Assembly: GCA_964016885.1 (NCBI GenBank)
Contig: OZ024760.1
Location: 7,068,001 to 7,132,000 of the forward strand
Length of the DNA stretch: 64,000 nt
Origin: Eledone cirrhosa
Lineage: Eukaryota
Reading direction: 5' to 3'
The notes beneath the pieces were generated by a model. It did no database searches. It saw only the letters and a program-made list of their open reading frames with translations, and was not told the origin of the DNA. Both the position numbers and the translations under genes were made by a program. How positions within the stretch are numbered: position 1 is the first letter of the stretch; every line of letters begins with the position of its first letter. Positions 1-64,000 of this stretch are shown in pieces.

Positions 1-320
1 TGTTCCTAGGACTACATTATCTAATGTACAGTATAGCAGTTAGTGTTGGCCATCAGACATAGTGTTCCTAGGACTACATTATCTAATGTACAGTATAGCA
101 GTTAGTGTTGGCCATCAGACATAGTGTTCCTAGGACTATATTATCTAATGTACAGTATAGCAGTTAGTGTTGGCCATCAGACATAGTGTTCCTAGGACTA
201 CATTATCTAATGTACAGTATAGCAGTTAGTGTTGGCCATCAGACATAGTGTTCCTAGGACTACATTATCTAATGTACAGTATAGCAGTTAGTGTTGGCCA
301 TCAGACATAGTGTATCTAGG
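1..320. repeat. 62-bp tandem minisatellite, about 5 copies, runs off the window start
   Basis: Unit tgttcctaggactacattatctaatgtacagtatagcagttagtgttggccatcagacatag recurs at 1, 63, 125, 187, 249. Confidence 0.95.
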
Positions 321-747
321 AGCAACTTGAAAGTGTTTTGCTCAAGAACACAACACACAACCCAGTCCAGGAATCAAACTCCTGACTTTATGATCGTAAA
401 TCGAACACCCTTACCACAAGGCCAAGCGTCTCCATGATGATAATGCTAGGGATGTAGTTTAAGTTATTTGGTTGCTATTTCTAGCAGGTTGAATGACCGT
501 GTTCATGACTTGCTTGTCAACAGTATGAAAATAATAATCTTAGCAGGATATAGTTTAAATAAGGATTTAGTTGTAGTTATTTCGACAGAAAAGCACAAGA
601 AGCACTTGTCAACACAATAGAACATGTTCACTTAGCAACCTAGAATAAGATATGCGACTGGTAATTATATCCTGACATCATCATCATCATCATCATCGTC
701 TTAGGTCCGCTTGCATAGGTTGGACGAGTTTTTTTTCAGCACTACTT

Positions 748-1340
748 CCAGTCCACACTGTAAAGTGGTTGTGTTGGTGTCATGACAAAAAGCGCCCAGG
801 CCATACTGTAAAGTGGTTGTGTTGGTGTCATGACAAAAAGCGCCCAGGCCATACTGTAAAGTAGTTGTGTTGGTGTCATGACAAAAGACGCCCAGTCCAC
901 ACTGTAATGTGGTCATGTTGGTGTCATGACAAAAGGCACCCAGTCCACACTGTAATGTGGTCATGTTGGTGTCATGACAAAAGACGCCCAGTCCACACTG
1001 TAATGTGGTCATGTTGGTGTCATGACAAAAGGCACCCAGTCCACACTGTAATGTGGTCATGTTGGTGTCATGACAAAAGACGCCCAGTCCACACTGTAAT
1101 GTGGTCATGTTGGTGTCATGACAAAAGGCACCCAGTCCACACTGTAACGTGGTCATGTTGGTGTCATGACGAAAAGCACCCAGTCCACACTGTAACGTGG
1201 TCATGTTGGTGTCATGACAAAAAGCACCTAGTCCACGCTGTAATGTGGTCATGTTGGTGTCATGACAAAAGGCACCCAGTCCACACTGTAATGTGGTCAT
1301 GTTGGTGTCATGACGAAAAGCACCTAGTCCACGCTAATGT
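748..1340. repeat. 48-bp tandem minisatellite, about 12 copies, derived from RTE/SINE 3' UTR sequence
   Basis: Unit ccagtccacactgtaatgtggtcatgttggtgtcatgacaaaaggcac gives a 16-aa period in the ORF track. Non-arrayed homologues occur at 36424-36540 and 28541-28600. Confidence 0.9.
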
Positions 1341-1916
1341 GCTGGCATCATGATAAAATGAATGCTCCCAGTACATGCTGTAAAGTGGTTGGTGTTGGTG
1401 GGGGAGGGCATCCAGCCGTAAAAACCTCGCCAAAACAATATATGAACAAGACATGGTCACTTATTTAGTCCAGCCACAATCCTTGGCCACCTGATTAGTC
1501 CAGCATCAAATCATGGTCACCTGATTAGCCAGCCTCCGTCTGTGAAGCAACAACTCCTCTCTTTATGACATCTGCTGTAAGAAACAGCCATGGAGCTTAT
1601 ATTCAGGGTATAGCCCTTGTCAAGACTAAACTGTCCCCTTTTCTTTTTGTCTACCAGGAAAGTTGATGAATACATTTTGTGGCCACCCATGCCCCCTCTA
1701 GTTACCAACACTGCCAAAACTGGCTCTGATTCTATGAAATAAAACCACCCATTTTAAAGGTTTCTAATTTAAATTAAAATCTTCCAACATAATTTTATAT
1801 AAGAGCCTTATGTTAAGTTACCATCTTAGTAATGAAGTAATTAATAATTTTAGTAAATCCCACAAAATTCTTTTCTTCACTCACATATTCCTGAGGGGGT
1901 TGTGGGGGTGGAGTCC

Positions 1917-2230
1917 TTAAACACTCCCTCTAGTGGGTCCTGTCAGAAACGGCCGTCTCCAACTGATCTGGCTGGGTCTACCCTTGGGTCTCCTACCTGG
2001 TGGTTTTGCCCGTAATATTTGTCCAGCGATTCTATCCTCAAACATTCTAACCACATCTCCATAGTAACGGAGCTGTGATCTCTCAATTCGGAGAAGTAAC
2101 GGCTCTACCTGGAGTGACTCTCCAGTGATTTTTACCTGAGACATTCTAACCACATCTCCATAGTAACGGAGCTGTGATCTCTCAATTCGGAGAAGCAGGG
2201 GCTCTACCTGGAGTGACTCTCAAAATTCCT
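1917..2230 (-). mobile_element. RTE-clade LINE 3' fragment (RT C-terminus)
   Basis: Translation VEPLLLRIERSQLRYYGDVVRM...GRRPKGRP. The same family occurs at about 29680-29970 and 41560-42010. Confidence 0.75.
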
Positions 2231-2552
2231 CATCTATCTATATAATACTAAAATTCTGTGATTGCTTGCTCGTCTGTAATGTAATATAGCCAAGAGGGCA
2301 CATGATGGGAAAGTACTTTGAAAGGAAGTTGACCCTGAAATGGGAATACAAATGGAATAAAACAGGTTTCGCGTAAATCAGAGCATGGGTTCCCGAGATA
2401 TGGGGTTTTTCCGGGTACCTTCATAAACAGAGAGAGAGAAGGATAGAGATAGTGGTTGTGAGAGAGTAGATTGAAAGAGAGACATAGAGGAGAATGGAAG
2501 AGAGAGAGCTGGTGGTGGTGGTGGTGTGTGTATGTATGTATGTATGTATGTA

Positions 2553-2585
<33 letters not shown>

Positions 2586-2761
2586 ATAAAGTGTCTATGA
2601 CCAGTCTATATAGATCACAAACACCCACATGTATATATACACACATAGACATATATATGTATACACACACAGACATACACATATATATGTATACACACAC
2701 AGACATACACATATATATGTATACACACACACACACACATATATATATACATAAACACACG

Positions 2762-2800
<39 letters not shown>

Positions 2801-2980
2801 TCAGTTCCCGTCCCACCCTTGCAAGCAGGGAAAAAGCGGACGTAAAATGAAATGATGATGATGATGACTCACACAGATGTGTATATAATGTGAAATGAAA
2901 CTGGAAGGCCCATATATATATATATATATATATATATGATAAAGAACACGAGCCTCTACAACATCAAAAGATTTTTATTG

Positions 2981-3025
2981 GCTTACAATGTTTCTTCCTT
3001 ATGTAACCGTAGGATTCGTCAGAGC
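2981..3025 (-). ncRNA. Type I minimal hammerhead ribozyme motif, family A
   Basis: Minus strand: gct CTGACGA a-tcct..agga-a GAA ACATTGT A agc; GUA cleavage triplet. Second copy at 60282-60326. Confidence 0.7.
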
Positions 3026-3074
3026 TATAAAAGGGGTTTGATTGGTGTTATGGACTCTATTAACCTAAGTATAT

Positions 3075-3671
3075 ATCATCATCATCATCATCACCGTTTT
3101 ACGTCCGTTCTTCCACGCTAGCATGGGTTAGACGGGTTGTCCTGTTGTGGGCAGTGTTTGGTCGGCTGACCATGCCTTGCTCATACAGGAACTGATCTGG
3201 CTTGATTTCTACAGCTGGATGCCCTTCCTAACACCAACCTCATTTACAGTGAGTGCTGGGTGCTTTTTCGTGGCGCCTACACGTCCACTTTACAGTGTGG
3301 GCTGGGTGCTTTTTTTTGCCGTGGCACCTCCACGACCACCTTGCGGTGGGGGCATATTGTTTATATGCTTCAGCATGTACCCATGGGAGGTCGGGTACTC
3401 TGTATTACTGCGTGTCGCCAGAAGTCACGGTCGTGTGTCATTGTCTTTGAGAGGTGTAATTGGGTAAGGTCGGCTTTTATCACCCCATCCCAGGTCATCT
3501 TGGGTCTCCCCACTCCGCGGTTTCCATCAACTTCTAGTGCTCTGCACCTTTTTATGCAGCTGTCATCCTTCATACGCATCACATGTCCATACCAGCGCAA
3601 CCGCCTCTCTTGCACACAGCATTTGATTCCTCTTATGCTCAGTCTCTCTCTCAATTCATTTATGCTTTGTC

Positions 3672-3672
<1 letters not shown>
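3075..3672 (-). mobile_element. 5'-truncated RTE LINE 3' end with (ATG)n tail
   Basis: ORF 3370-3654 ERRLRWYGHVMRM...GRPKMTW, then the shared 3' UTR (ctggatgcccttcctaacaccaacc on + strand) and a catcat tail. Confidence 0.85.
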
Positions 3673-3709
<37 letters not shown>

Positions 3710-3880
3710 CCCTTCCAGTTTCATTTCACATTATATACATGTCTGTGTATATTTTGATTATTCAAAAATTATTTTTAAGTGAACATGATTTAAAAAAAAT
3801 ATATTTTGAAGTGAACATGACCCAATGGGTCACGGGTGGTCTAGTAAATTAATTAAAATTAGAAATTCAGATATATAATA

Positions 3881-4068
3881 ATAATTTTCTACTTTAGGCA
3901 CAAGGCCAGCAATTACCCAGTGCATTACTGGTACTCTATTTTATCGACCCCCGTAAGGATGAAAGGCAAAGTCAACCTCAACGGGATTTGAACTCAGATC
4001 GTAAAGGGACGTAACTATGCTGGAAAGCATGGCGTCCAACCCTCTACCGATACTGCCAATCCACCACC
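3881..4068 (-). mobile_element. tRNA-related SINE (Nin-domain-like family)
   Basis: Reverse complement of the family at 42076-42265; B-box gagttcaaatcc and gcctttcatccttacggggtcgataaa segment. Confidence 0.8.
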
Positions 4069-5379
4069 CTATAATAATAATAATAATAATGAAATATTGT
4101 GTACAGTGCTCAGGTGCACTACAACTCATCAAAAAGTGTATGTATAGTAGATAGGGTAATGTACAAACGTCGGGCAAATGAACAGTGCATGAGTCATGAT
4201 ATACACATGTGTGCATGTGTAGGGAAGGGGTACATCAGGTGTAGTTATGGCGTATTTCGGGAAGCATGAGGGTTAAGGAAAATCCCAAAACAACAGATTT
4301 CTTTCTAAAGAAATAAGAGCTTCACCTTTGCTGGAGGGAAGATTCAAGAAGAAGATTATGTCCAGACACCATCATCATCATCATCATTGTTGTTGTTGTT
4401 GTTGACACCCTTTAAGGGATATCCGAAAACAACAGTGATTTCTTGTAAAGAAATAATTGTTTCATCTTCGATGGAGGGATGACTCAAGAAGGAGATTATG
4501 TCCATCCAGTCCAGTGATCAAACTAATCAATGACTTGATTAACATATGTGATCCTTCCATTCATTTCATTTGATTAATTTAATATTGAATGCCACTGAGA
4601 AAAGCAGCTTAACTCTTGTACTAATTTGTTCTTTATTTCCATTTAAGCCATTATTATGAATCTGGGTACATAAGGGTGGGGGATTGGCAGTAGAATCGGT
4701 AGGGCGTCAGTATATAGTTATGACCAGTTATCTTTGTGGTATGTAGTTATGACCAGTTATCTTCTGAGTTCAAATCCTGTTGAGGTGAGCTTTGCCTTTC
4801 ATCCTTCTGGAGAGGTCATCATCATCATCATCATCATCATCATCGTCGATTAACATCTATCTTCCAGGCTAGTATGGGTTAGATGGGTTTCTCCCATTTA
4901 GAAGCAAGTTGGATCGAGTGACCATGTCTTGCTCATATAGGAGAGTTTCTGGCTGGTTTTCCACGGCTGGATGCCCTTCCTAACACCAACCACAATGACA
5001 GTGTGTGTTGGGTACTTTTTGCCGCCTTTTACACATCCACTTTACAGTCTGGTGTTTTGAGGCTGGTTTTCTACGGTTGGATGCCCTTCCTAACGTTGAC
5101 ATTTACAGTGTGTGCTGGGTACTTTTTGTTGTGACACCTAATGTAATGCACTGGGTTCAATTTCATCGACTTTCTCCTCTCCCAAAATTATTGGCCTTGT
5201 GCCTAAATCATAAACCATTGTTTCTGGGTACATAGTGAAAGCACATGGGTACAACAGTTGGGTAGTTGGATGCACATGAACAGAGTTTCCTAGGTTGGTT
5301 TTCTGGACTGGGCAGTGTGTTGTGTTCTTGAGCAAGATTCTTTGTTTCCTCATAGAATTACAGTTGTTAACATTAAAAC

Positions 5380-6185
5380 ACTTTCTAACAGGATCTGTAG
5401 GGGCTGATATCATTAAGACATTATTTCTAACAGGATCTGTAGGGACAGCTCACATTAGAACACCATTTCTAACAGGATCTGTAGGGGCTGATATCACTAA
5501 GACACTATTTCTAACAGGATCTGTAGGGGCTGATATCATTAAGACACTATTTCTAACAGGATCTGTAGGGGCTGATATCATTAAGACACTATTTCTAACA
5601 GGATCTGTAGGGGCTGATATCATTAAGACACTATTTCTAACAGGATCTGTAGGGGCTGATATCATTAAGACACTATTTCTAACAGGATCTGTAGGGGCTG
5701 ATATCACTAAGACACTATTTCTAACAGGATCTGTAGGGACGGCTAACATTAGAACACCATTTCTAACAGGAACTGTAGGGGCTGATATCATTAAGACACT
5801 ATTTCTAACAGGATCTGTAGGGACGGCTAACATTAAGACACCATTTTTAACAGGAACTATAGGGGCTGATATCATTAAGACACCATTTTTAACAGGATCT
5901 GTAGGGGCTGATATCATTAAGACACCATTTCTAACAGGATCTGTAGGGACAGCTAACATTAGAACACCATTTCTAACAGGATCTGTAGGGGCTGATATCA
6001 TTAAGACACCATTTTTAACAGGAAATGTAGGGGCTGATATCATTAAGACACCATTTTTAACAGGATCTGTAGGGGCTGATATCACTAAGACACCATTTTT
6101 AACAGGATCTGTAGGGGCTGATATCACTAAGACACCATTTCTAACAGGACCTGTAGGGGCTGATATCATTAAGATACTGAATCTA
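5380..6185. repeat. 42-bp tandem minisatellite, about 19 copies
   Basis: Unit ctaacaggatctgtaggggctgatatcattaagacactattt with two interleaved variants; 14-aa period in the ORF track. Confidence 0.95.
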
Positions 6186-6904
6186 ACAGTATTGTATCTT
6201 CACAGTAAAGGCTTTATCTTGCCTAATTATCTCACATAATATCGAATCTATGAGATTTTGATATTATGTATTTTGAGAACAATACCTTAACATCAGCATG
6301 AGGGGCCGGTTGGGACCAGTTTGAACAGAAAGAGGTGAGAGAATCCTGGCCAGATATGGCTGGTTTAAATGCTAAAAGATTGACACTATTTCTAACAGGA
6401 TGTAAAAGGAATTTGATGAATCAACTTTGCTTTATTATTTTGTTATTTCCAAAATAACTAACATAGTTTCGGTGCTTAGGATATCTTTGTCATGGATGTC
6501 AACCTTTGATTGAGTACCTATATTAGACAAACATACATATATACATATATATGTATCAAAGTACATAATGCATACATACAGACATATATACAAACATATA
6601 TATGTACATATGTATATATCTACATACATACATGCATACATATATGCAAACATGCATACATTTATACATACATATAGTATGTTAGTATATATATATATAT
6701 ATAAATGTAAGTATGTATGTATACAGACGTACAGTAGCATGTATATATATACATACAGGCACACATATATATATGCACGTATCAGTTTACCGAACATTTA
6801 TTATAATGCTCGGTTTGTTCGTTTGTAAACAAACGAACAGCCTGAATTACGCCGTACAGTGTTTAGGCAACCACGTCACCTTTTTGTTCAACACTGACAC
6901 AGGA

Positions 6905-6947
6905 ACGATGTACTAGTTTCAAGCTTATTAGCTATCGTCAGCACCGT
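6905..6947 (-). ncRNA. Type I minimal hammerhead ribozyme motif, family B
   Basis: Minus strand: acggtg CTGACGA t-agct-aata-agct-t GAA ACTAGT A catcgt. Stem I 6 bp (one G-U), palindromic stem III, GUA triplet. Confidence 0.75.
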
Positions 6948-7066
6948 ATACCTTCCTGCCTGATGGTTGAACGTCCAAAAGTATATACTTTCCTTATGAA
7001 AATTAACGGCTGAGCAGCCTAATTTGCATATCGAGTGAGTTCAGTCGGCCAGGCGCACTGAAAACG

Positions 7067-7166
7067 ATAAATGGAATAGAATGAAACGAAATTTCATTTC
7101 TCACTCTTAGTACGGCACTTACTTAAATGTAAGAGTGAGAAATGAAATTTCGTTTCATTCTATTCC

Positions 7167-7172
<6 letters not shown>
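7067..7172. repeat. Perfect 43-bp inverted repeat with 20-nt spacer abutting (TA)n
   Basis: 7067-7109 is the exact reverse complement of 7130-7172. Confidence 0.9.
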
Positions 7173-7255
<83 letters not shown>

Positions 7256-7595
7256 GGAGGCACATGGCTTAGTGGTTAGAGTATTGGCCTTGCAATCGAA
7301 AGGCCGTGAGTTCAATTCTCAGACCGGATGATGTGTTGTTTCCTTGAGCAAGAGACTTTATTTCACATTGCTCCAGTTTACTCAGCTGTAGAAATGAGAT
7401 GATAGGGACTGGGGTCCATATCATTCCACTGCAAAGTGGTCGTGGAGGTGCCACAGCAAAAAAGCACCCAGCACTCACTGTAAATGAGGTTGGTGTTAGG
7501 AAGGGCATCCAGCTGTAGAAATCAAGCCAGAATCAGTTCCCGTCCCACCCTTGCAAGCAGGGAAAAGTGGACGTAAAATGAAATGATGATGATGA
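7256..7595 (+). mobile_element. Full-length tRNA-derived SINE with RTE-type 3' end and (ATG)n tail
   Basis: A-box tggcttagtgg, B-box gagttcaattc, body ccttgagcaagagactttatttcac; 3' end shared with the RTE UTR. Near-identical antisense copy at 36925-37278. Confidence 0.85.
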
Positions 7596-7969
7596 AATGA
7601 TATATATATATATATATTTATATATAAATAAAATGTGTAAAATATTGTCATTCAACATCTATTTTATATATATATATATGTGTGGCTGTGTGTATATGTA
7701 TATATATATCATAATCATCACCATTTAACGTCAATTTTTCCACACTGAATGTGTGTGTGTGTATATATATTTTTATATATGTGTGTATGTATTCAGTGTG
7801 ATGCATATGTTAACTGTGTGTGTATATATAAAGTTAAGAAGATTTAAGATTTAGATAACTGCTTCCATAAGCTGATTTTTTTTTTTCTCCTCAGCTTCAT
7901 CAAACCTCCCTTAATCTCTTCATTTCTACTTTTTCACTCCCAAACCAGTTTTAACAGATGCTCTCATTT

Positions 7970-8046
7970 TATACACACTCACACACACATATATATGTGT
8001 GTGTGTGTATGCACACACAAACATGTATATACACATATAAATTTAT

Positions 8047-8082
<36 letters not shown>

Positions 8083-8113
8083 GTATATATATATATATAT
8101 GTATGTATGTATG

Positions 8114-8144
<31 letters not shown>

Positions 8145-8149
8145 GTATG

Positions 8150-8182
<33 letters not shown>

Positions 8183-8437
8183 GTATGTATGTATATATAT
8201 ATATGTATATATATATATATGTACATGTATGTATGCATATATATATGTATGTATATATATATATATGTACATGTATGTATGCATATATATATGTATGTAT
8301 ATATATATATATGTACATGTATGTATGCATATATATATGTGTGTATATATATATGTACATGTATGTATGCATATATATGTGTGTATATATATTGTGTATA
8401 TATATATATATATATATATGTGTGTATATATATTGTG

Positions 8438-8468
<31 letters not shown>

Positions 8469-8517
8469 ATATATATTGTGTATATATATATATATATATA
8501 TATGTGTGTATATATAT

Positions 8518-8559
<42 letters not shown>

Positions 8560-9265
8560 TGTATGCATATATATGTGTATATATATTATGTATATATATA
8601 TATGTACATGTATGCATATATATGTGTATATATATTATGTATATATATATATATATATATGTACATGTATGCATATATATGTGTATATATATTATGTATA
8701 TATATATATATATATATATGTACATGTATGCATATATATGTGTATATATATTATGTATATATATATATGTACATGTATGTATGCATATATATGTGTGTAT
8801 ATATATTATGTATATATATATATATATATATATGTACATGTATGTATGCATATATATGTGTGTATATATATTATGTATATATATATATATATATATATGT
8901 ACATGTATGTATGCATATATATGTGTGTATATATATTATGTATATATATATATGTACATGTATGTATGCATATATATGTGTATATATATTATGTGTATAT
9001 ATATATATGTATTATGTGTATATATATATATGTATTATGTGTATATATATATATGTATTATGTATATTATGTTTATGCATATATATGTGTATATATATTA
9101 TGTGTATATATATATTATGTGTATATATATATATATATTATGTGTATATATATATATGTATTATGTGTGTATATATATATATGTATTATGTATATTATGT
9201 TTATGTATTATATGTATATATATATATGTTATGTATATATTATATGTATGTATATATATATATAT
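7970..9265. repeat. Compound (TA)n/(TG)n microsatellite field
   Basis: Almost pure alternating purine-pyrimidine sequence; source of the long YI/CV-rich spurious ORFs. Confidence 0.95.
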
Positions 9266-9449
9266 TTTGTTATCGTCATTACCATTAACCCCCCTCCCCA
9301 TCCCATCTCTTTTATTTTTCACTTTTACTTTCTATTTTTCCATTCTCTAGTTTTCACTTTGTAATTTCCTACTTTAACCTTCCCTTACTCCTCCTCGGAG
9401 TTCCTGTTTCCTCCCTCTCGGAGTTCCTGTTTCCTCCCCCTATCCAAAC

Positions 9450-9485
9450 TTGCCTGATGAAGGACTTCTCTCCGAAACGTTGTAA
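9450..9485 (+). ncRNA. Type I minimal hammerhead ribozyme motif, family C (classic Penelope pLTR-like)
   Basis: ttgc CTGATGA a-gga-cttctc-tcc GAA ACGT T gtaa; palindromic stem III, GUU triplet; preceded by a pyrimidine-rich tract. Confidence 0.65.
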
Positions 9486-9952
9486 CCTCCTCCACTTCCA
9501 CCAAGCATGAACCTAATATAACTGCACAATTGCCTCCTGTGTGTTGTTTGTTCATTTTCAATTTCATACGCACACACGCATACATACACACGCATACATA
9601 CACATGCATACATACACATGCATACATACACACGCATACATACACACGCATAGATACACACGCATAGATAGACACATACATACACACGCATACATACACA
9701 CACACATACATACACACACACACATACATACACACGCATACATACACACGCATACATACACACGCATACATACACACACATACATACACACGCATACATA
9801 CACACGCATACATACACACGCATAGATACAGACGCATACATACTCGCATACTTACACTCGCATACTTACACACGCATACTTACACACGCATATATACACA
9901 CGCATATATACACACATAGATACATACATACATTATATATATATATTATATA

Positions 9953-11250
9953 CTAGCAGTAGGACCCGGTGTTGCACGGGGTAGGAAACGTGAAATAGCC
10001 ACATGCGTATGCAAAGATTGAGGAATGTAGCTGTTTACTTCTTGAATTCCCTTATTCTCAGGGAATGATTGCTCATCTACTGGAAACGTAGAACACCAGC
10101 AGACCGAATCCAGAGGTAGCAGTGTCAAGGGGCTGATTGCGGAAATCCTGTATGCAAAAGGAGTAAGTGTTGTGGGGGCGATGTATGTCATAAGTCTGTT
10201 CACGAATTACGTCACGGATGGGGAACACACGTCAGTCTGAAGGAGCGATGTAGTCAATTGTGTGAAAACCAAGTAGGGATGTACGTTTAAGTAGGGATAT
10301 TGAGATGGCGAAACCAGCGTGGCAACGCAGCTGCATCAGAAGTGGGTCGTAGTGCAATTAGCACAAACGCTGGTGCGGCACTGGTTGCACTGCATTTACA
10401 CAGCAACAAAGGTGCGACAAAAGGGGTCACCGTGGAATTAGCACAACCGCTGCTCGGCATACTTGCGCAGGGCGTACATACTGCGGTGTAGGTGCAACAA
10501 AAGGGGTCTTGGTAGAAGTAGCACAACCGCTGCTCGGCATACTTGTGCAGGGCGTACATACTGAGGTGCAGGTGCAACAAAAGGGGTTTTGGTAGAAGTA
10601 GCACAACCGCTGCTCAGCATACTTGTGCAGGGCATACATACTGCGGTGTAGGTGCAACAAAAGGGGTCTTGGTAGAAGTAGCACAGACGTGAGTTTTACG
10701 GTGTCAATAACACGGGGGCCCATACACAGGGCCCAGATTTGCACGTGATGAAAGCACGACAGGGCCCAGATTTGCACGTGATGAAAGCACGAAGCGTCAA
10801 CAGGGTGCCAACAAAAACTTTAAGGTCCTCCTCATTTCCTCAATCCCCCTGAAAATGGTCCTGCTTAAAAGTAAGTGTCATGTCCTCTGTTAAATAAACA
10901 AAATTTTTAATGAAATATTATACGCTACAAGGGCGGTGCCCCAGCATGGCCTCAGCCGGATGGCTGAAACAGGTAAAAGAGTACTTACGGTGTTTAAGTA
11001 GTGTTTATATTGAAAATGAAAATGGCATGTAATGCCCAATGCTAATTCGTAAATTTCCTAGAAACTATTAATGGAATCAGGTTTTTTGTCCACAACAATG
11101 TGGGCGGACTAACTAATGTGTGCTGCAAATTTCGAGGAAATCGGCTGGATTATCTTTAAGTTACGCCTCAAAAAAGTCTAAAAATACCTAAAAAAAGGCA
11201 GTTTTTCGTCAAAAAGAGCAGGAAAAGTTAAAATTTAGCCCATTGCACTT
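9953..11250 (-). mobile_element. Helitron-like non-autonomous element with internal 80-bp repeat (3 copies, about 10440-10690)
   Basis: Minus-strand 3' end cccgtgcaacaccggg hairpin followed by CTAG (9953-9956); related termini at 28235 and 52990. The distal boundary is approximate. Confidence 0.55.
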
Positions 11251-11749
11251 CAAGAAATATAAACATATATATATATATATATATACACACACATATATAT
11301 ATACATATATATACACAGGACATACATATATATATGCAGGACATGGCAGCGATAATGAGGGACAGAGACCGCTGGAGAGAACTCGTCCATGGATCTCGGG
11401 AATTTTACCCGCCTTAGAATAGAATAGAGAATATATATACACACATATATATATACATATATATACACACATATATATACATACATATATATACATATAT
11501 ATATAATATATATATATCCTGTATCCCACTGTTTTCATATGTTAACTCTCTCTAGCTCCAATGAACCTATTTCAACCTGTTTCTTCTCTTAATCACTGAA
11601 AAACTGCAGTCACAGCTTATGTTGTCCACACACACACACACACACACTTGTATATATACACACACTCTCACACAACCACTGCTATATATATATATATACA
11701 CACACACACACTTGTATATATACACACACACACTCTCACACAACCACTG

Positions 11750-11799
<50 letters not shown>

Positions 11800-11941
11800 G
11801 CACACACACACTTTGATATATACATACACACTCACACACAACCACTAATGTATACACACATGCACACACACACTCTGGTACACACGCACATAATCTGCTT
11901 ACTGAGGTGTCGGTAAACAACCAACATATACTCAAAATATA

Positions 11942-11992
<51 letters not shown>

Positions 11993-12241
11993 GCACACAC
12001 ACACACACACACGCATGCTGTTATATACACATGCACACATACTCTGGTATATGCATACCCCCCCCCCCCGCCACACTAACACAGACGATTAATCACACAC
12101 ACACACACACACATACCATATACTGTTACACGCACTCATCCAGTTACACACACAAACATACATTGTGGCATAGTTAGAAATGCACCGATACTCAGATACA
12201 TGTGCACTTACAGTTACAGATACACACACGCATGCACTCAG

Positions 12242-12300
<59 letters not shown>

Positions 12301-12574
12301 CATTCATGCACACCCACACACACTTGAAATAACGTATATTTCCACTGCAAGACAAATCAGTTGTTAGCAGTCACTTCATCCTCCTCCACCAATCCTTTGA
12401 ATCTTAGCTTTTATGCTATCATTAGCACCGCCTACACCACCATCACCACCACCACCACCTTCACAACCACCACCACCACCTTCACAACCACCACCACCAC
12501 CACCATCCTGAGAAACTCTGTATGTTACCTAGGTAACAAATTATTACATCTATTACTTCATACTAGCTATATCA

Positions 12575-13820
12575 GTAGTGTCAGTGTTTACTTCACAGTT
12601 TGATACAGTCATACAGTCATACAGACACAGTCTTACTGTCTGTGATACTGTCTCAGTCGTACTGTCTCACAGTCGTACTGTCTTACAGCCTCGCAGTCTT
12701 ATTGTCTCAGTCATACGGTCTTACTGTCTTAGTCATACAGCCTCAGTCATACAGCCTCGCAGTCTTATTGTCTGTCATACGGTCTCACAGTCATACACTC
12801 TTACTGTCTGAGTCATACAGACACAGTCTTACTGTCTGTGATACAGTCGTACTGTCTCACAGTCGTACTGTCTCACAGTCGTACTGTCTCACAGTCGTAC
12901 TGTCTCACAGTCGTACTGTCTCACAGTCGTACTGTCTCACAGTCGTACTGTCTCACAGTCGTACTGTCTCACAGTCGTACTGTCTCACAGTCGTACTGTC
13001 TCACAGTCGTACTGTCTCACAGTCGTACTGTCTCTCAGTCGTACTGTCTCTCAGTCGTACTGTCTGTCGTACTGTCTCACAGTCGTACTGTCTCACAGTC
13101 GTACTGTCTCACAGTCGTACCGTCTCACAGTCGTACCGTCTCACAGTCGTACCGTCTCACAGTCGTACCGTCTCACAGTCGTACCGTCTCAGTCGTACCG
13201 TCTCACAGTCGTACCGTCTCACAGTCGTACCGTCTCAGTCGTACCGTCTCAGTCGTACCGTCTCACAGTCGTACCGTCTCACAGTCGTACTGTCTTACAG
13301 CCTCTCAGTCTTATTGTCTCAGTCATACTGTGTCATACACTCTTACTGTCTCAGTCATACAGACACAGTCTTGCTGTCTGTGATACAGACATCGTCTTAC
13401 TGTCTCACAGTCATACGGTCTTACTGTCTTAGTAAGAGTGCGAGGCTGTATGACTGTCTCAGTCATACAGTCTTACTATCTCAGTCATACAGCCTCAGTC
13501 TTACTGTCTTACAGTCTTATTGTCATACATCCTTACAGTCGTACAGTCACACATCCTTACAGTCACAGTTTTACAGTCACACAGTCTGTCGTACAGCCTT
13601 ACATACAGTCAGTCTTACTGTCTCATTGTCATACATCCTTATAGTCTCAGTCTTACAGTCACACAGTCTCGTAGTCATACAGGCTTACATACTCACATTC
13701 ACAGTTACACAGCCATGCAGTCATACAGGCTTACATGATCTCACATTCACACTGTCATACAAGCATACAGCCTTACATAGTCATACAGTCTTATAGTCAT
13801 AGTCTTACATTCTTACAGCC
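12575..13820. repeat. 16-bp minisatellite (acagtcgtactgtctc) with degenerate flanks
   Basis: Homogeneous core at about 12840-13300; unit contains the hairpin acagt-cgt-actgt. Confidence 0.95.
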
Positions 13821-14599
13821 TCCTCATTTTCACCTAAAAATTTGGTCTAGATCTCTTCCTTCTGCCCCCTCCCCCCTCCCCCCAGGTTAACCAAATAGAT
13901 AGTGATCTTGCTGCATCTTTGGTGCACCAACATATCTTTACGGAATTCTTCTTACCTTAGAAATATTGCAACATCATGTATTAGGTGTGGGTTTTACGCA
14001 CACATACACACACACACACACATACTATGTATATATGTATATACACACACATATATATATATATGTATATCCAAACACATAGGTATATCCAAACACATAT
14101 ACACGCATATATAAATGAAAAAATAATCACCAAGGTTTAATACATTAGCATTTAACTGTCCATATCCAGCCAGAATTCTCTCGCCTCTTTCTGTTCAAAC
14201 TGGCTGTAGCCAGCCACCTATACTGATGTTAAGGTATTGTTCTCAAAATAAATATCAAAATCTCGTAGATTCAATATGTGAGATAAACCTTTACCGTGAA
14301 AATATGATAGTATATTTAGAGTAATGTAAATGCTAAAGGGTTAATACATAATTCAATTGACATACATGTTTCATTCAACTTCAAAGAAAGTCGCAGTTAA
14401 TTTCTTTGTAGAGAAATCGTGAAGCACTAGATAATATAAAAAAGATATTTACCAACCACATTCTTGTGTGTCCTGATATGGAGATATCTGAATGCCTTAT
14501 ATAGTTGTATCATGGGTGTAACATTAATAATATATTCCTTCATTGTACTGTGTCGTTTGCTTTGTTATTTTTGTTTGCCTTTTGCATGTATATATATAT

Positions 14600-15120
14600 C
14601 ATCATCATCACCGTTTTACGCCCATTCTGCCACGCTACCATGAGTTAGACGGTTTGGCCTGTTGTGGGCAGTGTCCGGTCAGCTGACCTTGTCTTGCTCA
14701 TACAGGAACTGATTTTTTTCTACAGCTGGATGCCCTCCCTAACACCAACCTCATTTACAGTGAGTGCTGGGCGCTTTTTTGCAGTGGGAGGGGGTGGGGG
14801 CATATTGTCTATGCTTCAGCTTCGGCTTGTACCCATGGGAAGTTGGCTCGTCTGTATTACTGTGTGATGCCAGAGGTCACGGTCCTGTGTCATCGCCTTT
14901 GAGAGGCGCAATTGGGTAAGGTCGGCTTTTATCACCGCATCCCAGGTCGTCTTGGGTCTCCCCACTCCACGGCTTCCATCGACTTCTAGTGCTCTGCACC
15001 TTTTTATGCAGCTGTCATCCTTCATACTCATCAGTCCATACCAACGCAACCTCCTCTCCTGCACACAGCATTTGTTTCCTCTTATGCTCAGTCTCTCTCT
15101 CAATTCATTTATGCTTTGCT
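14600..15120 (-). mobile_element. 5'-truncated RTE LINE 3' end
   Basis: ORF 14816-15103 is nearly identical to the ORF at 3370-3654. Confidence 0.85.
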
Positions 15121-15229
15121 GTTTGCTTATATTTTACTATTACACCTATCTTCCCTACTGGTCTCTATGTAATGTACCCTGCTTCCCCCGTTCTTCCATT
15201 CTTTCCATGCCTATATATATATATATATA

Positions 15230-17160
15230 TCATCATCATCATTTAACGTCCATCTTCCACGCTAGTATGGGTTTGGACGAGAATTTTCCCACTTGAGGCA
15301 AGATTAGTTGTCTTGCTTGTATAGGACTGTCTGGCGGGTTTTCTACGGCTGGATGCCCTTCCTAACACCAACCACGTTTACAGTGTGGACTGGGAGGTTT
15401 TTACCGTGTTACCTACATGGCCACATTACAGTGTGGACTGTGTTTTTTTGTTGTGACACCTACATGACCTCATTTGTTCAGGACTGGATGTTGTGGTACC
15501 AACATAACTTTACATCGAAAGGGGTGGTGTGGATGGGGTGGGGGTAGTGGGGATGGGGTGGGGGTAGTGGGACGGGGGTGTATTTTTGTTAAGAGGTGCC
15601 TACTGACTAGGTTTCGCTTTGTACTTAGGCAAGGTGGGTCTTCTGTATTACTGCGTAGCGCCAAAGATCTCGGTCTAGTGACATTGTCTTGGAAAGGTGT
15701 GTGTGAGGTCGGAATTTATCAAATCATCCCAGGTTTTTCTGGGTCTGCCTACTCTGTAACTACCATCAATTTTGATTGCCCTGCACTTTTTTATACAGCT
15801 GTCGTCTTTCATGCGCATCATGTGACCATACCAACGTAGTCTTCTCTCGAGTAAACAGAATCTGATCCCTCTTTCTCCTAATTTCTCATTTAGTTCATTT
15901 ATGCTTTGCCGTTCACGTATATTACTATTACACATCCAACGGAGCATGCAAGCTTCATTCCTCTCCAGTCTGCGTATATCCTCTGGACACAATGCCCATG
16001 TCTCACTGCCATGTAACATTGCTGTTCGTATACAAGCATCATACAGCCTGCCTTTCATTTTTAGAGAGAAACCTTTAGCGGCCAATAGTGGTATAAGCTC
16101 TCTGAACTTTTTCCATCCCGTTCTGACTCTAGCTACAGTACTTTCAGAGCACCCTCCACCACTGCTGATTTTGTCACCCAGGTAACGGAAGCTGTCCACT
16201 ATTTCTATAGAACCATCTGTGCAATTGAAAGAGCTAGTATTCAGTGGGCACTTGCTGCTACTTATTGCACCAGAGCATCGGCCACATATAAAATCTATAT
16301 TCTTAGTTAGCTTACCTGTGATCCCACTACATCTTTTATGAACCCATATTTTGCATTTGTGACATAAAATGGAGTTTCTGCCTACTCCTTTCCTACACAC
16401 TGAGCATGGCCATTTCCCAGATGGGACCAGTGCCCTATTTTCTTTCCTACATACTAGAACTTTAGTCTTAGACAGGTTAATTTTAAGGCCTTTTGATTCT
16501 AGGCCATGCTTCCATGTTTGGAATTTCTTCTCTAGTTCAGCCATTGATTCAGCTATGAGCGTTAGATCATCTGCGTATAGGAGTTCCCATGGGCAGCTGG
16601 TCTTGAACTCCTCTGTTATAGCCTGAAGGGCAATAATAAATAGGAGGGGGATAAGGACGGAGCCCTGATGAACACCAACTTTTACGTTAAACTCTTCACT
16701 ATATTCGTTGTTAATTCTAACCTTACTGACTGTTTCTTTATACATGGCTTGTATAGCTCTCACAAGCCATTCATCAACACCTAGTTTTCTGAGAGCCCAC
16801 CAGATAATGGGGCATGGGACTCTGTCAAAGGCTTTCTCCAAGTCAACAAAAGCTAAGTATAGGGGTTTACTTTTAGCTAGGTACTTCTCCTGTAGTTGTC
16901 GTACAATGAAAAGAGCGTCTGTGGTACTTTTACTTGACACAAACCCGAACTGCATTTCATCTAGATCAATTCGCTCTCTGATTAGTTGCGCTATTACTTT
17001 TTCTGTGACCTTCATGACCGTGTCAATTAATTTAATGCCTCTATAGTTTCCCCTATCTAGGGTATCTCCTTTACCCTTGTAGCAGTTAATGATGCTGCTG
17101 CTATGCCAGTCCTTCAGTACAATCCCATTCTGTATGACTTGGTTTACTATGTGAAAGCAC
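15230..17160 (-). mobile_element. 5'-truncated RTE-clade LINE with stop-free reverse transcriptase region
   Basis: ORF 15675-17162: NYRGIKL, QFGF, FVDLEKAFD, GVHQGSVL, LYADD, YLG, plus an inserted Cys/His cluster (CSVC..C..C..HKRC..C..C). Followed by the 3' UTR and (ATG)n tail. Confidence 0.92.
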
Positions 17161-17639
17161 ATAGCCTAGTGGTTAGAGCATTGAACTTGCAATTGTGAAA
17201 TTGTAAGTTCAATTCTTGAAGCGGGTGGTGCGTTATGTCCTTGAGCAAGACACTTTATTTCATGTTACTTCAGTCTACTCAGCTGTATTGGTCATTGCCT
17301 TTCCTTTGGACACCTTCATATAGTGTATATATAATGTGTATATATAGTGTATGTTATAGTTCATATATAATGTGTATATACAGTCTATATATTAGTTTTG
17401 ACATTAATGGTGCCAAGCTGTATCTGCCTTTGGTTTTCCCTTGGTGTAAGAGGTTTATCTGGGATTTCTTGGAGGAATTTGTCCAAAGACTTTTAATTTT
17501 ATGGGGTGTGTTTCTGTTTTAATGTGTTTTGGTGTAATGTTAGAGAGTGGGACGGGACCAATTGTGCTGTAATGTTATTATGAGATGTAAGTTGGATTTT
17601 TGTTGTGAGTGGATAGCACGGGCCCCAAGCATTAAGTGT

Positions 17640-18121
17640 ACTTTAAAGATGATGCCAACATCATTTGAACAATGCTGGTGGAATACATATGATGGTTGCC
17701 TGCTCAGTACAAAGCTTGACCATCTCAATGTACATGGAGCTCAGTTCTGGCATGAGAACCCATGTGGCTTTTTAGACCAGACATACCTGTGTCAGCAAGA
17801 TGCAACTCCCTGCCACACCTCTGGGAAAACTTAGAAGTGCTTGTCAGAGAATTTTTACGACTTCACGAGCCCCAATGTTTGTCTCTTTAACTCCCCCCAA
17901 TGTTTGTCCCCTTAACTCCCCCCATTGCAGTCCTATAGATTGTGTGGGGCACGGTTGAGAAAGACACCATCCGCACTGCCTGTAACACCAACACCCAGCT
18001 AATTGATAGGATAAAGGAGGCATTTGCAGCTCTCCCTAAGGACACCATTAAGGTCACATATGCCAGATTCTGGAGCCAGATCAAGGCCATAGTAGATGCT
18101 GAGGGTGGCTGCTTTGAGTGA
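17640..18121 (+). mobile_element. Degenerate Tc1/mariner-superfamily transposase C-terminal fragment
   Basis: Disrupted translation QQDATPCHTS...IVWGTVEK...IKAIVDAEGGCFE*, matching the QQDxAPxH and GGxFE motifs of Tc1/mariner DDD/E domains. Confidence 0.7.
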
Positions 18122-18379
18122 ATTTTCTCTTCAGATCAGGTGTGCAACATATTCCATTGGCGGGTCACTTTTGAACATTGGAACGACTATTAGGGCCGTT
18201 AATATTTATTAAGCACTATTCCAAAGATACACCACAACTTCTTTCCATAACATGGAACTGGGAAATTATAACACATATAACCCTATCAGTGAAGCCCTTT
18301 AGTATAGGTCAACTAACAGAAAATTGCATTACGGTTACAAAAAATTCTAAATAAGTCTACTAGGTAAAAATTAAAAGCA

Positions 18380-18451
18380 GTCATTGCGGGCCTCTCTGAC
18401 TGATCTGGTGGGCCAGATTGTGGCCAGCGGGCAACCTGTTGCACGCCCCTG
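18380..18451. mobile_element. hAT-type terminal inverted repeat (single end)
   Basis: gttgcacgcccctg is the reverse complement of CAGGGGCGTGCAAC and has GC-rich subterminal gggcc motifs. The partner end was not located. Confidence 0.45.
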
Positions 18452-18579
18452 CTTTAAATTGTTTTTATGCTACTTTCTATTTTTCCAATAAATTTATTTT
18501 TTGTTGAGAAACTCACTTTCCTCCCCCTTAAAAAACCCCTGTCAAATAATACACACTATATATTTGAGAAATTTATGAT

Positions 18580-19212
18580 ATATATTCCACATTCTATACA
18601 TTCATATGTTCCACATTCTATTTATATATTCCACATTCTATATATTTATATATTCCACATTCTATATATTTATATGTTCCACATTCTATATATTTATATA
18701 TTCCACATTCTATATATTTATATGTTCCACATTCTATATATTTATATATTCCACATTCTATATATTTATATGTTCCACATTCTATATGTTTATACATTCC
18801 ACATTCTATATATTTATGTTCCACATTCTATATATTTATATATTCCACATTCTATATATTTATATATTCCACATTCTATATATTTATATGTTCCACATTC
18901 TATATATTTGTTCCACATTCTATATATTTATATGTTCCACATTCTATATATTTATATATACCACATTCTATATATTTATATATTCCACATTCTATATATT
19001 TATATATTCCACATTCTATATATTTATATATTCCACATTCTATATATTTATATATTCCACATTCTATATATTTATATATTCCACATTCTATATATTTATA
19101 TATTCCACATTCTATATATTTATATATTCCACATTCTATATATTTATATGTTCCACATTCTATATATTTATATATTCCACATTCTATATATTTATATATT
19201 CCACATTCTATA
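18580..19212. repeat. 24-bp tandem minisatellite, about 26 copies
   Basis: Unit ttccacattctatatatttatata; 8-aa period. Confidence 0.95.
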
Positions 19213-19384
19213 CAATTTTCAGTGATTTGTTATTTTTGTAGTTAAGACATTGCATGACGAGATGAGATTTGGTGGCGATGAAAGTAAATGTGAAATACCT
19301 TATAAAGGACAATGCCCTGAGTCAGATAATCACAACCATCTCGACAGTATGTGGCTTTTATACTATATCTGTGTTAACTGTAGT

Positions 19385-19865
19385 ATATGCACCCAGTACA
19401 CTCTGTAAAGTGGTAGTGCTGTTGCCATAATAAAATGCACCCAGTACACTCTGTAAAGTAGTAGTGCTGTTGCCATAATAAAATGCACACAGTACACTCT
19501 GTAAAATGATAGTGCTGTTGCCATAATAAAATGCACCCAGTACACTCTGTAAAGTGGTAGTGCTGTTGCCATGATAAAATGCACCCAGTACACTCTGTAA
19601 AATGATAGTGCTGTTGCCATAATAAAATGCACCCAGTACACTCTGTAAAGTGGTAGTGCTGTTGCCATGATAAAATGCACCCAGTACACTCTGTAAAGTG
19701 GTAGTGCTGTTGCCGTGATAAAATGCACCCAGTACACTCTGTAAAGTGGTAGTGCTGTTGCCATGATAAAATGCATCCAGCATACTCTGTAATATGGTAT
19801 TAGTGCTGTTGCCATGATAAAATGCACCCAGTACACTCTGTAATGTGTTGTTGATAGTGCTGTTG
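19385..19865. repeat. 48-bp tandem minisatellite, about 10 copies, SINE/LINE-UTR derived
   Basis: Unit gcacccagtacactctgtaaagtggtagtgctgttgccatgataaaat. Confidence 0.9.
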
Positions 19866-20054
19866 TAGAAATCATACTGAACTATAACACATGAGCACGT
19901 CTTCTTCTAACCTGCCTAATCTCAGAATTAGACAACCCATGTGGAAAATAGATGTAAAACAATGATGATGATGATGATATTCTACTATTCATAAGTGATT
20001 AGGATCTTTAGTTCACAAGCATAAGGTTGTGAGTTCAATTCCTGATGGCACAAT

Positions 20055-20965
20055 GTGGCCTTGAACAAGACTCTTTACTTCACATTGTGTCCTTGAACAA
20101 GACTCTTTACTTCACATTGTGTCCTTGAACAAGACACTTAACTTTTCATTGTGATCTTGAACAAGACACTTTACTTTACATTGTGACCTTGAACAAGACA
20201 CTTTACTTTACATTGTGATCTTGAACAAGACACTTTACTTTACATTGTGATCTTGAACAAGACACTTTACTTCACATTGTGATCTTGAACAAGACTCTTT
20301 ACTTCACATTGTGACCTTGAACAAGACACTTAACTTTTCATTGTGACCTTGAACAAGACACTTTACTTTACATTGTGATCTTGAACAAGACACTTTACTT
20401 TACATTGTGATCTTGAACAAGACTCTTTACTTCACATTGTGACCTTGAACAAGACACTTAACTTTTCATTGTGACCTTGAACAAGACACTTTACTTTACA
20501 TTGTGATCTTGAACAAGACACTTTACTTTACATTGTGATCTTGAACAAGACACTTTACTTTACATTGTGATCTTGAACAAGACACTTTACTTTACATTGT
20601 GATCTTGAACAAGACACTTTACTTTACATTGTGATCTTGAACAAGACACTTTACTTTACATTGTGATCTTGAACAAGACTCTTTACTTCACATTGTGACC
20701 TTGAACAAGACACTTAACTTTTCATTGTGACCTTGAACAAGACACTTAACTTTTCATTGTGACCTTGAACAAGACACTTTACTTTACATTGTGATCTTGA
20801 ACAAGACACTTTACTTTACATTGTGATCTTGAACAAGACACTTTACTTTACATTGTGATCTTGAACAAGACACTTTACTTCACATTGTGATCTTGAACAA
20901 GACACTTTACTTTACATTGTGATCTTGAACAAGACACTTTACTTCACATTGTGGCCTTGAACAAT
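20055..20965. repeat. 32-bp tandem minisatellite, about 28 copies, amplified inside a SINE
   Basis: Unit cttgaacaagacactttactttacattgtgat matches the SINE body segment. The SINE B-box lies upstream (about 20030) and the SINE continues downstream (about 20980-21150). Confidence 0.9.
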
Positions 20966-21221
20966 ATACTTCATATTATGTCCTAGAGCAAGATATTTTA
21001 TTTCACGTTGCTCTTACTTACTCAGTTGATAAAAATCAGTATGTGTTATTGAAAGGGCCAACCTTGTCACACTCTGTCAGGCTGAGTCTGACTGAGAACT
21101 ACTCTAAGGGTACATGTGTCAGTGAAATACTCAGTCACTTTCAGGCTGTTGTGTTGGTCAAACTGGAACATGTTGTTAGAACTGACAGAGGCCCAACAGT
21201 TATCCTTAATCAAATTAGTTT

Positions 21222-21700
21222 AAAGTTAGTCTGTTCCAAGCTTGGAGATGGATCAAGCCAGTGTTTATCTTGGTTACATTAGTGTTAAGCAACTGGGAGT
21301 ACAGGACTTCCCCCTGGACAAGAGACCAGTCCATCACAGGGTTAAAGTTAGTCTGTTCCAAGCTTGGAGATGGATCAAGCCAGTGTTTATCTTGGTTACA
21401 TTAGTGTTAAGCAACTGGGAGTACAGGACTTCCCCCTGGACAAGAGACCAGTCCATCACAGGGTTAAAGTTAGTCTGTTCCAAGCTTGGAGATGGATCAA
21501 GCCAGTGTTTATCTTGGTTACATTAGTGTTAAGTAACTGGGAGTACAGGACTTCCCCCTGGACAAGAGACCAGTCCATCACAGGGTTAAAGTCTGTTCTA
21601 AGATTGGAGGTTCATCAAGAGAGGAACTTATCCTGGTTCCATTAGTGTTAAGCAACTGGGAGTATAAGCCCCCATCCTCCCTGGATAAGACACCAGTCCA
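21222..21700. repeat. 122-bp tandem repeat, about 3.5 copies
   Basis: Identical ORF starts at 21242 and 21364. Confidence 0.9.
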
Positions 21701-21977
21701 TATTAAGTTTAGCTCCCAGCTGTTGCTGTTAGTCATTTATTTCAGTTGAGTGAACTGCATCGTTTACAAACAAGACTGAAGACCAGTAATGTGTGAAAGG
21801 TTTACTTCAAATTTTTCCAATCAAACCTATCTATATATCAAAGCAGTGAATTGGCAGTGTTGTTAGAATTTGCAGTATTTTTATTTATTTATTTGCTTCT
21901 CTGCAGTTCAAACCTCCCGAGGTTAACTTTGCCTTTCATCCTCAATCTCAATCATCTCTCTCTCCCTCTCCTCTTAA

Positions 21978-22625
21978 CCCTTTAGCATTCACATTACTCT
22001 ATATATACTATTATATTTTCACAGTAAACACTTTACCTCACATAATATCTCACATAACATTTACATTACTCTATATATACTATTGTATTTTCACAGTAAA
22101 CACTTTACCTCACATAATATCTCACATAACATTTACATTACTCTATATATACTATTGTATTGTCACAGTAAAGGCTTTACCTCACATAATATCTCACATA
22201 ACATTTACATTACTCTATATATACTATTGTATTTTCACAGTAAACACTTTACCTCACATAATATCTCACATAACATTTACATTACTCTATATATACTATT
22301 GTATTTTCACAGTAAACACTTTACCTCACATAATATCTCACATAACATTTACATTACTCTATATATACTATTGTATTTTCACAGTAAACACTTTACCTCA
22401 CATAATATCTCACATAACATTTACATTACTCTATATATACTATTATATTTCACAGTAAACACTTTACCTCACATAATTATCTTATTTAATATCGAATCTG
22501 AGATTTTGATATTATTTATTTTGTGAACAGTACCTTAACATAAGTATGAGTGGCCGGTTACAGCCGGTTTCAATAGAAAGTGGGGAGAGACTCTGGCCTG
22601 ATATGGCTGTTTAAATGTTAAAGGG
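21978..22625. mobile_element. piggyBac-type MITE with an internal 72-bp tandem expansion (about 6.5 copies)
   Basis: TTAA|CCCTTTAGCATT ... AATGTTAAAGGG|TTAA; unexpanded copy at 35748-35963. Confidence 0.8.
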
Positions 22626-25072
22626 TTAAACCTCCCCCTCTCTCTCACTGTCTCAATATCTCCCTATTTATCTTTCTTTTTAATTTCTTTCATTTCTCTT
22701 TGTCTCTCTTAATCTCTTCTATCTTTCTGTCTCTCACAACACCTCTATCTCTCTCTCTCCCTTCCATGTATCTCTTACTATGTCACTTCTCTCAACCCCT
22801 TATTTCTTTATGAACCCCCCCCCCCCCTCCAACCCCTTGGCTGTGTTCAGACCTGGAGAAGGATGGACTTTGGCAGGTTTAATTAACCCTTTATCATTTA
22901 CATTACTCTATATATACTATTGTATTTTCATGGTAAAGGCTTTACCTTACATAATCATCTCACATAATATTGAATCTGAGATTTTGATATTATTTATTTT
23001 TAGAACATTACCTTAATATCAGTATGAGTGGCTGGTTACAGCTGGTTTGAACAGAGAGAGAGAGGTGAGAGATTTCTGGCCAGATACAGACGGTTTAAAG
23101 GGTTTAAAGCCCAAAACACACTGTATGTAATGACGGCAGCCCTACAACTCTATCAGACATTAAGGGCCCATAGATATATATATCTATAGCAACAGGCTTA
23201 GCAATTATTTGTCTTTCTGATTATCTCTGCAACCGATAATCTCAACATTATCTGATCTAACCCAACCCAAAATCATATAAAAGCAGTTGGGGTGTGGATG
23301 GTACATATGTACATGTATGTGTATGTGTGTCTGAGAGTGGATGGTGTGTGTGTGTGTGTGTCTGGATGGTGTGTATGTACGTGTATATGTCTGTGTGTTG
23401 TGTGGATGGTGTGTGTGTGTCTGGATGGTGTGTATGTACGTGCATGTGTATATGTCTGTGTGTTGTGTGGATGGTGTGTGTGTGTGGATGTCTGGATGGT
23501 GTGTATGTACATGCATGTGTATACGTCTGAGTGTTGTGTGTGTGTATGTCTGAGAGGTGTGTGTTGTGTGGATGGTGTGTGATGTGTTGTGCATATGTAT
23601 GTGTGGGGGTGTGTGGGTGGTGTGTTGTGTGTGTGTCTAGATGGTGTGTGTGTGTGATGTGTTGTGCATATGTACGTGTGGGGGTGATGTGTGGATGGTG
23701 TGTTGTGTGTGTGTGATGTGTGGATGGTGTGTGGTGTGTGTGGGGGTGATGTGTGTGTGAGCGGGGAGAGGTTGTGTGTGTGATGGTGTGTGTGTGTGTC
23801 TAGATTGTGTATGTATGTGTCAAGTGGAATGGGGCAACATGAAGTGGGGGGTGTTTCATTCACAATACAACTTCCTGCTGATAATATAAACCCCAGCATA
23901 TGGCTGGTACGAAGTATGAAAGGCAAAGTTGGTAATATTCAAACATTTAGTGTAAAGAGCAGTGCACTGGCACATGCACCTGAATCTCCCTCAAACCACA
24001 CCTCCCCTGTCTTCAAAACGGTAGGGAGGGGGTTTATGAGAGGAAGTAGTCCCAGGCACACCCTGGAAAAAAAAAAAAAAGAATAAAAATAAATAAAGGG
24101 CGTTTGGGAGCTAGCTGTGAGCTAATAAAGATTTTGGATGAAAGCTGAGAAGATTATCATGAGATAAGGCAGTGTAAGATCTGCAAACTAATGAGGGATC
24201 TCTCTCTCTTTCTCCCCCCTCTAACCCCCCTAACCCCCTCCTCTCCCCCCTCTAACCCCCTCCTCTCCCCCCTCTAACCCTCTCCTCTCTCTCTCCCTCT
24301 CTCCAAGGAATGTGAGAATGTTTATACTATCCAGGTAATATACACACAGTTTACAAGTGAAGAAGGAACCAGTTTTGGGTGCATGTGTACTGACATGAAT
24401 TGTGAATGTTACATTGTTACATAGAGAATGTCATATCATCATCATCATCATTATCATCATCATTTTATGTTCATTGTTCCACAATAGCATGGGTTGGACG
24501 GGTCCTTCTCAGTACAGTATCTCTCCACTTGTCGTGTTCTTTTCTCATTTATATATTAACTTCCAATTTAAGGCAAAAGGCTGGCAGATTTGAGGGGTGG
24601 GTCATGTACCTAGTACTTGACTGGTATATATGCTAGCATGGAAGATGGACGTTAAACGATGGTGATGATGATGTACAGAAATTATTTCCACAACAGTTAA
24701 ACCATTTTCGAGGACGCACATTTCAACTAGTGGGATTTTCAACTCGAAAGAATGGGTTATTTTTGAGTTGAAAATCCATAAGGTGAAACACACGTCCTTG
24801 AAAATGGTTTACTAACTGTTGTAGAACTAACTTCTACCGAACTCATCCCATGGACTGAGTGCTCTACTGCTATGGATATAACCTCTCGGTGTTCTTCCAC
24901 TATATATATATCATCATCATCATCATCGTTTAACGCCCATCTTCCATACTAGCATAGGTTGGACAGGTTTGTCCCACTTGAGGCAAGATTGGTCGGGTGA
25001 CTGTGTCTCACTCGTATAGAACTGTTTCTGGCAGGTTTTCTACGGCTGGATGCCCTTCCTAACGCCAACCAC

Positions 25073-25104
<32 letters not shown>

Positions 25105-25231
25105 CGTTGATGGCTGAGAGAGATGAGTACTCAATACCAAAGTAGAGTTTAAATATTCATTTTATTAAGGTGTAATAGTGAGTCTTGTTGCTCTGGAGAG
25201 TCATCTTGTTGTCTAATGACCCTGTGATAGA

Positions 25232-27090
25232 CCTGCTATTTCTAGCAGGTCTATCCACCATGTATATAAACCATGGCGGCTGCTATTTCTAGCAGGTCTA
25301 TCCACCATGTATATAAACCATGGCGGCTGCTATTTCTAGCAGGTCTATCCACCATGTATATAAACCATGGCGGCTGCTATTTCTAGCAGGTCTATCCACC
25401 ATGTATATAAACCATGGCGGCTGCTATTTCTAGCAGGTCTGTCCACCATGTATATAAACCGTGGCTGCTATTTCTAGCAGGTCTGTCCACCATGTATATA
25501 AACCATGACGGCTGCTATTTCTAGCAGGTCTATCCACCATGTATATAAACCATGGCGGCTGCTATTTCTAGCAGGTTTATCCACCATGTATATAAACCAT
25601 GGCGGCTGCTATTTCTAGCAGGTCTATCCACCATGTATATAAACCATGGCGGCTGCTATTTCTAGCAGGTCTATCCACCATGTATATAAACCATGGCGGC
25701 TGCTATTTCTAGCAGGTTTATCCACCATGTATATAAACCATGGCGGCTGCTATTTCTAGCAGGTCTATCCACCATGTATATAAACCATGGCGGCTGCTAT
25801 TTCTAGCAAGTCTATCCACCATGTATATAAACCGTGGCTGCTATTTCTAGCAGGTCTATCCACCATGTATATAAACCGTGGCTGCTATTTCTAGCAGGTC
25901 TGCCCACCATGTATATAAACCATGGCGGCTGCTATTTCTAGCAGGTCTATCCACCATGTATATAAACCGTGGCTGCTATTTCTAGCAGGTCTGCCCACCA
26001 TGTATATAAACCATGGCGGCTGCTATTTCTAGCAGGTCTGCCCACCATGTATATAAACCATGGCGGCTGCTATTTCTAGCAGGTCTATCCACCATGTATA
26101 TAAACCATGGCTGCTATTTCTAGCAGGTCTGCCCACCATGTATATAAACCATGGCTGCTATTTCTATCAGGTCTATCCACCATGTATATAAACCATGGCT
26201 GCTATTTCTAGCAGGTCTGCCCACCATGTATATAAACCATGGCAGCTGCTATTTCTAGCAGGTCTATCCACCATGTATATAAACCGTGGCGGCTACTATT
26301 TCTAGCAGGTCTGCCCACCATGTATACAGCCCGTGGCTGCTATTTCTATCAGGTCTATCCACCATGTATATAAACCGTGGCTGCTATTTCTAGCAGGTCT
26401 ATCCACCATGTATATAAACCATGGCTGCTATTTCTAGCAGGTCTGTCCACCATGTATATAAACCGTGGCTGCTATTTCTAGCAGGTCTATCCACCATGTA
26501 TACAACCCGTGGCTGCTATTTCTAGCTGGTCTGCCCACCATGTATACAACCCGTGGCTGCTATTTCTAGCAGGTCTGCCCATCATGTATACAACCCGTGG
26601 CTGCTATTTCTAGCAGGTCTGCCCATCATGTATACAACCCGTGGCTGCTATTTCTAGCAGGTCTGCCCACCATGTATACAACCCGTGGCTGCTATTTCTA
26701 GCAGGTCTGCCCATCATGTATACAACCCGTGGCTGCTATTTCTAGCAGGTCTGCCCATCATGTATACAACCCGTGGCTGCTATTTCTAGCAGGTCTGCCC
26801 ACCATGTATACAACCCGTGGCTGCTATTTCTATCAGGTCTATCCACCATGTATATAAACCATGGCTGCTATTTCTATCAGGTCTATCCACCATGTATATA
26901 AACCATGGCTGCTATTTCTAGCAAGTCTATCCACCATGTATATAAACCATGGCAGCTGCTATTTCTAGCAAGTCTATCCACCATGTATATAAACCGTGGC
27001 GGCTACTATTTCTAGCAGGTCTGCCCACCATGTATATAAACCATGGCTGCTATTTCTAGCAGGTCTGTCCACCATGTATACAACCCGTGG
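25232..27090. repeat. 47/44-bp tandem minisatellite, about 40 copies
   Basis: Unit gctatttctagcaggtctatccaccatgtatataaaccatggcggct and a 3-nt shorter variant. Confidence 0.95.
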
Positions 27091-28234
27091 TTATAATTAT
27101 ATAGTATGATATATTGCTAATGTCTGTATTTCAAGAAAGAGACTGGACAGGTGGCTTTAAATATTGTTTTAAAAAAACCCATCACCTGATACTAGCGCTA
27201 CTGTTACTACTACGTTACTAGACATTTCTGGACTGGTGTTAGTCTTACTCTCCTTTCACAGTTATTAACTATTCTCATTTAGTTATTTTTTTTATATTTC
27301 TTCTTCTTTTTTTCCTTTAACTTATTTTTTTTTTTGTCTTTTTTCTTTTTCCTCCCCGTTTTTTCCAGACTTGTTTTTTGGCTCAGGATCTGTTTGTTGT
27401 CATCGTTGCCATCATCATCATCACCAATGACATTATGCTATCATCATCATCACCATTGCTATCATCATCATCATCATCACCAATGACATTATGCTATCAT
27501 CATCATCATCATTGTCATCATTGCTATCATCATCATCATCATCACCAATGACATTATGCTATCATCATCATCACCAATGACATTATGCTATCATCATCAT
27601 CATCAATGTCATCATTGCTATCATCATCATCATCATCACCAATGACATTATGCTATCATCATCATCATCATCACCAATGACATTATGCTATCATCATCAT
27701 CACCAATGACATTATGCTATCATCATCATCATCAATGTCATCATTGCTATCATCATCATCATCATCACCAATGACATTATGCTATCATCATCATCATCTT
27801 CACCAATGTCATCATTGCCATCCATCATCATTGACTATCATCACCACAATCTTACATCATCCATCATCACCATCTTCATAACAATCCATCATCATCATCA
27901 TCATCCATCACCACCACCACCACCACCACCACCACCACCACCACCAGGTTACGACTACTCTTCATCTTGATGGTCCAAGTCAGTCAAGTTCTATTTCAGA
28001 GTTACTCCCCCCCCCCCCCCCCCCAGACAGACACTGTAGTTGACAATGTCTTGTTACCCCTTCCTAGCACAAACAGTACCTACACATCTATGTGAGAAAT
28101 ACTTGGTCTATTTCAGAGTTACTGACCCCCCCCCCCACACACACACACACTTTGGTTTGGTGGTCTGGGAGAACATGTTTGTGGTCCACAGAAAAATTTG
28201 GAGATTATTTGCAATTTGTATGTGTTATTTATAA

Positions 28235-28310
28235 CTAGCAGAATGGCCCGGCGTTGCTCGGGATTCTAACCATAGATTGGCATGTTTATCCCTCCTTTCT
28301 GAAACAGTAC
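28235..28310 (-). mobile_element. Helitron-like 3' end
   Basis: Hairpin cccg-agcaacgc-cggg followed by CTAG; reverse-complement match to 52921-52993. Confidence 0.6.
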
Positions 28311-29558
28311 AGAGAAGTACGGAATGCCTCGACCTCGGGATGGTGTATACATTTTGTGCTTATCAAAAATAATATTCGGTTAAAATATAACCAAATATAC
28401 ACCCCAATCCACTACCCCTACCCTATCCTCCCACTCCCACCAACACCACCCTCCCTCTATAAAGTTGGTACCACAACATCCAGTCCAAATAAATGAGATA
28501 ATGAGATCGAGATCATGTAGGTGTCACAACAAAAAAAACACAGTCCACGCTGTAATGTGGCCGTGTAGGTAACACGGTAAAAAGTTCCCAGTTCCACACT
28601 GTAAATGTGGTTGGTGTTAGGAAGGGCATCCAGCCGTAGAAAACCTGCCAGATAGTCCTATATGAGCGAGATACGGTCAGCCGACCAACCTTGCCTCAAG
28701 TGGGACAACTCCCGTCTAACCCATGCTAGCGTGGAAGATGGACGTTAGACAATGATGATGATGAACACCCCTAAAAAATGTTTTAATAGGTGCATTTCAT
28801 ATTAATAAAATGGAAGTTCTCTGATCATTATTTTACAAATGCATTTATCTTTTTAAAAAAATTCATATTAGTGGTGTGTGGGATTTAAAATTATGAATTT
28901 AATGGTCCTTGAGGTCTGAAAGGTTGGTAACCACTGATTTGGTGGACAATGTCTTGTTTCACTTGCTAACACTAATAGAATATATCTCTGGGGGAAATGC
29001 TCAGCCACTTGCAGGTTAGTTTTGTTGCTCAAACAGCTGGAGTACTCTGTGTTGGAATTGACAGACGTTCAACACAGACACATACACACATCACACAGAC
29101 ACCATACACACATCACACAGACACCATACACACATCACACAGACACCATACACACATCACACAGACACCATACACACATCACACAGACACCATACACACA
29201 TCACACATCACACAGACACCATACACACATCACACATCACACAGACACCATACACACATCACACATCACACAGACACCATACACACATCACACATCACAC
29301 AGACACCATACACACATCACACAGACACCATACACAAACACTCCACACATACATACCACATCACCCATACCCACCACATCACACATACACACCACACACA
29401 CCACACTACACACACATATACCACACTACACACACATACACCACACCGCACCATACATACACACCACACCACACACTACACATACCACACCACACGCACC
29501 ACACACGTTATGTTGTAGTATATTAATATTTTATTTTGTCATTGTTTCTATTCCAGAA

Positions 29559-29619
29559 ATGGCTGATGTTGTGCAAGCATTAATACAGAAGCTTGACTAT
29601 ACCTCTGATACAACTGCAG
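29559..29619 (+). CDS. Elovl2/5: Fatty acid elongase, coding exon 1 (MADVVQALIQKLDYTSDTTA, phase 1)
   Basis: Acceptor ttccag 2 nt before the ATG (aaATGg), donor gcag|gtaagt. The phase joins exon 2 to give the ELOVL-typical ADPRT..W motif. Implies an upstream non-coding exon. Confidence 0.8.
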
Positions 29620-30789
29620 GTAAGTTAACGAGGCACAAGTTATAAAAGTTTTGTTGCTTTCATAGAAAAAGAACTAAAAATGGAATGGTGTGGACATGTG
29701 GTTAGAATGTTCCTGGACAGATTTTCCAAGATGGAAGTGGTCAAAATAGGGTCTGCCTAAATTGGGAGATCACAGCTCCGATACTATGGACATGTGGTTA
29801 GAATGTCTCAGGAAAGAATCCCTGGGTGTAGCAGACCCAAGGGTAGACCCTGAGCAAGATGGTTGGATATCATCCATGAGCTTGGCTGGTCTCGCTTCGG
29901 GATCCAACCAGATCAGTTGGAGACGGTTACATCTGATAGGACCCGCTGGAGGGAGTGTTTGAGGACCCTGCCCCTACGAATCTCACAGGAATAAGTTTGG
30001 GTTGCTTCTGGTAGGACCTGCTGGAAGGAGTGTTTGAGGACGCTGCCCCCACGACACTCTCAGGAGTAAGTGGGTGAGGAAGAAGGTGAGCAGATATTTT
30101 ATTAGAATCTGAAGCTTCCTGAATTGTAAGTCTGGGTTTAACATTGCTGTCTTCTTCTTCGACAACATATTCCTGTGAGGGCTGTGGGGCCAGAGTCCTC
30201 AGATATGCCTTCCAGAATGTCCTATTAGAAGTAACCAAAGGTTGTTGGGGCAGAGACCTCAGGCACACCTTCCAGAGGGTCTTATCAAAAGTAACCGAGG
30301 GTTGTAGAGGCAGAGACTTCAGACATGCCATCCAAGGGTTGTGGGGACAAGAGGGTCCGGTCTTACCAGAAGCAGCCAAAGGTTGTGGAGGCAGTCCTTA
30401 GACACACCTTCCAGAGGGTCTTATCAAAAGTAACCGAGGGTTGTAGAGGCAGAGACTTCAGACATGCCATCCAAGGGTTGTGGGGACAAGAGGGTCCGGT
30501 CTTACCAGAAGCAGCCAAAGGTTGTGGAGGCAGTCCTTAGACACACCTTCCAGAGGGTCCTGTCAAGAGCAACTCTGTCTCCAAATGATCTGGCTGAATC
30601 CCCAAGTAAAATCAACCAAGCTCATATATGTTATCTGAATATCTTGCTTGTGGATTACCTCTAGCTCTCCAACCGTTTGGTTTTGCTCCTAAAATCTGTC
30701 CAGTGAATCTTTCCTTAGACATTCTGACCACACGTTCATAATATCTGAGCTGTGATATCTTGATGCAGTGAAGTAGTGGCACTATCTGT

Positions 30790-31075
30790 AGCGACTCTCC
30801 CTCCTCGCTCTCTTCAGCGACTCTCCCTCCTCGCTCTCTTCAGCGACTCTCCCTCCTCGCTCTCTTCAGCGACTCTCCCTCCTCGCTCTCTTCAGCGACT
30901 CTCCCTCCTCGCTCTCGTCAGCGACTCTCCCTCCTCGCTCTCTTCAGCGACTCTCCCTCCTCGCTCTCTTCAGCGACTCTCCCTCCTCGCTCTCTTCAGC
31001 GACTCTCCCTCCTCGCTCTCTTCAGCGACTCTCCCTCCTCGCTCTCTTCAGCGACTCTCCCTCCTCGCTCTCTTC
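30790..31075. repeat. 26-bp tandem minisatellite, about 11 copies
   Basis: Unit cagcgactctccctcctcgctctctt. Confidence 0.9.
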
Positions 31076-31222
31076 TCATCTCTCTCTCTCTCTTCTCATC
31101 TCTCTCTCTCTTCTAACATCTCCCCTCCTCTCTCTCTACCTCTACTCCTCTCTACCTCCACTAACTATTATTGTAAGTTGTCAGTAAACTTTAACACATG
31201 ACCTTCAGACATCAAACAAAGG

Positions 31223-31610
31223 ATGTTGTTGTTGTTGTTGTTGCTATTGCTGCTGCTGCTGCTATTGATGTTGCTGCTGCTATTGATGTTGCTGCTGCTG
31301 TTGATGCTGGTGCTGCTGTTGATGTTGCTGCTGCTATTGATGTTGCTGCTGCTATTGATGTTGCTGCTGCTATTGATGTTGCTGCTGCTGCTATTGATGT
31401 TGCTGCTGCTGCTATTGATGTTGCTGTTGATGTTGGTGTTGATGTTGCTGCTGCTATTGATGTTGGTGGTGTTGCTGCTGTTGATGTTGCTGCTGATGTT
31501 GGTGGTGTTGTTGGTGCTGCTGTTGATGTTGGTGCTGCTGCTGCTGTTGATGGTGGTGGTGGTGTTGTTGCTATTGATGTTGGTGGTGTTGTTGGTGTTG
31601 TTGTTGTTGC
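31223..31610. repeat. Mixed trinucleotide repeat (GCT/GTT/GAT/GGT)
   Basis: Direct reading; intronic. Confidence 0.9.
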
Positions 31611-32240
31611 CAATAAATTAAGGGGTTACTTGGGGGTTACTGTGTTGTTTGATACCTGCTCCCTTGTTGAGAGTGACCCCAAATAAATTAAGGGGTAACT
31701 AGGGGTTCAGTTTGTTACCTGGTCCCTTGTTGAGAGTGACCCCAAATAAATTAAGGGGTAACTAGGGGTTCAGTTTGTTACCTGCTCCCTTGTTGAGAGT
31801 GACCCCAAATAAATTAAGGGGTAACTAGGGGTTCAGTTTGTTACCTGCTCCCTTGTTGAGAGTGACCCCAAATAAATTAAGGGGTAACTAGGGGTTCAGT
31901 TTGTTACCTGGTCCCTTGTTGAGAGTGACCCCCCAATAAATTAAAGGGTTACTAGGGGGTTACTGTGTTTGTTACCTAATCCTTGTTGAGAGTAATCCCA
32001 ATAAATTAAGGGGTTACTAGTGGGTCACCTGTGTTGCTTTATACCTGCTCCCTTGTTGAGAGTGACCCCCAATAGATTAAAGGTTACCTGAGGGTCACCT
32101 GTGTTGTTTGTTACCTGCAGCTTTGTGGAGAGTGATACCCCCCCCCCCCCAATAAATTAAGGGGTTATTTGGGGGGGGTCACTGTGTTGCTTGTTACCTG
32201 CAGCTTTGTGGAAAGGGATTCCCCATAAATTAAGAGGTTA
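31610..32240. repeat. 63-bp tandem minisatellite, about 10 diverging copies
   Basis: aaataaattaagggg recurs at 31681, 31744, 31807, 31870 and onward. Confidence 0.9.
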
Positions 32241-32944
32241 CTTGGCAAAGGCAAAGTTAACATCGGCAGGATTTGAACTCGGGCCGTAAAGGGCCGTAAC
32301 TCTGCTGTAAAGCATGGCGTCCGATCCCCTACTGCCAATCCACTGCCCTTTCCCATATGCAATGCAGACAATACAGCTTATTGAAAGTTAGGTACACTTA
32401 ACACTACAGTTATAAATATATCTAATGCATCTTTTTAGTTGAGATATATTTCTTAAAATAACCCTGTAATCCCTTTTGCAGCGAGCTAACAATGTGCCTA
32501 ATAACTCTCTTTCTTTCCTCTTTCTCTTGTAGCTCTCTATCCTCTCTCTTTTCTCTATCCCCCTCTCTCTCTCTCCCTCCTCCATCTCTCTCAGCTCTCT
32601 CTAATTAAGACCTAACCTAAAAACATATCTTAACAAACGTTTTTCTTAGATCTTTTCAACTCATCAACAATTCAAGCTAAATTTAGGCAACAAAACAGGC
32701 AGTTTGTAGTTTTCATTTAGAGGGAAAATATCTCTAATGGATGTTTTGTATGACATATAATAGTTTGTGATGTTAATAAATGATATTATGTTGTCTTATT
32801 TATCTATCTATCTATTTATTTATTTATTTATCTATTTAGTTTTTTTTATTGAGAATCAATCAAATATTATTGACTTGTTTTTAAGACATTTTTGTTTATA
32901 TCTGACATTGTTTTTATGTTTGTTTTATCTTGTATTGTAGTCAA

Positions 32945-33835
32945 TAGATAAATAGATAGAGATGGATGGACAGATAGACAGACGGAGAGATAGACAGATA
33001 GAGATAGACAGATAGGGATGGGCAGATAGAGATGGACGGATAGATAGACAGACGGATAGATAGACAGACGGATAGATAGACAGATAGGGATGGGCAGATA
33101 GAGATGGACGGATAGATAGACAGACGGATAGATAGACAGATAGGGATGGGCAGATAGAGATGGACGGATAGATAGACAGACGGATAGATAGACAGATAGA
33201 GATGGGCAGATAGAGATGGGCAGATAGAGATGGACGGATAGATAGACAGACGGATAGATAGACAGACGGATAGATAGACAGATAGAGATGGGCAGATAGA
33301 GATGGACGGATAGATAGACAGACGGATAGATAGACAGATAGGGATGGGCAGATAGAGATGGGCAGATAGAGATGGGCGGATAGAGATGGATGGACAGATA
33401 GAGATGGGCAGATAGGGATGGACGGATGGGGATGGACGGATGGGGATGGACGGATGGGGATGGGGGGATGGGGATGGACGGATGGGGATGGGGGGATGGA
33501 CGGATGGGGATGGACGGATGGGGATGGGGGGATGGGGATGGGCGGATGGGGATGGACGGATGGGGATGGACGGATGGACGGATACGGATGGAGATGGACG
33601 GATGGAGATGGAGGGATGGACGGATGGACGGATGGGGATGGACGGATGGAGATGGATGGATGGAGATGGATGGATGGATGGATGGAGAGAGAGAGATAGA
33701 TGGATAAAGAGAGAGATAGGTCGAGAGATAAAGTGAAAAGAGGGATAGATAGAAAGACAGATGGAGAGATAGATAGATAGATGGAGAGATAGATAGATAG
33801 AGATAGTGAGAGAGGGAGAAAGAGATAGTGAGAGA
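32945..33835. repeat. Compound GATA/GACA/GGAT purine-rich satellite
   Basis: Direct reading; intronic. Confidence 0.9.
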
Positions 33836-34008
33836 TAAAAATATATATATAATACACACACTGTTGGCTTGAACCTAGAACCAAAGCTTTGTGAGAGATT
33901 TAAACAAATAGAACTTTGAGATTATAAACAAAACAAGTGTTTTTCTCATGAAATTTTGTCTTCTTTTTTGGGTTTGTTATTTTATTCTTCCTCCTTCTTC
34001 TTCTTCAG

Positions 34009-34199
34009 ATCCCCGGACAAAAGATTGGTTCTTCTTAGAAAGCAGCCCGTTGAAAGTATGGATGCTCACAGCAATGTACCTTCTCTTTGTTATATATGGA
34101 CCAAAATATATGAAAAATCGAAAACCTTTCGATATTCGTGGTTTCATGGTTCTCTATAATCTTGCAATGGTTGTTCTCTCTGTCTATATGTTTGTTGAA
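34009..34199 (+). CDS. Elovl2/5: Fatty acid elongase, coding exon 2
   Basis: ttcag| DPRTKDWFFLESSP...GPKYMKNRKPF...YNL...MFVE |gtgagt; 191 nt, phases 1/0. Confidence 0.95.
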
Positions 34200-34207
34200 G
34201 TGAGTAC

Positions 34208-34246
<39 letters not shown>

Positions 34247-35747
34247 GGGGTTGATAAAATAAAGTACCAGTAATACACTGAGATAATTGCTGGCCTTGTG
34301 CCAAAAGTAGAAACAATTATTATTATTTTCATTTGAAAAGGAAAATCAGGGTGAGAGGGAAGTGCTCCCTTCCCAACAATTTCTTGAAAGATGGGTGAGA
34401 GAGGCAAGCATGGTCCGAGTGAATGGCCCTACTCTGAGTATGTACCTGTAAATTGGTGGAAAACTGGGAAAGGGCACTTGCCCTGGTGATCAGGGTGACC
34501 ATGGCTTTTTTAAAGGGCTTTCTCCACAAGTGTCCCTCGGAAGTCTCCCCCCTATTGGGGAATTTTCCTTTGTTTTTTCTTTTCATGCAGAAATGCCCAT
34601 TTGTACCGTTCTGTACTGTCCTTAATGTTATACTTTGTCAACCCTTGTAGTTAATTAAGAAAACATTATTATTATTATTAGGGTGGTGGATTGGCATTAT
34701 CTGTAGAGCATCAGACACCATGCTTTGCAGCATAGAGTTGCGCCCCTTTACCTTCTGGGTTCAAATCCCACTGAGGTTAGCTTTGCCTTTCATCCTTACT
34801 GTGTCCCTAGGGTGACCTGTCCCCCCCCCCCCCCTGGTCTGACTGTTGAGGTCATCATTACAAGACTAGGGTGACCTGTGTCCCTGGTCTGACTGTTGAG
34901 ACCATCAAAAATGTTAATGGCTTGAAAAATGTTGGTTGTGTTAGGTTATGAATTTTACAGGGCTGTGGGTGGGCCCCATCGTGTACTGTTGTAGCTGTTG
35001 TATACAGATATTAACTCATCAATCCCATTGTTCTATTCTATGCATACAAAGCACATATTTCAAGAATATATATAGTTATAAATATTAGACGAGTGTGACG
35101 TCTTCTTCTTTCTCTCGAAATAAATGGCGTTCCTTTTCGCTCTCAATCTATGTACGCCACTTTTGCTTAGCGCTCCCCTGTCTCCCTATATAGATGAGGG
35201 CAACATCATAACTTTATGTCTATCTACCCCTTTCTGTCACCTCAAAAACACATAGTCTTCCTTTTTCTTTCTCTATCTATGTACATATCTCTTGCTTGGT
35301 GCTCCTCCTCTCTATATAAAGTAAGTGTGACAGACAGACAGCACTCATATTTTCGTATAGATTTTAACAAAAGATGTACCTTTGTTCACAGATGAGTTGT
35401 TTTGTCTTCTGTTAACAATATCCTCTCAACTCTCAGCCAGGTGAGATAATAGGGATTTGGTTCACTGCACACATACTTCCGAATCTAAATTCCAACAATG
35501 AACAATGAAAAACCATATACAAAGGTTTCAGATGAATAATTAATGTGATTTAATTTGATATGTCATAATTTGCAGATGATAATGTTGTTAAGTTGTTAAA
35601 GAAGTCAATCAATGGTTTAATACATGTATTGATGATAAGGAGAATGAGAAAGGAATTGGTGTCACTCAGTACAAACTACTTTGGTTTTCTCACCAATGTT
35701 TACATCTTTTGCCAATATGAAAGATTCATCCATCATCATCATTTTAA

Positions 35748-35963
35748 CCCTTTAGCATTTAAACCAGCCATATCCGGCTAGAAGTCTCTCCTCTTTCTGT
35801 TCTAACCAGCCATAACTGGCCACTCATACTGATGTTATTTATTTTAAGAACAATATCTTAACATCAAAATCTCATAGCTTTGATATTATGTGAGATATTA
35901 TGAGATAAAGCCTTTACCATGAAAATACAATAGTAAATAGAGAATGATGTAAATGCTAAAGGG
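35748..35963. mobile_element. piggyBac-type MITE, complete
   Basis: 14-bp TIR ccctttagcattta/taaatgctaaaggg flanked by TTAA on both sides. Relatives near 14145-14340, 22885-23100, 40875-41075 and 6200-6380. Confidence 0.85.
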
Positions 35964-36924
35964 TTAATGTCTGTTTTCCTTGCTGGCAAGGGTTATGTGG
36001 GTTGTCACAGACCGAGTCAGTACTGAAGCGGAGCTACTGACTTCGCAGATGGGTTGAAGGCTTGCATCTTGTTTACATACATGCTCAGACAGGCCAGGGG
36101 GCTTACATCTCACTTAAATACATTCCTGCGCTCTACTGAGTGCATTTTATCACGGTGCCAGGAGGTTGCCATGATTTTGACACACGGTCCTTTTGACCCT
36201 TTGTTTGGCAGATTTTCTATGGCTGGATGCCCTTCATCCATATATGTGTGAGTGCGTATGCAAAAGGTCAATGAGGAAAATCAACACAAGAGAATGATAC
36301 AGTACAATGATGATGATATATTAATTTAATGCTTGATAGAAAAGGAAGAAACAGAAAAAAAATTTTTTTTTCACAGGAGGAAAGCTCACGTGTCTTTAGT
36401 CCAATCTTTACACCTCCCCCACCCCAGTCCACACTGTAAAGTGTTCGTGTTGGTGACACAGCAAAAAGTGCCCAGTCCATCCTGTAAAGTGGTCATCTTG
36501 GTGCCACAATAAAAGACACCCAGTACACACTGTAAATGTGGCTGGCATTAGGCAGGGCAACCCAGCTGTTAGAAACCAAGCCAGAAACAGATCTGTATGA
36601 GTAAGACACAGTCATCTGATCTGGCTTGTCTCACAACGGGTCAACTCGTCTAACCCATGCTAATGTGGAAAAATGAACTGTAAATCGAATATATATCGAA
36701 ACAGAAAGAGCTCAGCCGTCGGGGTCTTGACTTTTTATATATATCATCGTCATTTCCATTTAGCATCAATTCTTCCATTCTTGCATGGGTTAGATGGGTC
36801 GTCAATGCTGAGAGGCAAGTCTGGCCATGTCGCACCTTGCTCTGGCGATGACTAAATTTGGCCGGGTATTTTACAGCTGGATGCCTATCCTAACACCAAC
36901 CATATATATATATATATATATATA

Positions 36925-37278
36925 TCATCATCATCATCATCATCATCATTTCATTTTACGTCCGCTTTTTCCCTGCTTGCAAGGGTGGGACGGGAACTGA
37001 TGGTGGCTTGATTTCTACAGCTGGATGCCCTTCCTAACACCAACCTCATTTACAGTGAGTGCTGGGTGCTTTTTTGCCGTGGCACCTCCACGACCACTTT
37101 GCAGTGGAATGATAAGGACCTCAGTCCCTATCATCTCATTTCTACAGCTGAGTAAACTGGAGCAATGTGAAATAAAGTGTCTTGCTCAAGGAAACAACAC
37201 ATCACCCGGTCTGAGAATTGAACTCACAACCTTTCAATTGCAAGGCCAATGCTCTAACCACTAATCCATGTGCCACCA
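36925..37278 (-). mobile_element. tRNA-derived SINE, antisense copy of 7256-7595
   Basis: The track ORFs 7269-7508(-) and 37025-37264(+) are nearly identical. Confidence 0.85.
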
Positions 37279-37358
37279 TAAATATATATATATATATGGA
37301 GAGCACCTTTTGATGGGACTAGACTTTATTTCAGTTGTTATATTTTGTCTATTTCCAG

Positions 37359-37445
37359 ATGATCTTAAGTACACAGGCCCTTGGATATACTGTTGTATGT
37401 GCCCCATATACGAAATCTAATGCTCAAAATCCTAAAGAAATGAGA
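37359..37445 (+). CDS. Elovl2/5: Fatty acid elongase, coding exon 3
   Basis: ttccag| MILSTQALGYTVVCAPYTKSNAQNPKEMR |gtaagt; 87 nt, phases 0/0; contains the ELOVL luminal GY..C.P...EMR segment. Confidence 0.92.
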
Positions 37446-38279
37446 GTAAGTATTTTTAATTCTATTTCCAATCAATACTTTATTATCTTTCTGTTGTGGT
37501 GAACAACCCTTTGGGCTTAAAGAAATGGACTCTGCGGACTATTATAAATAAGCAACATGTCTCGTTGCCAGGAGTTCTGTTGAAAGACTTGTTTTGTAGT
37601 CGGAAGTTATGCCTGACATAAAATCATTAGTACCCTCGCATCATAGAAAATATAACCAGTTCAAAGGGTTATAAATCTTTACTAATTGAGTTTGCAGCAA
37701 ACTAAAGCAAAGGCTTGAATTTTTAATGCAGTATAGTCATGGTGATGTTTTATACTTTTTAAAGATATCATGCTAATGTGGTTTGTTAATTTAAATATTT
37801 ATAGTATCTCTACTTGTTCATGCAGCAAGCTGGTAGAGTCGTTAGAACGTCGGATAGAATGCTTTGTAGTATTCATTTCGATCCCCTGCTTTCCGAGTTC
37901 AATTACTGCCCAGGTCAACTTCACCTTTCATCCTTTCGAGGTTGATAAAAAAAACAAGAACCAGTCAAGTACGTCAAGTACAAGGGTGCATTTTTTCCTC
38001 TGTATCTCTTTCTCGCTTGCATTCTCTCACTTTCTCTGGCAGGAATCTGCTGTATTCAAACCTGGTGAGATGGGCTCCGCCAGGTTTAAAAATGCCCTAG
38101 ATATGCTGTATGTCAATACAGCACCCCTATCACTTCATCAAGAGTTACGGCACTGTGCATATATGCATCTTTACTAGTTAGGACAATTTTTAATGCGATG
38201 CAGTCATAGTGATGTTTTGTACTTTTCAAGAATATGTGACTTATTTCTCCCTCATTCTCTCACTGTGTCTGTTTTTTAG

Positions 38280-38451
38280 CTTGCTCGAGTTCTTTGGTGG
38301 TATTACTTCTCCAAAGCTATTGAATTAATGGATACAGTGTTAATGATATTAAGGAAAAAGAATGATCAAGTTACATTCCTACATGTCTTCCATCATGCCA
38401 CAATGTTGAATATTTGGTGGTGGGTTATGATGTTTATTCCTGGTGGTCAGA
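38280..38451 (+). CDS. Elovl2/5: Fatty acid elongase, coding exon 4 (catalytic histidine box)
   Basis: ttttag| [57 protein letters not shown] |gtaagt. KxxExxDT and QxxFLHxxHH motifs present; MLNIWW resembles ELOVL5/2 rather than ELOVL4. Confidence 0.97.
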
Positions 38452-39394
38452 GTAAGTATTACTAACACTACTACTACTTCAATGCTTTAATTAACACTTT
38501 TCCTATCAAATCCTTGCTTCTATGGCACAAAGCTCTCTTTTAAAGTGTTGGTATTTCTCTAAATGACTTGCAAATCTATTTTCCATGCTTGCATGGGTTA
38601 GACAGGCTCTCACATTATGAAGCCAGACAAGTTGGGTGAGGTGATCATGTTTGGCTAATGCAATCCATTTTGGGGTCTGGTTTCCTACAGCTGGATGCCA
38701 TTCCTAATGCCAACCCCTAGTCTTCATTAAGACATCTCTCTAGGGGAAGGTCACTCTGATATAAAGCCTGCAACTTTGTTTGTATCCAATGATGTAGGCC
38801 AGTTCTTCTTTTTGGGGTAAATGCATTTGATGTTCAAAGAGTGGAACCTTTCCTCACTTAAAAAAGTTTCAAGCACAGGTATCACTTGATATGTGACATC
38901 TTTTGTGATGCATGGTATTGCTGGTGATAGGCAAGTCCCCAGCAGGATTAAAAGCCACGTCCGTGGTATTCATGCTTAAGTACCAAGTTGTGGCATTACA
39001 CAAAATCAAGTTGCAGCCATCATCTAGATAAGTGTTAGGAAATCTCTCCCATACACTTGGTGGAATGTGAGACCGTACGTAAGCGAGACACAGATTCCTG
39101 GCCAGTCTGGGAGATCAGTGTCTCTGCTTCACTACTAACTTGGTCGGTGTTGACATGTCAACCCTTGCTAGCAAGGAAAGCAGATATTAAAATGACAATG
39201 ATGATGATATATATAAACACAGTTTAACTTATGCCAAAACCTCCAAAAGAGGGGGAAGATGTTTCATATTTTAATGACAAAAATTTTCATTTTTTTCTTT
39301 TGGTTCTACATACATACATAAATACATACACATTTATACATATAATAATAAATATGTATGGATATATATGCATATGTATAACTATGTATACATT

Positions 39395-39693
39395 GAGGAT
39401 GAAAAACTCAGAGCTGTACGGGAGCCTCCCAAAAGTCAACTCAAAAGTGACACAGAGGAGACTGAGGTTAGCTGGACCTGCTCACCGACATCCAGAGTTG
39501 ACATTGCACTCGGTGCTCCTGTGGGAGCCCCCTACATGGACACACTGGAAGAGGAAGACCAAGGTTAACGTATGTTGATGCCCTAAGGACAGACACTGGT
39601 CTGTTGGAGACGCAGGACATGGCAGTGATAATGAGGGACAGAGACCGCTGGAGAGAACTCGTCCATGGATCTCGGGAATTTTACCCGCCCTAG
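39395..39693 (+). mobile_element. Short RTE-type LINE 3' fragment
   Basis: RRLRLAG..HRHPEL...GRPRLTY; copies at 43170-43436, 48830-49983 and 11335-11425. Confidence 0.75.
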
Positions 39694-39912
39694 AATATAT
39701 ATATATTGTGTGTATGTATATATATATGTGTATATATATATTGTGTGTATGTATATATATATATGTATATATATATTGTGTGTGTGTATATATATATATG
39801 TATATATAGTTTTATATATGTGTGTATATATATGTATATATATGTGTGTGTGTGTATATATATGTGTGTGTGTGTATATATATATGTATGTGTGTGTGTA
39901 TATATATATGTA

Positions 39913-39963
<51 letters not shown>

Positions 39964-40082
39964 ATATATGTGTGTGTGTGTGTATATATGTGTGTGTGTA
40001 TATATATGTGTATATATGTGTGTGTGTGTATATATATGTGTGTGTGTGTGTATATATATATGTATATATATGTGTGTGTGTG

Positions 40083-40137
<55 letters not shown>

Positions 40138-40270
40138 ATATATATGTGTGTGTGTATATATATATGTGTGTGTGTATATATATATGTGTGTGTGTATATA
40201 TATGTGTGTGTGTGTATATATGTATATATATGTGTGTGTGTGTATATATATGTATATATATGTGTGTGTG

Positions 40271-40301
<31 letters not shown>

Positions 40302-40334
40302 ATATATGTATATATATGTATATATAGTTATAAC

Positions 40335-40395
<61 letters not shown>

Positions 40396-40473
40396 ATATA
40401 TATGTATGTATGTATATAAGCTCCACATGTGTGCTCACATATAAATATTACATTATATTTTCCTTTGTTTCAG

Positions 40474-40598
40474 CTTGGTTTGGTGCTTGTTTAAACTGCT
40501 TTATCCATGTAGTAATGTACACATATTATGGCCTGTCTGCTATACCATCTTTAAAAAAGAAACTCTGGTGGAAAAAGTACATTACTAAATTGCAGCTG
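40474..40598 (+). CDS. Elovl2/5: Fatty acid elongase, coding exon 5
   Basis: ttcag| (T)[41 protein letters not shown] |gtatgt; NxxxHxxMYxYY and WWKKYIT motifs; 125 nt. Confidence 0.97.
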
Positions 40599-42075
40599 GT
40601 ATGTCTATCTATATATATATATCTATCTATTACTCACTTTGTTGTTCCTAAGTCCATTAATGTTGTAGATTTGTTATTTAAACCAGCCGTGGATGGTTTG
40701 GCAGTATCGGTAGAGTCGGACGCCATGCTTTCCAGCATAGTTACGTCCCTTTACGGTCTGAGTTCAAATCCCACCGAGGTTCACTTTGCCTTTCATCCTT
40801 ATGGGGTCGATAAAATAAAGTACCTGTAATGCACTGGGTAATTGATGGCCTTGTGCCAAAAGTAGAAACAGTTATTTAAACCAGCCATATCTGACCAGAA
40901 TACTCTCACATCTTTCTGTTAAAACCAGCCAGAACTGGCTGCTCATACTGATGTTAAGGTATTGTTCTCAAAATAGACAATATTAAAATCTCATAGATTC
41001 GATATCATGTGAGATAATTATGCCTTTACTGCGAAAATACAATAGTAAATATAGAGTAATGTAAAGGATAAAGGGGAGTTGATTGGCAGAATCGGTAGAG
41101 TGTCAGACAAAATGCTTTGTTGCACAGTTACAACCCTTTACATTCTGAGTTCCAATCCTGCAGAGGTTAACTTTGCCTTTCATCTTTACGAGGTCAATAA
41201 AATAAAGTACCAGTAATGCACTGGGGTTGATTTAATTGACTTTCTCCTCCCCTTCAAATTAATGGTCTTATGCCTAAAGTAGAAACAATTATTTAAAGGG
41301 TGGTGGCTTGGCAGAATTGGTAGAGCATCAGACACCATGCTTAGCGGCATACTTACAGCCCTTTGCATTCTGAGTTCAAATCCTGCTGAGGTTAACTTAG
41401 CCCTTCATCCTTACGGGGCCGATAATGCATTGAAGTTGACTTTCCCTTTCCCAAATATTGTTGGCCTTGTGCCTAAATCAGAAACCATTGTTTAAATGGT
41501 CTGAGTCCTTGCACTTGTACAATATCTCGGTCTGGCTGTCTGTATATATTTATTACTCAATTCGATTTTTGTGCCAACCCTTACCTATGGTCATGAATTT
41601 GGGGTAATGACCAAAAGAATACAATCGTGAATACAAGTGGCCGAAATGGGATTCCTCTGAAGGGTTTTTGGAGTAACGTTACTCGTTAAAGTGCATAGTT
41701 TGGAGATCAGAGAGACACTCCAGGTAGAGCCAGTATTTCTCTGAATTGAGAGATCACAGCTCCGATACTATGGGCATGTGGTTAGAATATCTCAGGGAAA
41801 GAATCGGTGGACAGATTTTACGGGCAAAACCAACCGACAGGGGACCCAGGGGTAGACTCCAAGGAAGATGGTTGGATAACATCCATAAGCTTGGCTGGTC
41901 ATGCTTGGGGGGATCCAGCCAGATCAGTTTGAGATGGTTGCTTCTGACAGGACTTGCTGGAGGGAGTGTTTGAGGACTCTGCCCCCATGACCCTCACAGG
42001 AATAAGTGGGCAAAGAAGAAGACTCTGTTGTTCCTAAGTTCTATAATGTTTTAGATTTATTATTTATTACATTCA

Positions 42076-42265
42076 GGTGGTGGATTGGCAGTATCGGTAG
42101 AGGGTCGGACGCCATGCTTTCCAGCATAGTTACGTCCCTTTACGATCTGAGTTCAAATCCCGCCGAGGTTGACTTTGCCTTTCATCCTTACGGGGTCGAT
42201 AAAATAAAGTACCAGTAATGCACTGGGTAATTGCTGGCCTTGTGCCTAAAGTAGAAACAATTATT
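42076..42265 (+). mobile_element. tRNA-related SINE (Nin-domain-like family), representative copy
   Basis: Many near-identical copies, e.g. 40688-40875, 56778-56968, 58432-58800 (minus, tandem) and 62455-62690. Confidence 0.8.
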
Positions 42266-42417
42266 TATTACATTCTTACACTATCCTGGATTTATTTACA
42301 CCACGGATTACACCTTGGGTGAACGGGTTCGTTCTATTTGTGGATTGTAGAAACACATTGAGCTTGAGAAATGTTTTTGGCATAACTTTACCAATTTTGA
42401 TCTGTCAAGTAATTACT

Positions 42418-42471
<54 letters not shown>

Positions 42472-42638
42472 TATATATATAATGGAACAAAGAATGAGTG
42501 TTACATCATATACATATTTAATTACATATTACATATGTTTCACTGTAGATCAGCTCAAGGAACGATCGATTAATAATTGATCCTGACTCTGGAATCGGAA
42601 GTTCCACAGATATGTGTTCACATGTAGACTCGCATCTA

Positions 42639-42704
<66 letters not shown>

Positions 42705-42765
42705 CCCAAGGCTCTGATACCATCAACACTATACACACAGAGCTGGCATATCTAAGAACTGACTA

Positions 42766-42821
42766 ACTGCCTGATGAGGTCATAGCCATTCAATGGCTAT
42801 CATCGAAATATATATAGCAGT
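42766..42821 (+). ncRNA. Type I hammerhead ribozyme motif, family D, sense within Elovl intron 5
   Basis: actgc CTGATGA ggt-c-atagccat-tca-atggctat-c-atc GAA ATATATAT A gcagt. Perfect 5-bp stem I; AUA triplet, predicted cut after 42816. Confidence 0.8.
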
Positions 42822-43136
42822 AAATAAAGGATTATGAGTTCATGCAATTGACTTATGTTTCGTCACTATATATATATATATATATAACTTGTCCGTCTAA
42901 CCCATGCTAGCGTGGAAGAACGGACGTAAAACGGTGATGATGATGATGATATATATCCGGATTAAACTAGTCAGACTGTTATTCAACAGAGTGGTCGATA
43001 TTTGGGATTAGTAGATAGTTGTCGAAATGGCAGTTTAATAACCAGGTGGTGGTGGTTTATTTATTGTGAAAGCTCTTTCACCACACATTCTATGACCACC
43101 TCGGTGACTAATTTGTGACGTTGTGTGTTGTATATC

Positions 43137-43170
<34 letters not shown>

Positions 43171-43451
43171 CCCAAAAGTCAGCTCAAAAGTGACACACAG
43201 GAGACTGAGGTTAGCTGGACATGCTCACCGACATCCAGAGTTGACATTGCACTCAGTGCTCCTTTGGGAGCCCCTACATGGACACACTGGAAGAGGAAGA
43301 CCAAGGTTAACGTATGTTGATGCCCTAAGGACAGACACTGGTCTGTTGGAGACGCAGGACATGGCAGCGATAATGAGGGACAGAGACCGCTGGAGAGAAC
43401 TCATCCATGGATCTCGGGAATTTTACCTGCCTTAGAATAGAATAGAATAGA

Positions 43452-43482
<31 letters not shown>

Positions 43483-43523
43483 CATAATATATAAGAACAA
43501 AAGATGGTTAAAGGAGTTCCATG

Positions 43524-43594
43524 TATTTTATTATGCGCATTTCAAAAACAAATATCATCATGCAATAATATTTGTGTTTTCATCAGATAAAACA
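43524..43594 (-). ncRNA. Type I hammerhead ribozyme motif, family E
   Basis: Minus strand: tgttttat CTGATGA aaa-c-acaaatattatt-gcat-gatgatatttgt-t-ttt GAA ATGCGCAT A ataaaata. 8-bp stem I and perfectly palindromic stem III. Confidence 0.8.
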
Positions 43595-44039
43595 GGACGA
43601 CATGATATGAAGGCTAAAAAACACCCGTGGATAGTTCAGTTTAAAATCAACATATGAGAAGTAGTTTTAGATTGATGTGTGATATTGGGGAAAAAAATAT
43701 TTTATTTAGAGGGGGTGGGGGGTGGAAAGGATGAAAAAAAGAGATGAGAGTGAAGGTGGAGAGGGAGGAGTATAATGAGGAAGGATGAGATAGGAGGAGA
43801 GATGGGTGATAGAGAGAGAGAGATAGTTTTTATAACTGAGAAAGATATATTGTTTTACATAGAGAGGTTGAAAACCGTTGGAAGATAATGTATAAATAAA
43901 AAGTATACATATATTATGTATACTCCAGTCCTACAAACTGTAGAGTGCTTCTTATCCGATATCTGCATTGCTTTATTGTACTACAATAAAACTCACCTCC
44001 TACATATATATATATTTATATTTGTTTTTTTTTTTTCAG

Positions 44040-44336
44040 ATCCAGTTCTGTGTAACATTTGTCCACTCTGCCAATTCTATACGAGTGAAGTGTGACTTCC
44101 CAAGCTGGGGCAAATATCTGCTCACATCTTACATGATCCTCATGATCATACTGTTTAGCAACTTCTACATCCAGGCCTACATTAAGGGCAGACGGAACCC
44201 CAATGCAGCTGCTGCAGCAGCAGCGGCAGCAGCAGCAGCAGCCCCAGTAGACAAAACAGCAAATAACTATGGTAAAAAAAAGAAAGCCTCTCACAATGGC
44301 AGCGCTGTTAATGGAACTGTGAAAAAAGCTCAATAG
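44040..44336 (+). CDS. Elovl2/5: Fatty acid elongase, coding exon 6 (last)
   Basis: ttttcag| IQFCVTF...LFSNFYIQAY...A13...VKKAQ*. LFxNFY motif and C-terminal KKxx ER-retrieval signal. The six exons total 933 nt (310 aa plus stop). Confidence 0.96.
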   Translation: MQFCVTFVHSANSIRVKCDFPSWGKYLLTSYMILMIILFSNFYIQAYIKGRRNPNAAAAAAAAAAAAAPVDKTANNYGKKKKASHNGSAVNGTVKKAQ

Positions 44337-44349
44337 CCCCGTTGTTCAC

Positions 44350-44383
<34 letters not shown>

Positions 44384-44697
44384 TTTGCTTTTTTTTATAA
44401 TTAAATTTTTAAATATTTTTTTTTTTCCATTTTCTTGTTTCCAGTTTATATATATATTTTTTTTTAATTATTTGTTTGCTTCTTTTTTTTTTTTTTTTTA
44501 TTTGTTTTCTGTTTGTTTGCTTGTTTGTTTGTTTGTTTGTTTGTTTTTTAATTATTTTTTTATTATTTTATTTTATTTTTCTGTGTTTTGTTAACCTTAT
44601 ACTTCAGGGTATGACTCATTAAAACAGTTTATATAATTAAAGCATGACTTGAATTTTTGAAAATATATAACATTGATAATGATCGACCCTTGTGGCC

Positions 44698-44703
44698 AAT
44701 AAA
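44698..44703 (+). promoter_or_regulatory. Candidate polyadenylation signal of the elongase
   Basis: First AATAAA I found after the stop codon; weak evidence in such AT-rich sequence. Confidence 0.3.
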
Positions 44704-46984
44704 TGAAATCATAATAATAATAATAATAATAATGATAATAATGATGATGATAATGATAATGATAATAATGTTATAATATATTCATTTAAAAATTTTTTTT
44801 TTTTTTTTTTTTTCGTGTAATTAACTCTACTACAAGAACTCTCTAGAAGAAGAAGAACCATTTATAGCGGCAAAATATCAGTATTGTTTGAGGGAGGGTC
44901 TGGACAGAATGCTTTTGTAGCATTAGTTTCGGCTCTCTGCAACTCTCTGGGTTCAAATGTCGCCAAGGGTCAACGTTGCCTTTCATCCTATTCCTATCTG
45001 GGTGGGGAGGGAGAGGGGGGGGGGGGCATAAAATAATGTACCGTACCGGTCAAATGTGGCAATGGTGGTGGTGGTGGTGGTGGTAGACAGGTGAATTTGT
45101 TTGGCCTCCTGGGTGTGTGACTTGGCTCTTTTACGCTCTCTGAGTTTCAATCCCACCAAGGTCAACTTTGCCTTTCATCCTATAGGGAGGTGGGGGGTGC
45201 GGACGGGACGGGGAAGGGGGTGGTGGTGGTGGTTAGATAAAACAAAGTATCAGTCATAAGGGACGACAGTGGAATTTGTTTAGGGTCACTGGATGTGATG
45301 CCTTGTGGTATTTCTTCATGGCTCTTTACACTCTCTGGGGAGTTCAAATCCCACCAAGGTCAGCATTGCCTTTCATCCTACGAGTGGGGTGGGGGGTGGG
45401 GGGGGTCGATAAACTAAAGTACCATACCGGTCAAAGGTGGTGGTGGTGGTAGTAGTGGTTTCAGAGGTGAATTGGTGGAATTTGATTTGCTGGATGTGAC
45501 CACTCTCTCCAACTCTGTTTCAATTCCTCCAAGGTCAAGGTTGCCTTTGATCCTATCAGGGGCTGTGTCAATAAGATAAACAGCATCTTTGTGGAGGTGA
45601 TGGACTGGTGGAATCTGTTTGGCTGCTGGATATAATGCCTTGCTGTATTTCTCTCTGGCTTCTTACTGAATTTGAATCCCGCCATGGTCAACTTTACCTT
45701 TCATCCTTTTTTTTTGGGAGGGGGATAAAATAAAGAAATGTGGCAATGGTGGATTGGTGAACTGGTTTGAAAGGTGTCATGTGGTATCTAATGCAAACCT
45801 TTGTATTCTAAGTTCACCTGTGTACATCACAGGGGCCAAACATATTGGCACCTCTTGCCTTGACTGTTGGACTACATTATTTGTGTCCAGTAATGCACTG
45901 GGTAATTGCTGGCCTTGTGCCTAAAGTAGAAACAATTATTTGTGTCACAGAGGGTGGCATGCATCAGCGACTACAGCTGGTCTGCCTTGAAAATATAAAA
46001 AAAAATTTATAGAAATAAATTTACAAAACAAATTTTGTTTTCTTTCCTCTGGGAGGTGGTGATGCACCTTTGAAGAACTTTCCATATCCATGGTCAGACT
46101 CAAGTGAGACACACACACACACATAAAGAAGGGGTGGGCTTTACACAAAAACCCGTTGGCTAATAAGACTGCACCCTCCCCCTAACTTTCCTATCACCAC
46201 CGCTTCACTAATTTGCAGGAATGTCCAACTTCGTAAGAAAAAAAAAGACTTTCCTCCCTCCCCCTGGAGCTGGTGGTGCACCTTTAACCTCTTTAGTGCC
46301 ACAGACAAGATAACTCGTCCTACATGTTTGAACTCTTTTCAAACATTTCATAACTTCAAAGTTATGAACTCGTTTCCAACAGTTCACAGCTTCAAAGCTA
46401 GATGGAGTTACTAGTTTATTGATGTGACGTTTGTCAATCAAAATATTCTTTTTACTGAAATCAAACCTGGCACATCAACTGTACCTGTGTAAAATAAACA
46501 TGGCAGTCAGCAGGTTAAAGAGAAGCTTCCCAAATACAGATCCATGGTCAATTTAGCAAAGGCACAGATAGACACATAGATAGAGAGAGGGAGGGGACTT
46601 GACACAAGAACAGTTGGTTAATAAGATTACACCCACCCCAACTTCCACCACCACCAACAACACTTCACTAACTTGCAGGAATTTCCTACTTAGTAAAAAC
46701 AAAACAAAAAAAAAGATCATAAAAAAAAATAAATATATAAAAGCAGCTGTCATTTTTTATAGAAAAGAAAATTTAAAAAAATTATAAACCCAACAAAAAA
46801 CTGGATGAAATCTGGAAAAAAATGTGAAGGAAAGAAGAAAGAAGAAAGTTCCATTTTTCAGGTTTTCTGAAAGTATTATTATAATCCCATAGAATTAAAA
46901 TTAGATTGTTGAATAAATATATTTTATTGTATTTTTCTGTGTACATAATTTCATACATACATACACATACACCACACCCACACG

Positions 46985-47028
<44 letters not shown>

Positions 47029-47209
47029 CACACACAGCCCTCCACCTTTACCCCCCCCCCCCCCCATATATATGTATATATGTAAACATATACGTATATA
47101 TGTAAACATATACGTATATATGTAAACATATACGTATATATGTAAATATATACATGTATATGTAAATATATACATGTATATGTAAATATATACATGTATA
47201 TGTAAATAT

Positions 47210-47241
<32 letters not shown>

Positions 47242-48424
47242 ATGACTAGTTGTTCTATTTCACTGCAATGGCCTTGTTTTTGACACTAAACCTGTAAAGA
47301 GAAAAAAAAAGTGAAAGGAAGTAGTTAAAAAGAAATATACTTAGACACATACATACACCCTTGCCAAAACACACACACGCACACACATACACCCTCACCA
47401 AGACACACACGCACACATACACCCTCACCAAAACACAGACATGCACACACACATACACCCTTGCCAAAACAGACACACGCACACGCACGCACACACATAC
47501 ACTCTCACCAAAAGAGATATACATGCAAGAACACACACACCCACACCACACCACACCACACCACACCACACACCCTCTCACAAACGCACATTCATATACA
47601 CACACACACACTTGGATACTCTCACAAACGCACATTCATATACACACGCTCACATATTCAAAAGCACACACACTTTCCCCCACACACTTGCTTGCTGATC
47701 TGTTTGTTGTGTCTACATCATGTCATGTGTGTGTATATAAAAATGAGAAAACTCACTAGAACAGCAATTTAAAACAGCTAAATGCTGTCAAAGACAGCGA
47801 TGGGCCAATATGCCTCAGAGGGCAGTGACCAACGGTCAACAGAGACTCCATAAGGTGGGTGACAGGCAGATGAAATATAGAAAAGATTGAAAGAGGACAA
47901 GGAAAAGTGTGTTGGACCAGAAGAGGAAATAAAGGTGATGTACAAAACAAGTTGACATACACATCACCGTCATCAGCTCTCAAGCCAGAAAAATGGTTTC
48001 ATGCGATTTAATTGAGAGTACCATTTTAAAATGCTGGATTGTGCTACAGAAAAATAAATCTTTCTGCTGATAGGATGTGTGTGTGGTAAAATAATCAGCA
48101 CGGATAGACTGACGAAAGAAACCAAAGAAAAGAATCTATGGTGTCTCTTAAATAGAAAGCAAATTTGCATACTGAATGATTTATGGTTGGCTTTGTTGAA
48201 AATTGAAAACAAAATTTGTTTTTGCTCTAACATGGTAGATACCTAAATGTATTCATGAAAATATTTGTTGCTGGAATAAAGGATATGTATATATATATAT
48301 ACATACACACACACACATATATCATGTATGTATATATATCATGTATGTATGTATATATATATATGTATATATTATGTATGTATGTATATATATATATATA
48401 TATATATCATTTATGTTATGTGTG

Positions 48425-48497
<73 letters not shown>

Positions 48498-48564
48498 GCC
48501 AGATGGTGCTATTAAGTTAGGCATGGCTGGGCCGAAATCTATCAAAGTTATATGTATGTATATC

Positions 48565-48598
<34 letters not shown>

Positions 48599-48627
48599 GT
48601 GTATATATATATATATGTGTGTGTGTG

Positions 48628-48684
<57 letters not shown>

Positions 48685-48892
48685 GCGTTGGCGCGCGCGC
48701 AGTCCTATACGAGCGAGACATGGTCACCTGACCAATCTTGCCTCAAGTGGGACAATCCTGCATGTCCCATGGTAACGTGGAAGATGGACGTTAAACGATG
48801 GTGGATGTATATGTATGTGCTGTACAGGTTTGAGACTTGGACACTGACCAAAGGACTCACTTAGATGGTGGACGGGTGTTAGACAAGAATGC

Positions 48893-49690
48893 TGAGGATG
48901 GCTCTGTAGATTAACCAATATACACTGAGGATGGCTCTGTAGATTAACCAATATACACTGAGGATGGCTCTGTAGATTAACCAATATACACTGAGGATGG
49001 CTCTGTAGATTAACCAGTATACACTGAGGATGGCTCTGTAGATTAACCAATATACACTGAGGATGGCTCTGTAGATTAACCAATATACACTGAGGATGGC
49101 TCTGTAGATTAACCAATATACACTGAGGATGGCTCTGTAGATTAACCAATATACACTGAGGATGGCTCTGTAGATTAACCAATATACACTGAGGATGGCT
49201 CTGTAGATTAACCAATATACACTGAGGATGGCTCTGTAGATTAACCAATATACACTGAGGATGGCTCTGTAGATTAACCAATATACACTGAGGATGGCTC
49301 TGTAGATTAACCAATATACACTGAGGATGGCTCTGTAGATTAACCAATATACACTGAGGATGGCTCTGTAGATTAACCAATATACACTGAGGATGGCTCT
49401 GTAGATTAACCAATATACACTGAGGATGGCTCTGTAGATTAACCAATATACACTGAGGATGGCTCTGTAGATTAACCAATATACACAGGATGGCTCTGTA
49501 GATTAACCAATATACACTGAGGATGGCTCTGTAGATTAACCAATATGCACTGAGGATGGCTCTGTAGATTAACCAATATGCACTGAGGATGGCTCTGTAG
49601 ATTAACCAATATGCACTGAGGATGGCTCTGTAGATTAACCAATATGCACTGAGGATGGCTCTGTAGATTAACCAATATACACTGAGGATG
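48893..49690. repeat. 33-bp tandem minisatellite, about 24 copies, inside an RTE LINE fragment
   Basis: Unit ctgaggatggctctgtagattaaccaatataca; LINE coding remnants continue on both sides. Confidence 0.95.
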
Positions 49691-50005
49691 AAGAATTCAG
49701 AGCTGTTACGGGAGCCTCCCAAAAGTTAGATCGAAAGTGAGACAGGGGAGACTGAGGTTAGCTGGACATGCTCACCGACATCCAGAGTTGACACTGCACT
49801 CAGTGCTCCTGTGGAGCTCCTACACGGGAAGCGGAAGACCAAGGATGACATGTTGATGCCCTCAGGACAGACACTGGTCTCTGGGAGATGCGGGATATAG
49901 TGACGAGGATGAAGGACAGAGACCGCTGGAGAGAACTTGTCCATGGATCTCGGGGGGGGGGGGGGGGAATTTTACCCGCCCTAGATATGTATGTATGTAT
50001 GTATA

Positions 50006-50039
<34 letters not shown>

Positions 50040-50043
50040 TATG

Positions 50044-50075
<32 letters not shown>

Positions 50076-50085
50076 TATATATGTG

Positions 50086-50117
<32 letters not shown>

Positions 50118-50149
50118 TATGTGTATGTATGTATGTATGTATATATATG

Positions 50150-50181
<32 letters not shown>

Positions 50182-50205
50182 TATATATATATATGTGTAT
50201 GTATG

Positions 50206-50237
<32 letters not shown>

Positions 50238-50477
50238 TATATGTATGTATATATATATATATATGTGTATGTATGTATATATATGTGTATGTATGTATGT
50301 ATATATATGTGTATGTATGTATGTATATATATATGTGTATGTATGTATGTATATATATATGTGTGTATATGTATGTATGTATGTATATGTATGTATGTAT
50401 GTATATATATATATGTATGTATATATATATATGTATGTATATATATATATGTATGTATGTATGTATATATATGTATG

Positions 50478-50506
<29 letters not shown>

Positions 50507-50508
<2 letters not shown>

Positions 50509-52457
50509 TTTCTCTTTCTCTTAATTTCGAGTATATTTTTTTGACCGGCCACCTTCCTGGTGGCAAGGTTGTAAAAGAAGAGAAATTGTCATCCCTTGAA
50601 TCGCAAGAATGTTTTGCATATTTTGAAGGTGCCAGCTATCGCAGCCATTTGTAGACTATGAATTAGGGAGCTGCGCTTTTTGTCCGCAAATCCAAGTTCG
50701 GTCATACTTTGGTCCAAGCGGGTTGGTATATAACCCGTAGCACCAATAATGATGGGTATGAAGCTAAAGGTGTATCTTGGATACTGGATTTGTAAACTCC
50801 TCATCAATGGTCCGTAGATGTCCTCCTTCTCCTGTATTTTTCTGACAACGTTTACATCAAGTGGGCAGCTGATCTCCACAACAGAACACGTTTTCAATGT
50901 GTGGTCCCAAACTACAATATCAGGCCGGTTGTGCTTTAATTTGGTGGCAGTTTTTATTTTCAGGTTCCACCAGTATTCCTTAGTGCCATCTGTCTCAATA
51001 TATTCTTCCTCGTTTGTTGTTAATTTTGTTTTCCGAAGTGCGTTCCAGATAGTTCTAGCTATCCCATCGTGTCTCATGGGGAGGTAGTAGCGAGATGACA
51101 TTCTTTCGCAGCTGGCAACAATGTGGCTTACATCCTCGATCTTTGTTTTACATAGCCTACATTTATTGTCAGCTGCTGGCCCTCCTCTTTTGTGCAGCAG
51201 ATATTTGGTAGGGAGTTCTTGTTCCTGTATTGCATAGAGATATCCCTCAAGGTGTGATGTCATAAACTTGTCGGAACTCCATGCCAGGCTTTTTGAGTGG
51301 TTTATCCCCTCTATGGTCTGTGTTTTACGCCTCAAGTATCCATGCACAACTTTCTCTGTAAATTGGTCAATTTTTTTTTCTTGTTTGAACATTGAATAGG
51401 ATCTTCCGATTTCTCTGGGTGAGAGATTTATATCAGGCTTTATTCCATATCTCTCCTCCAGATCAGTCGCTATTCTAATGATATTTCTTTTTTCATGCTC
51501 ATAAACCTGAGCAAGATGGTCGCCAACCTTTTTCCTCTGTTGAAGGTGTTGCTTCAGTGTTACTATCCGGGTCTCATATGTTGTTAATATTGATTTTAGA
51601 CCCCGGCCACCTTCCTTGCGTGAGAAGTATAGCCTATCCACATCACCATTGATGTTAAAGTTCCCAGTAACACTGAGAAGTTTACGAGTTCTAACATCCA
51701 TCTCACTTAGTTCTTGCAATGTACTGACAAGCTATCACCCTGAAAGATGCCCCTCTGGTAATGTATCCTATCGGTCTTAACCTGCTCCTTCTCACCTCTA
51801 AGGATCAAATTGGTGTACCAGTTCTTGGTCAGGCGTTCAACAGCAGCTACTAATGGTTGTGGGACTTTAGCTAACTGTAAAGCCTTAATAATCCACCCAT
51901 GAGGTACACTATCAAATGCTTTTTGATAGTCCAGCCACACGACAGTCATGTTTCTGCGATTCTTTGTTGTTTTTTCCTGAATCATTTTGTTAGTTAGTAG
52001 GTGATCTATGCAACCCCACACCTCCCTCTTTCCACCAGCTTGCTCAGGTGTTATGATGTTGTTGGTAGCACAGTGATCCTGTAAGAACAGGTTAAGGCAC
52101 CCAGTATATAATTTATACATGATGTTTTGGCAGGCAATTGGGCGGTAATTTTTAGCAAGGGTGGTTTGGCTATTTTTGGGAATGAGGAGAGTAGTGGCAG
52201 TTGATAACCATCTGGGCAGTTCTTGTGTGCCCTTAATGGTTTCTGTAAACAGCCGTATGAGATCTTGCCGATAGAAAGTGAAATTCTTCAACCAGTATCC
52301 TGTAATGAGGTCTGGGCCTGGCGATTTCCTATTCGACATTTTCTGTAGAGCTGTTTCCAGTATTGACCCATCTATGTCATATTGTTTTGTCTGGACATGT
52401 TGGCAGTAGTCCTGTTCCAGTTGTTTTAGCCAATTAGCTTGTCTGTTGAATCCGTCT
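50507..52457 (-). mobile_element. R4/Dong-like non-LTR retrotransposon with restriction-like endonuclease; 5'-truncated and internally deleted
   Basis: RT motifs KSPGPD, NYRPIAC, WLDYQKAFDSVPH, GIFQGDSLS; then RLY..RKEGGRGL, CRLC..H..C zinc knuckle, RHD, PD..D and E RLE motifs. The YxDD segment is missing at about 51720. Flanked by (TATG)n. Confidence 0.85.
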
Positions 52458-52920
52458 GTATGTATGTATGTATGTATGTATGTATGTATGTATGTATGTA
52501 TGTATATATATGTGTATGTATGTATGTATATATATATATGTGTATGTATGTATGTGTATGTATGTATATTCTAAACCACCCAATTTAGAATAGGTAGGTA
52601 CACTGTATCCCTCTCTGTTATAAGAAGCAACTAAAAGGTTAGTGTTCAGGATGGGCATCTGGCTGTAAAACATTGCCTCACAAAGTCCTATCCAACCCAT
52701 GCCAGCATAGTTAGTGAGAAAGTTAGTGAAAGAAGAATGTTTGTGAGGGGATACTGATATATGTAAAAAATAATGAAAAGTTCAGTCATGCAAAGAAATG
52801 TGCGTGGGGAATTTCATATAATATACACACGTATTTCTCTGGAAAATGATTTGCCTATTCACCCAAAGCGACTTCACTTTTTATTAGGACTTCTGCAATA
52901 ATTGGTGAACATATGACGAA

Positions 52921-52993
52921 ACTGTTTCAGAAAGAGGGATAAACATGCCAATCTATGTTTAGAATCCCGAGCAACGACCGGTCATTCTGCTAG
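52921..52993 (+). mobile_element. Helitron-like 3' end
   Basis: cccgagcaacgaccgg...CTAG|t; matches 28235-28310. Confidence 0.55.
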
Positions 52994-53013
52994 TATATAT
53001 ATATATATATATA

Positions 53014-53116
53014 TAGGAAAAGAGTCAGAACCCTGACGGCTGAGCTCTGGCTGTTTCGACAGCTGTCGAAATATTCGAAGCTCAGTCAGATGTCGGGTGT
53101 CCTGACTCTTTTCCTA
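53014..53116. repeat. Imperfect palindrome, family H
   Basis: taggaaaagagtcag ... tttcgacagctgtcgaaa ... ctgactcttttccta. Confidence 0.8.
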
Positions 53117-53960
53117 TTACCCACTCTACTACCCTAAGTATTGAGTACTCTGGTGCCTTGTGCCAAACGCTCTCTTACTGCATTAAGTGTGGCAGAAACT
53201 CGAGTACAGATATAAATTTATGGTACCTATTTATGGTATCAAGGCAAATAACTTTGTGTCTACTCTGGGATTTATACATAACCTTACCTATTGAGTACGC
53301 TGGGAAACCTTATGCTAGTCCTGTTTACTTATTATATATATATATATGACAGTCAATCAACAAGATCCCAGACCTCATTCGAGTCGGGTGAAGCTCGTCA
53401 AATCGGACCAAGGAAACAATGTTTCCATTGGTCTTTCCAATTGCTGATACTATTATATCTACTGGTTGCAAATCCAGGTAGAAGAAGCAAGTGAAATAAA
53501 GTGTCTTGCTCAAGGACATAACACATCGCCCGGTCTGGGAATCAAGCTCACAACGTCACAATTGTAAATCCAATTCTCAAACCACTCAGCCACGCGCCTT
53601 CACTAAATATATCATCATCATGTCTATCTTCCATGCTAGCATGGGTTAGACCGGAATTGTCCCACACGAGGCTAGATTGATCGGGTGGCTGTGTCTCGCT
53701 CGTTTAGGACTGTATCTGGCAGGTTTTCTACGGCTGGATGCCCTTCCTAACACCAACCACATTTACAGTGTGAACTGGGAGACTTTTTACCGTCTCTCCT
53801 CCACGATATTAATATATTAATATACGTCTAGAGCGTTCATCAGACAGATGTTATGAATAGAAAATATGAAATGAGATTTAAAATCTGTTAAAAATTGGAA
53901 GTGAGGCTGGAAAAAATATATAAAAAAGATTATATAACAATTCATATTTTCTATTTATAA

Positions 53961-54026
53961 CATCTCTGATGAACGATCTAGACGTATATTAATACTGTCT
54001 GGGATCCTGAAACCTTTGGTAATGGA
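53961..54026 (+). ncRNA. Hammerhead motif, family F, probably damaged
   Basis: CTGATGA, long imperfect stem II, GAA ACCTTTGGT A atgga. Stem I needs tctgt, which is present in the inverted partial copy at 53837-53848 but 2 nt shorter here. Confidence 0.5.
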
Positions 54027-54815
54027 GTAGTTATATATTGTGTTGTTCACTTTCTACTTAAATAGCTCTGTTCTATACATAGAGCACTCTTTTTTTCCTT
54101 TGCTTTTTCTTCGGAATTACCTAACACACACACACATATATACAGCCACAAATAACTAAAAAAAAAGCAGATGAGTGAGCGGAGAGATGGAGGTGGGGGG
54201 TGAAAAGAAGGAAGAAGAGAGCGAGAGTGAAGTTGAGGAGGGGTATGGGAGCGGAGTGATATCTGAACTCAATTCCTCAGAGAATGTAGGACGACCAACG
54301 CCAACAGTTGATTACACTATACACAAAAGCTGTCTCTTTTAATAATAACCCCCATTGTTATGCAAATATAATATAATTGAAGCGTTTGTCTGTCTTTTGT
54401 TTCCAGTGTTCACGTTTAAAGTAATAAAAACAAAATAAAAAAATAAAGAGACAAGCATAATAACAATTTAAAAAAAAAGCCCACTAGCCATGTCTGTCGT
54501 AAATGAAGATGTTAAAACGATGTTAGCGGCTAAACTGTTACTTTCTAAACACCTATTCTAGCATAACATGACAGGTCTTGCACCTGAAATAAACCTAGTC
54601 GTTAGATAATGATACTGATAGAGGGTGTTTTTTTTTTTCTCGAAGCATGTAGGAGAATCGTGAGAGCCAGAAGCAGCAAAGACAGTGTAATGTGTGTATA
54701 TATATATAAGGGTTAAAATACTGGAGCGTGTTGGAGTTAAACACGCTCTTCGTATTATAGAAATGACAGTAAAAGCTATAGCTCAATGTAGTTAAACAGA
54801 GCCGAAGAAATATAT

Positions 54816-54846
<31 letters not shown>

Positions 54847-54887
54847 CGATATTAAACAAATGGAAACTATATTTATAAAACCATATT

Positions 54888-54953
54888 TATTTCGTTATAT
54901 ATATTTCTGGGATATCATATTAAAAATATGTTATGCCTTCCTCAGACAAAATA
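54888..54953 (-). ncRNA. Type I hammerhead motif, family G
   Basis: tattttgt CTGAGGA aggcata..tatccca GAA ATATATAT A acgaaata. Confidence 0.7.
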
Positions 54954-55190
54954 CAATACATAAGCTGTTTTATAAATAATTAGTGACATACCTTGTGATA
55001 AGGTATGATTATATTATATTAATGATTATATATATATATATATAAAAGCATGAGAAGAAAGAAGAATACTGCGTGGTTGCACATGGGTTACATATGATAA
55101 AATTAGTCCCTCGTCAGTGATTTGCCAACCATCATTGATATTTCATCGCATTAAAAATCATATATATATATATATGTGTGTATATATATG

Positions 55191-55226
<36 letters not shown>

Positions 55227-55617
55227 AAAGAGTATGACCCCGACGGCAGAGCTCAAGCCGTTTCGACGGCTATTTCTGGACTAAATCTAAATTAGAACTT
55301 TTAGCCTAGTGAATAAATATCCGAACTTGTCAAGGGGGTACTTCCTTATATGGGAAGATTGTAGTTGTCAAGAGGATTGGTTAAAATTTGTTGTAAACAC
55401 GAATAAGTCTATCATGGCATTTGGTGAGAGGTAGGGGTGGCTGAACTTGCCTTGTAGAGCAATAGGGGAGTGAGTGTATAGAACAGCTATTTAATTAGAA
55501 AGTGAACATAATATATAACTACTCCATTACCAAAGGTTTCTGGATCTCAGACAATATTGTCTAGGAGTCCTGAAACCTTTGGTAATGGAATAGCTATATA
55601 TTGTGTTGTTCACTTTC

Positions 55618-55660
<43 letters not shown>

Positions 55661-55699
55661 GATATTAATAAATGGAAACTATATTTATAAAAACATATT

Positions 55700-55764
55700 T
55701 ATTTCATTATACATATTTCAGGGATACCAAATTAAATTATGGTATGCCTTCATCAGACAAAATA
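55700..55764 (-). ncRNA. Type I hammerhead motif, family G (left arm)
   Basis: Reverse complement of 55889-55953. Confidence 0.72.
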
Positions 55765-55888
55765 CAATATATAACAGTTTTACAAATAAGCTTTGACGTA
55801 CCCTTTTAAAACCTGGATGACTTCCAAAAATAATGGTTGCATTTTAAAAGGGTACGTCAAAGCTTATTTGTAAAACTGTTATATATTG

Positions 55889-55953
55889 TATTTTGTCTGA
55901 TGAAGGCATACCATAATTTAATTTGGTATCCCTGAAATATGTATAATGAAATA
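55889..55953 (+). ncRNA. Type I hammerhead motif, family G (right arm)
   Basis: tattttgt CTGATGA agg-c-atacca..tggtat-c-cct GAA ATATGTAT A atgaaata. Confidence 0.72.
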
Positions 55954-56084
55954 AATATGGTTTTATAAATATAGTTTCCATTTATTAATATCGTATATCT
56001 ACTCCAAAAACTTGTCGAGTGCTTTATATCAGTTATAAAAATATTTACTTGTTGTATCCCAACAATTTTAAATAGAACTTTTGC

Positions 56085-56139
<55 letters not shown>

Positions 56140-56225
56140 GGGATTGTAACGTCCAGTTACTGTAGATTCACCAGAGTGAGCACTCGATGTGTAGTTTTCA
56201 GTAAATAGAGAAGTGTAGTACTAAG

Positions 56226-56271
<46 letters not shown>

Positions 56272-56338
56272 AGCGAATTTCCGACCGTTAGGTTGATTTC
56301 CATGCGTAGGTATGTCATTATTTATAAAATAAATTTTG

Positions 56339-56403
56339 TATTTTATCTGATGAAAGCGCACCAAGGTTTGCTTGGTCGCCCTTGAAATATATATAATAAA
56401 ATA
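56339..56403 (+). ncRNA. Type I hammerhead motif, family G (diverged copy)
   Basis: tattttat CTGATGA aag-c-gc-accaag-gtttg-cttggt-c-gc-c-ctt GAA ATATATAT A ataaaata; perfect 8-bp stem I. Confidence 0.78.
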
Positions 56404-56980
56404 AATATGGTTTTATAAATATAGTTTCCATTCATTATTATCTTGGAATTCGGGGTTGATAAAATAAAGTACCAGTAATGCACTGGAAGATTGCTAGCCT
56501 TGTGCCTAAAGTAGAAACAATTATTATCTTGGAATTCAAATTCCGCCGGGGTTAACTTTGCCTTTCATCCTTACAGGGTCGATAAAATAAAGTACCAGTA
56601 ATGCACTGGAATAATTGCTGGCCTTGTGCCAAATGTAGAAACAATTATTATCTTGGGATATTTACTCCAGTAATCTATTGAGTGCTCTATATCAGTTATA
56701 AACATTTATGTTTGTCGGAACTCCAACAAATTAAATATAACCTCTACACACACACACACACACACATATATTACATGTGGCGGTGGATTGGCAGTATTGG
56801 TAGAGGGTCGGACGCCATGCTTTGACGCATAGAGTTACGGCCCTTGCCATTCTGAGTTCAAATCCCGCCGAGGTTAACTTTGCCTTTCATCCTTACGGGA
56901 TCGATAAAATAAAGTACCAGTAATGCACTGGGTAATTGCTGGCCTTGTGCCTAACGTAGAAACAATTATATATATATATA

Positions 56981-57100
56981 TAGGAACAAGTATGACCCCG
57001 ACGGCAGAGCTCAAGCCGTTTCGACGGCTAATTCTGGTCTAGTCCAGAATTAGCCGTCGAAACAGCTTGAGCTCTGCCGTCGGATTCATACTTGTTCCTA
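56981..57100. repeat. Near-perfect 120-bp palindrome, family H
   Basis: taggaacaagtatga...gacggctaattctgg / ccagaattagccgtc...tcatacttgttccta. Confidence 0.9.
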
Positions 57101-57178
57101 TTACCCACTCTACTACCCTAAGTATTGAGTACTTTGGTGCGTTATGGTCCATCTGGTTCCTTACCACATTTCCTTCGT

Positions 57179-57211
<33 letters not shown>

Positions 57212-57824
57212 CCTCGCTCGTTATATATATATATCGTTATATATATATATATCCTCGCTCGTTATATATATATATCGTTATATATATATCGTTATATCCT
57301 CGCTCTCTCAGCAATAGTACTGCCTCGCACACTCTCTGTCTGTATCACATGTAGTCCAGGGTAAGCCATGGTTAAAAAATAAAAAAAATAAAACTAATAA
57401 GGAATGCATGGAATACCTTTGATCAATGGAAGGTGTAATTTAGTGAGAAACGATGACATGAAAATGTCAACAGATGTAACAAATAGCATTGAACAGGTCA
57501 CATGACTAACGAAAACCAAGATATCTATTAACAAAGCACAGCAAACAGCACAATATTAGAATTCGATAATATAACATTTGTTTAAGTTATTGATCGGCCA
57601 TCACAGATGTCTCCTCCTCGTATGAATAGCATTACAAAAATTATAATTAAACCTCGCTGTTGTGACAGAACAGGAGTGGAAACAACGTAAAATGGAGTCT
57701 TTTTATTTCTCGTGTTCGTATCTTTATGTGTAGAGAATTAGGGGCAGCGAATATTAGTCGTTACAATGTCGAATAGAATACTTCACAGTATTTGTTCCGG
57801 CTTTCTTCCCTCTGAGTACAAAAG

Positions 57825-57889
57825 ATATATATTTGACTCATACACTGTTCATTCTTTCAAAATGAACAGTGTATGAGTCAAATATATAT
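57825..57889. repeat. Perfect 29-bp inverted repeat with 7-nt loop
   Basis: atatatatttgactcatacactgttcatt / aatgaacagtgtatgagtcaaatatatat. Confidence 0.9.
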
Positions 57890-58130
57890 ATAAATCTTGT
57901 TATCCTACATTGAGCTAAAACCACACTGTCATACCAAGGGCAATATATCTGCGCGTCTGGGCACATTGATATACTTGTCAACGAAACTATATATATATAT
58001 GCAAAAGTTCTATTTAAATTGTTGGGATACAACAAGCAAATATTTTTATAACTGATATAAAGCACTCAACAAGTATTTGGAGTAAACATACGATATTAAC
58101 AAATGGAAACTATATTTATAAAACCATATT

Positions 58131-58195
58131 TATTTCATTATACATATTTCAAGGACACCAAGTTAAATTATGGTGTGCTTTCATCAGATAAAATA
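58131..58195 (-). ncRNA. Type I hammerhead motif, family G (left arm)
   Basis: Reverse complement of 58309-58373. Confidence 0.75.
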
Positions 58196-58308
58196 TAATA
58201 TAGAGCAGTTTTATAAATAAATATTGATACTATCTGGGAGCTTCCAACAGTAATGGTTGCATTTTTTAAGGGTATGTCAATATTTATTTATAAAACTGAT
58301 CTATATTA

Positions 58309-58373
58309 TATTTTATCTGATGAAAGCACACCATAATTTAACTTGGTGTCCTTGAAATATGTATAATGAAATA
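58309..58373 (+). ncRNA. Type I hammerhead motif, family G (right arm)
   Basis: tattttat CTGATGA aag-c-acacca..tggtgt-c-ctt GAA ATATGTAT A atgaaata; two compensatory stem II changes relative to the 55889 copy. Confidence 0.75.
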
Positions 58374-59634
58374 AATATGGTTTTATAAATATAGTTTCCA
58401 TTTGTTAATATCGTATATATATATATAGTAATATTTGTTTCTACTTTGGGCACAAGGCCAGCAATTACCCCAGTGCATTACTGGTACTTTATTTTATCGA
58501 CCCCCCCGTAAGGATGAAAGGCAAAGTTAACCACGGCGGGATTTGAACTCAGATCATAAAGGGACGTAACTATGCTGGAAAGCATGGCGTCCGACCCTCA
58601 ACCGATACTGCCATATATAATTGTTTCTACTTTAGGCACAAGGTCAGCAATTACCTAGTGTATTACTGGTACTTTATTTTATCGACCCCGTAAGGATGAA
58701 AGGCAAAGTCAACCTCGGCGGGATTTGAACTCAGATCGTAAAGGGACATAGCTATGCTGGAAAGTATAGCGCCCGACCCTCTACCGATACTGCCAATCCA
58801 CATATAATGATTTCTGATTTAGGCACAAGGTCAACAAATAAAAAACGGACCCCCCCCCCCCTAAATACCCCCCCCCCCCCCCAAAAAAAAACGGGCCCCC
58901 GAATAAAAAACGGACCCCCACCCCCACCCGACCCCTAAATAAATAACGGACCCACCCCCACCCCACTTCCAAATAAAAAACGGACCCCACCGCCACCCTA
59001 AATAAAATAAATTATTGAATGGTAAGGAAAAAGGTCTTTTATGGTGTCTAGTCGACAGCTGGTGAAAGGGACAGTCACCCCCACACCCCACCCCCACATA
59101 CACGGAACGTCAAGTGTGGAATGCTTGCTCTCATATATTATCTACTGGAGTTATCTCCCTGTCCTGGACATATAACGAAAGGAATTGCCATATTGGAACC
59201 GGCTCTGGTTCTATGACACAAAACCAACCGTTTTAAAGTACTTCTATTTAAATCAAAATCTTTCATCATAATTACGCCCCCCCCCCCCCACAAAATAAAT
59301 AAATAAATAAGTAAAAAAACTAAAAAAAACTTGTAACTTAGGTTACAAATGATAATGAAATAATAATTCCAGTAAATCTCTCTAAATTTTTCCATGAATT
59401 AATTGATTTTAGTGTATTTAATTGGAAATATAATATGGAAAAGCTTAGTCGGAATTTTAAAACACACAAGGTTTTTATATATATGAGAATTTCTTGTATT
59501 TAATATTTTAGTGTGTAGGACGTTGCTTTCTTTATTTAGAGAAAATGTTTTTTCGTCTACTACCACTATACATATAAGAGTTGTCTCCCTCACAACGTAA
59601 GCCTTATTACGTTTGAGTGTGTGTATATATAATC

Positions 59635-59875
59635 CATTACCATCCTCCGGGGAAACGCCTTCTCCATTCTGTCCGGCGGGGCCGTGAGGCGGCCAGCACG
59701 TGGGGCCCCATTTACTCATAATACAGAGAGATGGGGGGAGGGTGATAGAGATGGAAGCGATGACAGTGGGAGTTCGGCTCTTCCGTGTTCGGACCTGGTG
59801 TGCAGTGTCAGTTGTCCGTAGGGAGGTAGTGGTTTGTACTTAGCGAAGGTTTTTAGAACCTTGTGTTAGTAAGTA
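59635..59875. promoter_or_regulatory. GC/CpG-rich island, candidate promoter or first exon(s)
   Basis: Unique GC-rich patch in an AT-rich background, with CACGTG at 59697-59702 and outward-facing donors (minus ATG|gtaatg at 59640, plus |gtaagt at 59869). Confidence 0.4.
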
Positions 59876-60177
59876 TTGTAAGATTTTCCTGTTATCAACT
59901 TCATGAAGGATTGTAAGATCTTCTCCCCTCTTAATGAGGTTGTAAACAGAAACGTACGGTTATATATATAATATATATATATAAAGGATCGATCGACTTT
60001 CGTCAAATCGGACCGACCAACAATGTTTCCGTTGGTCTTTCCAGTTGCTAGTACTATCTATCGGTCGCAACTCCAGGTAGAAGTAGAAGGAGCAACGTGA
60101 AATAAAGTGTCTTGCTCAAGGACATAACACATCGCCCGGTCCAGGATCGAACTCACAACCTCAAGATTGTGAATCTA

Positions 60178-60235
<58 letters not shown>

Positions 60236-60281
60236 GATAAAGAACACAAGAGCGTCTACAACATCAAACATTTTTTTATTG

Positions 60282-60326
60282 GCTTACAATGTTTCTTCCT
60301 TACGTAACCGTAGGATTCTTCAGAGC
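60282..60326 (-). ncRNA. Type I minimal hammerhead motif, family A, second copy
   Basis: gct CTGAAGA a-tcctacg-gtta-cgt-a-agga-a GAA ACATTGT A agc. Within the core it differs from the 2981 copy only at the free N7 position. Confidence 0.72.
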
Positions 60327-60493
60327 TATAAAAGGGCTTTGATTGGTGTTATGGACTCTACCAACCAAACATTCAAGAACAAAGAGTAAAGGGAGTAAAG
60401 AGCAAAAGCAGGGGACAATAAGTCTAATTTTGGTGCGGGAGGGTGGGGTGTCGGTCCTTGTTTACTAGCTGTGGTCATATTCGTTCCCGGGAG

Positions 60494-60565
<72 letters not shown>

Positions 60566-61029
60566 CTTCACTCGCCTAACCGAGGTAACTGGCCATCACC
60601 CCAGGTAATGCTGCGAGCGTTGCTCGCTTGCCTCAAAAATCATTAGAGAGGTTTCCCAGTGCTCCTCGCGATATTTTTCTTTTGTTCTGGCAACGGCACC
60701 CCTTTCGCTTGCCTTTTGCTGTATGTGGTCCAAGATGTGTGCATTACCAGCTTGTGTGTGTGTGTGTGTGTGCTTTTTTTCTTTTCTTTTTGCCTTTTCC
60801 TTTTCTTTTTTTATTTGTAATATTATTCATAAATAACACCTTGAGATATCTTCAAAAAAAAATAAAAGAAGAAGAATGAATTATTTATAGAAATATATAT
60901 ATATATAAAGAAATACTGAAGCGAAAAAACCAAACCAAACAGTAAGTGTGTTTTACTATATTTTTCTCGCAATATTAGAACATGACCCTCCTCAAATATA
61001 ACAATATATATATATATACATCAAGCTGT

Positions 61030-61625
61030 ACCTTGAGATAAAAAGGACAGATCCTGAACACTATAGATCTTTCCTGTAATCAGACCTGGACACAATGCAG
61101 CAATGAATTACGGACTGACAACTCAAGTTGGCTCTGGACAAGTGTACCACCATGCATTTTGGGAGGAAAAACCTAGCGTCCACATACTCCCTCCACAACA
61201 CCAATCTCAAGAAGTCTTCTTGTGAACGTGACCTGGGCATTACTGTCAGCAGCGATTTGCATAGGACAAAGCACATCTCTAAAATTGTCAAGAAGGCCGA
61301 GGGTGTCTTGGCATCACTCAGCAAGACCTTTGTCAGCCGCTCTCCAGCAATCTATTTAAAGCTGTATATAGCTATGGCGCGGCCACACTTAGAATTTGCA
61401 TCACCAGTCTGGAACCCCTTGCTCAGAACATTGACCTCCTGGAAACTGTTCAGAGACGTGCAACCAAGCGAATACCCTTCATCAGGCATCTACCATACTC
61501 TGAACACATTGCTTCCCAGGGCATGGATACATTGAAACTCCGACGTCTGGCAACTAACTTGGTAAACACCCACAAAATGATTAACCATCTTGCCAACAAC
61601 AACCCTTTTTGAATTCCTTGTGTTT
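61030..61625 (+). mobile_element. Degenerate CR1-group LINE RT fragment
   Basis: KCTTMHFG, ERDLGI, RPHLEFASPVWNP motifs with stops and frameshifts. Confidence 0.8.
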
Positions 61626-62260
61626 TGCCATTCCAGGTGTTGCCATTCCCTGCGATCAATATTGCCTTGGACCAGCTGACACTTGAGATGGTCTTTTGAA
61701 CCTATCTGTGGGTGGGTGGCGGGGCACACTTGGTTTCGTTTGCTTTGACGTAATTTGCTGCAAAGAGCTGCCTTTAGCATCCTAGAGTCGTTCATGCGCG
61801 AGACATGGCCTGCTCTCAATGCTTGTAATATCGGATCTCTTGAGAACTTCCTCGTTTGTTACATAGTCCTGTCAACGGATGCCCATGATGGAGCGAAGGC
61901 ATCGCTGATTGAATCTTTCCAGTAGCTTGATCTGCTTCCGATACAGGACCCAGCTTTCAGCTCATAGAGGATGGTAGTACAACAGTTCTGTAGACTCTGT
62001 TTTTTGTGGAGAGGCATAGAGAATGGTTTTGCCCCATGCGTTTCTGCAAGCATCCGAAGGAGCTGCTGGCCTTGGCGTGGTGGTTGTCAGTGTCTTTGAT
62101 GGGGTAGCGTTGTGGGTAATGACGCTTCCCAAGTATGTGAAGTACTTCAATGTACTGAGAGGGTGCCCATTGATGTTAATCTGCGGATGATGGTATTCTT
62201 CATTTGCTGGCTTCTTCTTCTTGAGGCTGATGGTCAGGCAAAAGGCAAAGTTGAACGTCG
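61625..62260 (-). mobile_element. Degenerate RTE LINE RT fragment
   Basis: FTYLGSVIT and AGHVSRM..SRM motifs in different frames. Confidence 0.7.
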
Positions 62261-62762
62261 GACATGCTGTGAGGCATAGAGTTACGCCCCTTACATTCTG
62301 AGTTCAAATCTCGCCGAGGTTAGCTTTGCCTTCCATCCTTACAAGGTCGATAAAATAATGCACCAGTAATACACTGGAGTCGACTTAATCGACTCTCCTC
62401 TCCTCCAAAATTGTTGGCCTTGTGCCTAAATCAGAAATCATTATATATGGGAGTATCTGAGTTCAAATCCCGCCGAGGTTAACTTTGCCTTTCATCCTTA
62501 CGGGGGTCGATAAAATAAAGTACGAGTAATGCACTGGGTAATTGCTGGCCTTGTGCCTAAAGTAGAAACAATTATATATGGCAGTATCGGTAGAGGGTCG
62601 GACGCCATGTTTTCCAGCATAGTTACGTCCCTTTACGATCTGAGTTCAAATCCCGGCCGAGGTTAACTTTGCCTTTCATCCTTACGATTCTTTGCTTAAA
62701 CAGCCGTCGAAACGGCTTGAGCTCAGCCGTCGGGGTCTTACTGGTTCCTATATATATATATA

Positions 62763-62972
62763 TAGGAACCAGTAAGACCCCAAGTAGAGTGGGTAATAGG
62801 AACCAGTAAGACCCCGTAGAGTGGGTAATAGGAACCAGTAAGACCCCGTAGAGTGGGTAATAGGAACCAGTAAGACCCCGTAGAGTGGGTAATAGGAACC
62901 AGTAAGACCCCAAGTAGAGTGGGTAATAGGAACCAGTAAGACCCCAAGTAGAGTGGGTAATAGGAACCAGTA
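62763..62972. repeat. 32/34-bp tandem array (about 6 copies) made from an inverted piece of family H
   Basis: Unit taggaaccagtaagacccc(aa)gtagagtgggtaa is the reverse complement of family H internal sequence. Confidence 0.85.
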
Positions 62973-63041
62973 TCTACTACACAAAGTATTGAGTACTTTG
63001 GTGCGTTATGGTCTACCTGGTTCCTTACCACATTTCCTTCG

Positions 63042-63087
<46 letters not shown>

Positions 63088-63432
63088 GAATTATAAACAA
63101 CCTTTCATTGAATTAAAATTGAACTATTTAAATTTAAAAAAATTTTTTTTTTTTAAAAACCAACAAAAGTTTGTGAATAATTTTACGCAATGCTACGAGC
63201 GTGTTGGCTTGCCTCAAATGTGCAGTTAACCGATAGATGTGAGGTGCGGCCGATTATCACACTTGGTGGTGAAGTGCCCCCCCCCCCCCCCCTCCTTTTT
63301 TTTTTTTCCCAATTTACCTTTTCTTTCCTTTATTATTTTTGTTCAATGAATTTATATTATTCTGTTATTATACACGGTTTATTATATTTGTAATGTCCTG
63401 AATGAATTGCGAGCAATTTATAATGTTACGCA

Positions 63433-63675
63433 TTTATAATGTTATTTATGTATATATTTAAAGCATATTTGCAATGTTATTCTACTGTAAATTTATACAG
63501 TTGTAGTAAATCTATAATGTTATTTATGTATATATTTAAAGCATATTTGCAATGTTATTCTACTGTAAATTTATACAGTTGTAGTAAATCTATAATGTTA
63601 TTTATGTATATATTTAAAGCATATTTGCAATGTTATTCTACTGTAAATTTATACAGTTGTAGTAAATCTATAAGA
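63433..63675. repeat. 78-bp tandem repeat, 3 copies
   Basis: 26-aa period in ORF 63439-63684. Confidence 0.9.
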
Positions 63676-64000
63676 AGTATATGAAAAGGGAAGAATAAAA
63701 AAACATCAATGTGACATAAAATGAAATATTTATTGCTTTTAAGTCAGATTATTTTGACACGTAACTCCTGCACCGTTGCACTCTTGCAGCAAGCACCGTT
63801 GATAATAGAAAGGTGCGTGTGTGATGTCTTTAGCCTGATTTAAATAATTGTTTCTTAACGGGAATAATCAGCTCAGTGCTAATAATTGTTTCTACTTTTG
63901 GCACAAGGCCAGCAATTATTCAGTACATTACTGGTACTTTATTTTATCGACCCCGCAAGAATGAAAGGCAAAGTTAACAATAACTTCTGGTTTTTAATTA

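Follow-up and report, generated by a model that had tools for sequence, protein, structure and literature searches.

The window, a stretch of 64,000 nucleotides of the Eledone cirrhosa genome (contig OZ024760.1), contains 13 motifs of the form CUGANGA...GAAA...UH, each of which we found at the position and on the strand reported in the initial annotation: 2981(-), 6905(-), 9450(+), 42766(+), 43524(-), 53961(+, damaged), 54888(-), 55700(-), 55889(+), 56339(+), 58131(-), 58309(+) and 60282(-). The motifs represent 11 insertions, because 55700/55889 and 58131/58309 are each the two arms of a single inverted insertion, and all 11 sit in (TA)n microsatellites. As had been estimated, there are seven repeat families (six motifs of A, two of C and one each of B, D, E, F and G). 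The features are as follows; the clade names of Penelope-like elements (PLEs) are putative.

2938..3068 (-): family C, Hydra-clade PLE 3' end, 5'-truncated, 95% to full-length copy L211; stops in (TA)n at the first 3' site
About 2973-3033 (-): family C hammerhead, expected to be cut after 2984 (GUA)
6704..7133 (-): family D, non-coding tandem retrozyme, roughly a single monomer; stops in (TA)n at site 1
6905-6947 (-): family D hammerhead, expected to be cut after 6911 (GUA)
7130..7170 (+): tail piece forming the inverted arm of the D insertion; stops at site 2, followed by (TA)n
9270..9561 (+): family E, likely Neptune-type PLE, old 3' end in which a pyrimidine-rich UTR precedes the minimal hammerhead
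9450-9485 (+): family E hammerhead, expected to be cut after 9481 (GUU)
42702..42866 (+): family F, young Hydra-clade PLE, 3' end, sense in the last intron of an ELOVL gene
42766-42821 (+): family F hammerhead, AUA
43490..43906 (-): family G, Hydra-clade PLE 3' end; hammerhead 43524-43594, AUA, very long stem II
43909..44003 (+): ~90-nt tail, forming the inverted arm of the G insertion
53806..53915 (-): family B left inverted arm, 5' core half only (CUGAUGA at 53843); breaks off in stem II
53930..54125 (+): family B right arm and tail; hammerhead 53960-54027, GUA, damaged by a break in stem I
54845..54992 (-): family A, single 3' end; hammerhead 54888-54953, N7 = G
55475..55620 (no strand given): family B short inverted remnant, two hammerhead 3' halves only; outside the 13
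55652..55811 (-): family A inverted pair 1, tailless left arm; hammerhead 55700-55764
55815..56085 (+): family A inverted pair 1, right arm, ~85-nt tail; hammerhead 55889-55953
56318..56741 (+): family A copy; hammerhead 56339-56403; another repeat inserted in the tail, which continues from 56642
57995..58227 (-): family A inverted pair 2, tailed left arm; hammerhead 58131-58195
58240..58421 (+): family A inverted pair 2, tailless right arm; hammerhead 58309-58373
60235..60497 (-): family C, Hydra-clade PLE 3' end; hammerhead about 60274-60334, predicted cleavage after 60285

Census and core of the hammerhead motifs

A strict hammerhead descriptor recovers 9 of the 13 motifs, compared with a mean of 0.08 and a maximum of 2 in 200 dinucleotide shuffles of the window. 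A relaxed descriptor, adjusted post hoc with the sites already known, recovers 12 with zero extra matches, far above its 200 dinucleotide shuffles (mean 0.035, maximum 2). These 12 have a type I core with helices I-III; the motif that fails is 53961, previously described as damaged, in which stem I is broken. The earlier reading of the core also holds in that all four nucleotides occur at N7 and the cleavage triplets are GUA, AUA and GUU. The suggested check against Rfam gave zero matches in the window at gathering score and no hammerhead family among the 150 listed of 173 weak matches, those listed being mostly miRNA families on AT microsatellites.

Core conservation across the genome was evident in family A, where each 5' core position is intact in 84-86 of 86 copies gathered via a 3' flank motif, with N7 distributed as 61 U, 11 A, 10 G and 4 C. 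The stems covary, as had been claimed. In family A, whose copies are related sequences, 50 cells are altered on both sides of a stem as against 14.6 in shuffles (0 of 500 shuffles reach 50), but the four covarying pairs are no excess over shuffles (401/500). Helix III self-duplexes fold in all seven families, and the helix III loops are 2-3 nt or palindromic. Judged on their sequences, the 13 motifs are real ribozyme motifs.

Protein-coding relatives of the families

The loci obtained by DNA searches are the highest-scoring copies, a non-random sample. In longer copies of A, C, F and G elsewhere in the genome, RT and GIY-YIG ORFs lie upstream of the hammerhead, which confirms the proposed link to Penelope. 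Family A, with 28,997 exact 31-nt matches genome-wide in a pattern search (reversed control, 0), forms pLTR-ORF-pLTR units of 3.5-4.2 kb in L213, L214 and L227, with the hammerhead ~210 nt ahead of the ATG, and L108/L215 hold an unbroken 742-aa ORF. Family C forms such units in L211 and L212 (4.9 and 5.6 kb) and has EN upstream in L222-L224. In these five A and C units the pLTRs that flank the ORF carry the hammerhead, so that the full-length layout is pLTR(hammerhead)-ORF-long 3' UTR-pLTR, with 3' UTRs of 1-2 kb. For family G, EN lies ~1 kb upstream on the same strand in 6/25 loci. For family F it lies ~1.15 kb upstream in 6/20 loci picked for a longer 5' side and in 5/5 widened loci, and RT pieces lie upstream as well. 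The distance of GIY-YIG from the hammerhead is fixed in both F and G. A candidate description of F as a fixed 165-nt SINE was dropped, its longer copies reaching GIY-YIG. No 5' pLTR was seen in the fetched loci of F and G.

A single ORF contains the RT motifs QxDI, MGxxDS and YRDD together with GIY-YIG motifs in families A, C and G. The Hydra RT motifs are RWR and DKT in A, RWH and DKT in C, and DKT in G, whose N-terminus lies outside the sequence seen. All four families have the linker CxCx5C, CxxC around a conserved E and CxH around a conserved N, and CCHH is missing by eye; their 3' ends pass into (TA)n, both in the window and in the fetched loci. These motifs match the definition given by Craig et al. 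2021 (PMC8557442) for the Hydra clade of C-terminal EN+ PLEs, which includes Hydra-1_Obim of Octopus bimaculoides with its hammerhead, and A, C, F and G appear to belong to this clade. The likeness covers RW[K/R/H] and DKT (neither RT motif being seen in F), CxCx5C, CxxC/CxH, a single ORF with C-terminal GIY-YIG, the pLTR hammerhead, (TA)n targets, 5' truncation, inverted 5' copies and a one-sided tail. The elements differ in their length of 3.5-5.6 kb versus the generally <3 kb published, a descriptive trait and not a strict criterion, in tails of 85-95 nt versus the 30-40 nt described for PLEs, in a stem II of up to ~15 bp, and in the coexistence of at least four young families, one with ~29,000 exact matches. 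No match to the listed Hydra-1_Obim motif exists among the seven hammerheads.

Inverted pairs, tails and, in Octopus, a hammerhead-bearing Hydra PLE are already published, and hammerheads in PLE termini, opposite-strand pairs and thousands of copies have been known since 2014. Cervera and de la Pena 2014 (PMC4209133) describe minimal type I PLE hammerheads in metazoans, with a palindromic short helix III and a long helix II. Truncated PLEs supply single motifs by the thousand in their account, and opposite-strand pairs lie 100-700 bp apart; no cephalopod is named in the parts consulted. As described there, the fold, the short palindromic helix III, the long helix II, the abundance of truncated copies and the opposite-strand pairs are shared here, but only E is strictly minimal, with an extra base after A9, whereas A, F, G and C retain a short helix III stem.

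Pfam gave weak GIY-YIG matches below cut-off for two family C proteins (E 0.0045-0.0054) and no RVT_1 match for any PLE protein scanned, and a PDB sequence search found no solved relative (best E 0.27). A search of 50% cluster representatives returned 14,166 matches at E<=0.001, with a top identity of 40%; it shows the family to be widespread without giving it a name. Most copies in the genome are probably inert. The Hydra clade, of which a few short families are known, would have undergone a large, recent, multi-family expansion here that Rfam and Pfam miss.

Family E has, in 3/15 loci, a decayed GIY-YIG with CCHH-type residues and a cysteine linker upstream on the same strand, and is likely an old Neptune-type PLE end. 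These two features, the minimal hammerhead and the insertion in (TA)n would suit a Neptune-clade PLE, a putative assignment read from motifs; only decayed copies were seen. No parent ORF was found for family B in 25 loci, in 8 widened stretches or in another 18 stretches of 6.5 kb; pieces of PLE ORFs in its vicinity lie on the opposite strand, at a distance or inconsistently among loci.

Insertion scars and the tandem family D

Each family has two fixed 3' ends. After 15 of 66 inverted pairs had been dropped (9 at a locus edge and 6 continuing into the next monomer or an ORF), 48 of the 51 classifiable pairs carry the tail on one arm only: 21/21 in A, 6/6 in C, 1/1 in F, 10/11 in D, where two pairs (L184 and L185) are one duplicated locus, and 10/12 in B. 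Family G was left out of the classification, its one-sided tail having been seen by eye. Adjacent family A matches <5 kb apart are divergent in 20/25 cases. The PLE combination of 5' truncation, an inverted 5' copy and a single tail is found in A, B, C, D and F, and by eye in G. Tails measure 85-95 nt in the putative Hydra-clade families and ~56 nt in D, and an RCUC...GAGY hairpin follows the first site in A, B, C, F and G; no clear one was seen in D. We considered and rejected a trace of A-to-I editing, as private changes show no excess of A>G over T>C in 5/5 families (p 0.09-0.92); the A/G differences in one D array fall inside a (TA)n tract and are uninformative for editing.

Family D, with 15,032 exact matches in the genome pattern search, forms tandem arrays of up to ~12 units with periods of 440-488 nt and a longest ATG ORF of 73-139 aa (two arrays). 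Non-coding tandem units with one type I hammerhead each place D with the non-LTR retrozymes; A, C, F and G fall outside this description because kilobase ORFs adjoin their hammerheads. Compared with published animal retrozymes (Cervera and de la Pena 2020, PMC7229834; the preprint of Li, Clavereau and Pollet 2026, 10.64898/2026.07.22.740005), D is alike in being non-coding, head-to-tail and strongly self-paired, with one type I hammerhead per unit, a GC content of 35-38% and coexisting PLEs. Its monomer of 440-490 nt exceeds the 170-400 nt of the former and lies within the 51-972 of the latter. The insertion ends of D, with PLE tails and inversions, differ from published retrozymes as these sources present them, and we found no report of such ends in the parts consulted.

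Thirty D hammerheads, taken in genome order, were counted by hand: site 1 is the end point of 10 and site 2 that of 8, whereas 10 continue into the following monomer and 2 stop sooner, the two sites lying ~230 and ~290 nt beyond the cleavage site and the 56-nt tail being one-sided. D carries the PLE insertion scar of fixed 3' ends, a one-arm tail, inversions and (TA)n targets, and was likely inserted by a Penelope-type enzyme. Whether these scars are the genomic sign of a Penelope RT/GIY-YIG protein copying circular ribozyme RNA in a rolling manner, from an internal start, is in our estimate evenly balanced. The arrays could instead be satellites that grew by local unequal crossing-over from single PLE-inserted units or linear multimers, without circular RNA, a possibility that we take seriously while doubting it. 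Local amplification is proposed by Li et al. 2026, one array (L290) repeats a three-unit length pattern, and another (L226) alternates two variants, as local duplication would do. Against this, the arrays are dispersed, their edges are PLE-type ends, and in L291 a lone inverted arm carries the private variants of its array. Near-identity within arrays (0.14-0.17%, versus 1.45% between two arrays) fits both models. In one sequencing run D appeared as a single 478-nt wrap-round contig, which we discounted because a DNA tandem array would look identical.

If a Penelope-type enzyme does act on these RNAs, an RNA spanning more than one unit would be bound by the RT/GIY-YIG protein, positioned by the RCUC...GAGY hairpin in A, B, C, F and G, and the enzyme would nick (TA)n DNA. 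Reverse transcription would begin inside the RNA, downstream of the hammerhead, at either of two sites 55-95 nt apart. TA-rich letters at the beginning of each start site would base-pair with the nicked DNA, although an Anolis PLE in vitro starts at sites without homology to the cut DNA. Synthesis would mostly halt early, and the opposite insertion end would come from another cDNA, inverted and primed at the remaining site. Because the helix III loops are so short or palindromic, the hammerheads would cleave mostly as dimers or aided by protein, and cleavage would process the precursor RNA and not set the insertion ends. For D, multimer transcripts would be cut into 440-490-nt monomers or circles, and circles copied more than once round would yield arrays. 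Family D would then offer junction-level evidence, pointing to specific RNA sites, for the PLE mobilisation of animal retrozymes, hitherto based on co-occurrence and pLTR trees. If this is true, the unbroken Hydra-clade ORFs and the conserved hairpin, present in one genome, would allow the proposed PLE-retrozyme partnership to be rebuilt in vitro.

Origin of the insertions in the window

We hold with considerable confidence that four protein-coding Hydra-clade PLE families (A, C, F and G) account for 10 of the 13 motifs, these being their pLTR hammerheads, and that the copies left in (TA)n are short, 5'-truncated and in many cases inverted; that E is likely an old Neptune-type end, that B is a family with no parent found, and that D is a non-coding tandem retrozyme whose insertion was likely the work of a Penelope-type enzyme. 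The initial annotation had instead proposed short, probably uncatalogued retroelements mobilised in trans, noting that no PLE ORF is present; tblastn indeed finds no piece of one in the window. The absence of an ORF from one 64-kb window has no bearing on trans mobilisation, and the ORF-less pieces of A, C, F and G, and likely of E, are ordinary 5' truncations of autonomous elements, since longer copies hold their own ORF upstream. Many family F copies share a 5' start point, 19/25 loci lacking the longer upstream stretch, but the shared start falls on ATATGTC, which is similar to the (TA)n target, and 6/25 copies go past it. That most or all families are non-autonomous is accordingly highly improbable: the linked ORFs refute the proposal for the ten motifs of A, C, F and G; it likely fails for E (one), and stands only for the non-coding D (one) and possibly for B (one). 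Nor are the kinds of element uncatalogued, since the Hydra and Neptune clades and non-LTR retrozymes are known, although the particular families may be unlisted.

Use of the motifs by the host as regulatory ribozymes would fit the position of F, on the sense strand of the last ELOVL intron. However, F is 100% identical to dozens of dispersed copies and is therefore a recent insertion, and its helix III would need a dimer, which makes a host role very hard to credit. Even less credible are MITE-like DNA transposons whose terminal inverted repeats hold hammerheads by chance: 55652-56001 and 58083-58421 are 98-99% inverted repeats flanked by TA, but arm spacing ranges from 136 to 3714 nt, and the reading is refuted by variable interiors, each a truncated copy of the same RT element, and by the tail on one arm.

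Hammerhead motifs of the window

The initial annotation had described 13 type-I hammerhead motifs in the window, and all 13 lie where it placed them, at 2981(-), 6905(-), 9450(+), 42766(+), 43524(-), 53961(+), 54888(-), 55700(-), 55889(+), 56339(+), 58131(-), 58309(+) and 60282(-). A strict descriptor finds nine motifs, compared with 0.08 in 200 shuffles, and a relaxed descriptor, which was tuned after the sites were seen, finds 12 and no others (0.035 in shuffles). Rfam at the gathering score returned zero matches over the window, hammerhead models included. The copy at 53961 is damaged, as first described, with loss of stem I pairing; its relatives are intact at the same place. The 13 motifs are carried by 11 insertions that belong to seven repeat families (A–G), and the insertion 3′ ends examined pass into a (TA)n or mixed (TA)/(CA) tract.

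To follow the core, we used 96 distinct family A copies collected via a flank motif, in which the 3′ core could be located in 93 and the 5′ core in 86. Each 5′ core base is kept in 84–86 of these 86 copies and N7 varies freely, as it had been seen to do among the window motifs. Across 52 different hammerheads of family A, pairing holds in 94.2% of cells, and changes on both sides affect 50 cells (14.6 in shuffles, reached in 0/500); three pairs of stem II switch between G–C and A–U or U–A and C–G. The number of covarying pairs was not above that in shuffles, and family A copies are related to one another.

Parent elements and clade assignment

The window hammerheads are mostly the expected debris of autonomous Penelope-like elements (PLEs) from known clades. 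The initial annotation was sound as an observation, with a striking motif count, but its reading of the motifs as probably uncatalogued elements mobilised in trans does not hold for most of them. The full-length parents with reverse transcriptase (RT) and GIY-YIG endonuclease that it had suggested seeking exist in the genome for family A. Six of the 13 motifs belong to this family. A 31-nt family A pattern has 28,997 exact genome matches (0 for the reversed control), and an RT plus GIY-YIG ORF was found between widely spaced inverted matches. A protein search gave 101,301 candidates; among 77 scored, many have long open frames. Full-length copies (genomic loci L213, L214 and L227) contain, in order, a terminal repeat (pLTR) with the hammerhead, ∼210 nt, an ATG, a ∼742-aa ORF, a 1–1.8-kb 3′ UTR and a second pLTR, and the ORF is unbroken in L108/L215. 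The family A pieces in the window are 82–99% identical to the pLTR region of a full-length copy.

Parents were likewise found for families C, G and F. The full-length units of family C measure 4.9 and 5.6 kb (L211, L212) and have a hammerhead on either side of the ORF, and GIY-YIG lies ∼1 kb upstream of the family G hammerhead, on the same strand, in 6/25 loci. Family F has many identical copies, and 6/25 reach further upstream; GIY-YIG is present 1.15 kb upstream in 6/20 loci picked for upstream extension and upstream in 5/5 widened stretches. A reading of family F as a fixed 165-nt element was dropped because longer copies lead to GIY-YIG. Pfam barely detects these PLE proteins, and we assign families A, C, F and G to the Hydra clade by motif marks defined by Craig et al. 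(PMC8557442): RW[R/H], DKT, a linker of the form CxCx5C, and the CxxC and CxH motifs that surround conserved E and N. The A, C and G proteins and the F endonuclease carry these marks.

Family E, whose window copy is 86–94% identical to other copies, is older; a decayed CCHH-type GIY-YIG upstream in 3/15 longer loci is read as Neptune-like. No linked ORF was found for family B in genome loci and widened stretches, and its copies form inverted, tailed pairs like those of the other families. ORF pieces of additional PLEs, both Hydra-type and Neptune-type, occur at L045, L051, L078, L174, L242 and L263, indicating that the genome holds more PLE families than the seven in the window. Hammerhead variants akin to A and F but with different stem II sequences (L039 near 1267, minus strand; L150 near 2470, plus strand) suggest further subfamilies.

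Cervera and de la Pena (2014; PMC4209133) reported that PLE hammerheads number in the thousands per genome, with single motifs derived from truncated PLEs, opposite-strand motif pairs 100–700 bp apart, and low activity requiring dimers. Among cephalopods, Craig et al. list Hydra-1_Obim (Octopus bimaculoides), an element that has a hammerhead and targets (TA)n, and 235 Rfam hammerheads are reported for the giant squid. A paper on O. vulgaris reports recently active Penelope families in a text from which the terms 'ribozyme' and 'Hydra' are absent.

Insertion ends and their surroundings

Of 25 cases of neighbours <5 kb apart in the first 100 family A matches, 20 are divergent, with a spacing of 136–3714 nt. 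Insertions of families A, B, C, D and G stop at one of two fixed sites beyond the hammerhead, which are separated by 85–95 nt in A, C and G; for family F, the first site and a single run-on copy were all that was seen. The genome loci studied contain 66 inverted pairs, of which 51 were classifiable, and the tail between the two sites is present on exactly one arm in 48. The D, G, B (53806–54125) and both A pairs of the window follow this pattern. A one-sided tail with inversion is a PLE signature according to Craig et al., and Frangieh et al. explain it by two internal reverse-transcription start sites.

At each site, the element's own continuation opens with TA-rich letters, and an RCUC...GAGY inverted motif lies immediately 3′ of the first site in A, B, C, F and G; A and C repeat it beyond the second site. 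From these sequences we infer that the TA-rich starts may pair with the target and that the inverted motif may position the protein. For the element of Frangieh et al., the template start is reported to lack homology to the target, and the hammerhead to be protein-assisted and dispensable for in vitro insertion.

The window, in a genome of 2,996 Mb, has 38% GC and abundant (TA)n and other tandem repeats, and includes LINE fragments and exons from the 3′ end of an ELOVL elongase gene. Features noted in it are:

33990–44336 (+), ELOVL fatty-acid elongase gene, four exons (∼33990–34180, 38283–38430, 40470–40607, 44040–44336), the last two confirmed by Pfam ELO
50589–52570 (-), fragment of a non-LTR retrotransposon that carries RVT_1, zf-RVT and a motif of a restriction-like endonuclease, presumably Dong/R4-like
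15675–17165 (-), RT fragment of 496 aa into which a PHD finger is inserted, presumably an RTE-like LINE, with relatives in many other loci
56443–56641 and 58430–58837, short repeats of another family, arranged in tandem, one set splitting the tail that belongs to the family A copy at 56339
53000–53070, 55222–55295 and 56980–57101, short (TA)n-inserted repeats, often inverted, with a GC-rich hairpin, frequent in other loci; likely the ends of another PLE family, with no hammerhead noticed in them
59580–59660 (-), decayed string resembling a hammerhead (CCGGAGGA ... CAAACGUA) and preceded by a pyrimidine-rich tract; it may be a dead, 14th PLE end from another family

The last ELOVL intron holds the F (sense) and G (antisense) insertions, and the G tail arm stops ∼35 nt before the last exon.

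Family D, a tandem repeat with PLE-type ends

The family D hammerhead has 15,032 exact genome matches. Its unit is 440–488 nt long, non-coding and 34–38% GC, and is joined end to end with itself in arrays that reach ∼12 units; by these genomic features, we class it as a non-LTR retrozyme as defined by Cervera and de la Pena (2020; PMC7229834). Its insertions end at two fixed sites ∼230 and ∼290 nt downstream of the cleavage site rather than at that site itself. A hand count of 30 matches, taken in their order along the genome, gave 10 with an end at site 1, 8 at site 2, 2 with an earlier end and 10 that run on; a single tail is present in 10/11 inverted pairs. Within one array, monomers differ by 0.14–0.17%, two arrays of one subfamily differ by 1.45%, and a third array has two alternating variants, a pattern expected if a circular monomer or dimer is copied repeatedly, and also under local duplication.

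In the D hammerhead, both ends of stem II carry U and helix III is ACU–AGU; many Hydra-clade motifs listed in File S2 of Craig et al. share these traits, a likeness that hints at the origin of family D. Mobilisation of retrozymes by PLEs was proposed in 2020 (PMC7229834), and a 2026 preprint (10.64898/2026.07.22.740005) backs the link with co-occurrence and pLTR trees. Craig et al. also describe non-autonomous, hammerhead-less Chlamys elements with pLTRs and head-to-tail copies. A literature search, mainly of open-access papers, found no evidence of this kind at the level of insertion junctions (tails, inversions, internal starts) for any hammerhead retrozyme. Together with the mapped start sites and unbroken Hydra ORFs, family D makes the PLE–retrozyme link testable. 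Elsewhere in the genome, D arrays lie directly next to A and F 3′ ends (local positions L290 2700–8830 and L291 890–4130), a likely result of nested insertion within one shared (TA)n tract.
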